Shown: positions 1 through 64,000 of the stretch, in pieces | Numbering within the stretch: the first letter of the stretch is position 1 | Layout of the letters: each line of letters opens with the position of its first letter | Source of the DNA: a virus | Reading direction: 5' to 3' (one strand) | Virus record (IMG/VR): IMGVR_UViG_3300015203_000007 | Span: 2,036-66,035 of that record | DNA: 64,000 bases | Notes under the pieces: model-generated | What the model saw: the letters and a program-made list of their open reading frames with translations, nothing else | Databases searched by the model: none | Told to the model about the DNA's origin: nothing | Made by a program: the position numbers and the translations under genes

Positions 1-462
1 GGGAATGATGTCACTGGCCTCAGTCTTGGCAGTATCGAGATCATGCGGAACGATTGGCAGAGGACTAGCGATGAGGGGATTTTTGACTTCGCGCCGAACG
101 AATGCTTCGTTCATTGGGCGCGTGCGCGATAGCTGTTCGTGAAATGCTACCTTGCTTGGCAATTCGCTTACGATCTTGGAATTGACGTATTGCATGCGTA
201 GCGCCTCAGCGAGTACAGCGATGAGCGCGATGTCACGTAGTTCTTCGCTTAGATCATCGAATCGCTCTGCCTCATAGAGATTGAGTGCGCGAGTTAGCTT
301 CTCACCGATGCGCAGCATCGGGTAGTAAAACTTCTTCTCGCCTGCGATGGATGCCACTGCCGTGAAGTTGTGGGCCGGATCATGGTCGGAGCCATAGCCC
401 TGGCTCTTCTCCTTGTGCAGCGCCAGCATATCCTCAAGGATGCCGGGTACTTCGGGGATCAT
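1..462 (-). CDS. DUF1599/Nmad1-like nucleotide-modification-associated protein (runs off the window edge; not in ORF track)
   Basis: Manual translation from ATG at 462: MIPEVPGILEDMLALHKEKSQGYGSDHDPAHNF...MLRIGEKLTRALNL...SEELRDIALIAVL; K..K...YG...N and 'L.D.A...l' pattern typical of DUF1599; open to base 1. Confidence 0.5.
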   Translation of the reverse strand, partial: MIPEVPGILEDMLALHKEKSQGYGSDHDPAHNFTAVASIAGEKKFYYPMLRIGEKLTRALNLYEAERFDDLSEELRDIALIAVLAEALRMQYVNSKIVSELPSKVAFHEQLSRTRPMNEAFVRREVKNPLIASPLPIVPHDLDTAKTEASDIIP

Positions 463-472
463 GTTGACCTTT

Positions 473-766
473 CTAGCGGATCTCAGACCAGTGGCGACAG
501 ATACCATCGCTGATATCGCAGTCGCACTCGTCATCGTCGCTCTCAAAGTAGTAGTGCTTGTCGTCTACCGACAGGATAGCAGTGTAGCCTCGCGGCTCAC
601 CGTCTGGTTCCCTGTCGAGCTTCTTCATCCGAATCTTACCATTGCTCTCATAAAGGTTGGGCTTGATGAGCTTCCAAACGTCCTCGGGAGTCCAGTCGTG
701 GTAAACGGGGATGACACACTTCCGCATGCCCTGTTCCACGTTACCGATCTTCTCACTCTTCATCAA
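473..766 (-). CDS. hypothetical protein
   Basis: 97-aa ORF in the collinear minus-strand gene array, overlapping the upstream stop. Confidence 0.55.
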   Translation of the reverse strand: MMKSEKIGNVEQGMRKCVIPVYHDWTPEDVWKLIKPNLYESNGKIRMKKLDREPDGEPRGYTAILSVDDKHYYFESDDDECDCDISDGICRHWSEIR

Positions 767-1226
767 CCCACCCCCTCACTTGTGCCAAGAATCCATTGTC
801 GTGCAGCTTGTCAATGCTTCTGCCAACAAGTCCTGCATCTGAATAGCCAAGCATTGATGCGATCTCTGCTAGAGAAACTCCTTCATTGAAAAGACGCTCT
901 GCCTCCTGTGCTCTGCGCACGGCGGCAATGCTACGCTTCATTCGGTAGCTAGGTACTAGACACTGAGAACACACTTCGCGAGTGCCGTAAGCAAGAAAGT
1001 CATTGCCACAACCTTCGCATGTTCGTTCGCGTGGCCCCTTGTGCTTTCCTTCAATCATGCATGGCGAGCAAAATGTTTCCCACTCACCGTATTGCTTGTT
1101 TCGATAGCGCGATAGCTTTGCGCCACACTCTTCGCACCTACCGTCAGGTGCGTACTTCGCTCGAATGCTTTCAGACGGGCCGATCTCCGCATAGAAGAGT
1201 GAACGTCCTAGATAGTGCTCACTCAT
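753..1226 (-). CDS. Zn-ribbon + HTH putative DNA-binding protein
   Basis: Four CxxC pairs (CEEC, CSPC, CEGC, CSQC) and C-terminal HTH-like GVSLAEIASMLGYS. Confidence 0.6.
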   Translation of the reverse strand: MSEHYLGRSLFYAEIGPSESIRAKYAPDGRCEECGAKLSRYRNKQYGEWETFCSPCMIEGKHKGPRERTCEGCGNDFLAYGTREVCSQCLVPSYRMKRSIAAVRRAQEAERLFNEGVSLAEIASMLGYSDAGLVGRSIDKLHDNGFLAQVRGWVDEE

Positions 1227-1432
1227 TGAATGTGGTCAACCTTTCTGCGCGACTTCTTTCTCGTCAACAATGCCTGTGTCGGCGTGGGATAAACAATACC
1301 CATCGGGGTCTTGAAATCATTGTCACGCCACCAATTCTCAGGCTTCTTGTCGCGACCATGTGAACGTCCCTTGAGCGCCGCCGAAATTGCCGCCTTGTGT
1401 GCTTCGCTTAGTGGAACGCCCTTCTTCGCCAT
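1223..1432 (-). CDS. NUMOD3-motif small DNA-binding protein
   Basis: KKGVPLSEAHKAAISAALKGR matches the NUMOD3 pattern (S.E.K.KIS...KG). Confidence 0.55.
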   Translation of the reverse strand: MAKKGVPLSEAHKAAISAALKGRSHGRDKKPENWWRDNDFKTPMGIVYPTPTQALLTRKKSRRKVDHIQ

Positions 1433-1866
1433 TAGATCGGGAAGCCATTCTTGATGCGCAGGAAATTGGCGACGCCATCGAATGCGTATCCCATAGCCTT
1501 CGGGCCACGGTACTGTAGGTTGGCGAAGCTAGACCACGAACCCCATCTATTTGCGAGGTACATCTTGCGAGCATGCGCCGTAGCCTTGACAGCATCATCG
1601 CAATCGGCATCCGAAATGTCAGGGTGCGCCTTGCTATTGATCTGCCACAATCCTCGATCCACGCTTCCGTCAGGATTGCCAATCGTGCCGTCCGGCTGAA
1701 CTGGGCCTCTGCGCTTCTCATAGCCATTGCTCTCAGCGATGATGATGGACACGGCTTCGAGTAGACGCTGTGCGTCAGTCCAACCAGCTTCGTAGCATAG
1801 CTTCGCTAGCTCTCGCGGCTGAAAGTGCTTACCGGGATCAGGAAGGTCGAATCTCAACTGGCCCAT
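1432..1866 (-). CDS. lytic transglycosylase / lysozyme-like (SLT-fold) protein
   Basis: IIIAESNG (catalytic Glu), NPDGSVDRGLWQIN and AHP motifs of the lysozyme-like fold. Confidence 0.8.
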   Translation of the reverse strand: MGQLRFDLPDPGKHFQPRELAKLCYEAGWTDAQRLLEAVSIIIAESNGYEKRRGPVQPDGTIGNPDGSVDRGLWQINSKAHPDISDADCDDAVKATAHARKMYLANRWGSWSSFANLQYRGPKAMGYAFDGVANFLRIKNGFPI

Positions 1867-2059
1867 AGTTCCACCTCTTCTCTGGCTCTGGCATCTTCTT
1901 GTATGTCTCTGTCAGTACGCGCCATCCCTTGATGAGAGACGGGGGCGAGTAGTTCGTGATCTCATTCGCACCCGTGAGATATGTACATCTGACAGTCACA
2001 CGCTCTTCCGTGATGTCATTGTACACATCCACTGTGCCCTCTTCGTACTTGTCAATCAT
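1838..2059 (-). CDS. hypothetical protein
   Basis: 73-aa ORF with ATGA overlap to the endolysin stop. Confidence 0.55.
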   Translation of the reverse strand: MIDKYEEGTVDVYNDITEERVTVRCTYLTGANEITNYSPPSLIKGWRVLTETYKKMPEPEKRWNYGPVEIRPS

Positions 2060-2730
2060 CTAGAGAGATTCCTAATAAATGTATCCATCATATCTCCATA
2101 TGGAGCGGGATTTCCATTCTTTCCATCATACATGCTTCCGAAAGCATCACCCCGCGCATTCTGCGCAAAGCCAATTTCAGTACCGGGATAAGAGCTATCG
2201 AGAGTGGCGATCTTCTGTCCCTTTGCGATCTTCTCCCCCTGCTGAACCGCAGGAATCGGAGCTTCTGCGACATACACATACTGACCACTACGAGATCCAC
2301 TTGTCATGCGATAGACAATGATGTGCCCACCGGGCCAACCAGAATTGTTGTCCACTCGCGTAACCACTCCGTCAGCCAAAGCGTAGATGTTTCCCTTTCC
2401 GGTAAAATCCACTCCCTGATCATTTCCTGCCCATGTAGCATCACAACAAGCTGTGCGTCCGCCTCTTCCTTGCGGTGCCATTTCTCCACCGATAAGAGGA
2501 ATGAGTGCGTTTCGCGTGTTTCGATCTAGCATTCCCGTAATCATAACATGCGGAAATACGCGCTTACCGTGTTTCTTGGTTGCCATCATGTTTCTCTGAA
2601 TGCGAACGAGCAACATTCTCTCTCCAACATTCAAGAAACCGTGTCGATTAATGTGAAATCCGGGCTGTTCAGCAAGTTCGTGACGGCGGCGATAATCTTC
2701 TATCGCTACTCTATACGGGTGTGTATCCAC
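2056..2730 (-). CDS. endolysin: peptidoglycan-binding region + M23-like peptidase domain with degenerate metal motifs
   Basis: GTG start at 2730 after AAGGAG RBS; ITGMLDRNTRNAL (PG-binding-like); DQGVDF..G..IYALADGVV...V..GEKIAKGQKIA = M23/LytM barrel. Confidence 0.65.
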   Translation of the reverse strand: MDTHPYRVAIEDYRRRHELAEQPGFHINRHGFLNVGERMLLVRIQRNMMATKKHGKRVFPHVMITGMLDRNTRNALIPLIGGEMAPQGRGGRTACCDATWAGNDQGVDFTGKGNIYALADGVVTRVDNNSGWPGGHIIVYRMTSGSRSGQYVYVAEAPIPAVQQGEKIAKGQKIATLDSSYPGTEIGFAQNARGDAFGSMYDGKNGNPAPYGDMMDTFIRNLSR

Positions 2731-2751
2731 ATTTCTCCTTTGAAGGGGGTA

Positions 2752-2789
2752 AATCCCTCTCACCCTTGATATTAGGGGTGAGAGGGATT
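2752..2789. terminator. 16-bp hairpin between holin and endolysin
   Basis: AATCCCTCTCACCCTT-gatatt-AGGGGTGAGAGGGATT, one G-T pair. Confidence 0.55.
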
Positions 2790-2800
2790 CATTGGTTTCC

Positions 2801-3256
2801 TTAAACGGCCGGTGTTACGGGCGGTGTGGGCGGTGTCTCTACCACCGGTACGGGCCAATCGGGATTATCCGAAGGAACGTCGATTGCTAGCGCAGGGTGC
2901 CATGGGTTCGCGAGCGGGTTCGGCTTGCTGAACGCGCGTACGGCTGCGAGAACTGCCGTGATGACCGTGATGGCAAGCGCCGCCGTGTGATTCGGAAGAT
3001 TGCCCTGAACCGTCTGCACTGCCACTAGACCGGCAGAAAGAATACCTACCCAAAACTCTGTCGTCATGTAGCCGTGCTTGAGATCAGCGCCATACTTCTG
3101 AATCGCGCGAGACACGGCATAAGCAACTGCCGCGCCAGTCGTCAGGTAGATCGTGTACTGCGGAGACACCGTATTCGTCAGACCGGCGATGAACACACCG
3201 ATGACCGTGAATAGAGTGATCCAGAACTCTGTGGTACGAAAGCCCGTTCTAAACAC
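2801..3256 (-). CDS. holin-like membrane protein
   Basis: GTG start after AAAGGAG; four hydrophobic segments; duplicated G(F/Y)xTTEFW motif; Pro-rich tail; adjacent to endolysin. Confidence 0.7.
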   Translation of the reverse strand: MFRTGFRTTEFWITLFTVIGVFIAGLTNTVSPQYTIYLTTGAAVAYAVSRAIQKYGADLKHGYMTTEFWVGILSAGLVAVQTVQGNLPNHTAALAITVITAVLAAVRAFSKPNPLANPWHPALAIDVPSDNPDWPVPVVETPPTPPVTPAV

Positions 3257-3316
3257 TTTCACTCCTTTGTTGTTTGCAAATCCACGTCCGTAGTATAGCA
3301 CGCGGCGTGGCAATTT

Positions 3317-3487
3317 CTAGTCAGTCTTGATGGCGTACACAATCTGTGTCCGTGGAAACGATGCCACCTTCATGTTCTCTGCATCGTAGAACACATAATC
3401 GAGCTTGTTGTGAAGATCGCATGAACGTGCTGTTGGCAATTCGATTGCCGTCAGGGTGTCGGGACGGCCGAGAAAGACAGTCCACAT
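3317..3487 (-). CDS. small hypothetical protein (56 aa, below ORF-track cutoff)
   Basis: ATG TGG ACT GTC...ACT GAC TAG; fills the gap directly after the GT2 stop. Confidence 0.55.
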   Translation of the reverse strand: MWTVFLGRPDTLTAIELPTARSCDLHNKLDYVFYDAENMKVASFPRTQIVYAIKTD

Positions 3488-3488
3488 G

Positions 3489-4109
3489 CTAGCTCCAATT
3501 CTTGATCGGTAGCTTGCCGTGCTTTTCGATGTACAGTGAACGATTCTTGCTATCCGTGTCGTCAGGCATGTACCGCATTGTGCTACCCGGCATCGGATGA
3601 TCTACGTAGTAGGGTGCCTGCTCGATCTCCACGTTTGCCGCCTTGAGGCGAGTCCAGAGATCCACGTCCTCCCAGAATCCAACCTCGAAACGCTCATCGA
3701 AGACCTTACCTCCGAGATCGCGCTTGATGACATCGCGAGGGATGACTAGGAATGCGCCAGTAAACTCTTGAACCACTCCATTGACCTGAGGGAACATGAC
3801 CTTGTTGCCGTGGCACAAGTCCATCAAAGTCCATCCATCGTAGGGATACTTGCTTCCCGGTCGCCACATCGCTGTGTCATTGTTGACGATGGCTACGTAG
3901 GATGCGTTCGTGAGACTCACTCCTAGGTTGCAAGCCGCCGCGAATCCCATCCCCTGATTCACCACCACGAAAGTATTGCGCTGTCCGCGTAGAGATTGCG
4001 TGCAACGCTTGAGCATTTCGTCATGGATTGGCAGTAGTGGGTAGTGGGGAATCACTACGTCTACGTCGGCGTGATGTCTTCCGTTAATTGTGAAAGGCAC
4101 TACTGCCAC
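3489..4109 (-). CDS. glycosyltransferase family 2
   Basis: GMGFAAACNLG, AIVNND, GAFLVI.R, FDERFEVGFWEDVDLW.R GT-A motifs. Confidence 0.85.
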   Translation of the reverse strand: MAVVPFTINGRHHADVDVVIPHYPLLPIHDEMLKRCTQSLRGQRNTFVVVNQGMGFAAACNLGVSLTNASYVAIVNNDTAMWRPGSKYPYDGWTLMDLCHGNKVMFPQVNGVVQEFTGAFLVIPRDVIKRDLGGKVFDERFEVGFWEDVDLWTRLKAANVEIEQAPYYVDHPMPGSTMRYMPDDTDSKNRSLYIEKHGKLPIKNWS

Positions 4110-5035
4110 TCTCCCTTGATCGCGTCGAATGTCATCTGCATGCCCTCATCGAGATCCACGCTAGGACGCCATCCTAGGTTCTCCACCTTCTGAGTAGACA
4201 GACGCTTGACCACGGTCTGTCTCTGCGGTGCATTGACCATTCGGATTAGGTCTTCGCTACCACCAGTGATTTCGCACGCCTTTCGGGCGACTTCCAACAT
4301 GGAGATGGAAGCGTCGTCACGTCCGAGGTTGTAACAACCGAAGCCATCTTCGTAGTCTCCGGCGCACTCTGCGATCTCGCCCTTCTCGATCACGTAGCGG
4401 AAGCCATTGACGAGATCGCCCACCCAACACCACGAACGCTCTGCGCCCTTGTGTACGGGGATCTCCTGCCCTGTGTCGGCCTGCCAAAGCATATTGATGA
4501 TCGCGGCTCTTCCACGTCCGTGAGGCAATCCTGGGCCGTATGGCATCGACGGCCGGACGATCTGTAGTCCGCCCTCGGGAACGTAGAGCGCGGAGATTTC
4601 CTCGCCATGCCGCTTCGTCAAGCCGTAGAGATTGTGCGGGAGTGCCTTCGGTGTGATGGCGTCTTCGCGCGCATACAACGATCCTAGATCGCCGTAAATC
4701 TCGGACGTGCTCACGTAGACGAATCGCTCTGTAGTAAGCGTCTCAAGCACGTTTGCCGTCATCACACAATTGGATCGAATCGTGTGATCGAAGTCATCCT
4801 CACCGAAAACTCGACCGACCTGTGCTGCGAGATGCACCACAACGTCGAAATCGCCCTCTGCAAGCACATCCTCGAACCCTTGCACGCCTTCGCTTGTCAG
4901 CAAATCGTAGCTCGAATGATACGCCTTGTCGAAGACTCGAACTACGTGACCGTTCGTTTCGAGATTGAACTTGAGATGGGTACCGATGAATCCTGCACCA
5001 CCCGTCAAGAGAATCTTCACAACGTCTCCTTCCAC
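4100..5035 (-). CDS. NAD-dependent sugar epimerase/dehydratase
   Basis: ILLTGGAGFIG Rossmann motif, HLAA, YVSTSEIYG, YGLTK (YxxxK). Confidence 0.9.
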   Translation of the reverse strand: MEGDVVKILLTGGAGFIGTHLKFNLETNGHVVRVFDKAYHSSYDLLTSEGVQGFEDVLAEGDFDVVVHLAAQVGRVFGEDDFDHTIRSNCVMTANVLETLTTERFVYVSTSEIYGDLGSLYAREDAITPKALPHNLYGLTKRHGEEISALYVPEGGLQIVRPSMPYGPGLPHGRGRAAIINMLWQADTGQEIPVHKGAERSWCWVGDLVNGFRYVIEKGEIAECAGDYEDGFGCYNLGRDDASISMLEVARKACEITGGSEDLIRMVNAPQRQTVVKRLSTQKVENLGWRPSVDLDEGMQMTFDAIKGEWQ

Positions 5036-5577
5036 TCTTCGTAGATCATGCGTTCTCTGTCGTCCATCGTCTTTCTTCCGGCCGAAGCCGTGTAATGCGT
5101 GAAAGCGTAGTTGTGCCGTAGCAGAAAGCGATAGTCATGGACGTGCTTCTGCGCGTAGTCGAAAGCGTTGTCAGACCAGTAATGGATGTTCGGGATTGGA
5201 ACCCAATTCTCCGTCTTGCAGAATGGCACCGAAGCGCCCTCCACGACCGACCAGTCTTCTGCCATCTGGTTTCCAAAGGATTCTAGCGTACCGTCTGGGC
5301 GATAGATCAGTGCGCCGGGGAGGTAGCCGCAATTCTGCTCAAGCGTCTCTACGGCCGCATCCACCCATCCCTTGTGAGGAACTAGATCATCGGCCGTCAT
5401 GTGGACGTACTTGTGTCCACACTTTGTGGCGTGATCCGCTCCTACGTTCCAAGCTTCGCCACAAGTCGAAAATCCTCGAAGCACAAGAATGTCATTGCCG
5501 TAGTAGGCTTCTGTGCAGCGGTGAAGATGTTCTTCGCGCCCATCAACCGTGGGAATGATCACAAGAACGTTATGCAT
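5017..5577 (-). CDS. GT2-like glycosyltransferase
   Basis: LVIIPT..GR, AWNVG, MTADD (DxD-like), WSDN. Confidence 0.65.
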   Translation of the reverse strand: MHNVLVIIPTVDGREEHLHRCTEAYYGNDILVLRGFSTCGEAWNVGADHATKCGHKYVHMTADDLVPHKGWVDAAVETLEQNCGYLPGALIYRPDGTLESFGNQMAEDWSVVEGASVPFCKTENWVPIPNIHYWSDNAFDYAQKHVHDYRFLLRHNYAFTHYTASAGRKTMDDRERMIYEEWKETL

Positions 5578-6124
5578 CTGGCACCATCTCCGGCGACCAC
5601 GTTCCCTTGTACTTGATGATGTGATCGTTTTCGTAGTACATGTTCAATCTTCCGTGGCGCTCTACGAAGACATTGGGATCCCAGTCATGCCAATCCGACC
5701 AGAGATACTTGACGTTTTTACAACCACGATTGTAGATACTAGTCCACTCACCTTCGTGAGTAACGGCGTCGCGCTTATTTGCCACTACAGGAAAGTGCGG
5801 AGAATGCGGGAACGCATCAAGATCATCGCTAGTGTACTTTCCTAGGTACATGTAAAACGGCTTAGTGCAAAGGCTCACACTTCCCGGATGGTCAAATGCT
5901 TCTCTTATCCATTCGTGGTCCTTTACCACTACAGTGTCCTGCAAAAAAATAAACTCGCTGACGCTCGTGTAGTAGTACATCCACTTGATGACATTTAGCT
6001 CCCACGGAACATTGAGAGTCAACACGGGCCAATCCGTGTAACTATCAAGTGATGCACGACAGTCAGCTTCCCACATCTCTCTGCCTGCATACGTTCCGAT
6101 GACAATTGCCTTAGCTGGCTTCAC
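5570..6124 (-). CDS. glycosyltransferase-like hypothetical protein
   Basis: GTG start at 6124 in GTGA overlap with upstream stop; FIFLQDT (GT-A DxD-like region); lies within the glycan cluster. Confidence 0.5.
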   Translation of the reverse strand: MKPAKAIVIGTYAGREMWEADCRASLDSYTDWPVLTLNVPWELNVIKWMYYYTSVSEFIFLQDTVVVKDHEWIREAFDHPGSVSLCTKPFYMYLGKYTSDDLDAFPHSPHFPVVANKRDAVTHEGEWTSIYNRGCKNVKYLWSDWHDWDPNVFVERHGRLNMYYENDHIIKYKGTWSPEMVPDA

Positions 6125-6759
6125 TGGAATCTCACAGTCGATAGTTCGATGTACTTGTCGTCCCACTTCTCTAGGTATTCCAATGCGTACGTGTGAACCG
6201 GTGGCCTGCTCATTGGCGTCATCGGCAAATCGCCCTTGCAAATGAAAACGCCACACGTCACCGATACGTTCACCGGCTCATCGGGATAGACGTACGTGTA
6301 GACCGTCGCGTGGTCAGGCTTGATCGTATCGAAGATCACTTCAAACGTCGAGAGATCGAAGAGTCCCTTGTGAAGCTGCGGCATATATTCACCGGCCTCG
6401 TCAGGTGCGCCGTGCGTGTAGCGGTAGACGTGGTAGAGATCGAACGTGCTGCCGCCACCCATCGTTCCTGGCTTGCGATTCACGTAGGCGTCCACGATGC
6501 CGGGGAACCACGGGATCCCCATGTAGTTGATGATTCCTCCGTAGGCGAGAGACTTGTAGACGGCTCTCAGGTGGGGAATCCTATCCGGAAGGAACAAATG
6601 CTCGTAGAAGGCGTTTGAGAATACTTCTGTCGCACCCTGAGGCAAATGCGGGCGAGAGAGATCCGTCACCAAGTCCACGCCGGGGAAGGACTGTAGATCC
6701 ATGTTGATGTATCCGGGCAGTGGATGTCCACCACATCCCATGTGGTACTTAGCGGGCAC
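6121..6759 (-). CDS. class I SAM-dependent methyltransferase-like protein
   Basis: HMGCG...PGYINMD.....VDLVTDL and EVFSNAFYEHL, typical of Methyltransf_11-like proteins of glycan loci. Confidence 0.75.
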   Translation of the reverse strand: MPAKYHMGCGGHPLPGYINMDLQSFPGVDLVTDLSRPHLPQGATEVFSNAFYEHLFLPDRIPHLRAVYKSLAYGGIINYMGIPWFPGIVDAYVNRKPGTMGGGSTFDLYHVYRYTHGAPDEAGEYMPQLHKGLFDLSTFEVIFDTIKPDHATVYTYVYPDEPVNVSVTCGVFICKGDLPMTPMSRPPVHTYALEYLEKWDDKYIELSTVRFQ

Positions 6760-7153
6760 GATTCTTCAACTCCGTCGAGCTTAGTGTTCCGACACGGGGA
6801 ATGTAGACCATTGTGATTCGGTGATCATCCATGAAGTCTTGATCCACGTCGATCTGCGCGTAGTAATCCTTGCGCGCCCAGTCACTGCCAATGGCAAGCA
6901 CATTAGGCTTTACAGTTAGAATTAGAACTTGACCAGCACTCAAGTTTGGCATCACTTCATAGCCTAGAGACTGAATCAATGTGGCACGTTCAAAATAGGA
7001 ATAGGTTGGCTTCTTTCCTTTGTACTTAGCCACGAAATCATCGGAGTTTACACCCACCACAACTCGATCACCATATCTCTCACACTCCTTGAAGAGATAT
7101 GCGTGACCGAGATGTGGGGTGTCAAACGTCCCGATGGTCAGGACTGTTCTCAA
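6749..7153 (-). CDS. cytidylyltransferase (TagD/RfaE-like)
   Basis: GTFDTPHLGH (HxGH), VVVGVNSD, ER, GSDW, LSSTELK. Confidence 0.9.
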   Translation of the reverse strand: MRTVLTIGTFDTPHLGHAYLFKECERYGDRVVVGVNSDDFVAKYKGKKPTYSYFERATLIQSLGYEVMPNLSAGQVLILTVKPNVLAIGSDWARKDYYAQIDVDQDFMDDHRITMVYIPRVGTLSSTELKNRAR

Positions 7154-7248
7154 TCCTTGCTACCGATTGCCGCGATGGCGCACAGGGCTAGGATAGCCAT
7201 GATGTAGTCACCGGCTGTCGCGTTGTGAAAGAACTCATGCAGGGTCAC
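7150..7248 (-). CDS. 32-aa single-TM peptide
   Basis: GTG start in GTGA overlap, stop in TTGA overlap; MTLHEFFHNATAGDYIMAILALCAIAAIGSKD. Confidence 0.5.
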   Translation of the reverse strand: MTLHEFFHNATAGDYIMAILALCAIAAIGSKD

Positions 7249-7514
7249 AGGCTTCTCCGCTGTTCGCGATTGAGTGGTGGGGTCGGCATCGCTTGTGCGA
7301 TTTCGATGTGGGGCTTCTCTTCGGGCTTCTGGCAGAGTCCTAGGAACTCAGGGATCTGCTCACCGATGAGTGTTGCATTGACTGTGATGCCGCTCTGTGG
7401 ATCGGCAAATCGAATGGCGAGAACGTCATCGCCATTCGGTGCCTCCGGAGTCGGAGGCGTCTTGCCGTGTCCAGTAGCGTACGCCACACCGTTGAGAACG
7501 ATGTCGATTGGCAT
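7245..7514 (-). CDS. hypothetical protein
   Basis: ATG at 7514 immediately after the upstream TAG (7516). Confidence 0.55.
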   Translation of the reverse strand: MPIDIVLNGVAYATGHGKTPPTPEAPNGDDVLAIRFADPQSGITVNATLIGEQIPEFLGLCQKPEEKPHIEIAQAMPTPPLNREQRRSL

Positions 7515-7515
7515 G

Positions 7516-7797
7516 CTAGTTATCGAACTCCGATCTTGCTGTACGGAAGAATCCCGCAAGGTCTGTTTCTCTGTCCATGATGAGACGCGCGTAACCGGCG
7601 CGGTAAGCGTTGGGAAGCTTGTACTTTCCCTTCCCGTTATTACTAACCGTTCCTTCGTATCTCACCACTTCGTAGATCATGGCAATGCCACACTTCTTCA
7701 TGCCGCTGTTCTTGACGCTTCTTGCTAGTGTCACCAGACGGTCATAGACCTCAGGGTTGCTAGACAAGTAAGCTTTGAAGGATGCCTTGTTGGACAC
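7516..7797 (-). CDS. conserved-looking phage hypothetical protein
   Basis: 93-aa ORF, IYEVVRYE...KLPNAYRAGYARLIM...GFF pattern. Confidence 0.6.
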   Translation of the reverse strand: MSNKASFKAYLSSNPEVYDRLVTLARSVKNSGMKKCGIAMIYEVVRYEGTVSNNGKGKYKLPNAYRAGYARLIMDRETDLAGFFRTARSEFDN

Positions 7798-8342
7798 TAC
7801 TTCTTTCCCTTCTTCTTCTTGGCGGCGCGGATTGCGCGCTTAGCCTTGATGATCTCTTCGGAGTCGCGCGAAAGCTCTTCGCCTCTCAACCACGTTGTCG
7901 TCGGCTCGTAAAGCTGCTCTGGCGGGAACGTGCGGCATGCGCAGTTCGGGTCGTCGCACTTGCCGTACCCGCCCTTGACGAACTCCGTGATGTCCACGCC
8001 ATCGACATCAGCCTCGAAGGTGAACGCCGGGTGGTACTCGATCCGCTCGATGAACTTACCGATCTCACGCCGGTCGCTGCGATAGACGGTGTGCTCATCC
8101 TTGGCGCGTGCGCGCGTCACGTAACGCGCGGGAATCTTGATACCAGCCTTCTGCGCGATGATGTAATCCACCGTGGCAAGTGCTTCCACGATGGCGTTCG
8201 CCTCTTCCTCCTTGCCGGTCGGGCAGACGTGAAGGGCGATCTCTTCGCTCTCGTCTTCCGGGTTCGGCATGATCTGGAAGACATCGTAGTGGTATCGTTT
8301 GTCGAGCGGAACGACAAACTTTTTCGGCTTGAACTGTGTCAT
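7797..8342 (-). CDS. hypothetical protein
   Basis: 181-aa ORF with GGAG RBS and Lys-rich C-terminus. Confidence 0.6.
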   Translation of the reverse strand: MTQFKPKKFVVPLDKRYHYDVFQIMPNPEDESEEIALHVCPTGKEEEANAIVEALATVDYIIAQKAGIKIPARYVTRARAKDEHTVYRSDRREIGKFIERIEYHPAFTFEADVDGVDITEFVKGGYGKCDDPNCACRTFPPEQLYEPTTTWLRGEELSRDSEEIIKAKRAIRAAKKKKGKK

Positions 8343-8351
8343 TTCTCTCCT

Positions 8352-9200
8352 TTACTTCCAGACGGCGTTGCGGCCGTCAGGGTACCATAGGTGCTTGAAT
8401 AGTTCGCTTTCCTTCTGTGTCACCATGTAGTCAGGTAGCACAGAGTCCGGCACGATCTCGCAGTCATTGTATGGGCGGTCAAAGAGATCCTTACCGGAAC
8501 GCATGCGATCTTCGATGTGGGCGAAAGTGTTCCACGGCGGCTTGTCGTATTCACCGTGCGCGAAGGCTCCCAGCTTGTTTCTGATCGCTCCTGCGCCACC
8601 CATATAGGTGAAGTGCCAACCGTAGCCCTTGTCGGCGTTTCCGTAGATCCTATCGGGCTGCGTGCGCGCCATTTCTTCCATCGTCATCAAGTGTAGCATC
8701 CCGTTCGGGAACGCTCTGCACACCTGTTCGTGGAGGCGGGGGTGCGGAGCACGCATGTTCACGTAGTAGCAATGACGCCACATAAGCGTGTGCTCGATCT
8801 TCGTGATTCCATCAAGCGACGCAACCCACTCGGGATCAGGGATCTCATCTGCATCGGTCAGGATCACGATGTCATCGTCATCGAAACCGTTGCGACACAT
8901 CTCTCCCAGCACGTTGCGCTGTGTGATGTCGCGTCCCCAACGTGCGGCTGTCTCTTCACCGAACCGTGCTAGTGGCTCAGCTTCGGATAGGTCGCACTGT
9001 AGGTAGGCGATCTTGCGCTTGTACTGAGAGATGATCGGATTCGTACGGATAAGATTGTAGAACTCTGCCTTGTGCTGCTTGCCGGAGAATGTCTGCATTC
9101 CCTCAGAGACTACGATGGCATCAACAAGAGGGCCAATCGTGGCGATCTTCGTCTCCACGATGGCCGTCTCATTGAAGAAGGGAAACGCGAGGATCTTCAC
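8352..9200 (-). CDS. glycosyltransferase family 17 (MGAT3-like beta-1,4-GlcNAc transferase)
   Basis: FFNE, VVSEG..TFSGK, QRN, LTDADEIP, GWHFTY.GG...IRNKL.AFAH.EY. Confidence 0.85.
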   Translation of the reverse strand: MKILAFPFFNETAIVETKIATIGPLVDAIVVSEGMQTFSGKQHKAEFYNLIRTNPIISQYKRKIAYLQCDLSEAEPLARFGEETAARWGRDITQRNVLGEMCRNGFDDDDIVILTDADEIPDPEWVASLDGITKIEHTLMWRHCYYVNMRAPHPRLHEQVCRAFPNGMLHLMTMEEMARTQPDRIYGNADKGYGWHFTYMGGAGAIRNKLGAFAHGEYDKPPWNTFAHIEDRMRSGKDLFDRPYNDCEIVPDSVLPDYMVTQKESELFKHLWYPDGRNAVWK

Positions 9201-10060
9201 CTTACTCCTACTAGGTCGGGATTCTTAGACCAGAACAACGCTCCGTTGTCATAGTCTCTCTCACCTTCATGTGTCTTTGGGAAGTAGTCACGGTGTGGCA
9301 GTCCGCAGGAAACATTTTCATCATCCCACCACACGTAGCCATACTTCTCATGCTGAGAGTATTGTCTGTTGCGCCACACGTCGAAAGCGAACTGTGTATT
9401 TTCCCACTGAGTGCCAACATCGTAGTCTTCGTCGAAACGAACTCCGCTGTTGATGATCGCATATGGCATCGCTGCATAGTTCACTTCCCATGCGTGCTGC
9501 GACACCTGTCCTCTCTTGAATCCCCACATCACGCGCGGTTCCATGATCCACGGTTCCGGCGGGGGCTTGTTGTCTACTCCCTGTGGGAAGATAGACCACT
9601 CAGGATTCGGTGGATTCTTGAGCGGTGCGGGGCCTGTGCTCATGTGTGACGTACCCGTGTGCAAAGCAAAGGGGTGGTCATCAATCTGCGCCAGAAAGCG
9701 TGCTACGCCATCCTCAGGCATCCAAATGAAGTCCTGCAAGAAGATGAGTACATCGACTTGCAAATCCTGTGCTAGATCGAGCGCCCAGTTGTCACATGCT
9801 GCGAGATTGCCCTTGTTGCCCTCCTTGATAGGAAGATGACCAATGATGATCTCGGGGCCATAGTCCTTCCCGTAGATAGGCATGTTCATCGAAGACAGCT
9901 TTGAAAGACGCTGCGGCATGCTGGCATAGATCAGATAGTCACGATTAAGCTGATCGGCTACTAGCCAATAGTCAACCGGGACAGTCTGCCGCAACACCGA
10001 ATGCGCCGACACGGAGATTCCGGGGTGGCGAGTCGGTGTATATACCGCTACGCGCGTCAC
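9197..10060 (-). CDS. GT2-like glycosyltransferase
   Basis: GTG start at 10060 in GTGA overlap; AVYTPTR, LAACDNWAL, LIFLQD, FDEDYD.G..WEN. Confidence 0.65.
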   Translation of the reverse strand: MTRVAVYTPTRHPGISVSAHSVLRQTVPVDYWLVADQLNRDYLIYASMPQRLSKLSSMNMPIYGKDYGPEIIIGHLPIKEGNKGNLAACDNWALDLAQDLQVDVLIFLQDFIWMPEDGVARFLAQIDDHPFALHTGTSHMSTGPAPLKNPPNPEWSIFPQGVDNKPPPEPWIMEPRVMWGFKRGQVSQHAWEVNYAAMPYAIINSGVRFDEDYDVGTQWENTQFAFDVWRNRQYSQHEKYGYVWWDDENVSCGLPHRDYFPKTHEGERDYDNGALFWSKNPDLVGVR

Positions 10061-10257
10061 TTCTTGAAGACCGCCACGCCGATACCGACGATGACGAGAA
10101 TGACGATAAACGCTGCGAACGGGATCCACAGCGGTGCCAGCACCCATAGCCACGACCAGTGAATGACACCGGTCAGCTTGAGCGCGATGAAGAGGACTGC
10201 GAGAAGAGTCGTGAAACCTGGCCCCACTGTCACGCTCGTCTCCTTGCTACCGGTCAT
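10057..10257 (-). CDS. small two-TM phage membrane protein
   Basis: LAVLFIALKLTGVIHWSWLWVLAPLW, a motif common in phage membrane proteins. Confidence 0.75.
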   Translation of the reverse strand: MTGSKETSVTVGPGFTTLLAVLFIALKLTGVIHWSWLWVLAPLWIPFAAFIVILVIVGIGVAVFKK

Positions 10258-12569
10258 ACTCTCTCCTTGACGGGCTTATTGGATGTGCGGGTCAATCCTA
10301 GCATATCCCGCCACTGATCGTAGCGGTGATCCCAGGTGAACTGCGAAGCGAACTCACGCCCGCGTTCGCGAAGAGTTGGATCGTAGTTTTCTGTGGCGAG
10401 CTTGAGTCTGTCGATGTACGCGCGCTGTCCGCTCGGGTGCCCCATCTGACGTGGAGATCCCTTGAGATTGAACACAACTTCGGGAAGTGCCCCTACGGGG
10501 TTGACCACCGGGATCACACCATTCATCTGCATCTCTAGGGCAGTGATGCAGAACGTCTCTAGGAAATTAGTCGGATAGAGCCATGCGTCACACGTCGTCT
10601 CTACCTTCTGTAGTTCCGGACGCGCCACACGATTGTGCCACTCTACTCCTAGGTGCTTGACAGCTTCGTACTGTTCTACGATTCCTGCCTTCATGTGTGC
10701 TAGCGGATGCTGTCCTCCACTCAATGCCACGATTCTGTCGAGCGCGTTCCATCCGTAGTAGACGTGAAGCTCTGCCTCAGGAATCTCATTCTTGATCGTC
10801 TCCCACATGGAGAGAAGAGTGTCAATTCCACGGTCAGGGCTAGAGGCGTAGATGAACTTTCCCTTCTGACGTTCTCCCCACTCGGGATAGTCAGCTAGGT
10901 TGATGCCATTCCCAATGACAGTGATCTTCTCTGGCTTGACACCGTAGATCCGCTGTTCGTGAACGGAATGGAAATCCGTCAGGCAGATAACGTGATCGGG
11001 CTTATCGAAGCGATTACCCCACGGCGACATTGCGATCTCCGGGCCACCCATGTTGATGTCATGGAGCCATAGAACTGTGGCAGTGCGTGCCTTGATCGGA
11101 GTGTCGAATACTTCGGGGGCGCGTACCGACGTGACGATGCCGAACTCTTCGTTCGGATCCCAGTCAGAAGAATCCCACCACTCGATTCCTTCGTCATCGA
11201 CCCCACGCTCATCTCCGGGAGTACCGAAGATCGCCGTGCGATAGCCGTCAGCCTTGAACCGACGTGCGATCTCATGGATGCACCACTCTGTTCCGCCGGA
11301 TCCCTCTGCGAGCGTCTTAGCGTTCCACGGCTCGAAGAGTGGGCGCGACATAAACGCGATGCTGCGCTGTGGGCGCTTGTGCTTGAGCTTCTTGCGGTCA
11401 GCGTCAGCCGTCTTGCTGTTGACGCGATCTCTGCGCTCATGCATCTCAGCCATGCGCTCACGGAGCTTCGGGTTATCCCAGTAGGCGAGCGCCTTATCGT
11501 AGTCAAGCTGCGCGCCGACGTAGTTGCCTAGCTCTGTTCTCGCGAGCGCACGTAGCGCGTACGGCGTGTAGTGCAGAGTCAGCGGTTCGCTGATCTGGTT
11601 CGTCTTTGGTTCCTGGCAGATTTCGATAGAGATGGAAGCAAACTCATCACACGCCTCGAACTCGCGCATTCCCAACATGGAGTGAGTTGCTAGCGCCCAC
11701 GACTCGGGCCATCTCGGACGGATCTTGATTCCCTGCATGGCGACATCTAGCGCCTTCGGGTACTCGCCCAGCATGCGGTAAGCGTCACCGATGCGATGAT
11801 TCGCGATGTAAGCGTCATCGCTGGTCGGATTCAGACGACCGAATGCGCCGTACATCTTGATCGCCTCACGGAAGAACGTGACACAATCCGAATCTCCCTG
11901 TTCCCAGAGGTAGTACGCCTCAGCGAAAGTCTCATTCGCGTGATAGTAGTGATACCTCGGCTCATCGGGATCTGCGGCAATGGCCGCTGCGAGAATGCGA
12001 CGGTTGCGCTCTCTGGTAGCACGATGCGTAAAGGGGTCAACGTCTCGATGATGCAGGACTAGCACATCATCGTAGTTGACAACATTGCTACCCGGACGTG
12101 TGTGGCAGATTTCGTGGATGCGATAGTACCATCTCCACGGCACCTTCGTACTCAGTACGCGCTCTCTCCACTGAGTAACACGGGGTGTTCCGTCCTTCTC
12201 GTCACTGGCGTAGATGTACGGAAGGAAAATCTGGTGCATGCCCTCTCTGTCGGCACGATCCAGCATCTTGTGAAACTTGTTGGCGTCACCGACAAGTGTG
12301 TCATCGGTGTCAAGCCACATCCACCAATCGTAGTCCTCCATAGAGAACATCGACAAGGCGTTGTTTCTGGCCTTCGAGAAGTTGTCTTCCCACGGATGAT
12401 GTGCGACCGTCATATTGTCCTGTAGACGGTAAGGGAAGTCCTTCTGCTTGCCATTGTAGGACACGTAGATGTGGTCTGCTACGTCGATCACGGATCGAAG
12501 TAGTGCATCCCAGTCCTCTGGCTTCTGACCGTCCCCCACGATGAGGGACAGGGCTACGCGGTGCTTCAA
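10254..12569 (-). CDS. multidomain glycosyltransferase: GT2 + TPR + GT4
   Basis: TTG start after AAGGAG; WEDNFSKARN, WLDTDD, WYYRIHE (GT2); helical TPR region (RYHYYHANE, ALDVAMQGIKIRPRWPE); YASSPDRG, FLETFCITALE.Q..G (GT4). Confidence 0.85.
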   Translation of the reverse strand: MKHRVALSLIVGDGQKPEDWDALLRSVIDVADHIYVSYNGKQKDFPYRLQDNMTVAHHPWEDNFSKARNNALSMFSMEDYDWWMWLDTDDTLVGDANKFHKMLDRADREGMHQIFLPYIYASDEKDGTPRVTQWRERVLSTKVPWRWYYRIHEICHTRPGSNVVNYDDVLVLHHRDVDPFTHRATRERNRRILAAAIAADPDEPRYHYYHANETFAEAYYLWEQGDSDCVTFFREAIKMYGAFGRLNPTSDDAYIANHRIGDAYRMLGEYPKALDVAMQGIKIRPRWPESWALATHSMLGMREFEACDEFASISIEICQEPKTNQISEPLTLHYTPYALRALARTELGNYVGAQLDYDKALAYWDNPKLRERMAEMHERRDRVNSKTADADRKKLKHKRPQRSIAFMSRPLFEPWNAKTLAEGSGGTEWCIHEIARRFKADGYRTAIFGTPGDERGVDDEGIEWWDSSDWDPNEEFGIVTSVRAPEVFDTPIKARTATVLWLHDINMGGPEIAMSPWGNRFDKPDHVICLTDFHSVHEQRIYGVKPEKITVIGNGINLADYPEWGERQKGKFIYASSPDRGIDTLLSMWETIKNEIPEAELHVYYGWNALDRIVALSGGQHPLAHMKAGIVEQYEAVKHLGVEWHNRVARPELQKVETTCDAWLYPTNFLETFCITALEMQMNGVIPVVNPVGALPEVVFNLKGSPRQMGHPSGQRAYIDRLKLATENYDPTLRERGREFASQFTWDHRYDQWRDMLGLTRTSNKPVKERV

Positions 12570-12616
12570 GAGCACTCCTTTCGCATCGACTGTGCGAAGC
12601 GTATCACACTGGTAGG

Positions 12617-12704
12617 CGGATGCTGTGGGAATCGAACCCACGGGGGCTTTCTAGTTCCCCAGCCGCTTTCTAGGCGGTGTCCTCGTCCGTGCCGGTCAAC
12701 ATCC
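12617..12704 (-). tRNA. tRNA-Ser(AGA), class II, no encoded CCA
   Basis: Acceptor GGATGTT/AGCATCC, G73, anticodon arm CCGC-CTAGAAA-GCGG, long variable arm GGGG..CCCC, T arm GTGGG-TTCGATT-CCCAC. Confidence 0.8.
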
Positions 12705-13091
12705 GAGAATGCCAAAAACCAACCGGGCTGCTCGAAGACTCGGGGATCTTCGTCCAGAATCTAGTCACCGGATTGGTTTTGGGTTTTGAGGCACCTATGC
12801 GCCGTGCCTCCCTGCGCGTGTAGTCCGGTTTCTTGTTTACCGGAGAATCAGGATGTAACTACAATATTTTTCATAATATGTAGGCCCTGACTACCAAGCG
12901 TCTGCTGCTAACAGTGCCGATTTCTCGACAAGATCCGTCCGCGCCCGCTAAGACTCGGCTGCCGTATCCTCCCTCGCCGGTTGGCCCTGGTCAGATAAAG
13001 CTTTTCGATCCCCGGTTGTACCCGTGCCCGTTACACAAAGGCTTTTACGGGTGTCTACAGAGTCTCGGCACCGTCGTGCTCCGACTCCATA
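12705..13091 (-). ncRNA. candidate large structured non-coding RNA (~385 nt), family unknown
   Basis: No credible ORF; at least 8 helices visible, including a 10-bp long-range stem; own promoter at 13097-13124. Confidence 0.6.
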
Positions 13092-13096
13092 TCTGG

Positions 13097-13124
13097 AAGA
13101 TAGCAGACTTCTAGGGCTTGTCAA
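13097..13124 (-). promoter_or_regulatory. sigma70/SigA-type promoter, extended -10
   Basis: TTGACA-N16-TATCTT with TG at -15/-14; near copy of the promoter at 54942. Confidence 0.75.
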
Positions 13125-13347
13125 GGAATCCGCTCGGAACTTCTCCGAGGATCCTCTTGGCGAGTCCTTCGATTGCGTCCGGCGCAACCGAATGGAGATC
13201 GTGCGCTACGTCTGCGGTGGGATCATCGACCCACCCCTTCTTGGCCGTCCAGACCTGAACCGGCTTGAATGCGGCCTTGCGGTAGATGTCTCCTACGCCG
13301 TAGTAGTAGCTGAAACCCTTACCTGGTGCGAACATATCAGTCGCCAT
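13111..13347 (-). CDS. small hypothetical protein directly downstream of the multi-enzyme effector
   Basis: 78-aa ORF, TAATG overlap with the 877-aa gene stop. Confidence 0.6.
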   Translation of the reverse strand: MATDMFAPGKGFSYYYGVGDIYRKAAFKPVQVWTAKKGWVDDPTADVAHDLHSVAPDAIEGLAKRILGEVPSGFLDKP

Positions 13348-15980
13348 TACTTGCCCTTCTCTGCTGGAACGATTGTGACTGGAACCTTAGAGAACCCATG
13401 CTTCTTGGCTGCCGCATGAGTAGCGTTCCCATCAATCACATCATACCTACCGTCATCACGCTTTGCAACCTTGAGCGGTGCACGCTTCTCGATCTTTCCT
13501 GCTGCGGCATCGCGCATACGCTTCTCGGCGGCAGGAACCCTAGTGCGAACCTCATCATCGGGCTTCGTGGACTTGAGATCGCGCACGTTCACCATCTTGG
13601 ACTTGGAATCCGTCTTGAAGTAGTCGGAAGGCTTATCGGGAAGCTGATCGAAGCCCACGATCTTCTCCCAGACGCCGTTGTACAGCGCCTTCATCTTGGC
13701 GTCGAGAGCTTCGACCTTGTCTTCGTCTTCCTTTGTCGGCCCACCGGGCTTACGCTCCATCGAACGCTGTTCTTCGTACATGGCGTGACCCTGGCCGTTC
13801 TTCGCTAGGAACATCTCATTCCAGTTGAACTGTAGCTCGATCTGGAATCCTGTGTCCGTCTCAAGGCGAATCGCGAGATCACGGTATCCAGCCTTTGTTG
13901 CCCCTCCCACTCCGGGACGGCGCTTGTCTTCGTAGAGCTTGGATTCCATCTCAGTGATGTTCCATCCACGCTCTTCGGCGTGCTTCATCACGCTTCGTAG
14001 CGCGTCAGCGATATTCGCAGGATGTGGCACTAGAACTGTGGCACGTACCAAGTCAGTGATCTTCGACCAGTCACCATTGTTCTTGTCAGAAGACACCTTC
14101 TCGAATGCAGCGTCATATGTCTTGTTGGGAGCAATGACAATGTGATTGTCATTCTTGTGCGAAGCGACGTACTCCATTGCTGCCTTGAATCCAACCTTGG
14201 AACTCTCAGCGGAAGACACGTCATGCACCTTTGCGCCAATGTCCTGCTCTACGCCGACACCCATATCCAGTAGGAACTTGAAACCGTGCAGCGCGTGATT
14301 CGCCATCTCGAATAGCTCGTCATCGTCCTTTGTCGGCTGTAGCGCCTTATCGACTAGTCCCGCCATCTGCGCTTCGGTCAGAGAGTCTTCGATGTCGTCC
14401 TGTAGCTTGCCCTCGAATGCCTTGACCTGATCGTCATGGGAAAGCGCATCCTGCTTCTCGTTAATCAGACCACGGCCGAACTGCTTCATCCACTCGACGC
14501 GATCCTTTAGCGCCTGCCGGACGTTCTCTCTCAGCGCAAGGTCTTCGTAGGGAGCCTGGTCTACCAAGTGGTCAATGGCGTCAGGGGTAAGACGCTTGGC
14601 GATCTTCGTAGCCTGCTCACGCTTCTGTAGCGGAGTCACGATCATCTTGCCCTTGGCCTGGCCTCCACCTTCCATCATCGACCAGACTTCGCCGGGAGTA
14701 GACCCGAAAGGCTTCGTAGCGCCCTGCGCACGGAAAGACAGCGTTCCACCCTGGTCTAGACGCATCGGCCCCTTGTCAGTCCAAAGGATGTTGTCATCTG
14801 TCAGTCCAATGACATCCCAATTGGCTAGGAGGGCATCGACCATGAAATTCTTTCCAAGCGTTTCGCTCGGCTTGATCTTGTTGATCGTTCCGTCTGCGGC
14901 AGGGTATGTGAGAGCGGTGCGTCCCTGGTGCTCAATCGAACCCGCGCGTGGAACTGGAACGTCCATCGCTCGATAAATGGCGTTCGCTAGTAGCTCTGTG
15001 GCAACACGATCCTCATTGCCATTGTAGTGCTTGAGTAGCCATCTCTCGTCAGGATGTGGAGAGTAGTCACTGAGGATGCCCTTGTCGCGACCACGGTTCA
15101 ATAGCTTGTGTGCTTCGTTCGGTGGCACAAGCTTGAATCCCCACGTCTCCGGGTTGGATACTGGGCCATCGTTTCCCGTGCGATCAGCGATGTACATTCG
15201 CGTGGTAGTAGTGTCACCATCGTAGTCACCTAGATATCCGGCGATCTTGCCCTTCAATCCCGTCTCTTCGTAAAGCTCGCGATGCGCGGCCTGCTGTAGA
15301 GACTCGCCGGGATCCTTGTGTCCCTTGGCGAAGGTGTGCTCGTATCCACCAAAGTGATTCGATGGCTCACGTAGCCAAATACGACCGTCAGGCTCACGTA
15401 GCAACATCCCGGCAGACTCGATTCCCTTGCTGTCAGGCTCGTTCACGTTTACGTCAGGCGGAAGCGCATATGGCGCTAGGGGTGCGTGACCCATCTCGGC
15501 CAGAATGCTGTTCGCTCTCTGCTCGGCGGCGTCATGCGTATCGAACTCACCGATCACCTTCTGCTTTTCGTACGTTCCTGCGCTGTTGTCGATGAGCTTG
15601 TGGACGTGATCCTTCTTGTCTTCCTTGATGAGCAAGTGACCGCGCTTAGACCCACCCCAGGTGTGTTCCCAATCGTGCTGAATAGAATGCGGAATCGGCT
15701 TTCCGCCCTTACCAAAAGCCTCTGTCTTCGTGCTAGTTGGTTCCATGTGCAGAGGATGTGCAGAAGGTGTCGCCCACTTAGCGCCATTCGATCCTCCTGC
15801 CGGTGCGCCGATCTTGAGCTTCTTGTTGAAATACTTCGGCATCTTGAACATCGAACCGAAATGTCCGTGGAAGCCGCGCTTGTGCTTTGCCTCGAAAGCC
15901 GGATTCTTGATCTCATGCTGAATGTAGGCAAGGTTGATCCGATAGCCGCGCTCTGTCTCTGTCAGGATTAGATTGTCCAC
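13347..15980 (-). CDS. polyvalent protein: Nudix + atypical kinase-like + RelA/SpoT alarmone synthetase + ParB/Srx-like
   Basis: Perfect Nudix box GHKDPGESLQQAAHRELYEETGL; kinase-like LLKHY..E, NWD..G...DNIL, RLDQGG; RelA/SpoT EK..DLVRAT..GYRD..ELQ..GH..YE; C-terminal VIDGNATHAA. Confidence 0.75.
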   Translation of the reverse strand: MDNLILTETERGYRINLAYIQHEIKNPAFEAKHKRGFHGHFGSMFKMPKYFNKKLKIGAPAGGSNGAKWATPSAHPLHMEPTSTKTEAFGKGGKPIPHSIQHDWEHTWGGSKRGHLLIKEDKKDHVHKLIDNSAGTYEKQKVIGEFDTHDAAEQRANSILAEMGHAPLAPYALPPDVNVNEPDSKGIESAGMLLREPDGRIWLREPSNHFGGYEHTFAKGHKDPGESLQQAAHRELYEETGLKGKIAGYLGDYDGDTTTTRMYIADRTGNDGPVSNPETWGFKLVPPNEAHKLLNRGRDKGILSDYSPHPDERWLLKHYNGNEDRVATELLANAIYRAMDVPVPRAGSIEHQGRTALTYPAADGTINKIKPSETLGKNFMVDALLANWDVIGLTDDNILWTDKGPMRLDQGGTLSFRAQGATKPFGSTPGEVWSMMEGGGQAKGKMIVTPLQKREQATKIAKRLTPDAIDHLVDQAPYEDLALRENVRQALKDRVEWMKQFGRGLINEKQDALSHDDQVKAFEGKLQDDIEDSLTEAQMAGLVDKALQPTKDDDELFEMANHALHGFKFLLDMGVGVEQDIGAKVHDVSSAESSKVGFKAAMEYVASHKNDNHIVIAPNKTYDAAFEKVSSDKNNGDWSKITDLVRATVLVPHPANIADALRSVMKHAEERGWNITEMESKLYEDKRRPGVGGATKAGYRDLAIRLETDTGFQIELQFNWNEMFLAKNGQGHAMYEEQRSMERKPGGPTKEDEDKVEALDAKMKALYNGVWEKIVGFDQLPDKPSDYFKTDSKSKMVNVRDLKSTKPDDEVRTRVPAAEKRMRDAAAGKIEKRAPLKVAKRDDGRYDVIDGNATHAAAKKHGFSKVPVTIVPAEKGK

Positions 15981-16888
15981 GTAGCGAACGCCTTAGCTCT
16001 GTTGGGATACACGTCGGCGTACTTGATTCCGCCCTTGAGAATCCCACCGTGACGGACAGACTTCATCCACCATGCTAGGGCTTCTACGAAATCCGCCTCT
16101 GGGCCTCGACCGTTAGCGAAATAGCTCATCTCTGGGCCACCGACTAGGAACTCTGGGCCAATGAGAGCACTGAGAGACGCATTGTTCTTCTTCTGATACT
16201 TCATAGCGAACTGCTGACCGGCGGACTGATCTGCCTTCTGTGCGGCTTCGTAGGTCTTCGTGCTGGTCGGAAGAAGAGCACGCGCCACCACAACATCGAA
16301 AATCTGCTCGTTCAGCTTCGCTCCTGTGGTTCCCACGTTCCAGAAAGTTACCTCTCCGTCATTGGAAGTCACGATGGTAGGATCATCCGTCTCGTCTTCG
16401 GGATTCGGCCCCTGGCTCAACGTCACTGTAACGTCTTCTCCGGCCTTTTCAGGTAGAGGGGATAGGAGATATGCCAATCGTGCCGCAACTGTGGTAGGAG
16501 GCGTCTGAGATCCCTCTACATGAACGATGGCACCATTGATCGTAGTCGTGAAATCATCACCGTCCTGTTCCCACTTCAATGCTCCGGCAGTCTTCATGGC
16601 TGTACGCTGCACTGCGGGATTTTCCGGCGTCTCTTCACCGAACCGCTTTGGAGCATCGGGAGTTAGAGACGGTGGAGCATCGGGAGATGCGCCACGAAGC
16701 TGATCTGTCGGCACTGGCCCGTTGTAAACTGCACGCGCCATGAACTGCTGCAAGTCGATGTCCTTCGGAAAGGTCATCCCGTAAACAACCGCGACAATAT
16801 CAAGGCATGCCTTCCAGCGTACCTTATCATCATCACTTCTTACGAATAGCGGGAACACTGTTCCCAGTGGGTTTACATTGGCGTCCAT
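15968..16888 (-). CDS. hypothetical protein with C-terminal zincin/lethal-factor-like remnant
   Basis: SYFA...PEADFVEA...YP.R pattern resembles the MPTase C-terminus, but no HExxH is present. Confidence 0.45.
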   Translation of the reverse strand: MDANVNPLGTVFPLFVRSDDDKVRWKACLDIVAVVYGMTFPKDIDLQQFMARAVYNGPVPTDQLRGASPDAPPSLTPDAPKRFGEETPENPAVQRTAMKTAGALKWEQDGDDFTTTINGAIVHVEGSQTPPTTVAARLAYLLSPLPEKAGEDVTVTLSQGPNPEDETDDPTIVTSNDGEVTFWNVGTTGAKLNEQIFDVVVARALLPTSTKTYEAAQKADQSAGQQFAMKYQKKNNASLSALIGPEFLVGGPEMSYFANGRGPEADFVEALAWWMKSVRHGGILKGGIKYADVYPNRAKAFATWTI

Positions 16889-19800
16889 GTGCCTCCGTCA
16901 ATCTGATTCTTGATGTTGGTAAGAGTAGTCTTGAAGTTCTTAGCGAAGCTCTTACCCTTCGTGCTGCCTAGAACCTGCAAATGGATGTTGTTTCCATCTA
17001 CACTCATTACCTGATACGGCCGGATCTCTCCGTCGTCATCGCGGATCGTGAAAGTGTCTCCCGTTGCAAGCTTCTCTACGTCAATTGTAGCAGAAGGGGC
17101 ATCCACGGGCTTGACATTGATGGTACTCTGATCGGTTGCGATCTTCTTGACTAGGGTTGTGCTCTTGGCGGGCACTTCCAGCTTCGTTGGCTGACCATCG
17201 ACATTCGTAGCCTTCTCGACCAAGAAGAACTTGCCCTCATGCGAGGTTCCCGTGATCTTCCAGACCCATCCTGTGTTCGTCTCGAAGGTGTCACCCGTTC
17301 CAAGCTCGTTTACCGGCACCTGTTCACCCGGTAGCGGCTCTCCGGCCTCCTTGAAAGCGTCATGCGCCCAATCCAGCGGCTTATCGAACTGCGTCGCTAC
17401 GCGAGCTACGGCCTCCTTCTGAGGGGTACCCGATTCCACCGTTGTGCGAACCGCCTTGACGAAGGATTCGGCTTGTGGCTTTGTGGGAGTCGGATACCCG
17501 ATGAAAGGATACGTCTGTGCTGCATTAGAAACGTAATACTCTTCTCCGGTCTTCTGTGAAGTAACCTTGGACACGGCATTAGCATATCTTTCAGTGACTA
17601 CGAAGAGATTCCCCGCATCACCAGGGATTCCCTGAGTAGAGAGAGTGCTGTTCGCAATAAGAATCTTGTCGCCCGTCGAATTCTCACTCATTGTGCGACC
17701 AGTCTCATCATAGAGAGACGTGTCTAGCTCATTTGGAGTCCATGTGACTTCTTCTGGCGTTGGCGGATCTACTGCCACTGGCGGTGCTTCTGCGGGGATC
17801 AGAAGATCGACCATCTTGTGACCGAACTTTTGAATCAGATGTGGTGTGACCGTAAGCGTGTCCTCCTGCGCAGATCCCGGAGTCTTGTCTACGGCCTTGA
17901 TCGTACGAGAACCGTCCGCATTCTGAGATACGAACTGCCACTTCCAATATTCGCCGTTGACAACCTTTTGTCCGTAAATGTCACCGACCTGTAGTTCATT
18001 GCGAGACACCTGAGTTGCGACCATAGGCGTAGGCGGTTCTACCACTGCTGCGGGAGGCGGTGGCGGTGGAGTTGGAATCGGTGTTGGTTCCGGTGTCACT
18101 CTGACCGGCTTTGGTACTACGCTTGGCGCAACCTCTGGTAGCGGTGCGGCTTCTACCGGCGTGTTGTCACCACGGCTCACGAACTCTGCGCCCTGCTTGA
18201 CAGCGTTGGAACCATTGTTCAGTGCGAAATCAGTGTGAGCCGGATCTAGAGACTTGAAAGAGAAATACGGGTGGTCGGACTTTTCGACCTGAGCCAAGAT
18301 CGGCGTTCCTCCGTAATTGTTGGAAATCACCTTCACCTTGTCGCCAACCTTTAGTTCTGGGAGCGCCACCATCTGACCGGGCTGTGGAGTTGGTTCCTTG
18401 CCGGTGTAGGCTGTCACGCGCAGATTACGCACGCGAGAGTAGGCGAGATTGATTGCGAAATCGTCAGGCTTGGAAAGCCATGCTACCTCTGTCCAGTTTC
18501 CACCCTGTTCGTAGATGCGTCCAATCGCTCCCTTGTATTCGACCAGAGATCCCGCCGGGAAGTAGTTGATGCGCGCAGATCCATCAGGGCCAGTAACGAT
18601 GTCGTAAGGCTCTTCATTGATGCTGTACTTGTCACCCGATGTACCAAGTTCGCGCGTGACGATCTCTCCCGTCGGGTTTCCGTAGCTGTCGAGCATAGCG
18701 AGATCCATCGCGTACTTCGTGTTGTAACTTCCTGTGGCACCCTGCACTACGAAGAACTTTGCGCCTGTAGAGTTGTCACGAACATAGTCACCACGGGTTG
18801 CCGATGCTAGCTGATTGGCTACCAGAGTCTTGGCGTCATAAGCTTCGGTGAACTTCTTCTCCGGCTCGCTTCCATCCTTGGATGCGTGCAGCACAATTGG
18901 CGCGTTGGAGATTCCCCAACTTCCCGTCCAAGACATCGCGGCCTTCTTCTCCATGATCGTCTTGACTTCGCCAACGTGGTTTCCGTTCTCGTCAATCTCG
19001 ATGCCCTTTGTGGTTCTCTTCTGGACGCTCGAAACCACCCAACGCTTACCCTTCGCGTAGATGTACTGACCCTTGACCGGATCCGACTTGAGCGTGTCGG
19101 TAGTGATGTACAGCTTCAATCCCTTGACCGGCTTCGGCCCATTGTTGGCAGACTTGACAAGGAACTTCTTGCTGTCCACTACGTGCTGCTGACCACCCAT
19201 ATCGGCAAGCACTGTCTTGTTTCCGTCATGGCTAACCACCATGTAGAAGTAGTTGGCAGACACGACCATCGCACCGGGCGACCACACATCTACGCTGTCA
19301 ATCAGTGCAGACTTCTTGGCATATCCGGCAGACTCAGACGGATTTGGGGAAACCTCCGGGTGATGTTCTGCTACTCCGTAGTGGATCAGTTCAGTGTCGG
19401 GCGGAAATTCTCTTAGGGCAGGCTTCGGATTGACATTGTTCTTTCCGTGGACGTCCTTGTAAGCGTTCGTAATCGCTGTTCCGTCAGTCTTGTGACCGAT
19501 TACGACATAGGTCGCGTTGCCGTAGTCCTGTTCGTTCTTCACGACATCGCCAACCTTCAAATCGCTCGCGAAACGGCGACCAGTGTCAATCACGCTGATC
19601 GGATCTGCGCCGGATAGAGAAACCGTGACCGACTTGCTGCCCTCAATGTCGTCACCATTCTTGTCTACCGGCACAAGTGTTGCAGTAGTTCCGGAGTCAG
19701 GCTCTTCTACGCGCCACTGAGTACCGTTCTTCGTCTGGATGATGTATCCGCCGCGAGTATCGCCAATGATCGTGTCATAGCTCTTGCCCTGTGGCAGAGA

Positions 19801-22800
19801 TGCAGGACGGAAGCTGTCAGGAGTCTTTAGGTCTGTGTCGGTTCCTAGGAACGTGTACATCGCACCGGCATCGTAGAACGGCTCTGGTTCACCCGTCTCG
19901 TAATTGACGAACGGGTTCTCGCGCACGTTCGGTGCCTGTGCGATCTTGAGCTTCACGCCGTCACCGGTCTGAACCACATCGCCAATCCACAACTGCTTGG
20001 CCGGTACGGACTGGCCTACTGTTGGACGCTCTGGGGCTGTCAGCACGTTCACGTACTGTTCTCCGTCATAGAGTGCGACATTGCCGTCTACGCGAGCACT
20101 TCCGTATCCATCCTTGATGGAACGTGTGATCTTACCGTTGATGTACGTCTCGCCCGGAAGACTCTCGATCTGATCGCCTACATTCAGATCCTTGACCTGA
20201 GCCTGCGTCTTCCCCACGCCCACGAACATCTGTGGCTTTGCGGGGATTCCAGACGGCACGACCTTGTTGGCCTTTTCAAGCTGTGTTGTTGGTGCCTGGT
20301 CAGTGGTCGGGTTCGGAGACGAAATGTTGACCATATCGCCCTCGAAAGAGTCAACTCGCCAATAGCGTCTGTTGTAAACGAATGTGTCGCCCACCTTCAA
20401 GTCCTCTAGCCACGTAGTACCGGCGTAAGGGCCAACGGTCTGGGCGTCAACTACGTCAAGCGGCTCACGACGGGTGTACTTGACCTTCTGTACTGGCGTG
20501 ACTTCACCGAACTGACCACGAAGGTGCGTGTGGCTAGTTCCCGTGTACGTGGCGAAAATCTTGCCATCGTTCGTGATGTTGGCAATCTTTAGCTCGTCAC
20601 CGTGCTCGTCAGTGAAGACATCACCTAGTCCAAGGCGCTGTAGGTTGACCGTCTCACCGATCTTTGGTGGCGGCGGTGGCGGATGTCCTTCCTTGAGAAC
20701 GGCAACCGGGTACGATCCATCGAATGTGCGCTCTGTGTCGGGCAGTGGCACATTGTCGTCATCTACCTGAATGGCGCGAGTCTCTTCACCGTGCTTAGCA
20801 ACCTTCAAGACCTGGAAACGCTGTCCCCACGGTGTAAGGACAATTGCGTCCTCTAGCTGATCGGGGAACGTGGAGTGAGTCTTAGCCTTGAGGTATTCAT
20901 CCGTCCAGTCAGGAACCTCCACAGCAAGGTTGACAACCGGAACCTTTGTGTCATCATTCGGAATCTTCCACATCTTCTGATCGCCACCCGTGACGTTGTA
21001 CGGAGCGAGAAAAAGAACTCCCTTGTGCTCGATTCCAATGTGCTGCCACTGATTGCCTTCTGTGTCTTCGACTACCTCACCGATTCCAAGATCGCTGGCG
21101 CGAACTCTCGGCTTTGCCTGAGAGAACTCGTCTTCTGCCTTGAAGGTCTTCTTCTCGGGAGTGACCTTGGCACCAAGCTTGTCGGCGTACGAAGTCGCAT
21201 CGACACCGTTGATGTCAACCTTGTCGATGTGCCAAACGGTACCATCAGCGTCAGAGAAGAAACTTCCCGCCTTGTAAGAACCGACAGGCTTCTTTGGCTC
21301 AAGGAATCCCTGCGACCACGCCTTGATGCTGTCCCAGTAAGATCCCGGCTTTGGCTTTCCTGTTCCCGACAGCGCATTCATCTTCTTCCACGTCTCATCT
21401 CCACCGGGCCAATATCCTCCGGCCTTGGTGATGATCGTGTTGTCGAGATCGAAGAACATCTCCTGCTGAACCACGTACTCAGCTTCACCGGGGGAGTGAA
21501 GTGCTGTCAGGTGATTAAGAACCGCAATCTGGCGAATCGGCATTCGAGCCACGATCATGCTACCACCACTACCGAATCCTTCCATACCCATGTTCGTAGT
21601 CCACGACAATCCACCGTAATACGGATATCCACCGGCTAGTGGGCCATGTGTAATTCCTGGCGCGCTTTCAGCGTACTGAGCTTCTTCGGCCCACTTCTGA
21701 GTCAAGTCAGGATCGGTGTTATTGAAGTGGAAGAGAATGATGCTGGGGTCACGGATACGATTGTAAAGATCCCACGAAGCCACATCTCTCATGTTGTGCA
21801 GGAGATTGTTGGCGTTCATGTACCGCTGAGAAATCTTCTCCGGATCCTTCGATCCGTAGATGTTCATGTTGTTGTTGCCGGTATTGTGCGGGAAAAAGTA
21901 GTCGAAGATGAAACCTAGATCGGTAGCAAACTTGCCTGTTCCCGCCTGCTTGCTTAGAGCATTGGAGATATCCTGATTCGCTGTTCCCTCGGCGGCGTTT
22001 CGCACCTTGGAAATCTGATGCTTACCGGATCCGTCAGTCCAAGCACCAAACTTCTCAGTCAGATCGTTGTAACGCTTCTGATCGTTCGCACCAAAGTTCT
22101 CCCACTGCGCATCCGTCAGGGATCCGTTCTCATGCTGCTTGATGCTCGGATCGTGCGGAGCCGTATCTGGCGTATTGGAAATAGCCGGACGACCGAATAC
22201 CGTTACATCGTCACTAGTCGTCGGAGCGATGGTATGAGCAACACCCTTCTTGGCTGCTAGGTGCTGTGGGTAGTAGCCTTCCTTCGGCGAATTCTTGTAT
22301 CCAGCGTAAGCGGCGATGGCAGCTTCGTTCTGCGCGTTGTCAACATGCACCAAAAGCGTGTTTAGCTTGTCAAGCGTGAAATCGGCAAAATCGGTCACGA
22401 ATGCGGCCCACGTTTCGTGGTACTCGGGAGCCGAATCGTCCTCTGGGGCGATTTGTGGCCATTCCTTGGAAGCCTCTTCCTTGGCTAGTGGCGTATCGAG
22501 CGTAACATCGGCCATACCAATCATTCGAGCGGTAGGAGCCACATCGAAAGGATTCACTCCAACCGGCTTTACCTCTACATAGCTCTCGCCCGCTCGACCA
22601 GTGACTTCCCACTCAAGATGGTTCGCATCCTGGAACTTCGTGCCTACCGGCAGATCCGAAAGCTTCGTCTTGTCACTCTTCGAAGGCTTTGGCGTCTCGA
22701 TGACCGGAGCCTTCGGGATGACCGTACGAAGCAACATGCGCGCGATGACCTTATCGCCTGTGGCACCCTTAGCGCGGAATAGCTGTAGATCCTCGATATC

Positions 22801-23097
22801 CTTGGCACCCTTGACGTAGAACCCCATCTCGATTCGCGTATCCGAAGGGCCGTTCGTCTCTGGTTCAGGGCCAAGTAGTTCCTTGATCGAGTCGGTATCG
22901 AACGTCTCCTTGAAGTCGCCACCCACGTTCTTTCCGGCGATGATCGTACCCTTCGGCCATCTCGGGTGAAGTTCGGGCTTCCAGAGAACATCTTCTACGT
23001 GCGTAACTGTGTCATTTCCAGCGGAAAGCGAAAGTCGAAGCGTAGGACGCTTTACGACAATCTTCTCGTCCTCTTCCATGATGAGTGTTAGTGGCAT
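16873..23097 (-). CDS. 2074-aa polyvalent protein: HPR head-morphogenesis-type N-motif, ADP-ribosyltransferase-like domain, repeated beta-barrel modules
   Basis: WKPELHPRWPKG...GGDF; LFH...GLSWTT...GEAEYVV; at least 15 L..GD.F-type modules. Confidence 0.65.
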   Translation of the reverse strand: MPLTLIMEEDEKIVVKRPTLRLSLSAGNDTVTHVEDVLWKPELHPRWPKGTIIAGKNVGGDFKETFDTDSIKELLGPEPETNGPSDTRIEMGFYVKGAKDIEDLQLFRAKGATGDKVIARMLLRTVIPKAPVIETPKPSKSDKTKLSDLPVGTKFQDANHLEWEVTGRAGESYVEVKPVGVNPFDVAPTARMIGMADVTLDTPLAKEEASKEWPQIAPEDDSAPEYHETWAAFVTDFADFTLDKLNTLLVHVDNAQNEAAIAAYAGYKNSPKEGYYPQHLAAKKGVAHTIAPTTSDDVTVFGRPAISNTPDTAPHDPSIKQHENGSLTDAQWENFGANDQKRYNDLTEKFGAWTDGSGKHQISKVRNAAEGTANQDISNALSKQAGTGKFATDLGFIFDYFFPHNTGNNNMNIYGSKDPEKISQRYMNANNLLHNMRDVASWDLYNRIRDPSIILFHFNNTDPDLTQKWAEEAQYAESAPGITHGPLAGGYPYYGGLSWTTNMGMEGFGSGGSMIVARMPIRQIAVLNHLTALHSPGEAEYVVQQEMFFDLDNTIITKAGGYWPGGDETWKKMNALSGTGKPKPGSYWDSIKAWSQGFLEPKKPVGSYKAGSFFSDADGTVWHIDKVDINGVDATSYADKLGAKVTPEKKTFKAEDEFSQAKPRVRASDLGIGEVVEDTEGNQWQHIGIEHKGVLFLAPYNVTGGDQKMWKIPNDDTKVPVVNLAVEVPDWTDEYLKAKTHSTFPDQLEDAIVLTPWGQRFQVLKVAKHGEETRAIQVDDDNVPLPDTERTFDGSYPVAVLKEGHPPPPPPKIGETVNLQRLGLGDVFTDEHGDELKIANITNDGKIFATYTGTSHTHLRGQFGEVTPVQKVKYTRREPLDVVDAQTVGPYAGTTWLEDLKVGDTFVYNRRYWRVDSFEGDMVNISSPNPTTDQAPTTQLEKANKVVPSGIPAKPQMFVGVGKTQAQVKDLNVGDQIESLPGETYINGKITRSIKDGYGSARVDGNVALYDGEQYVNVLTAPERPTVGQSVPAKQLWIGDVVQTGDGVKLKIAQAPNVRENPFVNYETGEPEPFYDAGAMYTFLGTDTDLKTPDSFRPASLPQGKSYDTIIGDTRGGYIIQTKNGTQWRVEEPDSGTTATLVPVDKNGDDIEGSKSVTVSLSGADPISVIDTGRRFASDLKVGDVVKNEQDYGNATYVVIGHKTDGTAITNAYKDVHGKNNVNPKPALREFPPDTELIHYGVAEHHPEVSPNPSESAGYAKKSALIDSVDVWSPGAMVVSANYFYMVVSHDGNKTVLADMGGQQHVVDSKKFLVKSANNGPKPVKGLKLYITTDTLKSDPVKGQYIYAKGKRWVVSSVQKRTTKGIEIDENGNHVGEVKTIMEKKAAMSWTGSWGISNAPIVLHASKDGSEPEKKFTEAYDAKTLVANQLASATRGDYVRDNSTGAKFFVVQGATGSYNTKYAMDLAMLDSYGNPTGEIVTRELGTSGDKYSINEEPYDIVTGPDGSARINYFPAGSLVEYKGAIGRIYEQGGNWTEVAWLSKPDDFAINLAYSRVRNLRVTAYTGKEPTPQPGQMVALPELKVGDKVKVISNNYGGTPILAQVEKSDHPYFSFKSLDPAHTDFALNNGSNAVKQGAEFVSRGDNTPVEAAPLPEVAPSVVPKPVRVTPEPTPIPTPPPPPPAAVVEPPTPMVATQVSRNELQVGDIYGQKVVNGEYWKWQFVSQNADGSRTIKAVDKTPGSAQEDTLTVTPHLIQKFGHKMVDLLIPAEAPPVAVDPPTPEEVTWTPNELDTSLYDETGRTMSENSTGDKILIANSTLSTQGIPGDAGNLFVVTERYANAVSKVTSQKTGEEYYVSNAAQTYPFIGYPTPTKPQAESFVKAVRTTVESGTPQKEAVARVATQFDKPLDWAHDAFKEAGEPLPGEQVPVNELGTGDTFETNTGWVWKITGTSHEGKFFLVEKATNVDGQPTKLEVPAKSTTLVKKIATDQSTINVKPVDAPSATIDVEKLATGDTFTIRDDDGEIRPYQVMSVDGNNIHLQVLGSTKGKSFAKNFKTTLTNIKNQIDGGTWTPM

Positions 23098-23146
23098 TCT
23101 GGTCCGCGACTTTCATTTCTCTGCGCGCAAAAATTTTGAAACACAG

Positions 23147-25684
23147 CTATTCACCCCTAAGGGCATCGACAACCGCTGTGACAAACTTCTGCTCCTGGTC
23201 GGGCATGATGCTCTCAGCGAAGTGAATGATGCCCTCGGACTCATCGAAGAATGCGAGCGGCCCGTCTTCATCGGCATGACGTTCTACTGCCAGTGTCAGT
23301 CCAGCCGGAATCGGACGCCAAGCTAGCGTTCCATTCGGGTGATCCTGAATGTGTAGAGCCTCTGCCACTGGGAAAATCTTTCCATTGCGTTCGATGCACT
23401 CGCGATCCGTGTGGGTGTTGCGTCCACCGGAAGCGTCGCTTGCCTGTACGTGAGTGATGCCACTCTTCTGTGCTGCCAATAGTGTACCAGCATTGTAGGC
23501 ATCTCTAGCCTCACTGCGGGCAAGACGCTCAGCCTTCCAGTCCGGCCACTGGGAGAAGTTCTCATCAATAGCCTTGGAGATTTCCAGCGGCGTCTTGTCA
23601 GTAGCTAGCTGATTGCCTAGGAATACCTGCAATTCATTGCGCGTGCTGTCAGTGACGTGACGTACTAGCTGTGCTCCGTGCAGAGCCATCCAGCTACGAA
23701 CATCGCTGTTGTCCATCTTCCAGTCGATGTCAAGCTTTAGCTCCTTCATCTCCTTCTTCGCAGCGGAAGACGCAATCGTCTGATACGCCTTGACACTCTT
23801 GGCAACCGCCGCCTTGAAGATCGCTTCTGCGGCGGCAATAGTGGCGTTGATAAGTACATGCGCAGGATCCTCCTTGATTGGGTCGTCAGAGAGATTCAGT
23901 CCAGCAACGTGGTCTGCGATCATGGCGTAGTATTCAGCGAATGCTCCGGCCCACGTATCGCGGATGAACGAAGCTGCCTTGAGTGCGGCGTCATCGTCCT
24001 TGTAGTAGCGTAGATCCTTGATCTTCTCAGCGAACGGGCCAAGAGGATACTCGTCCTCAGAGAACTGGAACTGCTGCCAGTCAGTGTTCTGTGGGCCTCG
24101 CGTAGTTCCCGGTGGCTTCTTAGCCGGTGCCTTGTCGTTCGTTCCTCCGGTGTTCGGAACTACCTGCGGGCCAGCACTCGCGCTTGTTGGGCCTGTTCCT
24201 GGCTGTAGCTGCGCCGTAGCCTTGGCAAGCGTGATCTGCTGCTGTGTCTGCATATCAAGCTGCTGCTGCTGATCCTTGATCTCCTGATCCTTCTCGGCCT
24301 TGACCTGCTCGGGAGTCTTCACCGGCACGCTCATCTGCTGCATAAGCTCACGCACGTCAACCTCAAGCGCGTTCGGATCTGCCTGTCCAACAAGCGTTAG
24401 TAGCTGCATCACTAGGCTGTGATCTGCGCTAGAGAATCCACGGCTCACCCATCTGCACTTCCCCTTGTAAGTCGGGAAGTTGACAGCGACAAGCTGTGGG
24501 ATCATGTAGCGGTTAATCATATCCGCGAACTCGACCATCTCTGTGGCCTGTGCCTCAGTGAAGAAGTCGGCTAGCTGCTCAGCGACACCGGAACTGTTCG
24601 CTCCACCGGATCCCTGGATTAGCGCCTGCTCAGGGACTAGGATCGAACGAAGCTTCATCACGTCTAGGTAATCGAACTGTGTCTGGAACTCGGACGCCAC
24701 ATTTCCCGGCGGCTGTAGGTACTCAATGCTCCACTCAGGGATCTGTGTCACCTTGCCGTCGTCACCACGGATGAGAGTGTTCGGAAGCGTGATCGTGTGA
24801 CCGGCACGCACGTCCATACCTAGCGACTGCGCGATAGAGCGAAGGTCTACCGGCTGTCCAGTCTGGTCGTCAATCAGTACGTCGTCGGGGTAACGCACAA
24901 TAGTGCTGGGGTCGGAGCTACGCTCCATGTAGCGATCTCTAAGCGCCCATCCGTACCAGTAAGACCACCAGTAACGGTAGGCGTACCCGATGCGCGGATA
25001 GCCCCAGATGGAACCGTGCATGGACGCCTTCTCATTCGTCACCCATAGAGCATGCTCTACGTCTACACGGTCTGGTCGATTCTTTTGTGTGGCAGCACCC
25101 GGAACTGCCATTGTACCGCGCGTGAATCCATCGAACTCACCCGTGGCGTCATCCCACTCGGGATATGCTAGCTCGGGCGGAACGGAAGTGAACGGCTTCC
25201 AAATGATCGGGTCTACTGTCGATGTCCATACAGGCTTAGACACGGGGTTGTTTGGATCAGACGTGTCAGTGTACGTCCAATCCACAGGCTGCTGTGCGAA
25301 GTTCTTCACGATGGCCTGGAAACCGTAGTCGTACTTGAGGCTATACTTCATCATCAAGTCCTCGAAGATGAGTCCAAGACTCTCCTTCACGAAGGCAGCA
25401 ATCTGCTGATCCTCGCAGTCAATGAACCACGGAGCACGCACAAGTGGCAACTTCACGAACTGCAATCCGAAAGCGATCATCGGATCACGACGCATCTGCC
25501 GTAGCTTGTTGAGCGGAATGTGAGTAGTGTCAAACGGCTGCCCTAGGTGCGCAGACATCTGACCCCAGTTGACGAAGCCGGACTGCTCGCGAACGCTCGG
25601 CCCCTTGTCTACCAGTAGCATCTTGGCTAGCTTGGCGCGGCGTGCCGCGTCCATATTTCCATCGTTAACGGCCAAACGGATCAC
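23147..25684 (-). CDS. portal protein (DUF935-like) fused to C-terminal MuF/head-morphogenesis domain
   Basis: Follows TerL; MRRDP.I...L, YRYWW, INRYMIPQLVAVNF portal signatures; AERLARSE..A.NAG, C..RNGKIF, HPN MuF signatures. Confidence 0.8.
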   Translation of the reverse strand: MIRLAVNDGNMDAARRAKLAKMLLVDKGPSVREQSGFVNWGQMSAHLGQPFDTTHIPLNKLRQMRRDPMIAFGLQFVKLPLVRAPWFIDCEDQQIAAFVKESLGLIFEDLMMKYSLKYDYGFQAIVKNFAQQPVDWTYTDTSDPNNPVSKPVWTSTVDPIIWKPFTSVPPELAYPEWDDATGEFDGFTRGTMAVPGAATQKNRPDRVDVEHALWVTNEKASMHGSIWGYPRIGYAYRYWWSYWYGWALRDRYMERSSDPSTIVRYPDDVLIDDQTGQPVDLRSIAQSLGMDVRAGHTITLPNTLIRGDDGKVTQIPEWSIEYLQPPGNVASEFQTQFDYLDVMKLRSILVPEQALIQGSGGANSSGVAEQLADFFTEAQATEMVEFADMINRYMIPQLVAVNFPTYKGKCRWVSRGFSSADHSLVMQLLTLVGQADPNALEVDVRELMQQMSVPVKTPEQVKAEKDQEIKDQQQQLDMQTQQQITLAKATAQLQPGTGPTSASAGPQVVPNTGGTNDKAPAKKPPGTTRGPQNTDWQQFQFSEDEYPLGPFAEKIKDLRYYKDDDAALKAASFIRDTWAGAFAEYYAMIADHVAGLNLSDDPIKEDPAHVLINATIAAAEAIFKAAVAKSVKAYQTIASSAAKKEMKELKLDIDWKMDNSDVRSWMALHGAQLVRHVTDSTRNELQVFLGNQLATDKTPLEISKAIDENFSQWPDWKAERLARSEARDAYNAGTLLAAQKSGITHVQASDASGGRNTHTDRECIERNGKIFPVAEALHIQDHPNGTLAWRPIPAGLTLAVERHADEDGPLAFFDESEGIIHFAESIMPDQEQKFVTAVVDALRGE

Positions 25685-27446
25685 TTCCTACTGGGCTTCC
25701 TAGACCAGCGCGCCACTTCTCAGTGTTGGCGATTGCGCTAGATCCTGGTAGACGGGAACGGATATCACTGAGATTCTTCTGTGTCTCCTGATTGACGCGG
25801 ACTGTCGAAGGCAAGTCTCCCTTGCGGCGCGAACCTTCCAGCTTTGCCACGTTGGCAAGGCAATATCTCATGGCAGACATCGCATGGTCGAAGTCATCGA
25901 CAGGCTTCTCGGGATGTGGGTTGATGAATCCAGCACGCGGCTTAGCGTAGTGCCAGAAACCGATCTCTTCCACCATCATCGGGCACTGCTTGAAGTCCAC
26001 GTAGAACTTGTTGTCCTCGATCAACTCCTTGCAAATCTTGATCTGATCCACCACGTCACGGGACGTGTGCCACGTTGTGCGGATCGGTGGAGTGTGAGAG
26101 GCTAGGTCAAGTCGAGCCTGCGCGCCCTGCGGGTCAGCGAAGCGACCGGCAACGCGGAACTTTGGATACTGCTGTGTCCAAATCTGTTCCTTGAGCAAGA
26201 TCGTGTCCGCCAGCACCGTGTTCGGGATCTCGGCCTTGTAAAACTCACCGAAGGCTACGCGACTGCCCTCCTTGAGAATGATGTCCTGGCCTCCGTATCC
26301 CTTGGCGGCGACATCGAATCGAAGAACCTGCCACCACAGCACGGCGTTCGGGTTGGTAGATCCGAAGTCGATGCCCTGGTAGATCGGCCCGTTCTCAGGA
26401 TCCGGCGTGAAGTCCTGAATGCCACAACGCTCAAGCGAAAACTGTGGCAGAACGATATTGTCAGTTACGGGACGGCTGCACTGCTGCTGCGCTTCCCACG
26501 TCGAGCGCGGGTTCTGAGTGAAGAGGGACACGACATCGTTCCATACGATCCACCCGGAACTCTTGGCGAAGCGTCCCTGGCACACATCCTTGAGGTAGCG
26601 CGTGCTGCCATCGTCCCACTCACCCTTGGAAATCTTGTCGCACTCGCAGTCACCACAAATCGGGTCAGCGATTTGACATCCCTTGTTGGGCTTCGCTACC
26701 TCGAAGATGCACCAAGTGTAGAGATCGTATGGCGGCTTCGTTCCTGCCTGCTTGGCGTCATAGATCGCGTTGAGTAGATCCTGCATCGGGCCAACGGAAC
26801 CCTTGCGCGTGGACGTGATGATGTTCTGTGCTGGAATGACCACTCCACCCCGTGTTGATGTCTGCGCACAGTTACGGGACTCCTGAAATGCCTCAGGATC
26901 CATAAGCTCCTGCTCATCGACGTGAACGATATTGGGGTGCGGGCCATTGAAGGCTGCCTTCGTTCCAGCTACGATCTCTGTCTTGCATCCGTTGCGCCAC
27001 ACGATCTGTGTGACCTTCTTGGACACGATGCTACTCTCACCCTTCATGCGGATCAGTCCGTCAAGGTGGTCAAAGCAACGCTTAGACTGTGCTTCTGTCG
27101 CGCCGCCCGTCAGGGATGTGACGTTCTGCTTGAACTCAGCATTGCAGCGGTGAAGCATTGCAACCATGAAAGTCTTTGCCCCGCCCCGGTTCGCCAGAGC
27201 AAGCGCGGCGGTGGTTCGCACGAAATATAGGTCAGCCAAGAATGTGAAAGGGGCGACGTGACCAGCACATACCGCCACACGGGGGATATCGATATCGAAA
27301 GTGTCGAGGATCCACTTGTGCAAGTCGTCATCAGTCTGCGGCCCCTTCAAGTTCATCTTGGATTCGTATGCCTCTAGCTCCTTGGCGAGTGCTAGTAGCT
27401 CGGGCTTCGAGAGATGCTTGAGGCGATCTTCTAGCGGATTAGCCAA
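25665..27446 (-). CDS. terL: terminase large subunit
   Basis: TTG start after GAGG; Walker A-like ANRGGAKT, Walker B VHVDEQE, ITST, nuclease GIDFGSTNP, DP, DHAMSAMRY. Confidence 0.85.
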   Translation of the reverse strand: MANPLEDRLKHLSKPELLALAKELEAYESKMNLKGPQTDDDLHKWILDTFDIDIPRVAVCAGHVAPFTFLADLYFVRTTAALALANRGGAKTFMVAMLHRCNAEFKQNVTSLTGGATEAQSKRCFDHLDGLIRMKGESSIVSKKVTQIVWRNGCKTEIVAGTKAAFNGPHPNIVHVDEQELMDPEAFQESRNCAQTSTRGGVVIPAQNIITSTRKGSVGPMQDLLNAIYDAKQAGTKPPYDLYTWCIFEVAKPNKGCQIADPICGDCECDKISKGEWDDGSTRYLKDVCQGRFAKSSGWIVWNDVVSLFTQNPRSTWEAQQQCSRPVTDNIVLPQFSLERCGIQDFTPDPENGPIYQGIDFGSTNPNAVLWWQVLRFDVAAKGYGGQDIILKEGSRVAFGEFYKAEIPNTVLADTILLKEQIWTQQYPKFRVAGRFADPQGAQARLDLASHTPPIRTTWHTSRDVVDQIKICKELIEDNKFYVDFKQCPMMVEEIGFWHYAKPRAGFINPHPEKPVDDFDHAMSAMRYCLANVAKLEGSRRKGDLPSTVRVNQETQKNLSDIRSRLPGSSAIANTEKWRAGLGSPVGSDPFGR

Positions 27447-27876
27447 TGTCCTCAGCCTCCGGTAGCTCAAGTACCTCTTCTTCGGCGTTGCCCTCATGGT
27501 CAAACGTCTGACCGCTGGCAGCTAGCCGTCCCATCTTGGCACGAATCAAGTCATACAGATCCTTGGCGGACATTTCATCAAGCTGCGCGCCCTCCTTGAT
27601 CTGTAGTTCAGTCTCATGGCGCTCAACCTGTAGCCACTCGCGTGCGGAGTTGACACGCACGGTGGCAGGCTGCGAAGGATCAATTCCTGCCTTGAATGCT
27701 TCTACGATTTGCTTCGCGTTCTTCTCTGCCTCTTCGGCAACGAGAGCCATCGCACGCTTCTTGACAGGCGGACGCCCAGCCCCAGGCTGCGCGCCACCAA
27801 ACACACCCTTCTCATGGAGAGACTTAGCTAGCTCAGAACGCCGTAGACGTTCCTCTTCTGTGTATTCCTTCGGCAT
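27439..27876 (-). CDS. putative terminase small subunit
   Basis: Position upstream of TerL; GGAQPGAGRP motif; helical. Confidence 0.6.
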   Translation of the reverse strand: MPKEYTEEERLRRSELAKSLHEKGVFGGAQPGAGRPPVKKRAMALVAEEAEKNAKQIVEAFKAGIDPSQPATVRVNSAREWLQVERHETELQIKEGAQLDEMSAKDLYDLIRAKMGRLAASGQTFDHEGNAEEEVLELPEAEDIG

Positions 27877-27938
27877 GACCTGAGTATCACAGGTACGCCG
27901 AAAACTTCTCTAGGCAGAAGTGCTAATGACAGAAGTGC

Positions 27939-28268
27939 CTAAGCCTCGATCACACGTACGTCGGTGTGGAATGTATCTTGTCTACCAATGGCACAGAGAA
28001 TCTTGTCTGCTACCTCAAACGACGTGAAGTTACTGCGACAGCGCATGATGTCGCGCACCTTGTTGTCATTCACTCCGGACTTCATGGACACATACTCTCT
28101 TCCGCAGAGATTGGTCATGGGGTTTCCGGATGTACTAGGAATGTGGTCTTGATCGTGCGCTGCTACGAATCTCTTGACTACTCTCGCAAGATCCTCAGTG
28201 TTTACTACTAGCTTAGGCTGCGCGGCAGGATCGTCAATTGGATCGTAGAGCGATTCAATACTCGTCAA
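27939..28268 (-). CDS. HTH DNA-binding protein
   Basis: SMKSGVNDNKVRDI......SFEVADKILCAIG (XRE-like). Confidence 0.55.
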   Translation of the reverse strand: MTSIESLYDPIDDPAAQPKLVVNTEDLARVVKRFVAAHDQDHIPSTSGNPMTNLCGREYVSMKSGVNDNKVRDIMRCRSNFTSFEVADKILCAIGRQDTFHTDVRVIEA

Positions 28269-28797
28269 CGGGTGTTACCTTTACTTCCACTCGGGATGTT
28301 CCGAACTTCTTGGTGATGACCTGATGCACGATCTGACTGTCATCGCGGTAGACGATTCCAGTCATGGCATCTTCCACTGCTCGGGTTAGCTTGGTCGAAT
28401 CGGGACGGCCGGTTGGGTACGGCATCTTCCGCCCCGTTGCGGACAGTGTATACCCATCTGCCTTGAAGTGCGACTTCGGGCGCGGGCGGTAGAAGTCTAG
28501 CTCTAGCACAAGCGGGCCTTCCAAGGGCGGCATCTCGCCCATGAACTTCCCAGCGGCCTGCGCCACGTCAGTCTTCCACTGCGCGCTACGGGGATTGGAG
28601 TCACGCACGAAGCGAACTCCCTTGTTAGACACTCCCGATGTCTTAGAGCCTGCGGGAGCGGACAGTCCGAAGACCGTGAAGCTTACTGCTGTCATTTTTG
28701 GTTCCATCTCAGGAAGCATATCAGACATTTGCACTTCCATAGGTTCCAGAATTGATCGTACCGCACCCGGATTGTATCCCCCTTGCACTCTGGACAT
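28255..28797 (-). CDS. rusA: RusA-like Holliday junction resolvase
   Basis: PAGSK, FYRPRPKSH, RPDSTKLTRAVEDAMTGIVYRDDSQIV. Confidence 0.9.
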   Translation of the reverse strand: MSRVQGGYNPGAVRSILEPMEVQMSDMLPEMEPKMTAVSFTVFGLSAPAGSKTSGVSNKGVRFVRDSNPRSAQWKTDVAQAAGKFMGEMPPLEGPLVLELDFYRPRPKSHFKADGYTLSATGRKMPYPTGRPDSTKLTRAVEDAMTGIVYRDDSQIVHQVITKKFGTSRVEVKVTPVDEY

Positions 28798-28800
28798 TGA

Positions 28801-29595
28801 TTAGGACGGGGTATTGGTTCTCTCCGCAGAGCGCATACTGAACTCGCGAGAGAGGCCGGTGATCTGACGGTCGATGATCTTCTCATAGGCGCGATACAGG
28901 ATGACCTTCCTGTGATGCGTGTTCATCTTATCAGTCCAGTCCATGACTTCGGGTGTCACTGCTGCCTTCTCACGGCGATCAGTCACCTTGTCGGAAGTCA
29001 CCTTGGACATCTCGATCTTCGTGACCTGCGCGAGATTGACCTGTGCCGATTCGTAGTCAGCCTCTTCGATGCCTAGCTCATGGACTACCTGTGCGTAGTC
29101 AGCATGTAGGCGCGCGTGCCACGAACGTAGCTCCTGATCTCCCAGTAGCGAGAAATCGCGTGGCAGTGCGGGTAGTGGTGAGGAAGACTCCTTCTCCTGA
29201 TCGCTCTCCAAGGGTGTGGCGTCAGTGCTTGCAGCGGCCGTGTCTTCCTCTGCTGCAATTGGTTCAGTTGTGGGAACATCCGTGGCAGTAGCGGTGGGTG
29301 CTACATCCTTAGTAGTATCCGGAGGTACCACGTTTGTCAAATCGTTCTCATCCCACGGCGGATCTTCCGGGGCGGGAGCGATAAAAGTGTGTCCGTCTGC
29401 GATGTTCAGGATAGTGTTGACCACTACACCGTTCTTGCCGACGTTACGCGCACGCTGTGCAGCACCCACGATCTCTGCCGCTGCGACGATGTACTCAGCA
29501 TCCGTGACGGGCAGAGGGTGTTCGTAATTCCCTGCCTCATCGAAGATGTTTACGATCTGTCTCGCCTGTTCAGCGAGAAGGGATGTCTGTGTCAC
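28801..29595 (-). CDS. hypothetical protein with C-terminal coiled coil (possibly a recombination mediator)
   Basis: Acidic low-complexity middle and helical C-terminus; located in the recombination block. Confidence 0.5.
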   Translation of the reverse strand: MTQTSLLAEQARQIVNIFDEAGNYEHPLPVTDAEYIVAAAEIVGAAQRARNVGKNGVVVNTILNIADGHTFIAPAPEDPPWDENDLTNVVPPDTTKDVAPTATATDVPTTEPIAAEEDTAAASTDATPLESDQEKESSSPLPALPRDFSLLGDQELRSWHARLHADYAQVVHELGIEEADYESAQVNLAQVTKIEMSKVTSDKVTDRREKAAVTPEVMDWTDKMNTHHRKVILYRAYEKIIDRQITGLSREFSMRSAERTNTPS

Positions 29596-30610
29596 TATCT
29601 CTCCACCTATCTAGGACGGCTTCTACCGTCGCATCGAAATCATAGCTCGGGCGAACTAGCTTAGCGTACGGGATTGCTCCCGACTCACTGATCTTGGTTA
29701 CTCCGGCCTTGTCGTCTGCCTTGCAGAGCTTCTTCACGGCGCAATACTGGCACGGCTGTTCAAGCCAGCGCCAATCCTTCGGTCGAGCCGGAAGCTCATC
29801 GCGCATGAACTTGTGCTTCCACTCATAGAGCAAGTCTGTGCCCTTGATCCACGCATCCCTATCGAACTGGAAGACAAATTCGTGAGTGTGTCGAGGGCGA
29901 TTACGCGAGACGTACAGAATCGAGCAAGAATCAGGTGGCGCACCCAATCCCTGATCGTAGAGATACGTGTCGCACATCTCATCGGTTGCAACAATTCGTA
30001 GGATACCATTGTGAGTGATTCTTCGACGCGCCCAGTCACGGTACATATCGAGGTAGGCGGTGCGAAGGCATCCGAGGTAAGTCTGAACCTGGTAGTAGTG
30101 GTTCATCTCGTATTGCTTCTGACCACGCTTCATGGCGTCTACCACATCGTGATCCTTGGACTTGAGATCCACGACGTGACCACGATTCCAACCCGGCGGT
30201 CGAATCACAGCGTCAAGGTTTCCGCTCAGCCAATAGCGCGGTTCAGAGAACCCCGTCTGGTACTTAGAAGTGGGTGGAGCGGACAGCAACATGCCTGCCT
30301 CTTCCCACCTTGACGTGTACTCATCCTCAATCGCCTTACCAGCGTCTCCAATCGCTCGGAGGAACTGATCCCCCGGCTTGGAGGACGGGAGGTTTAGAAG
30401 GCCGTACAGAGCCTTGCGAGCACACGGACGCTCAGAGTCACCGGGGAAGCTGGAAGCATGGAAGCTTGTATGCCACGGCTGCCCGTGAGGGGACGAATCT
30501 AGATCCTGTTCCCATAGGCGCTGTTCGCGCATCTCATAGGCACGCTTAGCCATAGGCTCAGCAATGGGAACCAGATTCAACCGCTGTAGTAGTTCGATGT
30601 GACTCAGCAC
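29570..30610 (-). CDS. Cas4-like PD-(D/E)xK exonuclease with Fe-S cysteines
   Basis: PCARK; SGNLDAV..VVDLKS; QVQTY; CQYCAVKKLC; GTG start in overlap with the upstream stop. Confidence 0.8.
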   Translation of the reverse strand: MLSHIELLQRLNLVPIAEPMAKRAYEMREQRLWEQDLDSSPHGQPWHTSFHASSFPGDSERPCARKALYGLLNLPSSKPGDQFLRAIGDAGKAIEDEYTSRWEEAGMLLSAPPTSKYQTGFSEPRYWLSGNLDAVIRPPGWNRGHVVDLKSKDHDVVDAMKRGQKQYEMNHYYQVQTYLGCLRTAYLDMYRDWARRRITHNGILRIVATDEMCDTYLYDQGLGAPPDSCSILYVSRNRPRHTHEFVFQFDRDAWIKGTDLLYEWKHKFMRDELPARPKDWRWLEQPCQYCAVKKLCKADDKAGVTKISESGAIPYAKLVRPSYDFDATVEAVLDRWRDSDTDIPSR

Positions 30611-31167
30611 AGCTTTCCATTTCTGTAATCCATTCCGTTCAACTCTAGTCCGGAAGCGTCCCAACCTTCCCGCTTGCGTCTAGCAAACAGTTCTAGCTTA
30701 GGGCGATCTCCACAAATCTTGTCGATGCGATCCTGAAACTCTTCGGGCTTAGCCGAGTGTGCTTCTCTCGGCGCGAGAACTACCTGACCCATCGCTGAAT
30801 CAAGAATCGGAAACGGTCTACCTGTCTTGCATGTAGTTCCTACTAGTAGAAACTCTGTGGTCGGCTTGACAAAGGTAGGTGGAACTCCCTGCCCCGAAAT
30901 GATGCCACCATCGCGTCTCGTCTTTACCCACACAAAAGCTACGCCTCTGTAGTGAAAACCCCACGTCCGAATGAGTTCGATCTGCTTGTGCAAGAGTGGG
31001 CCTGTCGCCCACATGAATAGTGCAGAGGGAGTGTTGGCAATCTCTCGCACCGGCATCTCTTCGAGATCAGTCCACGACATTAGATCGTAGTGCTTGCCTG
31101 CTGCCGCATCCTTAGTGGTACTTCCGTAGTAAGGCCACGGGGGATCTGCTAGAACGATGTCATACAT
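30604..31167 (-). CDS. MT-A70 family adenine methyltransferase
   Basis: YDIVLADPPW, LFMWAT, FVWVKT, TEFLLVG, HSAKP, KLELFAR. Confidence 0.9.
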   Translation of the reverse strand: MYDIVLADPPWPYYGSTTKDAAAGKHYDLMSWTDLEEMPVREIANTPSALFMWATGPLLHKQIELIRTWGFHYRGVAFVWVKTRRDGGIISGQGVPPTFVKPTTEFLLVGTTCKTGRPFPILDSAMGQVVLAPREAHSAKPEEFQDRIDKICGDRPKLELFARRKREGWDASGLELNGMDYRNGKLC

Positions 31168-31452
31168 CTAGTTCTTTCTTGTATACTTGCGCTTCGGGCG
31201 CATCTTCTCAGTAAAGCACGGTAGGCAGATTTGCTTCTCGTATGAGGAACCGTAGCAGTAAGCCCAGTTGCCACACTTTGAGCACGAACGGCTGCCAGCA
31301 TGCGGGCCACCCGATCCGCCCTGAGTACGCCACTGATTGCGGATGTTGATTAGCTCATCCTCTGTGGGAATCCAGCTAGCCTTGGCGATGGTTTCGTTCT
31401 CCGGCGGAATCTCTTCCACGGGAGTCATCTCGATTACGAAGTCGTCACTCAA
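31168..31452 (-). CDS. small Zn-finger hypothetical protein
   Basis: CSKC...CLPC; ATGA overlap. Confidence 0.55.
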   Translation of the reverse strand: MSDDFVIEMTPVEEIPPENETIAKASWIPTEDELINIRNQWRTQGGSGGPHAGSRSCSKCGNWAYCYGSSYEKQICLPCFTEKMRPKRKYTRKN

Positions 31453-31850
31453 AAGTCACTGCTCTCTCTAAACAGTTGTGGCACGCGCGCAGCGGCACGT
31501 CTCTGGTCTGCCTTGACGGATGGGATGATTGGCTCTTCACGCATGAGATCGAGGAAGTCTCCCGCCCGCATGATGATGAAGTCGTTATGCGCCATGCGGA
31601 CGGCGAGAGCACCCATTCTATCAGATCCCGAAGACCCCGGCCCGGAGGTAGCCGCGACGAATTCCTCGATTAGCGCGTCAGTGACGGTAAAAGTGCTCTG
31701 TGCCGTCCACTTGTTAGACCATGTGATCTTCTTGCCACGAACGTCTAGCTTTGAGTGCCACTGATTGCCACTACCCGGAGTGACATCACCATCGACGGAT
31801 TCACTCCAAATCTGTTCCCAGCGCAGACCTTCTTCGCGAGGATTAGGCAT
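31449..31850 (-). CDS. Holliday-junction-resolvase-like PD-(D/E)xK nuclease (atypical active site)
   Basis: TPGSGNQWHSKLDV..K..SNKWT resembles the phage SG....KgDv...EcK.T family. Confidence 0.55.
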   Translation of the reverse strand: MPNPREEGLRWEQIWSESVDGDVTPGSGNQWHSKLDVRGKKITWSNKWTAQSTFTVTDALIEEFVAATSGPGSSGSDRMGALAVRMAHNDFIIMRAGDFLDLMREEPIIPSVKADQRRAAARVPQLFRESSDF

Positions 31851-32058
31851 CTAGATTCACTCGCAGCATGCCGTGTTCGTCAATGTAGCTACGCCGAACC
31901 TTCTCAGCGTTGAATGCCACGATCAACTTATTGGCAACGTCGATTCGCTCTTGAGAATCTTCGAGTGCGATGCACTCAATGAGTCCGTCGATAACCTCGT
32001 CCTGTGCTCGAATGTAGCTGGCTGCTAGGGCTAGTAGCTTTTCTTCTCTAGCGTCCAT
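31843..32058 (-). CDS. hypothetical protein
   Basis: ATG MDAREEKLL; collinear. Confidence 0.5.
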   Translation of the reverse strand: MDAREEKLLALAASYIRAQDEVIDGLIECIALEDSQERIDVANKLIVAFNAEKVRRSYIDEHGMLRVNLDA

Positions 32059-32293
32059 AGCGATTCGCCTTGCGGGCAAGCTTCTTTCGGCGGCGTTCGG
32101 CCCTTACCTCCTTGGAGGGGTTCTTCTTACCAGTTCCATTCTGGTTGTTGCTAGGGCCAAGTAGGTCAGCCATTCGGAGTAGGTCTTCAAGCTGATCTGC
32201 CTTCTCTTGCGGTGTGATGTCGGGTGTCCCCTCTGTTGCCGGAGCAAAGAGGGAGACGATTCGAGCTTCGGTTTCGTCGCGCTTTGGATTCAT
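32048..32293 (-). CDS. hypothetical protein
   Basis: 81-aa ORF with basic C-terminus. Confidence 0.5.
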   Translation of the reverse strand: MNPKRDETEARIVSLFAPATEGTPDITPQEKADQLEDLLRMADLLGPSNNQNGTGKKNPSKEVRAERRRKKLARKANRYGR

Positions 32294-32530
32294 CTACTTG
32301 CCGCCAGGAATCGACGGTCTTCCCTTCTCTACGTTGGGGTCAATCTTTCGTCTGCTTGGCTTTGCTGCGCTTGGCGGCGGATCGTATGTCGCCACAGCAA
32401 TGGTGATCTGATCGCCCACCTTTGGCTTTCGCTTCATGCTCGGAATCAGCACGGATCCACGGTTAGTTTCCGCATTGACATCTCCATTTGATTCCACCTT
32501 GCGCACTGTGCCTGTGATTACCTCTGTCAT
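32294..32530 (-). CDS. small OB-fold-like protein
   Basis: ITGTVRKV...KVGDQITIAV. Confidence 0.5.
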   Translation of the reverse strand: MTEVITGTVRKVESNGDVNAETNRGSVLIPSMKRKPKVGDQITIAVATYDPPPSAAKPSRRKIDPNVEKGRPSIPGGK

Positions 32531-32531
32531 C

Positions 32532-33545
32532 TTAATAGTCTTCCTTGATCTTGTCGATCACTAGGTTGCGGAATTCCTCGTCAGATGCTAGGAACTCACG
32601 GACTTGCTTCTTGCCGTGCAGCTTGCGCCCATCCGCTGTGACAAACCTACCGGGGCTTGTCTCGTCTAGGCACTTGAAGAACGTAGCTGCCTTCGTTAGC
32701 TCGGAAATCTGATCGAACTGCATCGTACCATAGTCGAGGTACATGGTAGCAGTGCGGTGCGGTTGACACACGCGAGTCTTCGTGACCTTCGCCTGAATTG
32801 CCACTCCGTGTGCCTCAGTCTGACCGGATAGTGTCTCCGTGTTCTTGCCCTCATCGTCAAGGAATCCATCCTTGTCGCGGAAGAGCCACTTGCCACGGCG
32901 GAAGTGAACTGTGAGGCTAGACGTGTGCTCCACGAATCTTCCGTTCGGCGGATGCTCGCCGCCACCGTAGCCGATCACATCTCGGGCCTGGTCTACCATG
33001 ATGATGGCGTTCTCGGGAGCCATGCGCTCTAGCGCCTTCTGTAGTGCGCGTCCCCATGCCCGTGCCTTGAGTGCCATCGCAGGGTTATTCTCTAGCGGTG
33101 TCGATAGCTCGTCAATCGAGATCGCACTGCCGAGAGAATCGAGAATGTGTACGCGAACGCCACCAAGCAATGCTTCTAGCTTCGCTCCTACTTCTTCCAC
33201 GATGGTTCCCTCTACCACGATGAGATCCTTCGGGCCAGTCTTGACTCCTAGGCTCTCTACGAACTTCGGATGGTACTGCTTCTCGATGTTGTAATAGACA
33301 ACGGGGCCTAGTCCCATCTCCTGTGCGTTGCGCACGACGTTCCAGCACGTCAAGCTCTTACCGGAACTGTAGCCGCCCCAAAATCGAGAGAAACGACCAA
33401 TCGGTACGCCTCCACCCGTCGCACGGTCTAGCTCATAAGAGCCAGTGCTGATTCGGGGAGGGTTGCGGTCGTAATCAGCACCGATGCTTCCGGGATATCT
33501 CTTGCCGATCTCTCTCAGTGTGCGTTCTAGATCATCTTCGTTCAT
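32532..33545 (-). CDS. recA: RecA-like recombinase
   Basis: ISTGSYELDRATGGGVPIGR, GGYSSGKS, ILDSLG, VDQAR, PNGRFVEHTSS. Confidence 0.9.
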   Translation of the reverse strand: MNEDDLERTLREIGKRYPGSIGADYDRNPPRISTGSYELDRATGGGVPIGRFSRFWGGYSSGKSLTCWNVVRNAQEMGLGPVVYYNIEKQYHPKFVESLGVKTGPKDLIVVEGTIVEEVGAKLEALLGGVRVHILDSLGSAISIDELSTPLENNPAMALKARAWGRALQKALERMAPENAIIMVDQARDVIGYGGGEHPPNGRFVEHTSSLTVHFRRGKWLFRDKDGFLDDEGKNTETLSGQTEAHGVAIQAKVTKTRVCQPHRTATMYLDYGTMQFDQISELTKAATFFKCLDETSPGRFVTADGRKLHGKKQVREFLASDEEFRNLVIDKIKEDY

Positions 33546-36500
33546 GCTTCCTCCGCATTCATGTAGTCCTCTACGCGGCCCATCGCGTTCAGTACGAAAC
33601 CTCCGCGATCATCCACCTTGACACTTGCGAGCAACACTTCTCCCATAGCAAGCATTGACTCATTGTTTTCCATCATCGAAGAGAAGACGGTGATCCGCCA
33701 CGAATCCGCTCCATGTGCCAATGTGATCCAACACATACGTCTTCCGCGCTTGTCAATCTTCTCCTTGATCTCTACCACTTCACCACCCACGACTACGTAA
33801 TCTCCCGGCTGTGCTCGCTCGACTAGATCCAAGTCGATGTTCTCCGAAAGCGCGTCTCCGTAAAGTGTCACCTTGTTATTCGTGAGACTAAATCCTAGTC
33901 GATCACGCTCTTCCGCATCCTGGTCAATGTGCGTAAACGGTAGTGCCCCTAGGCAATCGAGAGCGCCCGCCTCGAAGAGAGCACGCTTGACCTTGACGTT
34001 GCAACGGCGCTTCTCAATGCGCTTCTCGAAATCATCGTAGTCAGCGAAGGGACGCTTCTCCATGATCTCTCGGGCTGCTACGTCACCCACATCCTTGATC
34101 GAGATGAGTCCCACCTGAATGCCCTGGTCAGAGAGAGACATCTGCAAGTCAGACGTGTTCACGCACGGCCCGACCATCGTAGCTCCGCGTGCGATTGCCT
34201 CACGCACAGCCTGTGTCGTCTTGTCAGGGTCAGCCGCCATGATCGAAGCGTAGAAGACGGCAGGGTAGTTCGCCTTGATGTACGCGCCCTGGTACGCCTC
34301 TAGCGAGTAGCACACGGAGTGCGAAGCGTTGAAGGAATAGCCACCGAACGCGAGAATCTTCTGCCAGATGTCCTCCGACTCCTGAATCCCGATTCCCGCC
34401 TCGGCTGTGCCCTTCTCCCACTGCGAGTGATACTGCTGCATGAACTCTCTCGCCTCTTCCTTGCCGAGACGGTAAAGCTTTCCTGTGGCCTTACGCATAT
34501 CGTCAGCCTGAGACTTGGTGAAGCCACCGATTGCTTGCACTACCTGCATTAGCTGTTCCTGGTAGATCATCACGCCCAGCGTGTGCTTAAGGAACGGTTC
34601 TACGGAGGGATGCCAATACTCAATGAGGCTAGGATCTGCTCGGCGCGCGAAGTAATCATCCGTCACGCCACCGTCTAGAGCACCCGGACGGTAGAGAGCA
34701 TTGACGGCTGCTAGATCATGGATGTTCTTCGGCTTCATCTTCTTCATCATGCCGGTGATGCCTGCGCTACCACCGAACTGGAAGAGTCCGAACGTGTGTC
34801 CTGCGCAGAAGAGATCCATCGTCTTCTGATCTGTGGCATAGGGATCACGCATGACTGCGAGATTGTCAAGGTCAACCGTGATGCCCTGCTTTGCAAGATG
34901 CTTCACGGCGAAATCCTGAATGTCAAGGTCGGTCGTGCTCAGGAAGTCGGCCTTGAGTAGCCCGTACTCAGAAATGATGGGAGAACTAGGCTTGTCGGAG
35001 TAGGCCGTCACGATTGGCGCGTCCTTACGCGCTCTCATCGTCGGCATGTACTCCGTCACCGGCCCTTCCGTGATGACAACTCCGGCGGCGTGCTTGGAAC
35101 GTGCCTTGACCTGTCCCTCTAGTCGAAGCGCGTGCTTCACTACATCAGGATGACGCACACGAAAATCTGTGAGCGCCTTGTGAGTCTTTAGTAGCTCTTC
35201 CAGCGTCGCCGTTTCATTGTCAGCGATGCCCGCCAGTGCTGCCTTGACTTCTCCTAGCTCCACATTCAGTACACGGGCCGCACTGCCAATCGCACTCTTC
35301 GCCTTGAACGTCTGATGGGCCACGATGTCAGAGACATTCTCATGGCCGTGGATGTCAGCGAAGACATCGCGAACGTGCTGGCGCATGGTGCTCTGAAAGT
35401 CGATGTCGATATCCGGCATGCCCTTGCGCTCGGGGTTCAGGAATCGCTCGAAGAGTAGACCGTAGGCGATTGGATCTACCGACGTGATTCGACAGAGGTA
35501 AGAGACAAGACAACCTGCGGCGGATCCTCTTCCCGGCGCGACTCTGATTCCGTTGTCCTTCGCCCAGCGAACGATCTCCCCGAAGATCACGAAGTAGTCG
35601 AGCACGTCCTTGTCAGTAAGCACATTTAGCTCATAAGCCATGCGCTCATCGTATTCTCGATCTCCCTCTTTGCCGATCCGTACCATGCCTTCATGGCACC
35701 ACTCGCGAAGGATCTGCTCGGCAGACTTCTCGCGCTTGATGCGTGGCAGCTTGAGGCTACGGTTGAGCACGAACGGATCTACCGACTCGGCTAGTAGCTC
35801 AGTGTTTCGGATAGCCGTGTCGATCACGTTCTGCGAGATCGTGACGTGATTCATGGAGAACTCGTCACGTACGCGCTGTTCGTCCATCAGGAAGAGCTTG
35901 GAATCTCGGAAGTCGATTGGCTCCTTGAACTCCAAAGGCTTCTCGTCATACTGCGCCTGCTTGATGGCGCGTTCCTGGTAGCTGCTCTGAGTGCTCATAA
36001 GCCACAACGCATCGTGCGTGTCAGACTCGTCTTCGTTCACGTAGTGAGCGTCCACGGTCGCCACGATTGGAAGACTGAATCTGTTGGCTAGCCCGATCAG
36101 TCTTCGATTGGCGAAAAGCTGATCCTCGAATCCAGCGGGTTGAATCTCCACGTAGAGATTGTCTCTGAAAATCTTCTGCATGCGAGTCATGTGAATGTCG
36201 CACGCCTTGTCGTCATCCTTTAGCAGATGAGATGCAGCATAACCAGCGACGCAAGCCGTAGTAGCAATGAGTCCTTCGCTGTGTAGCTCTAGCAATTCAT
36301 AGTCAATGCAGGGATTATTGTACCAGCCATCGGCATGCGCCTGAGAAGAGATACGCATGAGAGACTTGTAACCCTGTAGACCAGACGCGAGCAAGACCAT
36401 GTGGTAACGCTTAGTGTCATCACCACCCGGAGCATGACGATCTGCACGGAAGTAAGCCTCCATCCCTACGATGGGATGGAGGCCATACTTCTCGCACGCC

Positions 36501-36655
36501 TTGATATGTTCCAGTGCTCCACACATGTTCCCGTGGTCAGTCAATGCGAGAGCATGCTGACCTAGCTCGGAAGCCCGCTTCGCGTAATCTTCTGCGGAGC
36601 CTAGGCCGTCGAGCGTGCTGTATTCGGAATGTCTGTGGAGATGGACGAATCCCAT
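33542..36655 (-). CDS. dnaE: DNA polymerase III alpha subunit
   Basis: HLHRHSEYSTLDG (PHP), ALTDHG, GRGSAAG, FERFLNPER..MPDIDIDF, FQF, YSFNASHS, C-terminal OB fold. Confidence 0.95.
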   Translation of the reverse strand: MGFVHLHRHSEYSTLDGLGSAEDYAKRASELGQHALALTDHGNMCGALEHIKACEKYGLHPIVGMEAYFRADRHAPGGDDTKRYHMVLLASGLQGYKSLMRISSQAHADGWYNNPCIDYELLELHSEGLIATTACVAGYAASHLLKDDDKACDIHMTRMQKIFRDNLYVEIQPAGFEDQLFANRRLIGLANRFSLPIVATVDAHYVNEDESDTHDALWLMSTQSSYQERAIKQAQYDEKPLEFKEPIDFRDSKLFLMDEQRVRDEFSMNHVTISQNVIDTAIRNTELLAESVDPFVLNRSLKLPRIKREKSAEQILREWCHEGMVRIGKEGDREYDERMAYELNVLTDKDVLDYFVIFGEIVRWAKDNGIRVAPGRGSAAGCLVSYLCRITSVDPIAYGLLFERFLNPERKGMPDIDIDFQSTMRQHVRDVFADIHGHENVSDIVAHQTFKAKSAIGSAARVLNVELGEVKAALAGIADNETATLEELLKTHKALTDFRVRHPDVVKHALRLEGQVKARSKHAAGVVITEGPVTEYMPTMRARKDAPIVTAYSDKPSSPIISEYGLLKADFLSTTDLDIQDFAVKHLAKQGITVDLDNLAVMRDPYATDQKTMDLFCAGHTFGLFQFGGSAGITGMMKKMKPKNIHDLAAVNALYRPGALDGGVTDDYFARRADPSLIEYWHPSVEPFLKHTLGVMIYQEQLMQVVQAIGGFTKSQADDMRKATGKLYRLGKEEAREFMQQYHSQWEKGTAEAGIGIQESEDIWQKILAFGGYSFNASHSVCYSLEAYQGAYIKANYPAVFYASIMAADPDKTTQAVREAIARGATMVGPCVNTSDLQMSLSDQGIQVGLISIKDVGDVAAREIMEKRPFADYDDFEKRIEKRRCNVKVKRALFEAGALDCLGALPFTHIDQDAEERDRLGFSLTNNKVTLYGDALSENIDLDLVERAQPGDYVVVGGEVVEIKEKIDKRGRRMCWITLAHGADSWRITVFSSMMENNESMLAMGEVLLASVKVDDRGGFVLNAMGRVEDYMNAEEA

Positions 36656-36656
36656 A

Positions 36657-36800
36657 CTAGATCGCGTTCCTTTTGAACGCCATGCCATTCTTTCTGGCTT
36701 CAATCTCGTTCGCCGTGAACTGCGCCTCAGCTAGATTTTGAACTGCCTTGGCGATGTTCTCTAGTGCGTTCGCGATGTCAGCAAGGTCATACTTCGTCAT
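36657..36800 (-). CDS. small hypothetical protein (47 aa)
   Basis: MTKYDLADIANALENIAKAV..., amphipathic helix; overlaps the upstream stop. Confidence 0.45.
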   Translation of the reverse strand: MTKYDLADIANALENIAKAVQNLAEAQFTANEIEARKNGMAFKRNAI

Positions 36801-37056
36801 CGTCTTCATCCTCTTCGCACGAATGTAGCTCAGCGTGCGTGATCTCGGCGTCCATGTAGGCAAGCGTCTGGTGATGCAAGCCTCGGCTTCTCCACGGTGG
36901 GATGCCCTTCGGCCCGTGCCAGTAGCCCATGTACGTGTCGCCCTCTGCGGACTGTGCTTCATAGCACACGGCGTAGCACGTCATAATGTCGCCATCCTTG
37001 ACAAGTAGATCCTGTAGTGCGTCTAGGATCTTCTCCTGCTCATTCGCTGCTGCCAC
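36787..37056 (-). CDS. hypothetical protein
   Basis: 89-aa ORF with acidic tail. Confidence 0.55.
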   Translation of the reverse strand: MAAANEQEKILDALQDLLVKDGDIMTCYAVCYEAQSAEGDTYMGYWHGPKGIPPWRSRGLHHQTLAYMDAEITHAELHSCEEDEDDDEV

Positions 37057-37360
37057 TTAGTTCCTCGATTCGCTTATTGAGATAGTATGCGGCCTTCTTC
37101 AAGTCCTGTAGCTCATTGCCCTTGTGCTTGGCGCGGCAGATGTACTTGACGACATTGCCCTCTAGGTATCCAAGCTTCTGATCGAGGATGAAGTCTAGGA
37201 CTTCGATGTTGCCGGTATTGTAGTGCGGCGGACGCTCCACCATATCAGGGGCAATCCCCAGGTCGAGTGGGAGCGCGCAACCGCCCCGGAACATACGTCC
37301 CGGAACGGTTACGAGATCCACGATTCCGCCACTACCCTTGTCGGAACCCTGCATATCCAC
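37040..37360 (-). CDS. DUF3310 (SaV-like) protein
   Basis: PPHYNTGNIEVLDFI...GNVVKYICRAKHKG..QDLKKAAYYL. Confidence 0.9.
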   Translation of the reverse strand: MDMQGSDKGSGGIVDLVTVPGRMFRGGCALPLDLGIAPDMVERPPHYNTGNIEVLDFILDQKLGYLEGNVVKYICRAKHKGNELQDLKKAAYYLNKRIEELSGSSE

Positions 37361-38134
37361 TTAGGCAGACGCCTCCTGCATCTTGGCGAATGCGCGGTCG
37401 AATGCGTTGCTGTCGCCCAGCACGTTGCTGCTAGCTGCGGCAGCTACGGCATCCTCACTGCGCTTGATCTGTGCGAGCGGAACGCCCTGTAGTAGCTGCT
37501 TCTGCACATCGTACGTCTCCGGGATCGTGAACTTGCGGACATTGAACTTCTCGGCCGCGAGCTTACGGTCGTCCTCGGACATTGCCTGCGGGCCACCGTC
37601 CGGGTCAGCCGGGTCGATGGCGTAGTTCGTGTCGAATCCCTGGCCGGTGCGAACCACGGTGAAGTCACGGGACATCAGTCCCTTGAAGGCGCGATCCTTC
37701 TGCGCGAGCGTGGAGAAGAGTGTCGTGCCACTGTTCCACACCTGAACCTGATCGGACGTGCCGATGATCTTGTACTGAGACGTGATCGGATCCTTGACCG
37801 GCACGCCATTGTTGTCACTCAGGTAGACCGGCGCGTCACGCATGATGAGATTGATCCATCCCTTGATGAGACGCTTCGCGCCCTGCTCGCATCCGTAGCA
37901 CGGAATGCCAGCGTCATCCTGGTTGAGACACGGAGTGACCTTGGCTACCTTGCCGGGAAGTGCGGGGATCTCATGCACGTACGCCCACTGCACATCGTCA
38001 CCCTGTTCCAAGAAACGGACGGTGTACGGGTGGTTCGGCTGGAACCTCGCGAACTTGACGAAGCCCTCACCGAACGCGGCCTTTCGCTCCTGCGCCTGTG
38101 CTGCTGCCTTCTGAAAACTCTCGAACCCTGCCAC
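37361..38134 (-). CDS. single-stranded DNA-binding protein (gp32-like)
   Basis: VRFL, HE, C..C.YC Zn ligands, RTGQGFDTNY, C-terminal tail; replication block. Confidence 0.7.
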   Translation of the reverse strand: MAGFESFQKAAAQAQERKAAFGEGFVKFARFQPNHPYTVRFLEQGDDVQWAYVHEIPALPGKVAKVTPCLNQDDAGIPCYGCEQGAKRLIKGWINLIMRDAPVYLSDNNGVPVKDPITSQYKIIGTSDQVQVWNSGTTLFSTLAQKDRAFKGLMSRDFTVVRTGQGFDTNYAIDPADPDGGPQAMSEDDRKLAAEKFNVRKFTIPETYDVQKQLLQGVPLAQIKRSEDAVAAAASSNVLGDSNAFDRAFAKMQEASA

Positions 38135-38135
38135 T

Positions 38136-39194
38136 TTACATTCCTCCTGTTAGCTTTGCTGTTAGTGTTGATGTTGCTTTTTCGATGTTCCATACAATTT
38201 CGTCATGCTCGGAATCCATTGGATCTCTGTCATGCCGTGGCACTACTAGTACCTTGCATGCATTTCCAAGCATGGATTCCGCAGTGATGACTCCACGGTT
38301 TCCCGCGTCATCACAGTCAAGATAGAGAATCACTTCTTCGTAGTATTGGCGAAGCATTGCCGCCTGAAACATAGACATTGCGGCAGTAGGCAAACCCACT
38401 ACGTTCTGAACTCCTGCTTGCTTGACCTTGATGCGATTCAGTTCTCCCTCCACTACCACGATGGTGAGGTAGTGAGTCTTCGTCATCGGCCCCGGAATTC
38501 GCGGCCCATTTAGAACCTCATTGTGACCGTACAACTCAAGGCTAGTGTTGAAAGGCTTGAAGCCGTAGGTCGGGGGATCCTTGTCGCGATCTCCCAGCAC
38601 AAGATACTTGGCGGGGTGGGCACCCGTGATGTCTCGGGCCTTGAACCCTACCAAGTCCCCCTTATTCGAGAGGTATGGGATCGCCACCCTCCCAGTGAGG
38701 GGATCCCACTGTAGTCCTGCCGCCTCGATACTCCCCATGCTAAGACCACGCTGCAACATGTACTCAAGTCCAGCGTCTACCTTAGTGAGCGGAAGCATTC
38801 CCTTCCATGACTTGATGGGAGGGTTGGATTCATTCTTCATCTTCGGCGGGGACTTAGGGCCTAGGATTCGATTGAGGATATCAGTGACAGAATCCGCAGG
38901 ATCATACGTGACATCGAAGCCACACGTTTCCCCTAGCCATCTCCATGCCTCGGCTCGATTGACACCATTGAAGGTAGCCACGAAATCGACAAGTGTTCCC
39001 TGCATGCCACAACCGAAACAGATGTAGGGATAGGGGTAAGTTCCACGCATGTACCCGGACGGCCTGTGATCCCCGAAGGAATGACTCGGGCCGGGGCAGG
39101 AATAGTTCGTCTCGATTCCGGCGGCACGCACGTTGCGCACCCCCAGATCGTTCAGAACGTCCGCGATATTGATGACTACTTCTCGACTGTTCAA
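38136..39194 (-). CDS. DNA primase (Zn finger + TOPRIM)
   Basis: CP..H..D..PS, CFGC, GFKAR, VVEGE, LYLDCDDAG. Confidence 0.85.
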   Translation of the reverse strand: MNSREVVINIADVLNDLGVRNVRAAGIETNYSCPGPSHSFGDHRPSGYMRGTYPYPYICFGCGMQGTLVDFVATFNGVNRAEAWRWLGETCGFDVTYDPADSVTDILNRILGPKSPPKMKNESNPPIKSWKGMLPLTKVDAGLEYMLQRGLSMGSIEAAGLQWDPLTGRVAIPYLSNKGDLVGFKARDITGAHPAKYLVLGDRDKDPPTYGFKPFNTSLELYGHNEVLNGPRIPGPMTKTHYLTIVVVEGELNRIKVKQAGVQNVVGLPTAAMSMFQAAMLRQYYEEVILYLDCDDAGNRGVITAESMLGNACKVLVVPRHDRDPMDSEHDEIVWNIEKATSTLTAKLTGGM

Positions 39195-39224
39195 CTGTTT
39201 CTCTGTGTTAGTTTTCTAGTACCC

Positions 39225-40517
39225 TTATGGTACTGGAACTGGTGCCACATTGCTAGTCAGAAAGTCCTTCATCGGATTGAACTTGCGGAAGATTCCGGTG
39301 TCCGGATTCCAGTACAGTTCGATTTCCGCAGTCTGTCCCTCACGGTTCTTGAGAAGACGTAGCTGCATCCGCTTGTTGGCCTTCATCTCATCGTCGGCGT
39401 GTAGTCCCCACATCACATCAGAGTCCTGGAAGATCGAGCGCGAGTAAGCAACATTGTCTCCCTGCGCTCCCTCCTTGGCGGACGCGATGTTGGTCTGTGC
39501 GATTCCGATGACAGGGATTCCGAGAGCACGGGCCTGCGACTTGAGGCGACGTGTCAGGTCAGTGACCTTCTCCCAATTCTGTCCCTTGAAGCCCGACTCG
39601 GGATCCATGAGAGAGATGTAATCCACTAGCACTAGGTCAGGGTTGTACTTGATCGTCTCGGCGTAGACCGTGCTTGCGTTGCAACGGCTTAGCTGATCGA
39701 GGATGATGATGTCGTGACTCTTTCGTCCGGCTTCCACCTTCTCAGCGATTTGCTTCCACTTCTCAAGGTCGCCTTCCTCTAGCTCGATTGCCTTGAGCGC
39801 GTTGGCAGAGATGTTCGTAGCCATCACATCTAGGCGACGATTCAGTGCGTCCGCTCCCATCTCAAGGGAAACAATCATGGGAGTCTTGCCCTGTAGGTAT
39901 GCGTGGAAACAGATGAGTAGTCCTAGGAAAGACTTTCCTAGTCCAGACCAGCCTGCGATTGTCACGAACTCATGTTCCATGATGCCTTGCGTGAGAGCGT
40001 TAGCCTCAGGGAAGGGGTACTGAATACCGGGCTTGTCTAGGCCGAAAGTCTTGACAGCTTCGTACTCAGCGATTCGTGTCTGCATGTTGCTGAATCTCTC
40101 TACGTGCATCTTCGGGATGCTGTTGCTAAGCTCTTGCGTAGCTGCTAGCAGATGCGCGTCAATCGCATCGAGGTACTTGTCGGAACCTGGCCCATCGAGA
40201 TTGGCAGCAATGCCACTCAGCACTCTTACCGTCTCTCGATACTTCACGCCTCGAAGGAACATATCCACGATGTATCGAAGATTGTCCTTTGGATCCTCGA
40301 AGTCATAGCCGGGATGCTTTTCCTGCACAACCTCGAACGATGGTGCCCCATTGTAGTCGCCTAGGTGCCCGACCATTGTGGCGAATACCTCAGCCGCCTG
40401 TCCCGGCTTACCCTCAGGGTTTCGATTGAAATGAGAGTCTTCGATGCCAAGTCCGATTAGCTCGGCAATCGTACCGTCGCGTGCGACTCGGGAGATGAGC
40501 TTCTTTTCCCAATCCAC
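39225..40517 (-). CDS. dnaB: DnaB-like replicative helicase
   Basis: AGWSGLGKS, SLEMG, LVLVDYI, IAQTN, IFQDSD, LLKNREG. Confidence 0.9.
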   Translation of the reverse strand: MDWEKKLISRVARDGTIAELIGLGIEDSHFNRNPEGKPGQAAEVFATMVGHLGDYNGAPSFEVVQEKHPGYDFEDPKDNLRYIVDMFLRGVKYRETVRVLSGIAANLDGPGSDKYLDAIDAHLLAATQELSNSIPKMHVERFSNMQTRIAEYEAVKTFGLDKPGIQYPFPEANALTQGIMEHEFVTIAGWSGLGKSFLGLLICFHAYLQGKTPMIVSLEMGADALNRRLDVMATNISANALKAIELEEGDLEKWKQIAEKVEAGRKSHDIIILDQLSRCNASTVYAETIKYNPDLVLVDYISLMDPESGFKGQNWEKVTDLTRRLKSQARALGIPVIGIAQTNIASAKEGAQGDNVAYSRSIFQDSDVMWGLHADDEMKANKRMQLRLLKNREGQTAEIELYWNPDTGIFRKFNPMKDFLTSNVAPVPVP

Positions 40518-40519
40518 GC

Positions 40520-40765
40520 TTATCGAATTCCGGCGGTCTTGATCTCTTCCAGTAGGGCCTCACGAATACCGCCTAGCACCTTCTGCGATGCCTGGAAGCA
40601 TTCCAGTAGACCATTGACGATGGCCTGCGGCTCATCCTCGACGTACTTCTCTACGTACGCTGGGCCAATGTCTACGTTGCCGAACTGCACGGTCGGGATC
40701 TTCTCCGTCGCGCCGTTTCGGACTAGTGCCATCGGCTTACCGTTAACTCCGGTTGGAACTGTCAC
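40520..40765 (-). CDS. hypothetical protein
   Basis: 81-aa ORF, GTGA overlap. Confidence 0.55.
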   Translation of the reverse strand: MTVPTGVNGKPMALVRNGATEKIPTVQFGNVDIGPAYVEKYVEDEPQAIVNGLLECFQASQKVLGGIREALLEEIKTAGIR

Positions 40766-42177
40766 GGGTTCAACTCCTTTACGTCTAGCTTCTTATTGTA
40801 GTAGTAGGTGTTTCTTTGGCGAGCTTGATTGGCGAGTACAGAAGACGGATCTTGGAAGTCATAGGCAATGGCTTCGGTCTTGTCAGGATGGGCGCGTGTG
40901 ATGCGGCCGATCTGCTGCTCTAGGATGTGCGACTTCTTGACGGGCCAAGCGAGATAGAGCCGGTCGAGCCTCGGAATATCGAGCGCCTCCTTGGCGATGG
41001 TAGAGAGGATAACGCATTCCCCGTACCCGGCGTATCTAGTAATCATAGCGCGTTCTTCGGAGTTCTCGCGCCCCGTCAACATGTGGACGCGAGTGGGGTC
41101 GAAACCCTTTGCGATGATCTCATCGCGCAGTGCGTCCAAGTGTGTCAAGCGGTCGGAGACAACAAGATTTGCATGTGCCTTGTTGATGTAAACTAGCTGC
41201 GCGATGGTGCTGTTGCGTGCCTTGTCTTCGGCAAGCGCGGAGATCACCTTGGCGTAGTTGTTTCTGTGGCCGTGCGCGAGTCCTAGCTTCTTGCAACCTG
41301 GAACCTGGCAGATTTGATTCGTCTCTACGAAGTGATCCGACCAGAATGGATGGCGGAACCCTGTCTTCACTGTCACCACGTACGGGCGAACCATGAAGTC
41401 AGCATCCGTCAGTTCTTCATCGGTCACGGTATGGATAATCGGCCCAATGCCGAACAGAGCCATCTTCTCTAGGCCGTCTTCTCTGGTGGGGGTAGCAGAG
41501 ACACCGATGCGATACTTGGCAGGGTATCGCGAAAAGACCGAGAAGTAGGTGTTTGCGGAGACGTGATGACATTCGTCAAGACAAACGAATCCATAGTCCC
41601 CAGTGTCAGCGCGTCGTGCAAGTGTCTGCTGCATTCCGATGGTGATTGGCGCGTGGATGTTAGTCTCAAGTCCGCCTCCGATGCATGAGGGAGTAAAGCC
41701 TAGAAACTCTTCGCATCTAGACTTCCACTGTTCCATGATCTGTAGCTTGTCTACGATGATGAGTGCCCTCTGACCACTCTGTCGGATCGCTTCTAGTACA
41801 GCGACAGTCTTACCGGCACCCGGTGGAGCTACCACGATTCCCTGTTCTTGCGTGAGAATGGATTCCACGGCAGGGATCTGATGTGGGCGAAGGTCAATGG
41901 GAAATTCAGTGTACTCGTCACATAGAACTTCTAGACGCTTGTCATCAATGCGATAGTCAACTCTATGCGCATCGAAGACTCCTGTGATGAGCTTAATCAT
42001 TCCGCGAGGCACAGTGAGAGTGGATGGATCTCTCTGTGGCTCCCACAGATGAAACTCCTTGCCATCCGCTGTGGGTACGCGACAGATATCTTTCAACTGT
42101 CCGTACCACTTGGTAGTGTCATCACGGGTCGAGAATAGGTGCAGGCGCGTGCCTACCTCGATGTCGAAATATCCCAT
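40762..42177 (-). CDS. SF2 DEAD/DEAH-like helicase
   Basis: LRPHQ, APPGAGKT, LDECHH, SATP.R.DG, EALDIPRLD, QQIGR..R. Confidence 0.9.
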   Translation of the reverse strand: MGYFDIEVGTRLHLFSTRDDTTKWYGQLKDICRVPTADGKEFHLWEPQRDPSTLTVPRGMIKLITGVFDAHRVDYRIDDKRLEVLCDEYTEFPIDLRPHQIPAVESILTQEQGIVVAPPGAGKTVAVLEAIRQSGQRALIIVDKLQIMEQWKSRCEEFLGFTPSCIGGGLETNIHAPITIGMQQTLARRADTGDYGFVCLDECHHVSANTYFSVFSRYPAKYRIGVSATPTREDGLEKMALFGIGPIIHTVTDEELTDADFMVRPYVVTVKTGFRHPFWSDHFVETNQICQVPGCKKLGLAHGHRNNYAKVISALAEDKARNSTIAQLVYINKAHANLVVSDRLTHLDALRDEIIAKGFDPTRVHMLTGRENSEERAMITRYAGYGECVILSTIAKEALDIPRLDRLYLAWPVKKSHILEQQIGRITRAHPDKTEAIAYDFQDPSSVLANQARQRNTYYYNKKLDVKELNP

Positions 42178-42190
42178 TCCTGGGAGTCTA

Positions 42191-42487
42191 TCAGGTGAAC
42201 TCAGACTGGCGCAAGAAGAAGGCTCCCTCTTCGGCGGTCGTCACCGTGCCCGTGCCCTCGAAGCGATACTCCCAGCGCCCAACCGGGTCGCTAAGAGAAC
42301 TCACGTAGTCGTAATTGTAGGCTCCCGTAGTCGTGTGGGTAGGCGTGAACTGAACCTGAGTCCCATCCGGCTTTCGGATCTTGACCACTACGGAGGTAGG
42401 GTCAGTCTTCACTCCCTGCTTGTTGAAGAAGAGAGCGTTCATGGAGATCGTATCTCCGGGGTCATATGTCTTTGGTACGGCTGCCAT
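42191..42487 (-). CDS. small Ig-like virion/tail-associated protein
   Basis: All-beta pattern (V.IRKPDGT, G.Y.YDY, GRWEYRFEGTG); downstream of the fibre genes. Confidence 0.55.
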   Translation of the reverse strand: MAAVPKTYDPGDTISMNALFFNKQGVKTDPTSVVVKIRKPDGTQVQFTPTHTTTGAYNYDYVSSLSDPVGRWEYRFEGTGTVTTAEEGAFFLRQSEFT

Positions 42488-42495
42488 TTATCCTC

Positions 42496-44481
42496 CTACG
42501 ATACTGTTGCTCTTACCCATGCTGTTCCATTCCACCATACCGGCTTACCGGCAGTGGTATCCCATGCTTGAACACCGATGCTACCAGCGGGAAGTGTCGG
42601 AAGACTTGTTGCGGGAACCCCAACTGGACTTGTCAAATCAATGAAAGCACCTGTCGATGTGCTCGCCGTACCTAGTGCTGTTGGAGCGGGGTTAATGATG
42701 TTCTTGGCAAAAATCATGTTCGTATTTCCGCCTGAGTCGCGAATACATTCACCGGGTTCGGTGAGATTGTTATACACGTTGTCCACCACAAGAGCGCCTA
42801 CACAACTAGTCAGATTTACTCCACGTCTTGTGTAGTTGAAAATATTTCCCTTCACGATCAAGTGATCCAGGTACTTGCAATCGAGAGCATGTTGTCCACT
42901 AACACCCTGAGTCGTGCTCCAAATACAATTAGACACTACGATATCTGTAAGAGTATTTCCAGAGGTACCGTAAACCCTAACGCTGCTAGTGAGAATACCA
43001 CCGTTTACAAACTTGCATCCATCAATCACTAGTCCGTTGACATCACCTGGCGAAATTCCTGCCGTCACGCTGATTGGAACTGGCGGTCTACCAGATGCAT
43101 CACTAGATTGCATGTTGTTGAATTCGCAATTGTAAATACCCACGTTTGTAATCGGGGCACCTACATTGGACTTGATGCTGATACCTGTCTGAGAATCGTA
43201 GATTCTACATCCATTGTAGACAATATTGGAACATCCATCAACGATTCCGAAGCCAAACCCGGAGCCATTTGCCGAAAGGTTAGTTGTGTAAGGGCCAAAA
43301 TTATGTGCGACACAACCGCTGTAAGTGATGTATTGAACTCCATTGATAAATGTGGTGTTTCCTGCCAAAAAACCATTCTGCTGGGTGTCATTAGACGCTA
43401 GCGTATCGGGGCTGGCGGTGGCAACACAACCGACGTAAAGGATATCTCTAGTCCAGTTACCGTGGAGATCAAAACCGCTGGCAAGAGAGTTATCGCTCCT
43501 GCACTGAGAGTAAATGATTCCAGCACTACCCTTGTCGGAAGTAAATCCGTGGCGCAGATTGCTCACATGAATAGCTCTGTAAAGACACGCTGTGGATCCA
43601 TCAGTTGAGAATCCGTAACTGTACGTAGATGCTACTCCGTAGTCCCACGACATTGAAGCGGTGCATTGATCGACCAGAGCACGATAAGAGTCGCGCACGT
43701 TCAAGGCTTCACGACTCCAAGAGTCGGTAGTTGTTCCCTTGAAATGAACATTACGATAGTAGCAATATCTTGTTACAAGAGCCTTGGCGGGAAACAATCC
43801 GCTCGCGGCCTGCTGTCCTGTAAACGTGCAGTAGGCGTCTTCAAATCCGCTCGCCGTGATTGGCGCAAGCAGACTGACAGTAATCGTTCCAGTATAGGTC
43901 TGATGCAGAGGATGATCGAGATAAACAGATGTTCCAGAAACGTAAACAACTTCTGCTACTTCACTCTTGTATCCGGCAGTTGCGCCACCAGACGTGTCAG
44001 CATCATTGATCTTCAACATGGTTCCGGCCACAATTCCCGTGGCGCTTGCCACCACAATTACGCTCTGTCCTCTTACTGCGGCAGTAGTAGTGGTTGTACT
44101 TGTAACAGTTCCACGCATACTAAGACATCCAAAGCCATCAGGATCGCATCCTGTTCCCAAAAGAATGGGTGCACGAAATTTCACCTTTGTGTAGTTAGAT
44201 GAAATACGCACCTTGTTGTTGAGATAGATCAGTGCCCCCGGAGTCGCTGGATAAACGGGTTCAACGACCACTTCATAACTTCTCGATCTGTTCGAGGCAA
44301 GCCCAGTTAGAACGGTTTGAATAGTACCACTGACATCAGTAGCACCATCGGCCGTAACAGGGACAACGATGACGGTAGAAGAAATGGAATCAGCGTAGCC
44401 AGTAACACGCTGTTCTAGATCCATTACTGCGGCTGCATCTAGTGTCTGCCCGTTAAACCAGTTCTTAACACTAAAACTCAC
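42496..44481 (-). CDS. tail fibre/tailspike with right-handed beta-helix (putative depolymerase)
   Basis: DGATDVSGTIQ pectate-lyase-like cap; repeated I.Y.GC/N..C beta-helix turns; C-terminal WDTTAGKPVWWNGTAW. Confidence 0.75.
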   Translation of the reverse strand: MSFSVKNWFNGQTLDAAAVMDLEQRVTGYADSISSTVIVVPVTADGATDVSGTIQTVLTGLASNRSRSYEVVVEPVYPATPGALIYLNNKVRISSNYTKVKFRAPILLGTGCDPDGFGCLSMRGTVTSTTTTTAAVRGQSVIVVASATGIVAGTMLKINDADTSGGATAGYKSEVAEVVYVSGTSVYLDHPLHQTYTGTITVSLLAPITASGFEDAYCTFTGQQAASGLFPAKALVTRYCYYRNVHFKGTTTDSWSREALNVRDSYRALVDQCTASMSWDYGVASTYSYGFSTDGSTACLYRAIHVSNLRHGFTSDKGSAGIIYSQCRSDNSLASGFDLHGNWTRDILYVGCVATASPDTLASNDTQQNGFLAGNTTFINGVQYITYSGCVAHNFGPYTTNLSANGSGFGFGIVDGCSNIVYNGCRIYDSQTGISIKSNVGAPITNVGIYNCEFNNMQSSDASGRPPVPISVTAGISPGDVNGLVIDGCKFVNGGILTSSVRVYGTSGNTLTDIVVSNCIWSTTQGVSGQHALDCKYLDHLIVKGNIFNYTRRGVNLTSCVGALVVDNVYNNLTEPGECIRDSGGNTNMIFAKNIINPAPTALGTASTSTGAFIDLTSPVGVPATSLPTLPAGSIGVQAWDTTAGKPVWWNGTAWVRATVS

Positions 44482-45116
44482 GACACTCCCGCCCAGTAAG
44501 ATGTTCCTGTGGCTGTGATCGTTCCAAGAGGAGAAGGCATTGTTGTGGTTCGTCCTGCATCAGCCGTTCCATACCGTGAGTTTGCGGCATTCAATCCAAA
44601 ATTGAGTACGTAGCTGCTGGTAGATGCGCCTCTAATGAATCCTGGGAGCGTAGAACCATTTGCATACCAAGCTACTACTACACTTCCGACGCTAGCAACA
44701 AACGGCCCTCCCGTTAGAGCCATCACCTTGTATCCTGTGCTCTGCCAATTCGTAGCTTGATCTGCTGTCACTCCCAATAGAGTCGTCCCCTGAAACAGTG
44801 CTGCGAAATTCTGACCTGCTGTTAGAGTTACGCCTGCTGTTCCTACGATCAAACAAACATTTGTAATTGATACAGAAGCGCGCAAATAAATTCTCGTCAC
44901 ATTTACAAGACCGGCTGTAGGAAGCACTGTTCCCGTAGAAGATGGAGCCGTGTCGTGTGACATACCTAGAAGACCTAGATCAGTAGGAATCGCCAAGCTT
45001 GGCACTACAGAATCACTGTAAGCAGACAGTCGGTTTTCCATATCAATCATAGCGGCAGCGTTAAGCAGCCCGTTCGGGAAAACTCCGTCTACCCAACTCT
45101 TTGCTGTAAATGGCAT
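44478..45116 (-). CDS. putative virion fibre/receptor-binding protein
   Basis: Shares an N-terminal W..G..L.AAA..D.E.R...Y.DS module with 42496..44481; beta-rich body. Confidence 0.6.
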   Translation of the reverse strand: MPFTAKSWVDGVFPNGLLNAAAMIDMENRLSAYSDSVVPSLAIPTDLGLLGMSHDTAPSSTGTVLPTAGLVNVTRIYLRASVSITNVCLIVGTAGVTLTAGQNFAALFQGTTLLGVTADQATNWQSTGYKVMALTGGPFVASVGSVVVAWYANGSTLPGFIRGASTSSYVLNFGLNAANSRYGTADAGRTTTMPSPLGTITATGTSYWAGVS

Positions 45117-45134
45117 GTGTTTATTCTACCCTTT

Positions 45135-48100
45135 CTATTCGTCGAATACTAGCGCCTTTGCACTAGAGTCGTTTACCGATGTCGAGTCAGAAGTGTCACT
45201 GACTGTAGTGCTATCAGAGATGTCGCTGAGTGCCGTCACTGTGGCGGAATCCCAGACGTTGACGCTCGATCCTAGAATGTCCCAGATCGTGACAACGCCC
45301 CACATATTCTCGGAACTGAGATACGCTACTCCGGTGGACGTGTTGGTAGAGAATCCGTGTAGGTTGCGTGTGCGATTGAAGTGAGCCGTTCCGCCAGATG
45401 TGCTTGTGCTGTTGGCGAAGAGTCCGTGCTTGATCGTCAGCTTGACCATGCCGGTAGAGACGTTGACAGAGCACGCCGTCATTCCGCGTGTGCGTACCAG
45501 CTTCGTCACTCCGGTAGACATGCCGACAGACATGGATGCGAATGCGCGTGTCCGTACTAGCTTTGCTACACCCGTAGATGTGTTTACAGAGATGGCAGCA
45601 AGTGAACGTGCCCGTGCAAGACTTGCGATTCCCGTAGATGTCGAGAACGACAGGGCAGCGAAAAGCTTGATTCCTGTTCCATTCCAAACACCTGTCGAGC
45701 TTCCTGTCGAGCGTGCAGCGAATGCACGAACGCGCACAATGGATGCAATTCCGGTAGAAGAACTGACCGAAATGCACGATAGTGCACGGGTGCGTCTGAT
45801 TCCGCAGACGCCGGAAGATGTGCCAATCGAAATCGCCGCGAAGCTTCGCGTACGAATGAGCGCGGCACGTCCTGTAGATGTTCCCACAGAGATGGCCGCA
45901 AACGTGCGTGTACGCCCCGTAGAGCAAACGCCAGTGCTAGTAGAGGTAGAGCGACCAGCGAACGTTCTAGTGCGGTAGCAGGTCGCCTGTCCGGTAGATG
46001 TGCCCGTAGAGATCGCAGCGAATGCGCGACTACGAACGAGCGTCGCGATGCCAGTAGAACTTCCACTCGATCTTGCGGCAAGGGTCTTAGCTGCAAACGC
46101 GAGAGTTGCGATACCAGTGGAGTTGGACTGTCCTAGGTAACTCGATCCAAGGATGAATCCTCCAAGGCCAAATGTCGATAGCGCACTGAACGTTCTTACG
46201 CGAGTGACACTAGCGATTCCACTAGAGGTATTGACAGATGTGGCAAAGAGGTTCTTCGATAGACCAGAGAACTTGGCGACACCCGTAGACGTTCCGCCGG
46301 AGATAGCTACTAGAGGCTTGATGCCGGTCGGGAACGATGCTCTTCCTGTAGAGGATCCTGTAGAGATTGCTGCGAGCTTGCGGGCGCGCACAAGCGTGAC
46401 TAGTCCAGTAGAGCTTCCAGTCGATACCGACGTTAGGTTTCGTGTCCGAAGAAGAGTCGCAACCCCTGTGGAAGATCCTGTGCTTACGGCACTAAACGAA
46501 CGAACCTTCACCAATGTCGCTACGCCTGTGGAGTTTGCGGCGTAGCCTAGGATCTGTGGCAGATAGACAGGCGTGTAGACAGAACTCTTGGAGATCGCAC
46601 CGAACGTGCGAGTTCTGATTACTGTTGCTAGACCAGTAGAAGAACCTGTGGATACGGCGCTTAGTGGGCGCGTTCTAGCAAGTGCAACTACGCCTGTCGA
46701 AGAACCTGTGCTTACCGCTGTCAGATTGCGCGTTCGAGAAAGTGTGGCGATGCCGGTGCTGGAACCAGTGCTGATCGCCGTGATAAACTTCCCGACACTC
46801 TTTAGCAGACCGGCGATACCAGTAGAAGATCCTGTGGAGATCGCGTTTAGATTGCGCGTGCGTACGATCTGCACTACGCCTGTAGAACTTCCCGTAGATG
46901 TGGCGATGAGAGAACGCTGACGAACTAGCGTTGCGCGTCCCGTGGAAAGTCCGAGAGCAATCGCGAAGAGTGATCTTGTCTTGGCAAGAGTGCAGACCCC
47001 CATAGACGTTCCTGTGCTTCGTCCTGTCAGGGCGCGAGTGCGTACCAGCGTGGCGATGCCCGTGCTTCCGCCAGAGCTAACGGCACCAGAAGTTCGGACT
47101 CTAGTGCAACTAGCTGTACCGCTAGACGTTCCGCCAGAGACAGCCGCGAAGGTGCGGATGCGTACCATCGTTGCAACGGATGGAGAAGATCCGGTGCTGA
47201 CAGCATTTAGAGTGCGCGTACGCGCGAATGTCGCAATTCCTGTGCTCGATCCGGTGGCCTGAGCGTAGAGCGTCTTCGACGTACTCTTGAGAAGTCCAGC
47301 GATGCCCGTGGAGGATCCCGTGCTTACGGCATTCAGATTGCGCGAGCGCGCTAGTGTAGCTACGCCGATAGACGATCCTGTACTTACTACTGTTAGTACG
47401 CGCGTACGGATAATTGTGACAGTACCCGTGCTGGAACCTGTGCTTACGGCGAAGAGTAGCTTGCTACCACTCTTTAGCAATCCAGCAATGCCAGTGGAGC
47501 TACCGGTCGATACCGCATTCATTCCACGGGTACGAACCAGACTCGTTACCCCTGTAGATGCCCCCGTGCTGATTGCATTCAGATTGCGAGTACGTACTAG
47601 TGTGCACGTACCTGTGCTCGATCCACCGGACACTGCGGCAATAGAACGAATACGAACTAGTGTGGCAATACCAGTAGAGTTGGCCGCATATCCTAGAATT
47701 TGTGGTAGATACGTTGGGAGATAGACACCTGTGCGAGAAATCGCGTAGAAGATCCGCAGCCTTCCCGTCGTCACGATTCCTGTAGAAGATCCTGTACCTA
47801 CCGCCGCGAAGGTACGGGTACGCGCAAGCGTTGCTACTCCTGTGCTCGATCCCGTGCTGACCGCAATCAGCTTGCGAGAACGAACCAGCGTAGCGATGCC
47901 ACTTGATGCCCCTGTAGATGTTGCGATGCAGCTTCTTGCGCGTCCTACTGCGCAGACACCGGAAGATGTTCCGGTCGATACTGCGATCAGACTGCGAGAG
48001 CGTACCAGCGTTACTACGCCCGTGCTTCCGCCAGTAGAGACGGCGATCAGATTCTTGCTCTTAACAAGCGTAGCTCTTCCCGTGGAATTGTTGGACATCT

Positions 48101-49916
48101 TCGAGCGGATGTAACTGAACTCTGTGCCCTGGAATGCAGACTGAGCGAACCACACGTTCGTATCCACCATGTGCATGTTTCCAGCGTGGAGAGAAATCGC
48201 CTTGTCGATCTGAGTCACAGTAGTTGCGGCGTCAGGGATGTTATATACGAGATGCAAGTAATGTCCTGTTTCGTACTGATCCACCCACGTCGGTGCTACG
48301 TAAGAGTCATAGTCAGGAGACGGTGGAGTTGTCTTCGGCCCCTCGAATGTGCAGACAATATCAGCAAGAGCCATGTAGCTCTTGTCAGGATTGTTTCCGC
48401 AATTGATGATGATACGACATCCAGGATAGTTCGCACGGATGAAGTCAGTGAAGTCCTTGTAGTATTGCCAATTCGTAATGTCACTGCTTACCTGGTCGAT
48501 AAAGATGTCATGGATTCCGTAGTAAGTTACCCAGTCAAGAACCTGCTGATGGGTAGTTGTCGTGGAAATCGTGGCGTACGATGTGTCGATGTATCCATAG
48601 ATCGTGATGCCATTAGCACGCGCATTAGCAATGACAGCCTGGTAGTTCGTATCCGTGAACGTTCCTGGGCCACCCGGAGATCCGGGGTTGGCAATGATTC
48701 CGTGAACGACATCTCCGGCGTTCGTCCAAGAGTCCCAGACAGTGCGCGGAACTCCACCGGGGTAGATGTAAGCCGGAATGATGATCTTTGCTGTGGCAGT
48801 TCCCGCCGCGAACTTGCGCGTGCGCGTCCATGTGGCAATACCAGTCGATGCTCCCGTAGCGATTCCAGCGAATGTACGTGTTCTGCGCAAACTGACAATT
48901 CCTGTCGAGTTAGGTACTCCACTGGACACTGCGGCAGTTCTACGTGTGCGCGCGAAGTACGCTGTGCCCGTGCTCGATCCATTGGAGATCGCCACCATTG
49001 TCTTGTAAACCTGACCACCACCACCGGCAGGCTTGAAGGAAATCATTTCGATGGCGACATTCGAGATCGCTGTTGGGAACGAGTGAGCGTCCGTCAGCGA
49101 ACCAGTACCAGCATCCTTGCGATACGAGTAGTTGACCTGGTAAGTCGTCGGAGATCCGCCGGATCCTGTGGCCTCCGTACCGGCTGTCCATCCGGAAGTG
49201 GAGTCAGTGAATCCAGAGCTTAGGGAGTTGCCCTTCCACGCCGAGAACGTGATGATGAGTTCGTTCGCCTGTGCCAGAGAACCAGACGAGATGCTTACCG
49301 GGCTACTAGTTCCTCCGGCTGTTACCGCGTTGATGTCAAGCGGAGAAGATGTTGCCTGTCCCGTGAAGGAAAAAATCTTCGCGTCGCGAAGTGTGGCAGC
49401 CGCAAGAAGTGTGATCGTGATGACATCCGTAGAAAGAATGTCGCGTGTCGTTACGCACCAGAATGCGCGACCCTTGATGCCTACCTGAGAATTAGCATTG
49501 ATGAGCGTGTAGGCGTTTGCTGTTCCCGCCTGAGACGAGTTATCCGCGATAGACGAAACAATGAAGTCTGCGGAGTTGGTCATGTATCCGACTAGCAGAG
49601 TTCCAATCGGGATCTTCGCTGTTGGCGAGAACGTGTAAGTAGAACCGGATCCACCGGCTCCGTATTCCATGACCTGAATCGGGCCAACCCAATTGGCACC
49701 GGCAGACGGGAACGTGGCTAGTCCTGTAGAACTGCCCGTCGATACCGCAGTTAGATTTCGTGTACGTACGAGCGTGACAATACTGGTAGACGAACCAGTA
49801 GACACTGCCGCGAGAGTCTTGATTCCACCAACAGCAATAGCTCCGCGTGCAGCATATCCCTGCTTGAAGCTCGGATCTTCGCGAGTCGAGTGACGTACTC
49901 GTCTGTTGTTAGCCAT
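45135..49916 (-). CDS. 1593-aa Ser/Thr/Gly repeat protein with embedded spherulin-4 (GH135-like) domain
   Basis: ~50 copies of a 20-aa unit RxRxLxAxSTGSSTGxATLx; IIIPAYIYP, IIANPGS, GYIDTSY, IFIDQ, IINCG, VCTFEG. Confidence 0.75.
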   Translation of the reverse strand: MANNRRVRHSTREDPSFKQGYAARGAIAVGGIKTLAAVSTGSSTSIVTLVRTRNLTAVSTGSSTGLATFPSAGANWVGPIQVMEYGAGGSGSTYTFSPTAKIPIGTLLVGYMTNSADFIVSSIADNSSQAGTANAYTLINANSQVGIKGRAFWCVTTRDILSTDVITITLLAAATLRDAKIFSFTGQATSSPLDINAVTAGGTSSPVSISSGSLAQANELIITFSAWKGNSLSSGFTDSTSGWTAGTEATGSGGSPTTYQVNYSYRKDAGTGSLTDAHSFPTAISNVAIEMISFKPAGGGGQVYKTMVAISNGSSTGTAYFARTRRTAAVSSGVPNSTGIVSLRRTRTFAGIATGASTGIATWTRTRKFAAGTATAKIIIPAYIYPGGVPRTVWDSWTNAGDVVHGIIANPGSPGGPGTFTDTNYQAVIANARANGITIYGYIDTSYATISTTTTHQQVLDWVTYYGIHDIFIDQVSSDITNWQYYKDFTDFIRANYPGCRIIINCGNNPDKSYMALADIVCTFEGPKTTPPSPDYDSYVAPTWVDQYETGHYLHLVYNIPDAATTVTQIDKAISLHAGNMHMVDTNVWFAQSAFQGTEFSYIRSKMSNNSTGRATLVKSKNLIAVSTGGSTGVVTLVRSRSLIAVSTGTSSGVCAVGRARSCIATSTGASSGIATLVRSRKLIAVSTGSSTGVATLARTRTFAAVGTGSSTGIVTTGRLRIFYAISRTGVYLPTYLPQILGYAANSTGIATLVRIRSIAAVSGGSSTGTCTLVRTRNLNAISTGASTGVTSLVRTRGMNAVSTGSSTGIAGLLKSGSKLLFAVSTGSSTGTVTIIRTRVLTVVSTGSSIGVATLARSRNLNAVSTGSSTGIAGLLKSTSKTLYAQATGSSTGIATFARTRTLNAVSTGSSPSVATMVRIRTFAAVSGGTSSGTASCTRVRTSGAVSSGGSTGIATLVRTRALTGRSTGTSMGVCTLAKTRSLFAIALGLSTGRATLVRQRSLIATSTGSSTGVVQIVRTRNLNAISTGSSTGIAGLLKSVGKFITAISTGSSTGIATLSRTRNLTAVSTGSSTGVVALARTRPLSAVSTGSSTGLATVIRTRTFGAISKSSVYTPVYLPQILGYAANSTGVATLVKVRSFSAVSTGSSTGVATLLRTRNLTSVSTGSSTGLVTLVRARKLAAISTGSSTGRASFPTGIKPLVAISGGTSTGVAKFSGLSKNLFATSVNTSSGIASVTRVRTFSALSTFGLGGFILGSSYLGQSNSTGIATLAFAAKTLAARSSGSSTGIATLVRSRAFAAISTGTSTGQATCYRTRTFAGRSTSTSTGVCSTGRTRTFAAISVGTSTGRAALIRTRSFAAISIGTSSGVCGIRRTRALSCISVSSSTGIASIVRVRAFAARSTGSSTGVWNGTGIKLFAALSFSTSTGIASLARARSLAAISVNTSTGVAKLVRTRAFASMSVGMSTGVTKLVRTRGMTACSVNVSTGMVKLTIKHGLFANSTSTSGGTAHFNRTRNLHGFSTNTSTGVAYLSSENMWGVVTIWDILGSSVNVWDSATVTALSDISDSTTVSDTSDSTSVNDSSAKALVFDE
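45300..48090 (-). repeat. 60-nt (20-aa) degenerate tandem repeat array inside the 1593-aa gene
   Basis: e.g. RSRSLIAVSTGTSSGVCAVG / RARSCIATSTGASSGIATLV / RSRKLIAVSTGSSTGVATLA. Confidence 0.85.
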
Positions 49917-50651
49917 TTATCCGGCCCAGGTGCGACGGACTACATGGATACCGCTCTTAGTCTGCGCTGTAACCACGGAAGCGAATACGATCATTCTTCC
50001 CACGGCGCTTGTCGGTGCCAATGTGTAAGTGTGTGTTGGTGCGACAGCGGCCGTACCAGCATTCGGATTGTAACTTACGTCGCTCTCAATGAACGTCACT
50101 GTTCCGCCAGATCCCGTGGCAGGAACTACGGCAGTGAATCCAGAGGTAGGATCAGCGAATCCAGATGCAGCACTGCTCTTGTAACCACCAAGAGCGATGG
50201 CTAGTTCGGATGTTCCCGTCAATGTTCCGGAAGATGCGAATGTCAGTGGGCTTGTTGTTACTGCTGCTGCTCCTACTGTTACATCTACGGTTGGTGTTGC
50301 TCCGGGCGGTGTCCACGTAAGCATGCGTCCATTACGACGCGAACCCGAAGAACCGATTGTCACTGTGATTACATCGGTAGAGAGAATCGCCCGTGTTGTG
50401 GCAAGGCAATACACCGGCAACGCAATTAGCGTGGAACCAGATCCAAGCGTACCAGCCGTGTAAGAATTTGCCGTACCAGCCTGTGTAGAATTGTCAGCGC
50501 AGCTTGTGAAAGTGGCAGCTACATTTGCCGCCACTCCTAGGTAGATGAAACTACCTACAGGAATTGTGGCTGCGGGAGAGAACGTGAATGTAGTTGCACC
50601 TACAGAGGCACCGAATTCGACACTTTCAACAGGCGTTCCCCAACCAGCCAT
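49917..50651 (-). CDS. putative virion protein, paralogous to the N-terminal domain of the 1593-aa protein
   Basis: TFTFSPAATIPVG...ADNSTQAGTANSYT vs TYTFSPTAKIPIG...ADNSSQAGTANAYT. Confidence 0.7.
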   Translation of the reverse strand: MAGWGTPVESVEFGASVGATTFTFSPAATIPVGSFIYLGVAANVAATFTSCADNSTQAGTANSYTAGTLGSGSTLIALPVYCLATTRAILSTDVITVTIGSSGSRRNGRMLTWTPPGATPTVDVTVGAAAVTTSPLTFASSGTLTGTSELAIALGGYKSSAASGFADPTSGFTAVVPATGSGGTVTFIESDVSYNPNAGTAAVAPTHTYTLAPTSAVGRMIVFASVVTAQTKSGIHVVRRTWAG

Positions 50652-50666
50652 GAGCGCGCCTTTCTG

Positions 50667-51149
50667 TTAGCCGAGTGCTTCGACTTCCATGTAGGCAAGA
50701 CAATTGACAATAGCCGGTGGGGTGATACGAAGCGCGAGCGCCTTGACAGTACCACCGGAAGAATCGCATTCGATTTCTCTACCAAGTGGAACAGGGTAAA
50801 TGAATAGACCGCCAGTAGGCGTGACATAGAACTGTCTCACCACTGTCAGTGTTGTTGGTTCGGCCGTGTAATTGTGGCCCGATGTTGGGGCGGATCCCGA
50901 TGTCGCTCGACCACGAACCTGAACAGGCGTTGGTGGAGATGCGGCCGGTGTTCCTGCCGCTCCCTGAGTAGACTGACAAAGCTCTACCAGTACGGGAACA
51001 GCCGAAGCCGTCACACCGTCGAACGAGATCCCAAACTCGACCAAGGATAGACCGTGGCCTGCCGGGGAGATCACGTTCAAGACGGTGTGAAGGGCTGCGG
51101 GCGCAGCGAACACTAGGTTTCTAGCTACGTAAGCTGCTGCTGTTGCCAT
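50667..51149 (-). CDS. putative virion structural protein
   Basis: Beta-rich 160-aa ORF in the fibre operon. Confidence 0.6.
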   Translation of the reverse strand: MATAAAYVARNLVFAAPAALHTVLNVISPAGHGLSLVEFGISFDGVTASAVPVLVELCQSTQGAAGTPAASPPTPVQVRGRATSGSAPTSGHNYTAEPTTLTVVRQFYVTPTGGLFIYPVPLGREIECDSSGGTVKALALRITPPAIVNCLAYMEVEALG

Positions 51150-51152
51150 AGC

Positions 51153-51584
51153 TTAGTCCAGAGTCATTACTAGCGACGTGGCCGGAAGCTGCGGCGTGTC
51201 GCCAACCTGAATCGTACGGAAAGGTGTGATGTCCGCGATCCATAGGAGGTTTCCAGATGTCAGTGCGTCGAAGGCACCTACTGCTAGCACCTGTCCCCAG
51301 TCGGCCGTTACGTCAGCCGGGAATGTGATAGCTACCGCGTTCCACTTGGAAGTAATGAACGGCGTTGCGCCTGTTGTCGCGTTGGCGAAGTTCACTGTGG
51401 AGTTGGCTAGAGCTACGCGAGCGTAACCGTTACCTGCTACCTCTCCACCGGCAGAACCGTCGTCTAGCGGAGTGGACAGGAATAGACCGAAATAGACCGT
51501 TGCGGGAACTGTCAGTGTTAGGTTCCCGAACAGGGCATCCATGAAACGACGCTCCTGCAAAGTTGTCATACTTGCTGCTGCCAT
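51153..51584 (-). CDS. phage tail-fibre-associated structural protein
   Basis: VYFGLF..P...G..GEV.G.GYARV, ITFP..T..WG.V...G.FDALT.GNLL family pattern. Confidence 0.7.
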   Translation of the reverse strand: MAAASMTTLQERRFMDALFGNLTLTVPATVYFGLFLSTPLDDGSAGGEVAGNGYARVALANSTVNFANATTGATPFITSKWNAVAITFPADVTADWGQVLAVGAFDALTSGNLLWIADITPFRTIQVGDTPQLPATSLVMTLD

Positions 51585-51624
51585 TTAGCACCCCTTTTCA
51601 TTGCTCGATAGAATTCTCGGGCGC

Positions 51625-51675
51625 AAAAAGCAAACAGGCCCGTCAGTTAGTAGTATCACTAACTTGACGAGCCTG
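51625..51675 (-). terminator. intrinsic terminator
   Basis: CAGGCTCGTCAAGTTAG...CTAACTGACGGGCCTG hairpin followed by TTTGCTTTTT on the minus strand. Confidence 0.6.
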
Positions 51676-51700
51676 CGCTTAGGCAGTATGTCAGATTTGG

Positions 51701-52078
51701 CTAAAGCTGTTCGATGAGCAATGCGATCTGAGAGAGCTTTACCTTCTTCTTGTCATTGATGACAGAGAGGTTGAATTCATCACCCTTGTACGTAACCTCA
51801 GGGTCAGGATCTTCTAGCTCTGCCCACTTGACTACTTCTTCTGGCAGTTCGCTGCTGTTCTTTTCTTTGCCATAGATGAAGTAGTTAATGACGCTGCTGC
51901 CAGCTTCTTCGTCTCTATGCTTCTCTGGCGGCGGGATCACTCCCTGTTCTACTGCCACGTCGCAGAGATGTCCGAGACAGCATCTACCGCCTCTGACACG
52001 CCCTAGCCATCCACGGGTCTGCTTGGACTTTGGATCTAGCAAGCGTTCCTGCCAGAGCCGCTTGACTTCTTCGTTCAT
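51701..52078 (-). CDS. conserved phage hypothetical protein (CCLG..CD family)
   Basis: ATG 52078 in ATGA overlap; W..RLL....Q.RG.L....CCLGHLCD. Confidence 0.6.
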   Translation of the reverse strand: MNEEVKRLWQERLLDPKSKQTRGWLGRVRGGRCCLGHLCDVAVEQGVIPPPEKHRDEEAGSSVINYFIYGKEKNSSELPEEVVKWAELEDPDPEVTYKGDEFNLSVINDKKKVKLSQIALLIEQL

Positions 52079-52632
52079 GCGATTCCTAGTCTCGACGCAC
52101 ATACCCACGTAGGCGAGAAGTTCGTCCCGTGGCTGGATGCTCTCCACGCCCACCCGGTAGATAGCTCGGGCGAGCGCATGACGCGCTCGGGAAGGTGGTG
52201 AACCCAATTGATCTGCCACGTTCCCGTATCTCCTGTGCTACTCACGCGGGTAGGGTTGAAGCTCGACTCGCAGCTTACCACCTTCCACGCGAGAAGTACC
52301 GCCCAGTGTCCCGCCTTGGAGAATTGGCGGCGGATGATCCACTTAACGCCGGGACGCTCTAGGCGTAGATGACGCCAGTGGGTGCGCTCTAGACGGCGCA
52401 TGTGCTTGGCTGTTGCCATTGCACTGTGGCACTGAGATGTTGTGGTAGGACGGTGCCAGTGAGTTCTCTTTGGCGCGTGTCCTCTCAAGCTCTGTGTCAC
52501 GTTGATATGAGCCTTCGTGTAGTCCATTCTCTGCCATGCTAGCTGAGACTTACACGTACTCAGTTCTGAACCATGTGCAACGCTTGGCATTAGCATTGTA
52601 GCCAACGTCGTGATGAGTAGTAGTACCTTCAC
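52075..52632 (-). CDS. secreted lysozyme-like/SLT transglycosylase
   Basis: GTG start after GGAGG; N-terminal signal peptide; VSCESSFNP, GDTGTWQIN. Confidence 0.7.
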   Translation of the reverse strand: MKVLLLITTLATMLMPSVAHGSELSTCKSQLAWQRMDYTKAHINVTQSLRGHAPKRTHWHRPTTTSQCHSAMATAKHMRRLERTHWRHLRLERPGVKWIIRRQFSKAGHWAVLLAWKVVSCESSFNPTRVSSTGDTGTWQINWVHHLPERVMRSPELSTGWAWRASSHGTNFSPTWVCASRLGIA

Positions 52633-52663
52633 GCATACCCCTCCTTGGTAGTTTACAAACGAC

Positions 52664-52708
52664 AAAACAGCCCTGTCTCAAAAACCTAACATGAGACAGA
52701 GCGGTTTT
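52664..52708. terminator. hairpin terminator
   Basis: CTGTCTCA/TGAGACAG stem flanked by A- and T-tracts. Confidence 0.45.
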
Positions 52709-52717
52709 TATTAGTGC

Positions 52718-53191
52718 TTATGTCTTCGCAGGAAGGCGGTGGCCGTACTTCTTACCCGCAAGGATTTGCGGGATCTTCACCGTGTCGCCACGGTAAATCT
52801 GTTCGGTAGGCTGCTCATGCAACTTGATGCGCGTAGCCTTACCTGTCTCGGGATCTGTCATCACGTACGTGACTTCGATGATGTCACGCTTGTACGTGTT
52901 CTTCTTTGGGACGTGGATTCCCTTGACGTATTCAGCGATCACTTCCAGATCGTGCTCAGAAATGTTCGTCTCGCCCTTGGAAATCTTCTCAAGCCATCTC
53001 GCATAGTAGCGCAAGCGATCCACGATGCGGTTGATGTCATCGGAATTGATGAGAAGAGTGCCGTTCATCACGGCTGTCCCGAAGCTCTCCACCACTTGTG
53101 CAGCTTCGTCCGCGCGCATGGCAAGGATCATTGCCTTCTTGCGCACGTCCTCTTCTGCCTTCGGTGTATATGCGGGTGCTTCTTCCATCAT
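52718..53191 (-). CDS. hypothetical protein
   Basis: 157-aa ORF, ATGA overlap. Confidence 0.55.
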   Translation of the reverse strand: MMEEAPAYTPKAEEDVRKKAMILAMRADEAAQVVESFGTAVMNGTLLINSDDINRIVDRLRYYARWLEKISKGETNISEHDLEVIAEYVKGIHVPKKNTYKRDIIEVTYVMTDPETGKATRIKLHEQPTEQIYRGDTVKIPQILAGKKYGHRLPAKT

Positions 53192-53277
53192 GGCTTATAC
53201 CAAAAGAAGTGCCAGATTTCGACGGCAAGGGTTCCCATCCCGTAACCGGCCATGAGATAGATGAAGAAATGCATCAT
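53188..53277 (-). CDS. 29-aa TM peptide
   Basis: MMHFFIYLMAGYGMGTLAVEIWHFFWYKP; ATGA overlaps at both ends. Confidence 0.4.
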   Translation of the reverse strand: MMHFFIYLMAGYGMGTLAVEIWHFFWYKP

Positions 53278-53447
53278 CCTTGCTTGTGCCTGTTCGTGCT
53301 GCCTGGGCGACGTGTGTTGCTCTTGGCAGGCTTGCCGGAGGCACCGCTGGACTCTGGGAGTCTTTCCCATGCCTGGCGGCGCGCTGCGAGGTTGTGTCTC
53401 TCTCCGTGGGGCTTGTTGGAAAGCCCGCCCTTCTTCTTGATGCTCAT
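53274..53447 (-). CDS. small basic protein
   Basis: MSIKKKGGLSNKPHGERHN... Confidence 0.4.
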   Translation of the reverse strand: MSIKKKGGLSNKPHGERHNLAARRQAWERLPESSGASGKPAKSNTRRPGSTNRHKQG

Positions 53448-53485
53448 GCCGAGAGCGTAGCACATGTGGATCGAGAACGGAATCC

Positions 53486-53515
53486 TTGACAAGCGGAGGG
53501 ATGACCTGATAGGAT
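53486..53515 (+). promoter_or_regulatory. sigma70-type promoter for the plus-strand block
   Basis: TCC-TTGACA-AGC (same 12-mer as the 13119 and 54942 promoters), N18, TG-n-TAGGAT. Confidence 0.55.
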
Positions 53516-53732
53516 CGCGCCCGCAGTGACCATATTAGGGGCTATGCTATGCTCCATCTACTCAGTCGAAAGGTGCCGCCGCGAGGTTTAGAACTTCGCG
53601 GGGCGTCCTCTGGGGACAGCAGTGGGTACTACATCCGCAGAGAGTGTATATACTCGATCCCCTACGGGGATATGTAGAACATCAAACTACCCCATGACAG
53701 ACTTTTAGCTTTACACGAAACGAGAGGGAGAT

Positions 53733-54932
53733 ATGGCACCAAGAGCAGATGCGTCTTCGGACAGGATCAAAAAGACATTTCTCAAGGGAACAGATATGGA
53801 TTCCGAGAAGGTCGATCTTGTTGTGGAGAGATCACAGGATCTTCAAGAAGTCACCTGTCTGATCGAAGAGCGTCCAGTCGTCATCTTCTCATCGAATGCT
53901 GCCGGAGAGGTAGTAGTCGATGTGAGACAGCAAGACGGAATAAAGCTAGCAGGAGATGTCGGACACGGAGATGATGACAAGAGGGAACTAGCATCTGCAT
54001 GGCTAGAAGGACAGGGTACGAACTGGCGTGATGATGGCAGCGAAGTGGTTTTCACTTTGTCGAAGGGACAGGCTTCCATCGCATTGCCTAAGGCTGACAA
54101 GCCGGGTATCCTCACTCCGACCAACATCCATCCGGTATACGGACAGCCGGATATGCTCTTCGCAATCGCGATGGGTATTGAGTACGGAGATCACACGATT
54201 CTCTCCGGCCCTACCGGAACGGGAAAGACTACGGCATACGCTTTCCTAGCACAGCTACTCAACTGGAATTTCGTCCGCGTACAGATTGACCCTAAGACAG
54301 AGGGTGCTTCTCTCGTCGGCGAATATCTCCCAGTAGGAGCGGGACATTTCGAGTGGTGTGATGGGCCTGTGACTGAGGCAGTAAGACTTTCCAAGGATCA
54401 CCCTACGATCCTAGTCCTGGATGAGCTTTCTCGCATCGGAAATGTGGCAGAGCTTTCGCGTCTCTACTCTCTGCTAGATGACGGTAGGAGACTAGCCATC
54501 CCAGAGAAGTCGCATGAGAACATGGGTGAGCCGGAAGTCATCTTCCCCGGCAAGCTTTACATCGGTGCGACCATGAACCCTGCCGATGATGAAGGAGCGG
54601 ATTACATCGGTGTGCGTGAGCTTGACCCGGCTTTGATGTCGCGGTTCGCATTCGCACCGGAGGTTCACTACCCCACGCCGAAGGTCGAGACGAAGACTCT
54701 CTGTGACCGCGTTCCCGGTCTGTCTCACGCGCACGCGGAGAGAATGGTCAAGCTCGCGAACTCGATCAGGGATTCCGCCGAGATCATGTACCCGATGTCT
54801 TTCCGCGAACTGGTAGCGTGGGCGAAGGCATTCCCCTACTACGGGTTCCAGCCTGCGGCGGAAGTCGCGTTCGTGAAGAAGGCGCATCCCACGTATCAGG
54901 GCGACATCCGGCGCTTGCTCAGCATGGTCTAA
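53733..54932 (+). CDS. MoxR/CbbQ-type AAA+ ATPase
   Basis: LSGPTGTGKTT, VLDELSR, ATMNP, LDPALMSRF, SFREL. Confidence 0.85.
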   Translation: MAPRADASSDRIKKTFLKGTDMDSEKVDLVVERSQDLQEVTCLIEERPVVIFSSNAAGEVVVDVRQQDGIKLAGDVGHGDDDKRELASAWLEGQGTNWRDDGSEVVFTLSKGQASIALPKADKPGILTPTNIHPVYGQPDMLFAIAMGIEYGDHTILSGPTGTGKTTAYAFLAQLLNWNFVRVQIDPKTEGASLVGEYLPVGAGHFEWCDGPVTEAVRLSKDHPTILVLDELSRIGNVAELSRLYSLLDDGRRLAIPEKSHENMGEPEVIFPGKLYIGATMNPADDEGADYIGVRELDPALMSRFAFAPEVHYPTPKVETKTLCDRVPGLSHAHAERMVKLANSIRDSAEIMYPMSFRELVAWAKAFPYYGFQPAAEVAFVKKAHPTYQGDIRRLLSMV

Positions 54933-54941
54933 ACGAATTCC

Positions 54942-54969
54942 TTGACAAGCGTCAAAAGTGTGCTACCTT
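54942..54969 (+). promoter_or_regulatory. sigma70-type promoter of the tRNA array
   Basis: TTGACA-N16-TACCTT, extended -10 TG. Confidence 0.75.
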
Positions 54970-55014
54970 TCAGATATGCCGACCGAGGGGGAAACCCCGG
55001 AGTCGGCTCCACAT

Positions 55015-55049
55015 GCCGGAGGGGTTCCGCAAGGGCCTCTCCGGCACCA
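55015..55049 (+). ncRNA. candidate CCA-ended minihelix RNA
   Basis: GCCGGAGGGG-TTCC-GCAA-GGG-CCTCTCCGGC-ACCA, preceded by the CACAT leader seen before several tRNAs. Confidence 0.4.
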
Positions 55050-55054
55050 AATAA

Positions 55055-55128
55055 TTGGATGTAGCTCAATCTGGTAGAGCGCGCGGTTTGGGGCCGTGAG
55101 GTTGGAGGTTCGATTCCTCTCATCCGAA
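55055..55128 (+). tRNA. tRNA-Pro(TGG)
   Basis: CGCGG-TTTGGGG-CCGTG anticodon arm; TTCGATT T loop. Confidence 0.9.
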
Positions 55129-55194
55129 CTAGGTTTGTCCACCTTCCCTAAAGCAGTTGATAACGTGGATGACGGTAGGAAAGACTACGCGAAT

Positions 55195-55268
55195 GGGGGT
55201 TTAGCTCAGTCCGGGAGAGCACCTGCCTTGCACGCAGGGTGTCGTGGGTTCAAATCCCACATCCTCCA
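55195..55268 (+). tRNA. tRNA-Ala(TGC)
   Basis: CCTGC-CTTGCAC-GCAGG; G3:U70, A73. Confidence 0.92.
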
Positions 55269-55282
55269 CTGCACGACCACAT

Positions 55283-55354
55283 TGCCGATTAGCTCAGCGG
55301 GAGAGCACTTGGTTTACACCCAGGGTGTCGGGGGTTCAAATCCCTCATCGGCTA
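55283..55354 (+). tRNA. tRNA-Val(TAC)
   Basis: CTTGG-TTTACAC-CCAGG; U1-U72 mismatch. Confidence 0.9.
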
Positions 55355-55418
55355 CTAGAACTTCGGCAGCGGTCGCGCTGAATCGAGCACCGAAGGGCAA
55401 GTTCACGTCAGCGCACAT

Positions 55419-55491
55419 GGAGACGTAGTTCAATCGGCAGAACACCCCGCTGTCTACGGGGAGGTAGAGGGATCGTAACCCTTCGTCTTCG
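55419..55491 (+). tRNA. tRNA-Asp(GTC)
   Basis: CCCCG-CTGTCTA-CGGGG; G73; atypical ATCGTAA T loop. Confidence 0.88.
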
Positions 55492-55506
55492 CTCTAAACA
55501 TATCTC

Positions 55507-55579
55507 GCCGGGTTAGTTCATCTGGTAGAACGCCTGTTTTGTACTCAGGAGGTGGCGTGTTCGAGTCGCGCATCCGGCG
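55507..55579 (+). tRNA. tRNA-Thr(TGT)
   Basis: CCTGT-TTTGTAC-TCAGG. Confidence 0.85.
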
Positions 55580-55593
55580 CTTAGTAGATCGAC

Positions 55594-55607
55594 GTTCTTT
55601 GACAACT
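55594..55607 (+). promoter_or_regulatory. boxA-like antitermination element
   Basis: GTTCTTTGACAACT resembles rrn boxA (GYTCTTTRAMAA). Confidence 0.5.
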
Positions 55608-55645
55608 GACTTGTGAAATGCCGCGCGTCATTCTTACGCGCACAT

Positions 55646-55717
55646 GCCGTTGTTGCCGAGTGGCTAAGGCAATGGGTTGCAACCCCATTAACACTGGTTC
55701 GATTCCAGTCTTCGGCT
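55646..55717 (+). tRNA. tRNA-Cys(GCA)
   Basis: ATGGG-TTGCAAC-CCCAT; U73. Confidence 0.88.
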
Positions 55718-55739
55718 CTCAGAGAGAAAGGGGAGAGCA

Positions 55740-55958
55740 ATGAGCAAGATGGATATGACTCGCGCGAGTGACAAGATCGAGAGAAGCTTGTACATGCCGG
55801 GGGAACATCTCAGCACGGGTAAGCGCAAGATCATCTGCGAGAGAGCAATGGATATGACGTGGCTCACCCTTTCGGGTGATAGCGGAATACCGTTCGTCAC
55901 GATAACGTTGGATGCAGAAGGACACTTCAATCTTGAAGTGGATCAGAGCCAACTCTAG
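55740..55958 (+). CDS. hypothetical protein inside the tRNA array
   Basis: GGGGAG RBS, 72 aa. Confidence 0.55.
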   Translation: MSKMDMTRASDKIERSLYMPGEHLSTGKRKIICERAMDMTWLTLSGDSGIPFVTITLDAEGHFNLEVDQSQL

Positions 55959-55969
55959 AGAGAGAGCAA

Positions 55970-56626
55970 ATGAAAAGAATCATCGCAGGACTGATCGCTG
56001 TCTGCGCACTAGCACTTCCAAGTATCGCTTCGGCGCACTCTGGAACTGTGACGTGTGATACGACGAACGTCGTGTTCACGTATCACGCTGACTTCCCGCT
56101 GACAACTACTGTCACGGAGAAGGCAGGGGCAGTAACGAAGACGTTCAGTGTTCCCGCACACACGGCTGTTACGGATACCATTCCGTACACACCTTCCGGC
56201 GGAAACAACACTATCGTCGCTAGCTCTACATGGGTCGGTGGCGGGAGTATCCCTCCCACTACCCTCATCTGTGTCGGCCCGCCCCCTACGCCGAATCCTA
56301 CGCCCCCTGTGCAGCCTCCTGAGTGTGCAGCGGCGTGTCCCACTCCTACCCCTCCGGCGCGTCCTTTCTGCCCAGTAGGCGAGTCCGAGCGCAGCTACGA
56401 AAACGGGATCCTGACGTGCGTAGTCACGGTGATCGTGAATCCACCGGTTCCACCAACTCCGGTCTTCCCGCTTTGCCCGAAGGGAACTACTTCTCTCGGC
56501 GTCAAGCACGGAGTGATGGTTTGCCAGAAGGTCAAGATCAAGGTGGTCTACCGCGTCACGAAGATCGTGCGGTGGGTGCAATGGTGCCCGCTTCCGCCGC
56601 ATCACAAGCCCGGTGTCGCCGGTTAG
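55970..56626 (+). CDS. secreted Pro/Cys-rich protein
   Basis: Signal peptide MKRIIAGLIAVCALALPSIASA; beta-rich domain; two P.CP.G......G...C repeats. Confidence 0.7.
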   Translation: MKRIIAGLIAVCALALPSIASAHSGTVTCDTTNVVFTYHADFPLTTTVTEKAGAVTKTFSVPAHTAVTDTIPYTPSGGNNTIVASSTWVGGGSIPPTTLICVGPPPTPNPTPPVQPPECAAACPTPTPPARPFCPVGESERSYENGILTCVVTVIVNPPVPPTPVFPLCPKGTTSLGVKHGVMVCQKVKIKVVYRVTKIVRWVQWCPLPPHHKPGVAG

Positions 56627-56663
56627 GCGAGGGGCGCACCTGAACGTCCTGCTATCGACGGGC

Positions 56664-56691
56664 TTGACATCCTGGGTAAGATGTGTAAACT
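56664..56691 (+). promoter_or_regulatory. second tRNA-array promoter
   Basis: TTGACA-N16-TAAACT, 10 nt upstream of tRNA-Arg. Confidence 0.65.
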
Positions 56692-56701
56692 GCCCTTACA
56701 C

Positions 56702-56774
56702 ACCTTCTTAGCTCAGCGGACAGAGCATCTGGCTACGAACCAGACGGTCGGGGGTTCGATTCCCTCAGAGGGTT
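56702..56774 (+). tRNA. tRNA-Arg(ACG)
   Basis: TCTGG-CTACGAA-CCAGA. Confidence 0.9.
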
Positions 56775-56921
56775 CTTGACAACGCGGGTTGCAAACCGCA
56801 GTCAACCTACGCGACAGAGGTTACACGTCGTCGGTAAGTAATGCTATCGTTACGAGCATTGCCCCTCTGTGGTGGGGAAACGCTACTGTCAGTGGGTTGA
56901 TCGCCTCGACTGACACCCCAA

Positions 56922-56994
56922 TGGCTTGTAGCTCAGTTGGTAGAGCGCCACTCTGATACGGTGGATGCCGAAGGTTCAAGTCCTTCCAAGCCGA
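56922..56994 (+). tRNA. tRNA-Ile(GAT)
   Basis: CCACT-CTGATAC-GGTGG. Confidence 0.9.
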
Positions 56995-57084
56995 TATTCG
57001 CTCGAATTCTAGAAGTCGCGCGAAGACGCTCCTACTAGGCCAGTAGGAGATCCGGCGTACCGATGGGTAGTAGCCGGACTATTT

Positions 57085-57158
57085 GCCTCCGTAGCTCAAT
57101 TGGTTAGAGCAAGGGCCTCTTAAGCCCGAGGTTGTAGGTTCGAGTCCTACTGGGGGTA
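57085..57158 (+). tRNA. tRNA-Lys(CTT)
   Basis: GGGC-CTCTTAA-GCCC. Confidence 0.9.
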
Positions 57159-57324
57159 CTACTCTTCATCGGCTCCAAAAGATGTGTCAGCATCGAATTA
57201 GAGTCGGCAAGCATTGGACTGACATCCCGTGTGAGTTTCGGGGGCTATACCCGAGTGGAGAGCTAAACTAACCGTCCGGCAAGGTGACGGCGATGTTGAC
57301 ACTAAAAATCCTTGCTCTAAACTT

Positions 57325-57397
57325 TGATCGGTAGTTCAGTAGGTAGAACGCACGGCTGTTAACCGTGATGTCGCAGGTTCGAGTCCTGCTCGATCAG
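57325..57397 (+). tRNA. tRNA-Asn(GTT)
   Basis: CACGG-CTGTTAA-CCGTG; G73. Confidence 0.92.
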
Positions 57398-57411
57398 CTA
57401 GTACCACACAT

Positions 57412-57486
57412 GGTGTCGGGGGAGCCTTTGGCGGCTCTGTCAGGTTGTGACTCTGACCGCAGCGAGTTCGATTCTCGTCCTTCACC
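57412..57486 (+). tRNA. tRNA-His(GTG) with encoded G-1
   Basis: TCAGG-TTGTGAC-TCTGA; G-1:C73; two acceptor mismatches. Confidence 0.8.
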
Positions 57487-57564
57487 CTACCGGGCAGTTG
57501 CCTTCTCTTTGATGGGGATTAAAGCTGACGCAACGCGAGTGACATTGATCTCACCCGGTTTCAT

Positions 57565-57639
57565 GGACAAATAGCTCAGCTAGGTAGTAGCGCCTGTTTG
57601 AAGCACAGGAGGTCGCACGTTCGATTCGTGCTTTGTCCA
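57565..57639 (+). tRNA. tRNA-Phe(GAA)
   Basis: CCTGT-TTGAAGC-ACAGG. Confidence 0.9.
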
Positions 57640-57653
57640 CTGCACGACCACAT

Positions 57654-57734
57654 GCGTTAGATGGGTGCTGGATTACCCAAGAGCCTGTAAAGCTCCCTCC
57701 TTCGGGAATGTTGGTTCGAGTCCAACCTGGCGCA
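57654..57734 (+). tRNA. tRNA-Tyr(GTA), class II
   Basis: GAGC-CTGTAAA-GCTC; variable arm TCC-TTCG-GGA. Confidence 0.88.
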
Positions 57735-57749
57735 CTCTGTAGTACATAT

Positions 57750-57824
57750 GCCGTGTTGGGCGAAGTTGGTTAAGCCGCCACCCTCTCAAGGTGGAAATTG
57801 CGGGATCGTACCCCGCACACGGTA
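57750..57824 (+). tRNA. tRNA-Glu(CTC)
   Basis: CCACC-CTCTCAA-GGTGG; atypical ATCGTAC T loop. Confidence 0.85.
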
Positions 57825-57828
57825 CTCT

Positions 57829-57907
57829 GGGGGTGTAATGGTATCGACAGGGAGTAAAGCCGCACGCGGAGACTCCTTGCATCCGGGTTCGATTCCCGGC
57901 ACTTCCA
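57829..57907 (+). ncRNA. tmRNA-like RNA reduced to the tRNA-like domain (no mRNA-like domain)
   Basis: 5' GGGGGTG-TAATGGTATCGAC (stemless D loop, TCGAC); P2 AGGGAGT/ACTCCTT; T arm CCGGG-TTCGATT-CCCGG; acceptor with G3:U70 and A73. Confidence 0.75.
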
Positions 57908-57960
57908 TAGAGGCAGATGCCGCCGTACGCGCGACCAAGATTCTGTAAAGCATCAAACAT

Positions 57961-58032
57961 GCCGTGTGAGACAATTGGATGAGTTGCCGGACTTTCACTC
58001 CGGAGAAACGGGTTCGATCCCCGTACACGGTG
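57961..58032 (+). tRNA. tRNA-Glu(TTC)
   Basis: CCGGA-CTTTCAC-TCCGG. Confidence 0.9.
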
Positions 58033-58053
58033 CTTTGTGATATGATGGGGCGC

Positions 58054-58743
58054 ATGAAGATCGTTCCCATTTCGGACACCCACGGATTGCATCGGTGGGT
58101 TGGAGAGAGAGCACGCGGGGCCTATGGTCGCGACGTTCCTAAGATCCCGATGGGCGATGTCCTGGTTCACGCCGGAGACTTCTCCGGCTTTGGCGAGCGC
58201 ATGGAAACCATTGATTTTGCTGATTGGGTTATGAGCCTACCGCACAAGCACAAGGTTGTGATCGCGGGAAACCATGACTGGTTCGCTTTCAACAATCCGC
58301 TCGAAACGGAACAGCATTTCTCTAGGCGCGGAATCCATTACCTCTGTGATTCTGCTGTGACAATCGAGGGTGTCAAGTTCTATGGCACTCCCTACACGCC
58401 CATGTTCTATGACTGGGCTTTCATGGAGAGCGAGGATGAACTTGCAAAGAGATACGCGAAGATCCACACTGACACGGATGTCCTCGTCACTCATGGCCCA
58501 CCCTACGATATCCTTGACCAGAATCAACAGAAGATCCGTACGGGTTCGGTTGCCCTTGCTAATCGGATCGCTCAAGTACAGCCGCGACTCTCAATCTTCG
58601 GCCACATCCATGAGGGTAGGGATCCGCGTTGGACTTCTCAGGGGACATTTCAAGGTGACAAAACGACGTTCTATAACGTATCGTTTTTGAACATGGCATA
58701 CAAGCCTTACGGCATTCCTCAGCCGGTGATTGAACTTGGTTAA
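58054..58743 (+). CDS. calcineurin-like metallophosphoesterase (MPPED-like)
   Basis: SDTHG, HAGD, GNHD, THGPP, GHIHE; real start after tRNA-Glu. Confidence 0.9.
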   Translation: MKIVPISDTHGLHRWVGERARGAYGRDVPKIPMGDVLVHAGDFSGFGERMETIDFADWVMSLPHKHKVVIAGNHDWFAFNNPLETEQHFSRRGIHYLCDSAVTIEGVKFYGTPYTPMFYDWAFMESEDELAKRYAKIHTDTDVLVTHGPPYDILDQNQQKIRTGSVALANRIAQVQPRLSIFGHIHEGRDPRWTSQGTFQGDKTTFYNVSFLNMAYKPYGIPQPVIELG

Positions 58744-58882
58744 GCCACTCATCACCCGGCAGGATGTTGTCACGGGATGGTGTCCCGCCTGTAACAAGAT
58801 CACTCAGATGATCTGGACTAGATCACATACTCAGTGCGCTAACTGCCACACAATCGTGCAGTCGTGCTGCGAAGGAAACTAG
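58736..58882 (+). CDS. 48-aa Zn-ribbon peptide (not in ORF track)
   Basis: MVKPLITRQDVVTGWCPACNKITQMIWTRSHTQCANCHTIVQSCCEGN. Confidence 0.55.
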   Translation: MVKPLITRQDVVTGWCPACNKITQMIWTRSHTQCANCHTIVQSCCEGN

Positions 58883-58954
58883 CCCACTTAGCTCAGTGGA
58901 CAGAGCGGCGGTCTTCTAAGCCGCTGGTCGGGGGTTCGACTCCCTCAGTGGGTT
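58882..58954 (+). tRNA. tRNA-Arg(TCT)
   Basis: GCGGT-CTTCTAA-GCCGC. Confidence 0.9.
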
Positions 58955-58958
58955 CTAC

Positions 58959-59041
58959 GGATGATTGGCAGAGCGGTAATGCAGCAGATTGCTAATCTGT
59001 AAAGGGTCACTCCTTCGAAGGTTCGATTCCTTCATCATCCG
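58959..59041 (+). tRNA. tRNA-Ser(GCT), class II
   Basis: GCAGA-TTGCTAA-TCTGT; long variable arm; G73. Confidence 0.9.
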
Positions 59042-59064
59042 CTCAACGAGAGAAAGGGGAGGAA

Positions 59065-59460
59065 ATGTTCTACACGTTCTATCAGAACAACAGCGGTGGA
59101 TCTTTCCATGAGAGTCACGGGATCTGCAATCACGTCATCGTGGAGGCAGATAATGCCAATGACGCAAACAACCGCGCAGAGAACATCGGCCTGTACTTCG
59201 ATGGTTGCAACAAGGGCTTTGACTGTTCGTGCTGCGGAGATCGTTGGTACCCTGCATGGCGCGAGGAAGGCACTCAGAAGCCCATGATCTACAGCTTGGT
59301 CGTGGAATCGGGAACGGAGGACACGCTCAACATGATCGACTGGTGCGATTACGTAGCGTGGATTCATTACAAGGATGGCCGTGTCGAAGGCTTCAAGTTC
59401 ATCGACGGCGTGCTAGAGAACGTCGTGGACGGAGAGCCGAAGAAGGAACTGAATCCCTAA
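59065..59460 (+). CDS. conserved phage hypothetical protein
   Basis: MFYTFYQNNSGGSF...VIVEA...AN..AE.IGLYFDG...DCSCCGDRW. Confidence 0.7.
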   Translation: MFYTFYQNNSGGSFHESHGICNHVIVEADNANDANNRAENIGLYFDGCNKGFDCSCCGDRWYPAWREEGTQKPMIYSLVVESGTEDTLNMIDWCDYVAWIHYKDGRVEGFKFIDGVLENVVDGEPKKELNP

Positions 59461-59505
59461 GGGGATTAGGGTGGGGCGCGACATACCCTGAAATAACGCG
59501 CACAA

Positions 59506-59589
59506 GCGCGAGTGGCGAAATGGTAAACGCGCCGGGTTCAAAACCCGGTGGAGTAGCCCTCCATGTGGGTTCGATTCCCACCTTGCGTA
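59506..59589 (+). tRNA. tRNA-Leu(CAA)
   Basis: CCGGG-TTCAAAA-CCCGG; long variable arm; A73. Confidence 0.9.
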
Positions 59590-59620
59590 CTCAGAACGAA
59601 GGTGCTACAGTACGATCAAT

Positions 59621-59705
59621 GCGTGAGTGGCGGAACTAGGTAGACGCGCCAGGTTTAGGCCCTGGTGGTGGAAACATCGTGCGGGTTCGATTCCCGCTTC
59701 GCGCA
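59621..59705 (+). tRNA. tRNA-Leu(TAG)
   Basis: CCAGG-TTTAGGC-CCTGG; long variable arm; A73. Confidence 0.9.
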
Positions 59706-59737
59706 CTAAGACCTTCACAAGTCGGTTGAGAGAGAGA

Positions 59738-61402
59738 ATGTACAACTACGGAGCGGCTAGCGCGCTGACTCAGCGCAACATGGCTAACACAGTGAGGCAA
59801 ACAGCTTCGCTTGTGTCCGGCCATGACAGGATCAAGGAGAAGCAAGGCGAGAAGTGGGCCTGCATTCCGGAGCTACGCATCATTACGTGGCGTCCGACGA
59901 ATCCTTACAAGCCTGAACTAGTCCTCTCTGACGAAGAGGCGATGTGGCTGACGATCCATGAAGCTGCACACTTGGAAGTATCTGGTTCATACGATTCTCC
60001 TGAGTGGCCCGATGTTGATGATCCGGAACGCTTCCGGCGCTTTGTCAACTTCGTGGAAGACATCCGCATCGAGCGGTGGGCGAAGCGTAGATTCCCTGGA
60101 ACGGTGGATGTTTGCCATCGCTTCAACAAGTATTTCGACCAGCTACTTCTTAACACTGTGGCAGATCCCACTAACCCGGATATGCACTTGGTCGATCAAG
60201 TGTCATTCGGGTACTTGAACATGGCTGAGGATTTGCTAGTATGGGGCAGCGAAGAGTCCCGCGAATTCGTGGCAAAGACGTGGGATGAGATCGAGCAAAT
60301 CTGCCTGACATCGAAGAGCACTGCGGAAGTAGCCTCGCGCGTGCTACCGATCTATCAGCAGATCATGGAGGATCCGCCACCTACTGCGCCACAGAAAAGC
60401 CCCGCATCCAGTCCGCAAGGAGAGGCAGTAGGTGGCGGGGCTGACGGGGAACCGAATGAGGATGGCGAAGAAGGCGATGACGGTATGTATCGCTCTTCTG
60501 ACAAGGAGGGTAATCCTTTCCGTGGGATGTCTCTTGACGAACTCCTGAATGCCATCGCTAAGGATGCTGGCCCTGAGGTTGCGCGTAAGCTACGTGACTC
60601 TGCTCAGAGCGAGAAGAAAGAACAGCGCAATGCAGGGAACCTAGCTGCACAGGGAATTGGACTTGACGCTAGCACTGAGCGTGGAGATTCCCGTGACTGG
60701 GACAACGCGAAGTCTGAGATGAGAGGACACATCAATACTCTCTCTAGGCGTTTGCAGACACGCTTGCGTCACAATGAACAGGACACTTACTCGCGTAAGC
60801 TTAAGCGTGGATCCTTCGATGGCAGTAAGGCACATCGTTCTCTGAGAGGCGACAATAGGATCTTCAAGAAGAAGATTCAGATTGGACGCGCAGACTACGA
60901 TTTCGTGCTGACATTCGATTGTAGCGGATCACAGGCCCCACGGGTCAAGGAGATGCTAAAGTCGGCTGTGGTGGCGTCTGAGGCCATCGAGAGGGCAGGT
61001 ATGGGTCTGAGTATGATTACCTGGGATTCGGGCATGAGACACTTCAAGCCGTGGAACTCCCCGATCTCGCGCGTGAAGTCCAGGATGGGTTGGGATCTCA
61101 TGCACGCTGACGGAGGTACGGTGGAGGGATACGCTCTCCGCGTGGCCGAAGACCTGATCCGTCCGCGTCTCAACATGGGGCGCAAGGTCGTGCTCATCAC
61201 CATGACGGACGGGATGACTTCCGCGCCGGAAGAGTCCAAGGCGATCATGGCCGATCTCAAGCGCAAGGGAGTGCAGTCGGTCGGCATCGGTGTGATGTAC
61301 GCGGCTCCCCAGCATTACGACATCAAGCTCAGTGTCAATAACGCCGAGGAATTGGCGGGGGTTCTCCCTGGCATTCTCAAGCAAGTTGTCAAGCGTGGCT
61401 AA
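59738..61402 (+). CDS. vWA (MIDAS) domain protein with N-terminal HExxH region (CobT-like MoxR partner)
   Basis: IHEAAH; NFVED.RIE; DCSGS, GGT, TDG MIDAS; start after tRNA-Leu. Confidence 0.85.
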   Translation: MYNYGAASALTQRNMANTVRQTASLVSGHDRIKEKQGEKWACIPELRIITWRPTNPYKPELVLSDEEAMWLTIHEAAHLEVSGSYDSPEWPDVDDPERFRRFVNFVEDIRIERWAKRRFPGTVDVCHRFNKYFDQLLLNTVADPTNPDMHLVDQVSFGYLNMAEDLLVWGSEESREFVAKTWDEIEQICLTSKSTAEVASRVLPIYQQIMEDPPPTAPQKSPASSPQGEAVGGGADGEPNEDGEEGDDGMYRSSDKEGNPFRGMSLDELLNAIAKDAGPEVARKLRDSAQSEKKEQRNAGNLAAQGIGLDASTERGDSRDWDNAKSEMRGHINTLSRRLQTRLRHNEQDTYSRKLKRGSFDGSKAHRSLRGDNRIFKKKIQIGRADYDFVLTFDCSGSQAPRVKEMLKSAVVASEAIERAGMGLSMITWDSGMRHFKPWNSPISRVKSRMGWDLMHADGGTVEGYALRVAEDLIRPRLNMGRKVVLITMTDGMTSAPEESKAIMADLKRKGVQSVGIGVMYAAPQHYDIKLSVNNAEELAGVLPGILKQVVKRG

Positions 61403-61464
61403 GGTGTGGTAGTATTACCATAGGCCACGGGAGAATCCTTCTCTCTCTCGCCCGTGGTTCAGAG

Positions 61465-61501
61465 AAGCCCCGTAGAGTCCCCTAGGGATTCCGGGGCTTT
61501 T
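61465..61501 (+). terminator. intrinsic terminator ending the plus-strand block
   Basis: AAGCCCCG...CGGGGCTT followed by TT. Confidence 0.65.
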
Positions 61502-61504
61502 CGT

Positions 61505-61948
61505 TTAGGTGGCGATTTGAGGCGGCGTCTTAGGCAGCTTCGAGCAATCGTATCCCGGCGGGATTGTGCCGTAGAGAGCACGCACCTTGTAAAGACCGAT
61601 CAGAGACTTGTGGAGGCTCTTTACGTTCAATGCAGAACGATGACGCGCCGAAGCTGTGACAGTCTTATCCTTCGCGCCAGATTCAGAGATTGCCAGCGAT
61701 CTCTTCTGCGCAGCAATTGTCGGATCTACTAGCGCACGAAGACCACAAGCGGCATGGTTATTCGCGTAGACGGAAGCCTCGTTTAGCTGCTTGGAAACCG
61801 CAGCATCGGCAGCACCCTTCTGTGCGCGCACAATCGCCACCGTAGAAACGGCAAACGCCATCAAAACGACAATAAATAGTGCCGTGATGTAGCCACGAAT
61901 TAGTAGCTTCGGTACTGTGTCAGTCTTCTTGGGAAAGATTTCACTCAT
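61505..61948 (-). CDS. single-TM membrane protein (lysis-cassette-like)
   Basis: ATG at 61948; TM LLIRGYITALFIVVLMAFAVSTVAIV; two Cys. Confidence 0.6.
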   Translation of the reverse strand: MSEIFPKKTDTVPKLLIRGYITALFIVVLMAFAVSTVAIVRAQKGAADAAVSKQLNEASVYANNHAACGLRALVDPTIAAQKRSLAISESGAKDKTVTASARHRSALNVKSLHKSLIGLYKVRALYGTIPPGYDCSKLPKTPPQIAT

Positions 61949-62061
61949 TAGTATACTCCTGTTGCCTGTAGGATACCCATGCTCAAGCAGATCACGGCGA
62001 CGGAAATTAGCCACACTAGTGTAATCGGGGCTGTGCGCCAGTGATGCGCTAGGCGGGTCAT
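61948..62061 (-). CDS. 37-aa TM peptide
   Basis: MTRLAHHWRTAPITLVWLISVAVICLSMGILQATGVY; ATGA and TAATG overlaps. Confidence 0.45.
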   Translation of the reverse strand: MTRLAHHWRTAPITLVWLISVAVICLSMGILQATGVY

Positions 62062-62279
62062 CTCGAAATCATCTTGTCCAATGCAGTCGTTACCGGAAGT
62101 CCACACAGGCCAAGTCCAGCGATCAATAGCCACGGTCGATCCGCCGAAGACAGGATAGTTTCGTGGGCTAGAATACCTAGTCCCGACAACGCTAGAATAG
62201 CCTTGACGATTCGCGGGTACCAAATATCCCACGTCTGCGAAGCGCGCGATGTTGGGGGTGTAGGATTCTGCTCGCTCAT
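62058..62279 (-). CDS. two-TM holin-like membrane protein
   Basis: AILALSGLGILAHE...RPWLLIAGLGLCGLP. Confidence 0.6.
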   Translation of the reverse strand: MSEQNPTPPTSRASQTWDIWYPRIVKAILALSGLGILAHETILSSADRPWLLIAGLGLCGLPVTTALDKMISR

Positions 62280-62361
62280 TCATCTGTGCTTCCATGTGTG
62301 AGGGAATAGGGCATACTTCTCATATTAGCTAGTGTCATTGGACACGCTTAGTGCAATATGC

Positions 62362-63102
62362 TTAGGCAACCTTCATAGCTAGTAGTGGAGACGTAGTTGG
62401 TACGCAAGAGACATTGATGTATCCTGGAACCTGCACGCCAGCGCCTCCTCCCTGCGCCGAGAACTGACCGTTAGCGCCACCGCTGATGAAGCCTCGGATC
62501 GAGTAAGTGTGGGATCCTGCGCTTGGAGTAAGTCTGCGACGCACGGGTGCAGGAGTATAGTCCTGCGCACCAGTGGATCCCATGACACCAAGGATTCCGA
62601 CACTGGATGCACCGTCGTACAACACAGCGGCAAGATAGTTTGCAGACGATCCTGCAATCCACTGAGGGCTAAAGAACTCAATCCAGTAAGCATCAGTGCC
62701 ATTGCATGTAACTGCACCGGCAGTTACGACCGTGTTGGCGGTAGCTTCTGTTGTCGCGGAGATTCCTACGCCAGTAGTAAACTCGACGTATGAGATATCT
62801 ACGATGCTGTTACCTACACCCCTAGAGTAATCAGGTAGAGTGAAGGTTGTCGCGCCATCTCCTACCCCGAATGGAGCGGAACCATTGTTGGTAAGCGAGA
62901 AGAGCGCGCCGTACGTTACACGGTCAATAGCTTGTCCCTGAATGAGAGCCCAATTCGACGGTAGAAGTGCGCTCGAAAAAGGCCAAGAGATGATGGAACC
63001 AATTGGAACGGCATCATTTACGGCAGCAAGTTCCACCGTGCTCATGCGGTCGCCAAGGTTGATGACGTTGCCGAGGAAGTCGTCTTGTACTTGACTCTGC
63101 AT
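62362..63102 (-). CDS. tail fibre protein with tail-collar domain
   Basis: PIGSIISW...P.NWAL..GQAIDR.TY..LF...G.GDG.TTF.LPD. Confidence 0.85.
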   Translation of the reverse strand: MQSQVQDDFLGNVINLGDRMSTVELAAVNDAVPIGSIISWPFSSALLPSNWALIQGQAIDRVTYGALFSLTNNGSAPFGVGDGATTFTLPDYSRGVGNSIVDISYVEFTTGVGISATTEATANTVVTAGAVTCNGTDAYWIEFFSPQWIAGSSANYLAAVLYDGASSVGILGVMGSTGAQDYTPAPVRRRLTPSAGSHTYSIRGFISGGANGQFSAQGGGAGVQVPGYINVSCVPTTSPLLAMKVA

Positions 63103-64000
63103 TATGCGGCCAGCTGTAGTCCGGAGAGAGCTTCGTTACCCTGAGAGTCAATCGTCAGAGATACGCCGAAGATTCTCACTGTGATGGAAGCTGTCTGATT
63201 CGAGATGAAGTTTCCTGTAAGTCCCTGCACGTCTAGCAGAGCCTTGTCGCCCACGTTGAAGTCAATGAATAGCAGCGGAGTGTTCGGGCTAGCAACCTGT
63301 AGCTGCACATCGTAGAGCGTCTTCGGGTTCTTCCGAATGGCGATCTCCGCGTTGGCGTAAGCCGGTAGCACGGTGTTGGTTGCGTCAATCACGTCCGGCA
63401 GGGAGACTAGATCCTCGAAGATGCCGTAGGTAGACTGAGACGTTGCATCCTGTGCCAATCCTAGCGCGTACTTGCCCTGCACGTTAAGGCGATTCGTCAT
63501 GGCGGATCCGTCCTGAGTCTTGCGCCAGGAAGCGAGGTTAGACTTTCCTGTCTGGTAGTCGAGATGCAAGTAGGCAGTTCTGTCGGCAGAATAGATCCAC
63601 GAATTCGCACCAGCGTTACCCGGCGTGCTAGTCACCGGGAAGTTCGTCGCGTTCGTGCGATTGTAGATGTTCATGTTGCGCGTGATCGGATCCACGAAGT
63701 AGTCGTATCCAGATTCGATGTCGGAGAGCGCCTTGATCTCCTTGCCGATGTTGGAAAATCTCTGGTACGTGCGTGTACGTGGCTGTGTCACTTCCACGGA
63801 TCCGGAGTTTACCTTCGTGGCACCATCAGCATTTGCCTTGTTGAGAAGGTTAATAGCGATCTGACCGGCATCAAGATTCTGGTAGATACCGTCTCCCACG
63901 TATTCCTGCACAGTGACATCATCGACGTTGAGAAGATTGTCAACGTTGGTTCCGTTTTCGTAGAACGTTAGATCAAACACCTGAAATACGTCCACTCCGC
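63102..64000 (-). CDS. siphovirus minor tail protein (ReqiPepy6 gp37-like; 5' end outside window)
   Basis: Beta-rich tail baseplate pattern, FNVGDKA; open to the window edge, upstream of the tail-collar gene. Confidence 0.6.
   Translation of the reverse strand, partial: GVDVFQVFDLTFYENGTNVDNLLNVDDVTVQEYVGDGIYQNLDAGQIAINLLNKANADGATKVNSGSVEVTQPRTRTYQRFSNIGKEIKALSDIESGYDYFVDPITRNMNIYNRTNATNFPVTSTPGNAGANSWIYSADRTAYLHLDYQTGKSNLASWRKTQDGSAMTNRLNVQGKYALGLAQDATSQSTYGIFEDLVSLPDVIDATNTVLPAYANAEIAIRKNPKTLYDVQLQVASPNTPLLFIDFNVGDKALLDVQGLTGNFISNQTASITVRIFGVSLTIDSQGNEALSGLQLAA

Follow-up and report, generated by a model that had tools for sequence, protein, structure and literature searches.

The span between positions 12,617 and 59,705 of the window, a 64,000-nucleotide stretch of the viral record IMGVR_UViG_3300015203_000007 (about 64% complete according to CheckV), probably consists of two independent phage modules residing in one genome, together with ordinary embedded genes. 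Both modules are of kinds already known, one comprising particle-carried effector proteins and the other a set of co-regulated tRNA-type RNA genes. A first-pass annotation had joined these components into a single translation-takeover system; nothing supports effectors and RNAs acting jointly, and this view was not borne out, as the components are distributed independently and the SAS domain appears to be of the alarmone type.

The effector module lies on the minus strand, from 25684 to 13347, with a portal-MuF gene at its head followed by genes for proteins of 2074, 306 and 877 aa. The portal protein (23147..25684; Portal_Mu, 1.5e-14) has a weak C-terminal MuF-like region, whose Phage_Mu_F match (0.0028) falls short of the Pfam cut-off. 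The relative L002 has a syntenic cassette, with identities of 56% for the portal protein, 38% for the repeat-rich 2074-aa protein (16873..23097), whose homologue has 2217 aa, 44% for the 306-aa protein (15968..16888) and 52% for the 877-aa protein. The effector domains of L001, a distant relative, are a different set, LigT/2H plus Nudix and two Zeta-toxin proteins, and no match to the SAS domain was detected there. This exchange of effector domains in the cassette is the published pattern of phage polyvalent proteins, whose listed domains include RelA/SpoT, ParB, kinase, ART and MuF (PMC5512222, Iyer et al. 2017). An ART-like domain had been claimed in the 2074-aa protein (nt 21451-21753) and could not be upheld: the protein had no match in Pfam, even at E 5, in PHROG or in the PDB, and the AlphaFold (AF2) model has a pLDDT of 35. 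The F-H / T-T / E-x-E motif is the only one invariant among three homologues.

The 877-aa protein (13347..15980, minus strand) is a polyvalent protein made up of a Nudix domain (nt 15072-15416; Pfam NUDIX 1.5e-14, PDB matches to Ap4A hydrolase and RppH), a middle domain (aa about 312-500), a Tas1/Apk-like RelA-SpoT synthetase (nt 13701-14201, residues about 594-760) and a weak ParB/Srx-like tail (nt 13365-13604; phrog_1033 3.6e-4, ParB_N 0.003). The SAS domain was not detected by a direct Pfam search of the protein; it was recognised with a profile of 40 homologues, which matched Tas1 (6ox6) with an E value of 7.5e-19 and SaEAS with 1.6e-5 in the PDB. Pfam RelA_SpoT was matched by 28 of these 40 homologues, and all 13 family-invariant residues are present in the 877-aa protein. 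The domain had been described as belonging to a class able to block host tRNA CCA ends; the SAS assignment stands, whereas the tRNA-modifying class finds no support, the family profile having no match to CapRel or FaRel2 chains up to E 10. Judged by its nearest solved relatives, Tas1/Apk1 and SaEAS, the domain is of the alarmone-making kind. Both of these enzymes make (p)ppApp (PMC10083569, PMC12691689), as do, on biochemical evidence, the MuF-linked Tas1 homologues (Apk2; PMC10083569). That the domain is instead a tRNA 3'-CCA pyrophosphokinase is unlikely. The toxSAS radiation holds both activities and sequence is an unreliable guide to substrate (PMC11782079), but the product of the nearest solved relatives, the biochemistry of the MuF-associated clade and the missing CapRel and FaRel2 matches all argue for an alarmone synthetase.

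If they behave like polyvalent proteins and MuF toxins, the cassette proteins would travel inside the capsid and be delivered to the cell together with the DNA. The synthetase would then convert ATP to (p)ppApp, lowering ATP and purine synthesis and so damping host metabolism early in infection, while the fused Nudix domain may limit or process the synthetase product. A search for a Tis1-like or Aph1-like immunity gene in this phage found none.

The RNA module is organized in two units. The first comprises 19 tRNAs, a mini-tmRNA and two CCA-ended leader hairpins on the plus strand; the second, on the minus strand, consists of a 385-nt RNA and a tRNA-Ser(AGA). The promoter of the second unit (13097..13124; TTGACA, 16 nt, TG-TATCTT) is near-identical to its twin upstream of the tRNA array (54942..54969, plus strand), and the promoter and start common to both units (TTGACAAGC...TGCTAnCTTyCAGATATG) occur at only these two sites in the window. 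Given the promoter and start that they share, the RNA genes would form a co-regulated set, and the twin promoters would fire two RNA-only units. The large non-coding RNA previously placed under the same promoter type keeps its promoter and start, and was not confirmed as an RNA in itself. This 385-nt leader or RNA, located between promoter and tRNA-Ser(AGA) (12705..13091, minus strand), has no Rfam match and no sequence similarity to the syntenic stretch of L002, the sole close relative compared, and its fold is modest (z -2.57; one of 100 shuffles folds as well).

A CCA minihelix had been noticed and was confirmed, although as two hairpins rather than one. After each of the tandem GNRA-capped hairpins (54978..55049, plus strand) an N-CCA is encoded (UCCA at 55008-55011, ACCA at 55046-55049). 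The pair folds at -46.9 kcal/mol (z -5.4), and an AU|G context precedes each hairpin, as it does several of the tRNAs. The window has only three such CCA-ended hairpins, whereas 16 shuffles averaged 0.375 and never placed two side by side. The leader hairpins are probably processed out like tRNAs, and might serve as decoys or as processing or stability elements.

The 20 tRNAs for 16 amino acids were recovered with ARAGORN, the set having no tRNA for Gly, Met, Gln or Trp. The Rfam tRNA gathering score was passed by 17 of the 20, with Ser(AGA), His and Tyr being ARAGORN-only calls. Nineteen form the array, with small ORFs between them (55055..59706, plus strand), and none has an encoded CCA. The remaining tRNA-Ser(AGA)-like gene (12615..12704, minus strand) ends the other RNA-only transcription unit; its variable arm is long and its D arm atypical, with A34 in the anticodon and G73, and in Rfam the gene gives only a tRNA-Sec-like match of 37.3 bits, below the gathering score. 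The codon usage of the phage fits its tRNAs: AAG makes up 98% of Lys codons and a tRNA-Lys(CUU) is present, the top Leu codon, CTA, meets a tRNA-Leu(UAG), and the top Ser codon, TCT, meets the tRNA-Ser(AGA). The phage tRNAs would decode the strongly skewed codons of the phage itself, so that translation could continue if host tRNAs were scarce, degraded or attacked.

Both codon supply and protection from anticodon nucleases have been hypothesized for phage tRNA arrays (PMC10264068, PMC12482277). A module devoted chiefly to counter-defence is possible, but only tentatively so. The phage tRNAs would stand in for host tRNAs cleaved by anticodon nucleases (PrrC, Retron-Eco7/PtuAB, PARIS and Septu, among others), and the CCA-ended hairpins would soak up enzymes attacking tRNA 3' ends, such as CapRel/FaRel2-type toxSAS or MenT-type nucleotidyltransferases. 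The anti-nuclease role is a published hypothesis (PMC10264068), CCA ends are pyrophosphorylated by host toxSAS defences (bioRxiv 10.1101/2021.04.30.441581; PMC9712102), and the tandem pair of hairpins is beyond chance. However, codon supply is the simpler explanation of the strong codon match, the other tRNA arrays that were inspected yielded no CCA hairpins, and these hairpins may be mere 5' stabilisers or processing signals.

The proposed TLD-only (message-less) tmRNA, located at 57829-57910 (plus strand), was corroborated by Rfam RF00023 (47.7 bits, the gathering score being 47, E 7e-17; 39.1 bits in a shorter searched stretch), the model being matched end to end with about 300 nt deleted; our own covariance model R1 gave 88 bits. 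The acceptor stem of the RNA carries G3:U70, position 73 is A, the D loop is of the tmRNA type, a short loop closes the P2 helix, and a T arm is present. The RNA's lack of a tag frame, pseudoknots and an encoded CCA, together with the frequency of ssrA fragments in prophages (PMC9004378), could indicate the functionless remains of a full phage tmRNA, or of an attP fragment, undergoing decay. Such decay is nevertheless highly improbable: the tidy closed P2 helix joins both TLD halves, the gene sits in register between two tRNAs of the array, and the same architecture recurs in mycobacteriophage DS6A, four viral contigs and 41 metagenome loci. Among the 22 distinct sequences of the family, G3:U70 is invariant (21/21), 8 of 18 pairs show compensatory changes, and pairing holds for 94.5% of cells, as against 55-66% in slid controls. 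The DS6A copy (JN698994 28478-28560) scores 56.7 bits with a model built from the mini-tmRNA family. SmpB titration has been proposed as the function of the DS6A-type RNA (Mao et al. 2009, as cited in PMC4131195). By analogy, competition with host tmRNA for SmpB and/or AlaRS is the most likely role of the mini-tmRNA, and would keep phage nascent chains from being tagged.

Ordinary protein genes lie in and around the array, all on the plus strand. The phosphoesterase noted earlier within it is a calcineurin-like metallophosphoesterase (58042..58743; Pfam Metallophos 3.7e-13, phrog_1649 8.5e-21) whose true start is the ATG at 58042, after tRNA-Glu. A DUF7296 protein is also embedded (59065..59460; Pfam 4.5e-37); its homologues are mostly from Streptomyces phages, with listed records of about 50 kb. 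These two genes are passengers in the array, which is directly preceded by a gene for an AAA_5/CobS-like ATPase (53733..54932; Pfam AAA_5 2.7e-19, phrog_249) and directly followed by one for a CobT/vWA-like protein (59738..61402; phrog_5298 1.4e-10, start read from the sequence).

Co-occurrence across related phages bears most directly on the integrated system. As the close relatives compared are partial (L002, 12 kb; L003, 2 kb), the comparison rests on family-level rather than genus-level relatives. In ten viral records with this SAS domain family, the tRNA count is 0-3 and no mini-tmRNA is present; the same method recovered 17 tRNAs from this phage's own record. DS6A carries a mini-tmRNA and one tRNA but nothing matching the 877-aa protein; at the 41 metagenome loci the mini-tmRNA has no protein of this phage beside it; and the closest phosphoesterase homologues are surrounded by nucleotide and replication genes, away from any tRNAs. 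In the integrated scheme, the injected toxins, SAS and ART-like, put host tRNAs and translation out of action; the phage then supplies resistant replacement tRNAs, and the mini-tmRNA and CCA minihelix act as decoys that neutralise rescue pathways or protect phage RNAs. Every part is present in one genome, the tRNA set is near-complete and matched to phage codons, and the only encoded CCA ends of the array are those of the leader hairpins. Bordetella phage PHB04 (L065) moreover encodes, besides a SAS domain, 3 tRNAs and also a full permuted tmRNA located about 9 kb from the SAS gene, so some association of SAS with tRNAs or tmRNA may exist. These co-occurrence results weaken the scheme, which is very unlikely: tRNA arrays and mini-tmRNAs are absent from the SAS-bearing phages compared and the phage proteins from mini-tmRNA loci, the SAS domain is Tas1-like, the ART assignment has no Pfam or PDB match, L001 carries other effector domains, and about 40 kb separates the modules, which lie on opposite strands in different transcription units. 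The part of the earlier proposal concerned with supplying phage RNAs or countering tRNA-targeting defences does fit the co-regulated RNA set, since the RNA units share promoter and start and other phages, too, have the mini-tmRNA associated with tRNA arrays; its joint link to the effectors does not.

The effector module resembles polyvalent proteins and MuF-linked (p)ppApp toxins (Apk2 of a Bacteroides caccae prophage; Tas1/Apk1, PDB 6OX6) in that unrelated enzyme domains (Nudix, RelA/SpoT, ParB-like) share one polypeptide beside a portal-MuF gene, domain content is shuffled among relatives, and the synthetase domain is most similar to Tas1. Unlike in Tas1 and Apk2, the synthetase is unfused to MuF or PAAR, lies in a different protein, encoded two genes downstream of portal-MuF, and is fused to a Nudix domain; in contrast to the B. 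caccae prophage, the phage gives no sign of being temperate within the part of the genome examined. With the toxSAS that pyrophosphorylate tRNA CCA ends (FaRel2, PhRel2, CapRel; bioRxiv 10.1101/2021.04.30.441581, PMC11782079), the SAS domain shares the RelA/SpoT synthetase fold and a conflict setting, and differs by having no detectable profile similarity to solved members, no adjacent antitoxin, and a place within a virion-type multidomain protein.

The tRNA genes are comparable to the large arrays of T5, mycobacteriophage cluster C and Shigella phage Sf14, among others, which are also near-complete, codon-matched and gathered in one array with small ORFs between (PMC10264068, PMC12482277); here, a twin promoter serves a second, separately placed RNA unit, the array opens with two CCA-ended hairpins, and an A34 tRNA-Ser is included. 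The mini-tmRNA has its counterpart in the 'TLD only' RNA of DS6A (tmRNA Website tmID 11587; PMC4131195, PMC11915505), with mitochondrial and plastid message-less tmRNAs as further comparators. It shares with the DS6A RNA G3:U70, a stemless tmRNA-type D loop, a closed P2, a T arm and the absence of a tag frame, and differs in having no encoded CCA and in its location within a 19-tRNA array, whereas the single tRNA of DS6A lies elsewhere.

The virus record is a single contig of 66,109 bp, estimated to be about 64% complete (CheckV), and the window takes up 64 kb of it. A search for near-identical DNA in the phage collection returned nothing, a single-protein scan of IMG/VR returned no relative, and the sole match to the terminase, from a Microcystis phage, was 24% identical. 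Minus-strand genes form a series of blocks running from 42 kb to 0, beginning with replication genes (helicase, DnaB, primase, Pol III alpha, RecA, MT-A70, and RusA) and followed, in order, by the terminase, a portal whose C-terminus is weakly MuF-like, three large genes of cargo type, a unit of RNA genes only, and a glycan-synthesis island. A 1593-aa ORF with a Spherulin4/GH135-like domain (Pfam, 7.5e-26) lies on the same strand at 45135-49916, and a GP4 gp80-type fibre protein is encoded nearby, at 51153-51584. From 53.7 kb the genes are on the plus strand, where the tRNA array is preceded by a CobS-like ATPase gene and followed by one for a CobT-like protein. Phage CobS-like and CobT/vWA-like genes are normally direct neighbours; here, the tRNA array is inserted exactly between the CobS-like AAA+ ATPase (53733-54932) and the CobT/vWA-like protein (59738-61402).

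The first-pass annotation had tentatively joined effector toxins, phage tRNAs, and quality-control decoys into a single system for the takeover of host translation. If real, this would be one of few instances in which a phage ties a toxin that it injects to replacement translation RNAs that it encodes itself. Such a system is unsupported by the distribution of its components, which were not found to co-occur across phages. A scan of IMG/VR with the profile of the SAS (RelA/SpoT-type) domain gave 21 loci, and the ten longest records, six of them at least 89% complete, were searched whole. They contained 0, 1, 0, 1, 3, 1, 0, 0, 1, and 1 tRNA matches, and none of the ten contained a mini-tmRNA; this phage's own record, used as positive control for the count, returned 17 tRNAs. 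No relatives of the cassette or array proteins were detected among 45 loci bearing a mini-tmRNA, where the sole match was to a small ORF that has no bearing on the claim, and the 877-aa SAS protein had no match in DS6A, the published case of a mini-tmRNA. The closest homologues of the array phosphoesterase are surrounded by genes for nucleotide metabolism or replication and not by tRNAs, and those of the DUF7296 protein, also encoded in the array, are mostly from Streptomyces phages, with records of about 50 kb among the matches listed. In Bordetella phage PHB04 (L065, 268-1582), whose SAS domain is homologous, three tRNAs and a full, permuted two-piece tmRNA (tag ANDDYIRAAA) lie about 9 kb from the SAS gene. 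The SAS domain, the mini-tmRNA, and the phosphoesterase are spread independently across phages, and the evidence points to separate, known modules, an outcome that guards against over-reading gene lists from one genome.

The SAS domain of the 877-aa protein had no direct Pfam match, and direct comparison with the PDB gave just a weak hint of Tas1 (E 0.11). Its presence was borne out by the family: an exhaustive search recovered 729 homologues, and a profile of 40 of these sequences matched Tas1 at 7.5e-19, followed in the PDB by SaEAS, RelQ, RelP, and RelA. Pfam RelA_SpoT (PF04607) is matched by 28 of the 40 homologues, all 13 invariant columns of their alignment are kept in the 877-aa protein, and the catalytic and substrate motifs G-Y-R-D, E-L-Q-x-N, and H-K-L-Y-E are conserved along with basic residues. 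Judged by its sequence, the domain is assigned to the RelA/SpoT synthetase family, within the Tas1/Apk clade. The two nearest solved relatives, Tas1/Apk1 and SaEAS (8VX3), both produce (p)ppApp (PMC10083569; PMC12691689), as has also been demonstrated for Apk2, the MuF-associated Tas1 homologues of phages (PMC10083569). By analogy with these nearest characterised relatives, we infer that the product is (p)ppApp. The domain had been placed in a class able to block the CCA ends of host tRNAs; since Tas1, SaEAS, and the MuF-linked Apk2 are (p)ppApp makers, and no CapRel or FaRel2 chain occurs among the PDB matches of the profile up to E 10, that class is unsupported, and an action of the domain on tRNA CCA ends is unlikely. 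A Tis1-like immunity gene was sought in the antisense ORFs within the SAS gene and in a 78-aa downstream ORF, which gave no supporting match; the TAL-effector matches that arose were artefacts of repeats or composition, 0 stretches passing. The fusion of a Tas1-like synthetase to a Nudix hydrolase poses a testable question on self-limiting alarmone toxins.

A TLD-only tmRNA was correctly recognized from the sequence at 57829-57910. The Rfam tmRNA model (RF00023) aligned end to end, over model positions 1-374, with E 7e-17 and 47.7 bits (gathering score, 47), a value to be taken as at threshold because it falls to 39.1 bits on a shorter stretch searched. R1, a covariance model built here, gives the same RNA 88 bits. 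The features scored by the covariance model are a GG.UUCGAC-like D loop without a D stem, the P2 helix, and the T arm; the mRNA-like domain is absent, with about 304 model positions deleted and P2 closed by about 16 nt. The RNA is not a full-length tmRNA with tag frame and pseudoknots, and ARAGORN calls no tmRNA. AlaRS identity is conferred by G3:U70 together with A73, and both are read in the acceptor stem GGGGGUG/CACUUCC-A of the mini-tmRNA; G3:U70 is present in 21/21 distinct members of the family, which displays strong covariation.

A restrictive pattern search for mini-tmRNAs yielded four viral and 41 metagenome loci, all of them confirmed by the covariance model, with tRNAs adjoining the RNA in 4/4 and 14/41 of these, respectively. 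In DS6A the mini-tmRNA lies at 28478-28560 and the single tRNA elsewhere. This single published case greatly understates how common message-less mini-tmRNAs are in metagenomes and in the tRNA arrays of phages. Of the 41 metagenome loci (L010-L050), about 27, mostly marine and of about 60% GC, have no nearby tRNA; at two of these, ARAGORN wrongly reports a 323-nt "tmRNA" terminating at the mini-TLD. In this phage, the first 25 nt of the mini-tmRNA (57829-57853, three positions free) match more than 120 bacterial tmRNA genes, mostly from Clostridia/Oscillospiraceae and Cloacimonadota, a weak hint at host range, though the region is conserved.

The count of 20 tRNAs covering 16 amino acids was reproduced by ARAGORN; 17 of them exceed the Rfam tRNA gathering score, with Ser(AGA), His, and Tyr below it, and none encodes its CCA. 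The codon usage of the phage is extremely skewed and tightly matched to its own tRNA set. In the coding genes of the whole window, 98% of Lys codons are AAG, and a phage tRNA-Lys(CUU) is present; Leu is most often encoded by CTA (at 54% GC), TCT is the top Ser codon, ATA and TTA are close to zero, and TCA stands at 3%. Non-Arg tRNAs with A34 occur both in the window (Ser AGA, 12615-12704) and in unrelated arrays that bear a mini-tmRNA (Leu AAG, Thr AGT; L005, 8105-8184; L007, 13258-13336 and 13583-13658), which hints at inosine-type decoding. The phosphoesterase reported within the tRNA array is indeed there, as a clear Metallophos protein (Pfam) whose true start is the ATG at 58042, 3' of tRNA-Glu. 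A 218-aa ORF, also inside the array (55970-56626), gave no family match; its N-terminus resembles a signal peptide, and it contains repeats rich in Cys and Pro.

A CCA minihelix had been listed among the components. A CCA-ended hairpin is present, and it is not one but two: in the leader of the array (54978-55049), the predicted fold is a pair of highly stable hairpins with GNRA caps (z -5.4) that both end in encoded N-CCA (UCCA and ACCA), the only encoded CCA ends of the array. Each is preceded by AU|G, as are several tRNAs. Three CCA-ended hairpins were counted in the window, versus a mean of 0.375 over 16 dinucleotide shuffles, in which they were never adjacent, and none was found in the other tRNA arrays examined. 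The proposal that a large non-coding RNA is driven by the same type of promoter also held, as the promoter and start of the array and of the unit encoding a 385-nt RNA and tRNA-Ser(AGA) (minus strand, 12615-13124) are near-identical. The shared sequence, TTGACAAGC...AAGT.TGCTA.CTTyCAGATATG, occurs at these two places only, and a similar hairpin with 3-nt internal loops and a tetraloop begins both transcripts. A scan of IMG/VR with the promoter motif returned unrelated AT-rich coding matches only. No Rfam family matches the 385-nt RNA itself, whose fold z-score is only modest.

In L002, a close relative recovered as a 12-kb Logan contig from SRR29078209, the segment 11835-12350 is syntenic with 13124-12615 of the window; it carries a homologous promoter (TTGACAAGT...TGCTAGGGT) and then about 190 nt of non-coding sequence, and beyond this the N-terminal part of a Ro60/Rsr (TROVE) protein is encoded (PDB 1yvp, E 1.2e-12; 2nvo, 8.7e-11). 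Bacterial Rsr genes usually lie beside Y RNAs, which mimic tRNAs. Because the syntenic promoter of the relative drives a non-coding stretch and then Ro60/Rsr, the 385-nt RNA could be a Y-RNA-like, tRNA-mimicking scaffold, a very unlikely reading taken up again below; no TROVE gene was found in this phage's record, itself about 64% complete. Matches to the Y RNA YrlA in the array were dismissed as weak tRNA cross-matches (22.7 bits versus a gathering score of 69), controls matching alike below threshold.

Putative roles can be proposed for several components. The cassette proteins would be packaged in the capsid and injected, the SAS synthetase would make (p)ppApp and deplete ATP, and the phage tRNAs would act as supply or replacement; the mini-tmRNA might compete for SmpB or AlaRS (PMC4131195), and the CCA hairpins might be released by tRNA-processing enzymes. 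A broader reading would make the twin-promoter units an RNA regulon of tRNA mimics (the tRNAs, the message-less tmRNA, the two CCA-ended acceptor-stem hairpins, and the 385-nt RNA, ending tRNA-Ser-like, as a Y-RNA-like scaffold) by which the lineage would manipulate the Ro/PNPase, SmpB, and CCA-end enzyme branches of host RNA quality control together, possibly in step with the fall in ATP that the injected synthetase would bring about. We regard this as very unlikely. With its twin promoters, two CCA-ended hairpins, and tRNA-matched codon usage, the phage is a compact test bed for the function of such RNAs.

Among the separate modules, the cargo cassette (minus strand) consists of the portal-MuF gene and genes for proteins of 2074, 306, and 877 aa, the last with Nudix and SAS domains. 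Its gene order is identical in L002, with identities of 56% for portal-MuF, 38% for a 2217-aa protein, 44% for a 317-aa protein, and 52% for the Nudix-SAS protein. L001, a distant relative on a 54-kb contig, keeps a homologue of 1988 aa, as well as the Nudix and middle region inside a 1737-aa LigT/2H protein, in which no match to the SAS domain was detected; two Zeta-toxin proteins come after it. An ART-like protein had been suggested, and the candidate is the 2074-aa protein. Its putative ART-like region had no Pfam match at E 5 and no PDB match, its nearest protein-atlas cluster was DUF4765 at 0.76, below the lead threshold, and two homology searches yielded one distant homologue only; the AF2 model, predicted from a 3-sequence alignment, had a pLDDT of 35. 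When compared with the ART catalytic pattern (H/R - S/T-x-S/T - E-x-E), F-H, T-T, and E-x-E are invariant across the three known homologues, a motif that alone does not define the fold. Near the N-terminus of the same protein, the motif WKP(E/N)LHPRWPK...GG(D/E)F (22950-23040; P0002 residues ~38-65) is kept in the L002 homologue (1519-8172) and may be a capsid-targeting handle.

RelA/SpoT, ParB, kinase, ART, and MuF are domains listed for the polyvalent proteins of phages (Iyer et al., 2017; PMC5512222). Since both its domain shuffling and its domain list match that description, the set of cargo genes is classed, from domain content and gene order, as a polyvalent-protein cassette. Like the proteins described by Iyer et al. 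(2017), it combines at least two unrelated effector domains in one polypeptide, is linked to the portal and MuF, and has an architecture that is shuffled between relatives.

Follow-up and report, generated by a model that had tools for sequence, protein, structure and literature searches.

A probable mosaic untranslated leader before a phage tRNA-Ser gene, with a small conserved pseudoknot as a candidate boundary element

Does a long, gene-free and hairpin-rich stretch of phage DNA beside a tRNA gene encode a large structured RNA, or does its interest lie in a smaller part of it? The question is raised by an ORF-free interval ahead of a tRNA-Ser(AGA) gene in the window, by which is meant the whole analysed stretch of 64,000 nucleotides, itself nearly all of a 66,109-base IMG/VR virus record (IMGVR_UViG_3300015203_000007) with an estimated completeness of 64%. 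The public sequencing runs with a matching stretch are soil metagenomes, and no RNA run was listed among them. An earlier note had proposed that the interval is a promoter-driven, multi-domain non-coding RNA of about 385 nt, founding a new phage RNA family. The features of the locus are collected in Table 1.

Table 1. Features of the locus in window coordinates, ordered along the minus strand.
Feature	Position	Strand	Basis or measure
Gene for an 877-aa multi-domain protein with a ParB-like tail at its end	13347-15980	minus	
78-aa ORF	13111-13347	minus	Next after the 877-aa protein gene in minus-strand order
Predicted sigma70-type promoter: -35 TTGACA (13124-13119), 16-nt spacer, TG, -10 TATCTT (13102-13097)	13097-13124	minus	10/12 consensus matches
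ORF-free interval (untranslated leader), ~386 nt	12705-13090 (13091)	minus	No credible ORF, no Rfam match
Two predicted 5'-terminal hairpins, 13091-13056 and 13052-13020	13020-13091	minus	-29.7 kcal/mol, z = -3.0, 0/200 shuffles equal
Predicted three-way junction: GUAGUC/GACUAC closing helix, hairpins 12883-12859 and 12844-12824	12820-12895	minus	Single-sequence fold, z = -2.4
61-nt module kept among close relatives, with unrelated flanks in four contigs	12785-12845	minus	Alignments break at 12785-12790 and 12843-12847
H-type pseudoknot, 34 nt	12786-12819	minus	Covariance model 55.5 bits, E = 3.7e-11
Variable 3' structure: AAAACCAA/UUGGUUUU around two hairpins	12714-12784	minus	Local z = -1.6
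tRNA-Ser(AGA), weak D-arm, long variable arm	12615-12704	minus	ARAGORN
GT2-TPR-GT4 glycosyltransferase gene, 771 aa	10254-12569	minus	Translation and homologs

The sequence facts from which the proposal started are accurate. All 22 of the helix arms listed in the earlier note lie where it placed them, including ACGGTGCCGA (13074-13065) and TCGGCACTGT (12920-12911); every minus-strand frame of the interval contains stops and no ATG-started ORF there reaches 15 aa, and the interval's 3' end falls at the tRNA, which ARAGORN puts at 12704-12615. A small protein gene was rejected for lack of a credible ORF, and a degraded gene remnant was likewise rejected, tblastx against the relatives' neighbourhoods having given chance matches only. 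In Rfam, the tRNA-Ser(AGA) itself draws a single tRNA-Sec match of 37 bits, which is under the gathering score. The glycosyltransferase gene, the first after tRNA-Ser and the head of a glycan-synthesis island, begins at a TTG codon (12569) 45 nt past the tRNA; a terminator scan from the tRNA to this codon returned no terminator-like site, and the gene is probably co-transcribed with the tRNA.

The likeness to the promoter of the phage's 19-tRNA array (54942-54969), described earlier as a near copy, also stands: 36 of 45 positions are identical, the CAGATATG start region included. The leader of the tRNA array has a hairpin that begins directly after CAGATATG, as the 12705-13090 leader does, and a third copy of the CCTTGACAAGC box is present in the window at about 53484. 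Transcription is predicted to start near 13090, and the sequence evidence supports a non-coding, promoter-driven interval. If RNase P processes the tRNA as usual, general tRNA biology would have the leader released at the tRNA 5' end.

Known RNA families do not account for the interval. A cmscan against Rfam 15, proposed earlier as a check, returned no family for it at the gathering threshold or, over 12500-13300, at E up to 10, and the failure to match it to GOLLD or ROOL was borne out, the models of both being silent even at E up to 10. Like these RNAs (PMC12286853), the interval is non-coding, phage-borne and next to a tRNA gene; it differs in its smaller length, in not being conserved throughout and in giving no sign of a large conserved fold. 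Rejected candidates include tmRNA (none in the window by ARAGORN, none in Rfam, and, by eye, no pairing possible between the 5' GGAGUCG and the GCAUCCG at the 3' side of the tRNA-like end), RNase P RNA, group I introns and 6S RNA (no Rfam match to any), and Y RNA or YrlA (no YrlA match in 12500-13300, and no TROVE gene across the 66-kb record). A TROVE gene does adjoin tRNA-Ser in two relatives (L003 and L088), and L003 has a weak YrlA match. Sequence searches were similarly unproductive: blastn of the region against 50,697 phage records from GenBank retrieved nothing similar, IMG/VR searches anchored on two flanking proteins retrieved no close relatives, and exact-pattern IMG/VR scans for the 61-nt module and for the 5' half of the tRNA gave 0 matches. 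Two matches arose by chance, one from a single-metagenome scan (a LuxR-type coding sequence) and one from the hairpin-1 pattern (one coding sequence).

Against dinucleotide shuffles, the minimum free energy of the whole interval had z = -2.4 and -2.2 in two runs, and sub-segments had local-fold z values from -1.5 to -3.0; the plus strand had z = -0.6, which mildly favors the minus strand as the relevant one. For comparison, 63 minus-strand windows of equal length from this phage averaged z = -0.70 (sd 1.29), and about 10% were equally low. Since roughly a tenth of the phage's windows fold equally well, folding alone does not distinguish the interval, and the folding-energy check set out earlier came out divided: the interval is below its shuffled controls (z about -2.3) but within the range of this phage's coding sequence. 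Complementary 6-mers number 32, against a genome-window mean of 21 (top 5% of windows), and the chance expectation for a 10-bp long-range helix with one G-U in 387 nt is about 0.4 by our estimate. Overall, the interval exceeds chance only modestly.

Homologs of the glycosyltransferase with 62-66% identity were found in six Logan contigs, all six with a tRNA-Ser(UGA) gene directly upstream; in each, the tRNA lies only 54-82 nt past the previous gene, and the interval is absent. Where the upstream sequence was read, a TATAAT-like -10 box stands shortly before the tRNA in five of the six. L003, L004 and L088, three of these five, carry a terminator hairpin followed by TGCTATAAT or TGCTATGAT before the tRNA, and another relative (L002) carries the terminator hairpin only. 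The predicted promoter therefore sits directly on the tRNA in these relatives, whereas about 386 nt separate a similar, TGCTAT-type promoter from tRNA-Ser in the window; judged by gene order, the interval is an insertion relative to this kin. A further 80 more distant glycosyltransferase loci in IMG/VR contained neither the tRNA nor an RNA homolog.

Closer relatives, represented by contigs from four runs (X2, X3, X5, X6) aligned to 12000-13800, are mosaic. The X2 sequence is nearly identical, with about 2 differing positions in the RNA against 3.5-12% in the flanking coding pieces. Record 7 of X3 has 7 differences in 293 nt over the start of the glycosyltransferase gene and the tRNA (12425-12717; 97.6% identity), after which 12718-12784 is swapped for 27 nt that read, on the minus strand, UACAAAA GCGUACC UGAAAC GGUACGC and then UUUU, by its sequence a textbook terminator hairpin; 12785-12845 follows with 3 differences, and upstream of 12845 the sequences diverge. 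In record 21 of X6, the tRNA is joined via 5 nt to 12787-12843 (0 differences), without 12710-12786, and in record 23, a 4-kb contig of the same run, 12785-12845 is present with 6 differences and a different tRNA (GGGAGGUAGCUCAGCC...) starts 8 nt later. Record 16 of X5 has 12790-12847 with 6 differences, then diverges, and keeps the inner A/U hairpin as a perfect 7 bp (judged from a 30-nt loose end), while record 15 of that run is gap-free at 93% identity over the 194 nt of 12789-12982, so that the middle of the leader is not drifting freely in the nearest kin. In a relative whose 78-aa protein is 87% identical, the ORF-free gap measures 463 nt, against 541 nt in the window. As the alignments of close relatives break at both edges of the 61-nt module, 12845-12785 is the sole constant piece. 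In the 1.16 Mb of related and motif-bearing loci that were collected, homologs exist for the pseudoknot only; the 272 nt at the 5' end and the 81 nt at the 3' end drew none. A multi-domain RNA family of about 385 nt, as proposed in the earlier note, is not supported by these comparisons: the interval is missing in the 62-66% kin, close kin replace or delete segments of it, its two ends are without homologs and its folding is unexceptional. The interval does contain a new conserved structured RNA element, namely the 34-nt pseudoknot within the 61-nt module.

In order, the pseudoknot comprises a short helix of 3-4 bp, the loop GCAGG, a longer helix of 7 bp, a single G and a 4-nt loop with AG at its end; AA comes next. 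In the window, CGC (12818-12816) would pair with GCG (12802-12800), the 5' loop reads GCAGG, GAGGCAC (12810-12804) would pair with GUGCCUC (12794-12788) in the 7-bp stem, and AA follows the stem; this copy conforms to the family stem GAGGCAY/RUGCCUC with a 9-nt loop. A first IMG/VR scan, with the pattern GGAGGCAC-N9-GTGCCTCAAA, yielded nine loci, eight of which share features that had not been requested, namely CGCAGG before the stem and GG...YAG in the loop; L091, which carries a GIR1 ribozyme match, was set aside as a chance match of the pattern. A second scan, in which purine and pyrimidine changes in the stem were allowed and complementarity was not required, yielded 48 loci. In all, 42 further distinct instances of the pseudoknot from IMG/VR were aligned with the window copy (alignment A2). 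The covariance model places one copy in the window and no second, and its weak matches in L008, L026 and L017 were rejected as lying in coding sequence.

Covariation in A2 strongly supports both helices of the predicted pseudoknot. Pairing in the 7-bp stem reaches 99.6%, and two of its pairs show compensatory changes: the innermost pair, 21-31, is U-A in 23 sequences, C-G in 17 and never mixed, and pair 16-36 changes from A-U to G-C in two sequences. Pair 18-34 is G-U in three sequences, a wobble that fits only sense-strand RNA. The short helix joins columns 7-9 with 25-23, that is, the bases 5' of CGCAGG with the first loop bases, and the search pattern placed no constraint on its columns 7, 8, 24 and 25; at pair 8-24, 24 sequences have C-G, 16 have G-C and none is unpaired, and pair 7-25, which occurs as A-U, C-G, G-C, U-A and G-U, is paired in 39 of 40. 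Standard pairs fill 95.2% of cells, against 82.9% in shuffles, the covariation score of 0.355 was reached by 0 of 500 shuffles, and slid registers paired 19-50% of cells, against 95% for the proposed structure. Among the helices listed in the earlier note, GAGGCAC/GTGCCTC has comparative backing, and none of the others does. X3, X5 and X6 carry a minus-strand A-to-G variant at 12819 which, provided that 12799 stays the same, would give the short helix its fourth G-C pair. The invariance of loop and flanks (CGCAGG, GG, YAG, CAA) was partly imposed by the search patterns and is independent only in the eight first-scan matches; as this conservation goes beyond the need of a stability hairpin, a specific protein or ligand partner is indicated.

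The motif has no match in Rfam 15 and is absent from 50,697 cultured-phage records, and 185,579 prokaryote species genomes gave one match, in one MAG contig, which led to the rejection of a CRISPR-repeat mimic or REP element. Copies number one or two per viral record. A literature search by motif sequence found nothing relevant, although a supplementary list of 8,495 candidates may include the motif (PMC10690425). By sequence comparison, it is well supported that the pseudoknot represents a widespread family of phage RNA elements, new to Rfam 15 and to the literature searched.

Where does this element reside? In 33 of the 34 cases with an upstream ORF, a stop codon lies 2-14 nt upstream of the motif (measured to CGCAGG), and the next start codon follows the motif after 3 to about 250 nt, at 12-33 nt in about half. 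Most copies are located between SSB and UvsX genes or ahead of a helicase gene or a tRNA: 21 follow a gp32-type SSB gene (four of these at a distance of 14-22 nt), 20 precede a gene for a UvsX-like recombinase, six lie 49-170 nt before a phrog_16 helicase gene, and others precede a DNA polymerase or HNH endonuclease gene. A gene for an Hc1-like DNA-binding protein was also observed upstream of many instances. U is enriched 2-5 nt past the stem, with a T-run of at least 3 in 17 of 43 instances; L124 and L127 have U6-7 and perfect TTGACA-17-TATAAT promoters after the motif, and in L145 only 7 nt separate the motif from the end of a preceding promoter with the window's CTTGACAAGCCC box. The distance from motif to tRNA start is 8-17 nt in L131 and in two X6 contigs (records 21 and 23).

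The window and L134 copies depart from the typical stop-codon context, as neither has an ORF before the motif and both lie inside a non-coding leader. L134 is on a 146-kb contig that also carries a glycosyltransferase homolog (L025), and its order (a TTGACA-16-TATACT promoter, a tRNA-like element, about 190 nt of non-coding RNA, GAUUCUCCGG with the motif, about 60 nt, and seven tRNAs) repeats the window layout of promoter, non-coding RNA, motif and tRNA. The window phage encodes the same SSB, UvsX and helicase families, 20-28 kb from its motif copy, the SSB gene (37361-38134) at 24 kb; the copy is followed by 215 nt, one hairpin and a whole tRNA before the next start codon. Its stem is followed by AAAACCCAAAACC instead of a U-tract, so that the window copy cannot be a classical terminator, and a terminator scan of the minus strand was empty here; an intrinsic terminator was rejected for want of a stem-adjacent U-tract. 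Also rejected were a repeated phage-polymerase promoter (the window has a single copy of the module), a sigma54 promoter (judged by eye, the spacing is wrong) and a readthrough or frameshift stimulator, for which the stop spacing fits but the phase varies, a slippery site is lacking and the window and L134 copies have no upstream ORF.

Three known systems invite comparison. The promoter-early stem-loop cassettes (PeSLs) of T4-type phages likewise pair a small conserved stem-loop with a sigma70-type promoter at gene boundaries (PMC2839356; PMC4122927); the promoter follows the motif in L124 and L127 and precedes it in L145, and in the pseudoknot module, too, the breakpoints of indels and replacements among close relatives coincide with the conserved element. 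PeSLs, however, are simple hairpins of which a genome has many, in hyperplastic regions, and their conservation does not reach beyond close phage pairs (PMC2839356; PMC4122927), whereas the motif has covarying helices, occurs once or twice in a record and preserves its sequence in phages that are very distantly related; given these low copy numbers and a promoter adjacent in only a minority of instances, membership among the PeSLs was rejected. The pseudoknot in the leader of T4 gene 32 nucleates cooperative binding of gp32 over an unstructured stretch and represses downstream translation (PMC3014915), and it is without an Rfam model (PMC10690425). Both the T4/T2 gene 32 operator and the motif are compact H-type pseudoknots of a replication and recombination module in phages with a gp32-type SSB, and an A/U-rich, G-poor stretch (by eye) follows the motif as well. 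The T4 operator, however, precedes the start codon of gene 32 by 67 nt (PMC3014915), whereas the motif lies after SSB or other genes, 2-14 nt past the stop, and is likened to the operator by description, not by sequence; the H-type fold is shared, and membership was rejected on position, the motif being downstream of SSB genes. With terminators and 3' stabilising hairpins, the motif shares its position right after stop codons, a GC-rich stem and, in 17 of 43 instances, a U-rich tract 2-5 nt past the stem, and the X3 relative has a canonical terminator hairpin just downstream of the 61-nt module. The motif differs in the AAC or AAA spacer before its U-tract and in the many copies, the window's included, that have no such tract, and terminators neither conserve loop and flank sequence nor form a pseudoknot.

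With these contexts in hand, the candidate explanations can be weighed. That the whole transcript of about 385 nt is a discrete, stable, multi-domain RNA, released by RNase P and acting in trans like GOLLD and ROOL with the pseudoknot as one of its domains, would agree with the strong promoter and the lack of an ORF, the 463-nt gap kept beside the 87% identical upstream gene, the few differences in X2, the gap-free 194 nt in X5 record 15, the z-scores of the 5' hairpins (-3.0) and the junction (-2.4) and an inverted-repeat content in the top 5% of genome windows. We nevertheless regard it as quite unlikely: the searches found no homolog for either the 272 nt at the 5' end or the 81 nt at the 3' end, the 62-66% relatives lack the interval, X3 diverges upstream of 12845 and swaps the 3' hairpin despite 97.6% identity over the tRNA and glycosyltransferase start, X6 deletes that hairpin, and about 10% of the phage's windows equal the whole-length z-score. 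A large ornate RNA family is not supported by this record; the observation behind it is real, its statistics are modest, and a small pseudoknot family absent from Rfam is what the sequence comparisons support well. Similarly improbable, in our judgment, is a sensor or decoy shared across phage lineages, in which the pseudoknot would bind a gp32-type SSB or another conserved factor or ligand and the RNase P-released leader would be a stable trans-acting RNA that presents it; if true, this would couple replication state to tRNA-Ser supply and virion glycosylation.

Given the SSB-UvsX context, the main rival is a protein-binding operator, by analogy with the T4 gene 32 leader (PMC3014915) and most plausibly for the gp32-type SSB, through which the amount of free SSB would be linked to the tRNA and glycosylation operon or to a released decoy RNA. 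The 21 instances downstream of SSB genes (four at 14-22 nt), the 20 upstream of UvsX-like genes, the six before phrog_16 helicase genes and the presence of all three families in the window phage are in keeping with it, as are the strongly conserved unpaired nucleotides, which suggest a specific partner, and the stretch from motif to next ribosome-binding site, which is G-poor and A/U-rich by eye, with the start codon 12-33 nt off in about half. The motif, however, hugs the upstream stop codon at 2-14 nt while the next start codon is 3-250 nt away, is 3' of the SSB gene rather than in the leader of that gene as in T4, and in the window is separated from the next start codon by 215 nt, a hairpin and a tRNA; we hold this operator to be unlikely. 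Phage ribozymes are often found between cistrons and before tRNAs, and the motif, compact at 34 nt and highly conserved at its unpaired positions, occupies such places, between cistrons and directly before tRNAs; its strand order is also that of the guanidine-III pseudoknot. These features would suit a small-molecule aptamer of guanidine-III-like strand topology, or a small self-cleaving or processing element for polycistronic and pre-tRNA transcripts. No Rfam riboswitch or ribozyme family matches, the downstream genes (recombinase, helicase, polymerase, HNH endonuclease, tRNAs and small ORFs) form no coherent regulon, no alternative expression-platform pairing is conserved, and the loop across the short helix has only 4 nt, so that we consider a ligand sensor or small processing ribozyme very unlikely.

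The reading that we favor, with a probability of roughly 0.62, is that the interval is a mosaic untranslated operon leader with a cis-acting boundary or 3'-end pseudoknot. The sigma70 (host-type) promoter would drive the leader, tRNA-Ser(AGA) and, probably, the glycosyltransferase island. The leader would be made up of lineage-specific hairpins, variable or missing even in close kin, around the one kept module. Since the pseudoknot elsewhere lies a few bases past stop codons at gene and cassette boundaries, it is read as a boundary element, acting in cis on the transcript at the end of the upstream unit, where its probable role is to generate or shield the 3' end of the RNA that precedes it. 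When a U-tract follows, the pseudoknot may act like the stem of a terminator; when RNase P cuts at a tRNA 8-17 nt downstream, it would become the 3'-terminal structure of the upstream RNA. The module is probably also the shared sequence at which relatives recombine.

If this reading holds, the notable object at the locus is the 34-nt pseudoknot and not the 386-nt interval, and a lesson for annotation follows, namely that a gene-free, hairpin-rich phage interval does not amount to a new large RNA on folding alone. Soil and aquatic phages both have the pseudoknot, although a distant replication module is all that they otherwise share, and it offers a concrete target for RNA-protein or RNA-stability experiments. 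As an element at gene and cassette boundaries and immediately ahead of tRNAs, it could explain both the definition of transcript ends and the swapping of cassettes in these phages.

The tRNA-Ser gene that precedes the GT2-TPR-GT4 glycosyltransferase (GT) gene is oddly built, both in the window and in related contigs. In several of these GT-adjacent genes the anticodon loop is duplicated in the loop of the variable arm; CUAGAAAG occurs twice in the window tRNA-Ser(AGA), once in each loop. Among the GT-adjacent genes, that of contig L004 alone reached the Rfam threshold for tRNA, and the others scored as tRNA-Sec, below threshold, because their D-arms are odd. The 5' half of the window tRNA was matched in several other soil contigs (X3 records 9 and 10, X5 records 13 and 14, and X6 record 22) with 2-8 differences, and the variable and T arms of these contigs differ from those of the window tRNA. 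Given this combination, tRNAs of this odd kind appear to make up a wider group.

Features of the window and of contigs carrying GT relatives (L002-L005, L087, L088) or a pseudoknot copy (L134)
Feature	Location	Strand	Remark
tRNA-Ser(AGA)	window 12615-12704	-	adjoins GT gene
tRNA 5' half	window 12660-12695	-	odd D-arm and anticodon arm, CUAGAAA loop
tRNA-Ser(UGA)	L002:1487-1572		adjoins GT gene
tRNA-Ser(UGA)	L003:2860-2946		adjoins GT gene
tRNA-Ser(UGA)	L004:1189-1277		adjoins GT gene
tRNA-Ser(UGA)	L005:3389-3472		adjoins GT gene
tRNA-Ser(UGA)	L087:2077-2160		adjoins GT gene
tRNA-Ser(UGA)	L088:3392-3473		adjoins GT gene
Ro60/TROVE gene	L003:764-2398		upstream of tRNA-Ser, one gene between
Ro60/TROVE gene	L088:1711-3321		immediately 5' of tRNA-Ser
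Extended -35 box	window 13116-13132		(T)CCTTGACAAGC
Extended -35 box	window 54934-54950		(T)CCTTGACAAGC
Extended -35 box	window 53478-53494		(T)CCTTGACAAGC
Promoter, tRNA-like sequence, pseudoknot locus	L134 about 7797-8186	reverse

Two GT relatives also carry a Ro60/TROVE gene close upstream of the tRNA-Ser, preceded in L003 by a weak match to the Y RNA-like YrlA (31 bits, 143-198); a search of the window's 66-kb record for a TROVE gene found none.

Further RNA genes or tRNA-like sequences accompany copies of the 34-nt pseudoknot. In L134, a TTGACA-16-TATACT promoter is followed by a tRNA-like sequence (anticodon-type loop CUCAUAA, T-arm GGGUUCGACUCCC) that ARAGORN did not recognise, and then by the pseudoknot and a seven-tRNA array. 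In viral contig L135, read in the orientation of the motif, ARAGORN placed a tmRNA gene 636 nt upstream of the pseudoknot. An extended -35 box is common to at least three window promoters and recurs as CTTGACAAGCCC near position 6998 on the reverse strand of L145, a contig of a marine phage, where a copy of the pseudoknot follows it. The chance pattern match L091, a 3-kb IMG/VR contig catalogued as 'viral', contains a GIR1 branching-ribozyme match (1192-1371; 54.8 bits, E = 9e-10, under the gathering score), which suggests that eukaryotic rDNA-intron sequence was entered under viruses.

The GT-adjacent tRNA-Ser has the anticodon AGA in the window phage, whereas all six relatives have UGA. In the Ser-rich fibre gene (window 45135-49916), 81 of 234 Ser codons are UCU, the phage's top Ser codon, and only three are UCA; the change of anticodon fits this high UCU and low UCA use.

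Follow-up and report, generated by a model that had tools for sequence, protein, structure and literature searches.

We identified a 79-nt gene for a tmRNA reduced to its tRNA-like domain (TLD) at positions 57829-57907 (plus strand) of the window, a 64,000-nt stretch of the IMG/VR virus record of an uncultured soil phage. Judged by its sequence and predicted fold, this mini-tmRNA is a further member of the known TLD-only family of the type found in mycobacteriophage DS6A, a family that is under-annotated and little studied. The element is a real gene, neither a chance fold nor a decayed tRNA. Comparison of its relatives shows a structure under purifying selection, with the alanine identity and SmpB-contact positions conserved. 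As to function, we lean towards a stand-alone gene whose RNA competes for host SmpB and stalled ribosomes and so would block or divert tagging, by a mechanism that we infer below. The viral record is ~64% complete, and the sequencing runs containing this DNA are all DNA metagenomes.

Structure and identity of the element

The mini-tmRNA consists of an acceptor stem, a stemless D-loop analogue, a 7-bp P2 helix closed by a short cap, and a T arm (Table 1), which agrees base for base with the anatomy given in the initial annotation, including G3:U70 and A73. The acceptor stem is 7 bp long and carries a second wobble, G4:U69, besides G3:U70. From the sequence, the 3' end of the element does not encode CCA. 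In the fold, all pair probabilities of the acceptor, P2 and cap helices are at least 0.89. The 16-nt closure of P2 described initially holds in length, but it is not a plain loop; it is made up of the A-rich bulge AAAG and a 3-bp hairpin with a tetraloop (pair probabilities 0.89-0.94). With the numbering checked on E. coli ssrA, the T at 57844 is the counterpart of tmRNA U17 and the A at 57881 that of A334.

No anticodon arm and no tag frame can be read in the 79-nt element, and no stop codon was seen by eye in its three forward frames. Pseudoknots PK1 to PK4 are absent, the RNA being 79 nt overall and the interior of the 374-position RF00023 model being skipped. The fold z-score of the element taken alone is modest (-2.4). 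A pairing of UCGAC with GUUCGA in place of the T arm (MFE -31.9 vs -28.2 kcal/mol) was rejected, the covariation backing the T arm.

Table 1. Features of the mini-tmRNA and promoter-like sites of the array, in window coordinates
Feature	Position	Strand	Remarks
Promoter-like site, TTGACA/TAAACT	56664-56691		Hexamer pair identical to that at 57296, 16-nt gap; directly before tRNA-Arg
Promoter-like site, TTGACA-16 nt-TAAACT	57296-57323	+	Upstream of sub-array Asn-His-Phe-Tyr-Glu-mini-tmRNA-Glu
Acceptor stem, 5' strand, GGGGGTG	57829-57835	+	G3 in G3:U70 pair; pair probabilities at least 0.99
D-loop analogue, TAATGGTATCGAC	57836-57848	+	Stemless, 13 nt; tmRNA signature GG..UCGAC
P2 (helix 2a), 5' strand, AGGGAGT	57849-57855	+	Pairs 7/7 with 57872-57878, one G:U
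Cap (apical module), AAAGCCGCACGCGGAG	57856-57871	+	16 nt; AAAG bulge, hairpin CCG-CACG-CGG, then AG
P2 (helix 2a), 3' strand, ACTCCTT	57872-57878	+	Partner of 57849-57855
Linker, GCAT	57879-57882	+	Family form GGAC; two of four bases differ
T arm, CCGGG stem, TTCGATT loop, CCCGG stem	57883-57899	+	Canonical
Acceptor stem, 3' strand, CACTTCC, and discriminator A73	57900-57907	+	57900-57906 pairs with 57829-57835; A at 57907

A covariance model (R1) was built from 29 viral sequences with the window element left out. R1 matches the element at 74.6 bits (E 1.2e-17), the next match in the window being a tRNA-Ala at 18 bits; it also matches Streptomyces phage BRock at 86.8 bits and DS6A at positions 28478-28557 at 58 bits. 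The tRNA model RF00005 gives the element 24.2 bits against a cut-off of 29, with the D and anticodon regions skipped as unaligned inserts, and a tRNA is not the better fit. These scores support the original reading of a TLD-only tmRNA that has neither tag frame, pseudoknots nor anticodon arm.

The general Rfam and ARAGORN searches proposed with that reading agree with it only in part. When RF00023 was run on the whole record, the element scored 47.7 bits (cut-off 47, model positions 1-374) and the phage's own tRNA-Ala 23.9 bits. However, plain cmscan at the gathering threshold listed no tmRNA match, and in E-value mode tRNA was best in the clan at 24.2 bits; the RF00023 score is borderline and pipeline-dependent. 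ARAGORN called 20 tRNAs in the window and made no tRNA or tmRNA call at the element, and the mitochondrial tmRNA model RF02544 had no match at E up to 10. The 5' half of the element matches the Rfam tmRNA_permuted consensus almost letter for letter. The two-piece (permuted) models, RF04321 and its clan members, gave partial matches only (15.4 and 12.9 bits, cut-off 47), and the gene order is standard, not permuted, with both strands of each helix within one RNA.

A family of TLD-only tmRNAs

Relatives were collected by two scans of IMG/VR, one with the cap 14-mer and one with anchors in the D loop, linker and T loop at mini-tmRNA spacing, which together gave >70 distinct relatives. An anchor-only regular expression, unfiltered for pairing and covering both scans and BRock, yields at least 74 distinct sequences. 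Among the matches listed, P2 pairs at 7/7 positions in 38 of the 74 relatives and at 6/7 in 23, while a mismatched-partner control peaks at 3/7, and at least 65 different combinations of P2 strands occur. The acceptor stem pairs at 7/7 in 67/74 of the listed relatives, every one of which (67/67) has G3:U70. The discriminator is A in 72/74 and the T stem pairs at 5/5 in 72/74, again among the matches listed.

Alignment A2 comprises 29 sequences pre-selected for pairing, and the main weight lies with the unfiltered counts above; in it, pairing holds in 98% of cells, compared with 69% when shuffled and 38-50% with slid partners. All seven P2 pairs show double-sided changes in this alignment and two T-stem pairs covary, so that the covariation initially sought among homologous phages is strong in P2. 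Acceptor pairs 4:69 to 6:67 vary freely across the family. Because the searches found no close relatives of the window phage, the covariation was taken from the RNA family and not from sister genomes.

The loop and linker nucleotides are also well conserved. In 58 relatives among the matches listed, T16, G18, A19 and the linker A53 are invariant; for G52 and C54, conservation reaches 90% or more. Mapped on ssrA, the invariant T16 and A53 of the listed matches correspond to U17 and A334 of E. coli, the nucleotides that Trp122 of SmpB contacts on the ribosome (Guyomar et al. 2021, PMC8363625). The window copy has the linker GCAT where at least 90% of the relatives listed have GGAC, and it carries GGTATCGAC, not GGTTTCGAC. 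The change turns one non-canonical A.G pair of Rfam's P2 into A.C. Either the GCAT linker or the G4:U69 wobble could weaken SmpB binding or charging of the window RNA.

The caps are diverse in sequence and similar in plan. A hairpin of at least 3 bp follows an A-rich 5' bulge in 46 of the 53 distinct caps among the matches listed, built from 22 different stems. At this point of P2, the Rfam tmRNA consensus likewise shows a bulge, GAa. Since the two bulges coincide, the mini form looks like a tmRNA truncated just above the bulge of helix 2.

Megablast of the region against cultured phages gave no match, and in a distant blastn search of these phages BRock alone matched over the element. The BRock copy is unannotated; its P2 differs by compensatory changes and its cap is nearly identical to that of the window. 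Further unannotated copies occur in the cultured Streptomyces phages LuckySocke, pSt2308 and Alone3, and the copy in Streptomyces phage GiJojo lies under a 'hypothetical protein' CDS. Among the matches listed, the GC content of the family loci ranges from 31 to 70%, and almost no similarity links the ORFs of the 64 loci carrying the element to those of the window. A search of limited sensitivity in 141 sampled Mycobacteriales genomes gave one strong match, which we take to be prophage-borne because terminase genes adjoin it. No mini form was present among 120 bacterial matches to the 5' pattern of the window's TLD. We attempted to infer a host from this 5' half and rejected the approach, since tmRNA genes from many phyla show the pattern, which is therefore not diagnostic.

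In BRock, ARAGORN makes a 'tmRNA*' call of 626 nt (L007, 2975-3600, tag AARQVLAEL) that is probably an artefact; it appears to combine the 5' end of the mini-tmRNA with the T arm of tRNA-Ser, 500 nt distant. Calls of this kind could mislead annotators. More generally, this RNA class is missed by ARAGORN and by standard Rfam scans, and a dedicated covariance model would recover it. At five GC-rich IMG/VR loci (L013, L043, L037, L039 and L058), a ribosome binding site and a short conserved reading frame (56-74 aa, recurring motif A(T/C)..EW(R/S)) were observed 12-100 nt after the mini-tmRNA. This ORF may be a linked gene in that group.

The initial annotation held that phage tmRNAs keep the tag frame and implied that the element was novel. 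The literature has overtaken both points. A phage tmRNA without a CDS has been documented since 2009/2014. The list of Hudson, Lau and Williams (2014) includes the tmRNA of 'Mycobacterium phage DS6A (TLD only)', which is tmID 11587 of the tmRNA Website (PMC4131195), and a 2025 tmRNA database paper repeats the CDS-less DS6A tmRNA and adds CDS-less plastid forms (PMC11915505). The DS6A and window RNAs are alike in size, in the acceptor stem with G3:U70, in the UCGAC D-loop analogue, in the short closed P2, and in the T arm and A73. Their caps are almost identical (CCGCACGCGG), both are phage-borne and both are matched by R1. However, the two phages are unrelated, and the unannotated DS6A site stands alone before a DNA polymerase III gene whereas the window gene lies in an array of 19 tRNA genes. 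The window further differs in its linker, GCAT in place of the usual GGAC, and in its G4:U69 wobble. Taken alone, the window is a small gain: one more member, in a tRNA-array setting, of a family described once in the literature.

The element and standard tmRNA (RF00023; E. coli ssrA, 363 nt) have the TLD in common, with the counterparts of U17 and A334, the alanine identity set, and a helix 2 whose base bears a purine bulge. Missing from the element are the ~280 nt that comprise all of pseudoknots 1 to 4 together with the resume codon and the tag frame. The CDS-less tmRNAs of jakobid mitochondria (RF02544) and some plastids are likewise reduced to the TLD with no tag frame (PMC11915505), but they are not viral and are of independent origin, and RF02544 has no sequence or structure match to the window. 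The same design appears in engineered TLD fragments, in which helix 2a is capped by a short loop (Gutmann 2003, Bessho 2007 and Neubauer 2012, cited in PMC8363625 and PMC11090510; Shimizu and Ueda 2006, discussed in PMC3895274); in vitro, these RNAs bind SmpB and EF-Tu, move into the A site and take over the peptide. Those are laboratory constructs, whereas the phage gene is natural and selected and keeps the A-rich bulge and mini-hairpin.

The tRNA array and its neighbours

The mini-tmRNA lies inside a phage tRNA array, as originally described. ARAGORN identifies 19 plus-strand tRNA genes at 55055-59706, and the mini-tmRNA starts 3 nt downstream of tRNA-Glu(CTC). The twin promoter-like sites in Table 1 suggest that the array is transcribed as several sub-operons, and the second of them would be the likely origin of the mini-tmRNA precursor transcript; the total of promoter-like sites across the region is no higher than chance. 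Since this site heads the local sub-array and an identical one heads the previous, the mini-tmRNA is probably co-transcribed with the tRNAs. The ORFs that overlap the mini-tmRNA continue through the adjacent tRNA genes and are regarded as spurious. A tRNA-array setting is the minority case, because 48 of 64 relatives among the matches listed have no tRNA gene within 2 kb.

Several other features of the array were observed. In its leader (54933-55054), a TTGACA promoter-like box precedes two strong hairpins, the second with ...GGCACCA at its end; the MFE over the 122 nt is -51.3 kcal/mol. RF00023 gave a very weak match there, at window positions 54988-55014. The array is flanked by an AAA_5/MoxR-type ATPase gene (53733-54932; PHROG 'porphyrin biosynthesis', CobS-like) and a gene for a 591-aa protein (59627-61402), which matches a PHROG 'cobalamin biosynthesis protein' weakly and was read as CobT-like. 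On these assignments the two genes appear to be a CobS/CobT-like pair. No relative of the AAA_5 neighbour was found in IMG/VR. Within the array, directly 3' of tRNA-Glu(TTC), is a gene for a calcineurin-like metallophosphoesterase (58045-58743); its listed start at 57979 overlaps the tRNA, and the true start is probably ~58045. Between tRNA-Ser and tRNA-Leu lies a gene for a DUF7296 protein (59065-59460; Pfam E 4.5e-37) with ~31% identity to a 90-aa ORF of another mini-tmRNA-bearing IMG/VR locus (L081). A 661-aa ORF of this phage has no match among cultured phages, and the best match of its DnaB-like helicase has only ~24% identity.

Possible functions

The expression, processing and charging of the mini-tmRNA, its binding to SmpB and its effect on the host are inferred as follows. 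The mini-tmRNA would be transcribed together with the neighbouring tRNAs; host RNase P would cut the 5' end, and after 3' trimming the host CCA-adding enzyme would finish the 3' end. G3:U70 and A73 form the alanine identity set recognised by AlaRS, through which the host enzyme would alanylate the RNA. The conserved D-loop and linker nucleotides would bind host SmpB, and with EF-Tu the mini-tmRNA would vie for SmpB and stalled ribosomes with the full-length tmRNA of the host. As it offers neither a resume codon nor a tag frame, its net effect in infection would be to block or divert host trans-translation and SsrA tagging. No SmpB gene was found in the ~64% complete record, and further trans-translation genes could lie in the missing part.

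Published work on similar RNAs fits several of these steps. A truncated tmRNA together with SmpB and EF-Tu binds the ribosome (PMC8363625). A DS6A-like TLD-only molecule strongly inhibits tmRNA in E. coli, perhaps by titrating SmpB, and both an SmpB decoy and a tag-less, alanine-adding rescue have already been discussed for the DS6A homologue (PMC4131195; for the inhibition also PMC11915505). The inhibition reported by Mao et al. 2009 was independent of charging, as related by Hudson et al. (PMC4131195). Since that inhibition needed no charging, pure titration leaves the strictly kept alanine identity set unexplained.

The strict retention of the charging determinants suggests that the mini-tmRNA is charged, and it keeps alive the reading that the RNA takes part in productive rescue. 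In such a rescue, alanyl-mini-tmRNA with SmpB and EF-Tu would accept the nascent chain in a stalled ribosome and another factor would then free the ribosome, so that proteins translated from broken mRNAs, whether of the phage or of the host, would end in alanine and ribosomes would be recycled for the phage. We consider this unlikely overall, though it has points in its favour. Among the matches listed, G3:U70 (67/67) and A73 (72/74) are kept while the neighbouring acceptor pairs vary, which argues for charging. A TLD-only RNA accepts a peptide in vitro (Shimizu and Ueda 2006, discussed in PMC3895274), and CDS-less tmRNAs with a presumed rescue role persist in jakobid mitochondria and some plastids (PMC11915505). 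However, a ribosome offered neither resume nor stop codon would be left at an empty A site after the transfer, and no release route was found in the ~64% complete record in the form of an RF-1/ArfB domain or Pth. The sole in vivo result cited for this type of RNA is inhibition (PMC4131195, PMC11915505). A decoy for some other host factor that recognises the shape of tmRNA or tRNA, such as RNase R, tRNA-cleaving defence nucleases or defence proteins with SmpB-like domains, is improbable. CoCoNuT defence systems have SmpB-like OB folds predicted to bind tmRNA (PMC11090510), a phage anti-CRISPR protein acts jointly with tRNA and tmRNA fragments (PMC11662646), and among the matches listed, members of the family are found in widely differing phages, for the most part away from tRNA arrays. 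But the argument is by analogy alone, the element is not linked here to any defence or counter-defence gene of this kind, and the conserved positions are those important for SmpB and AlaRS.

In known two-piece tmRNAs a free strand pairs with the coding piece, and about a third of the genome, in which a separate phage mRNA-like piece might be encoded, is missing from the record. We nevertheless think it very improbable that the element is the tRNA-like half of a split tmRNA: a single 79-nt RNA contains both strands of its acceptor stem and of P2, and with a hairpin closing P2 no strand is left free for pairing. No tag-like frame was found in any array spacer, and RF00023 matched only the element and tRNAs on the record, with no ARAGORN tmRNA call and no gathering-level Rfam match; a separate mRNA-like piece, the outcome that the initial annotation said would speak against it, was not found in the ~64% complete record. 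That the element is a functionless remnant, either of a tRNA-Ala gene or of a captured ssrA fragment such as an attP remnant, is hardly credible and is largely refuted by the covariation. There is a weak full-length Rfam tRNA match, and ssrA is an integration site of many phages, which carry its 3' end. Yet the tRNA score of 24.2 bits is reached below the cut-off of 29 and by skipping the D and anticodon arms; an attP copy would have only the 3' part of ssrA, whereas the element has both gene ends; and no tyrosine integrase was found in the ~64% complete record. Family-wide covariation and invariant functional positions indicate selection on the RNA.

Returning to competition for SmpB and stalled ribosomes, the family may not act as a passive SmpB sponge. 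A tentative proposal, which we would not put forward as the probable one, is that its members are charged RNAs that enter the ribosome and add untagged alanine to stalled chains. Alanylation would be needed for this, as G3:U70 and A73 are strictly kept in phages of very different hosts. If the proposal is true, alanine addition would possibly be repeated since the A site stays empty, and the A-rich bulge and mini-hairpin would be a contact to the ribosome or the SmpB tail that replaces the mRNA-like domain. The phage would then re-program ribosome rescue and spare proteins from SsrA-dependent proteolysis.

Trans-translation is the main bacterial ribosome-rescue pathway and a drug target. Were a natural, widespread phage RNA of ~80 nt to block or re-route this pathway, it would serve as a ready-made tool and hint at why ribosome rescue and tagging matter to phages.
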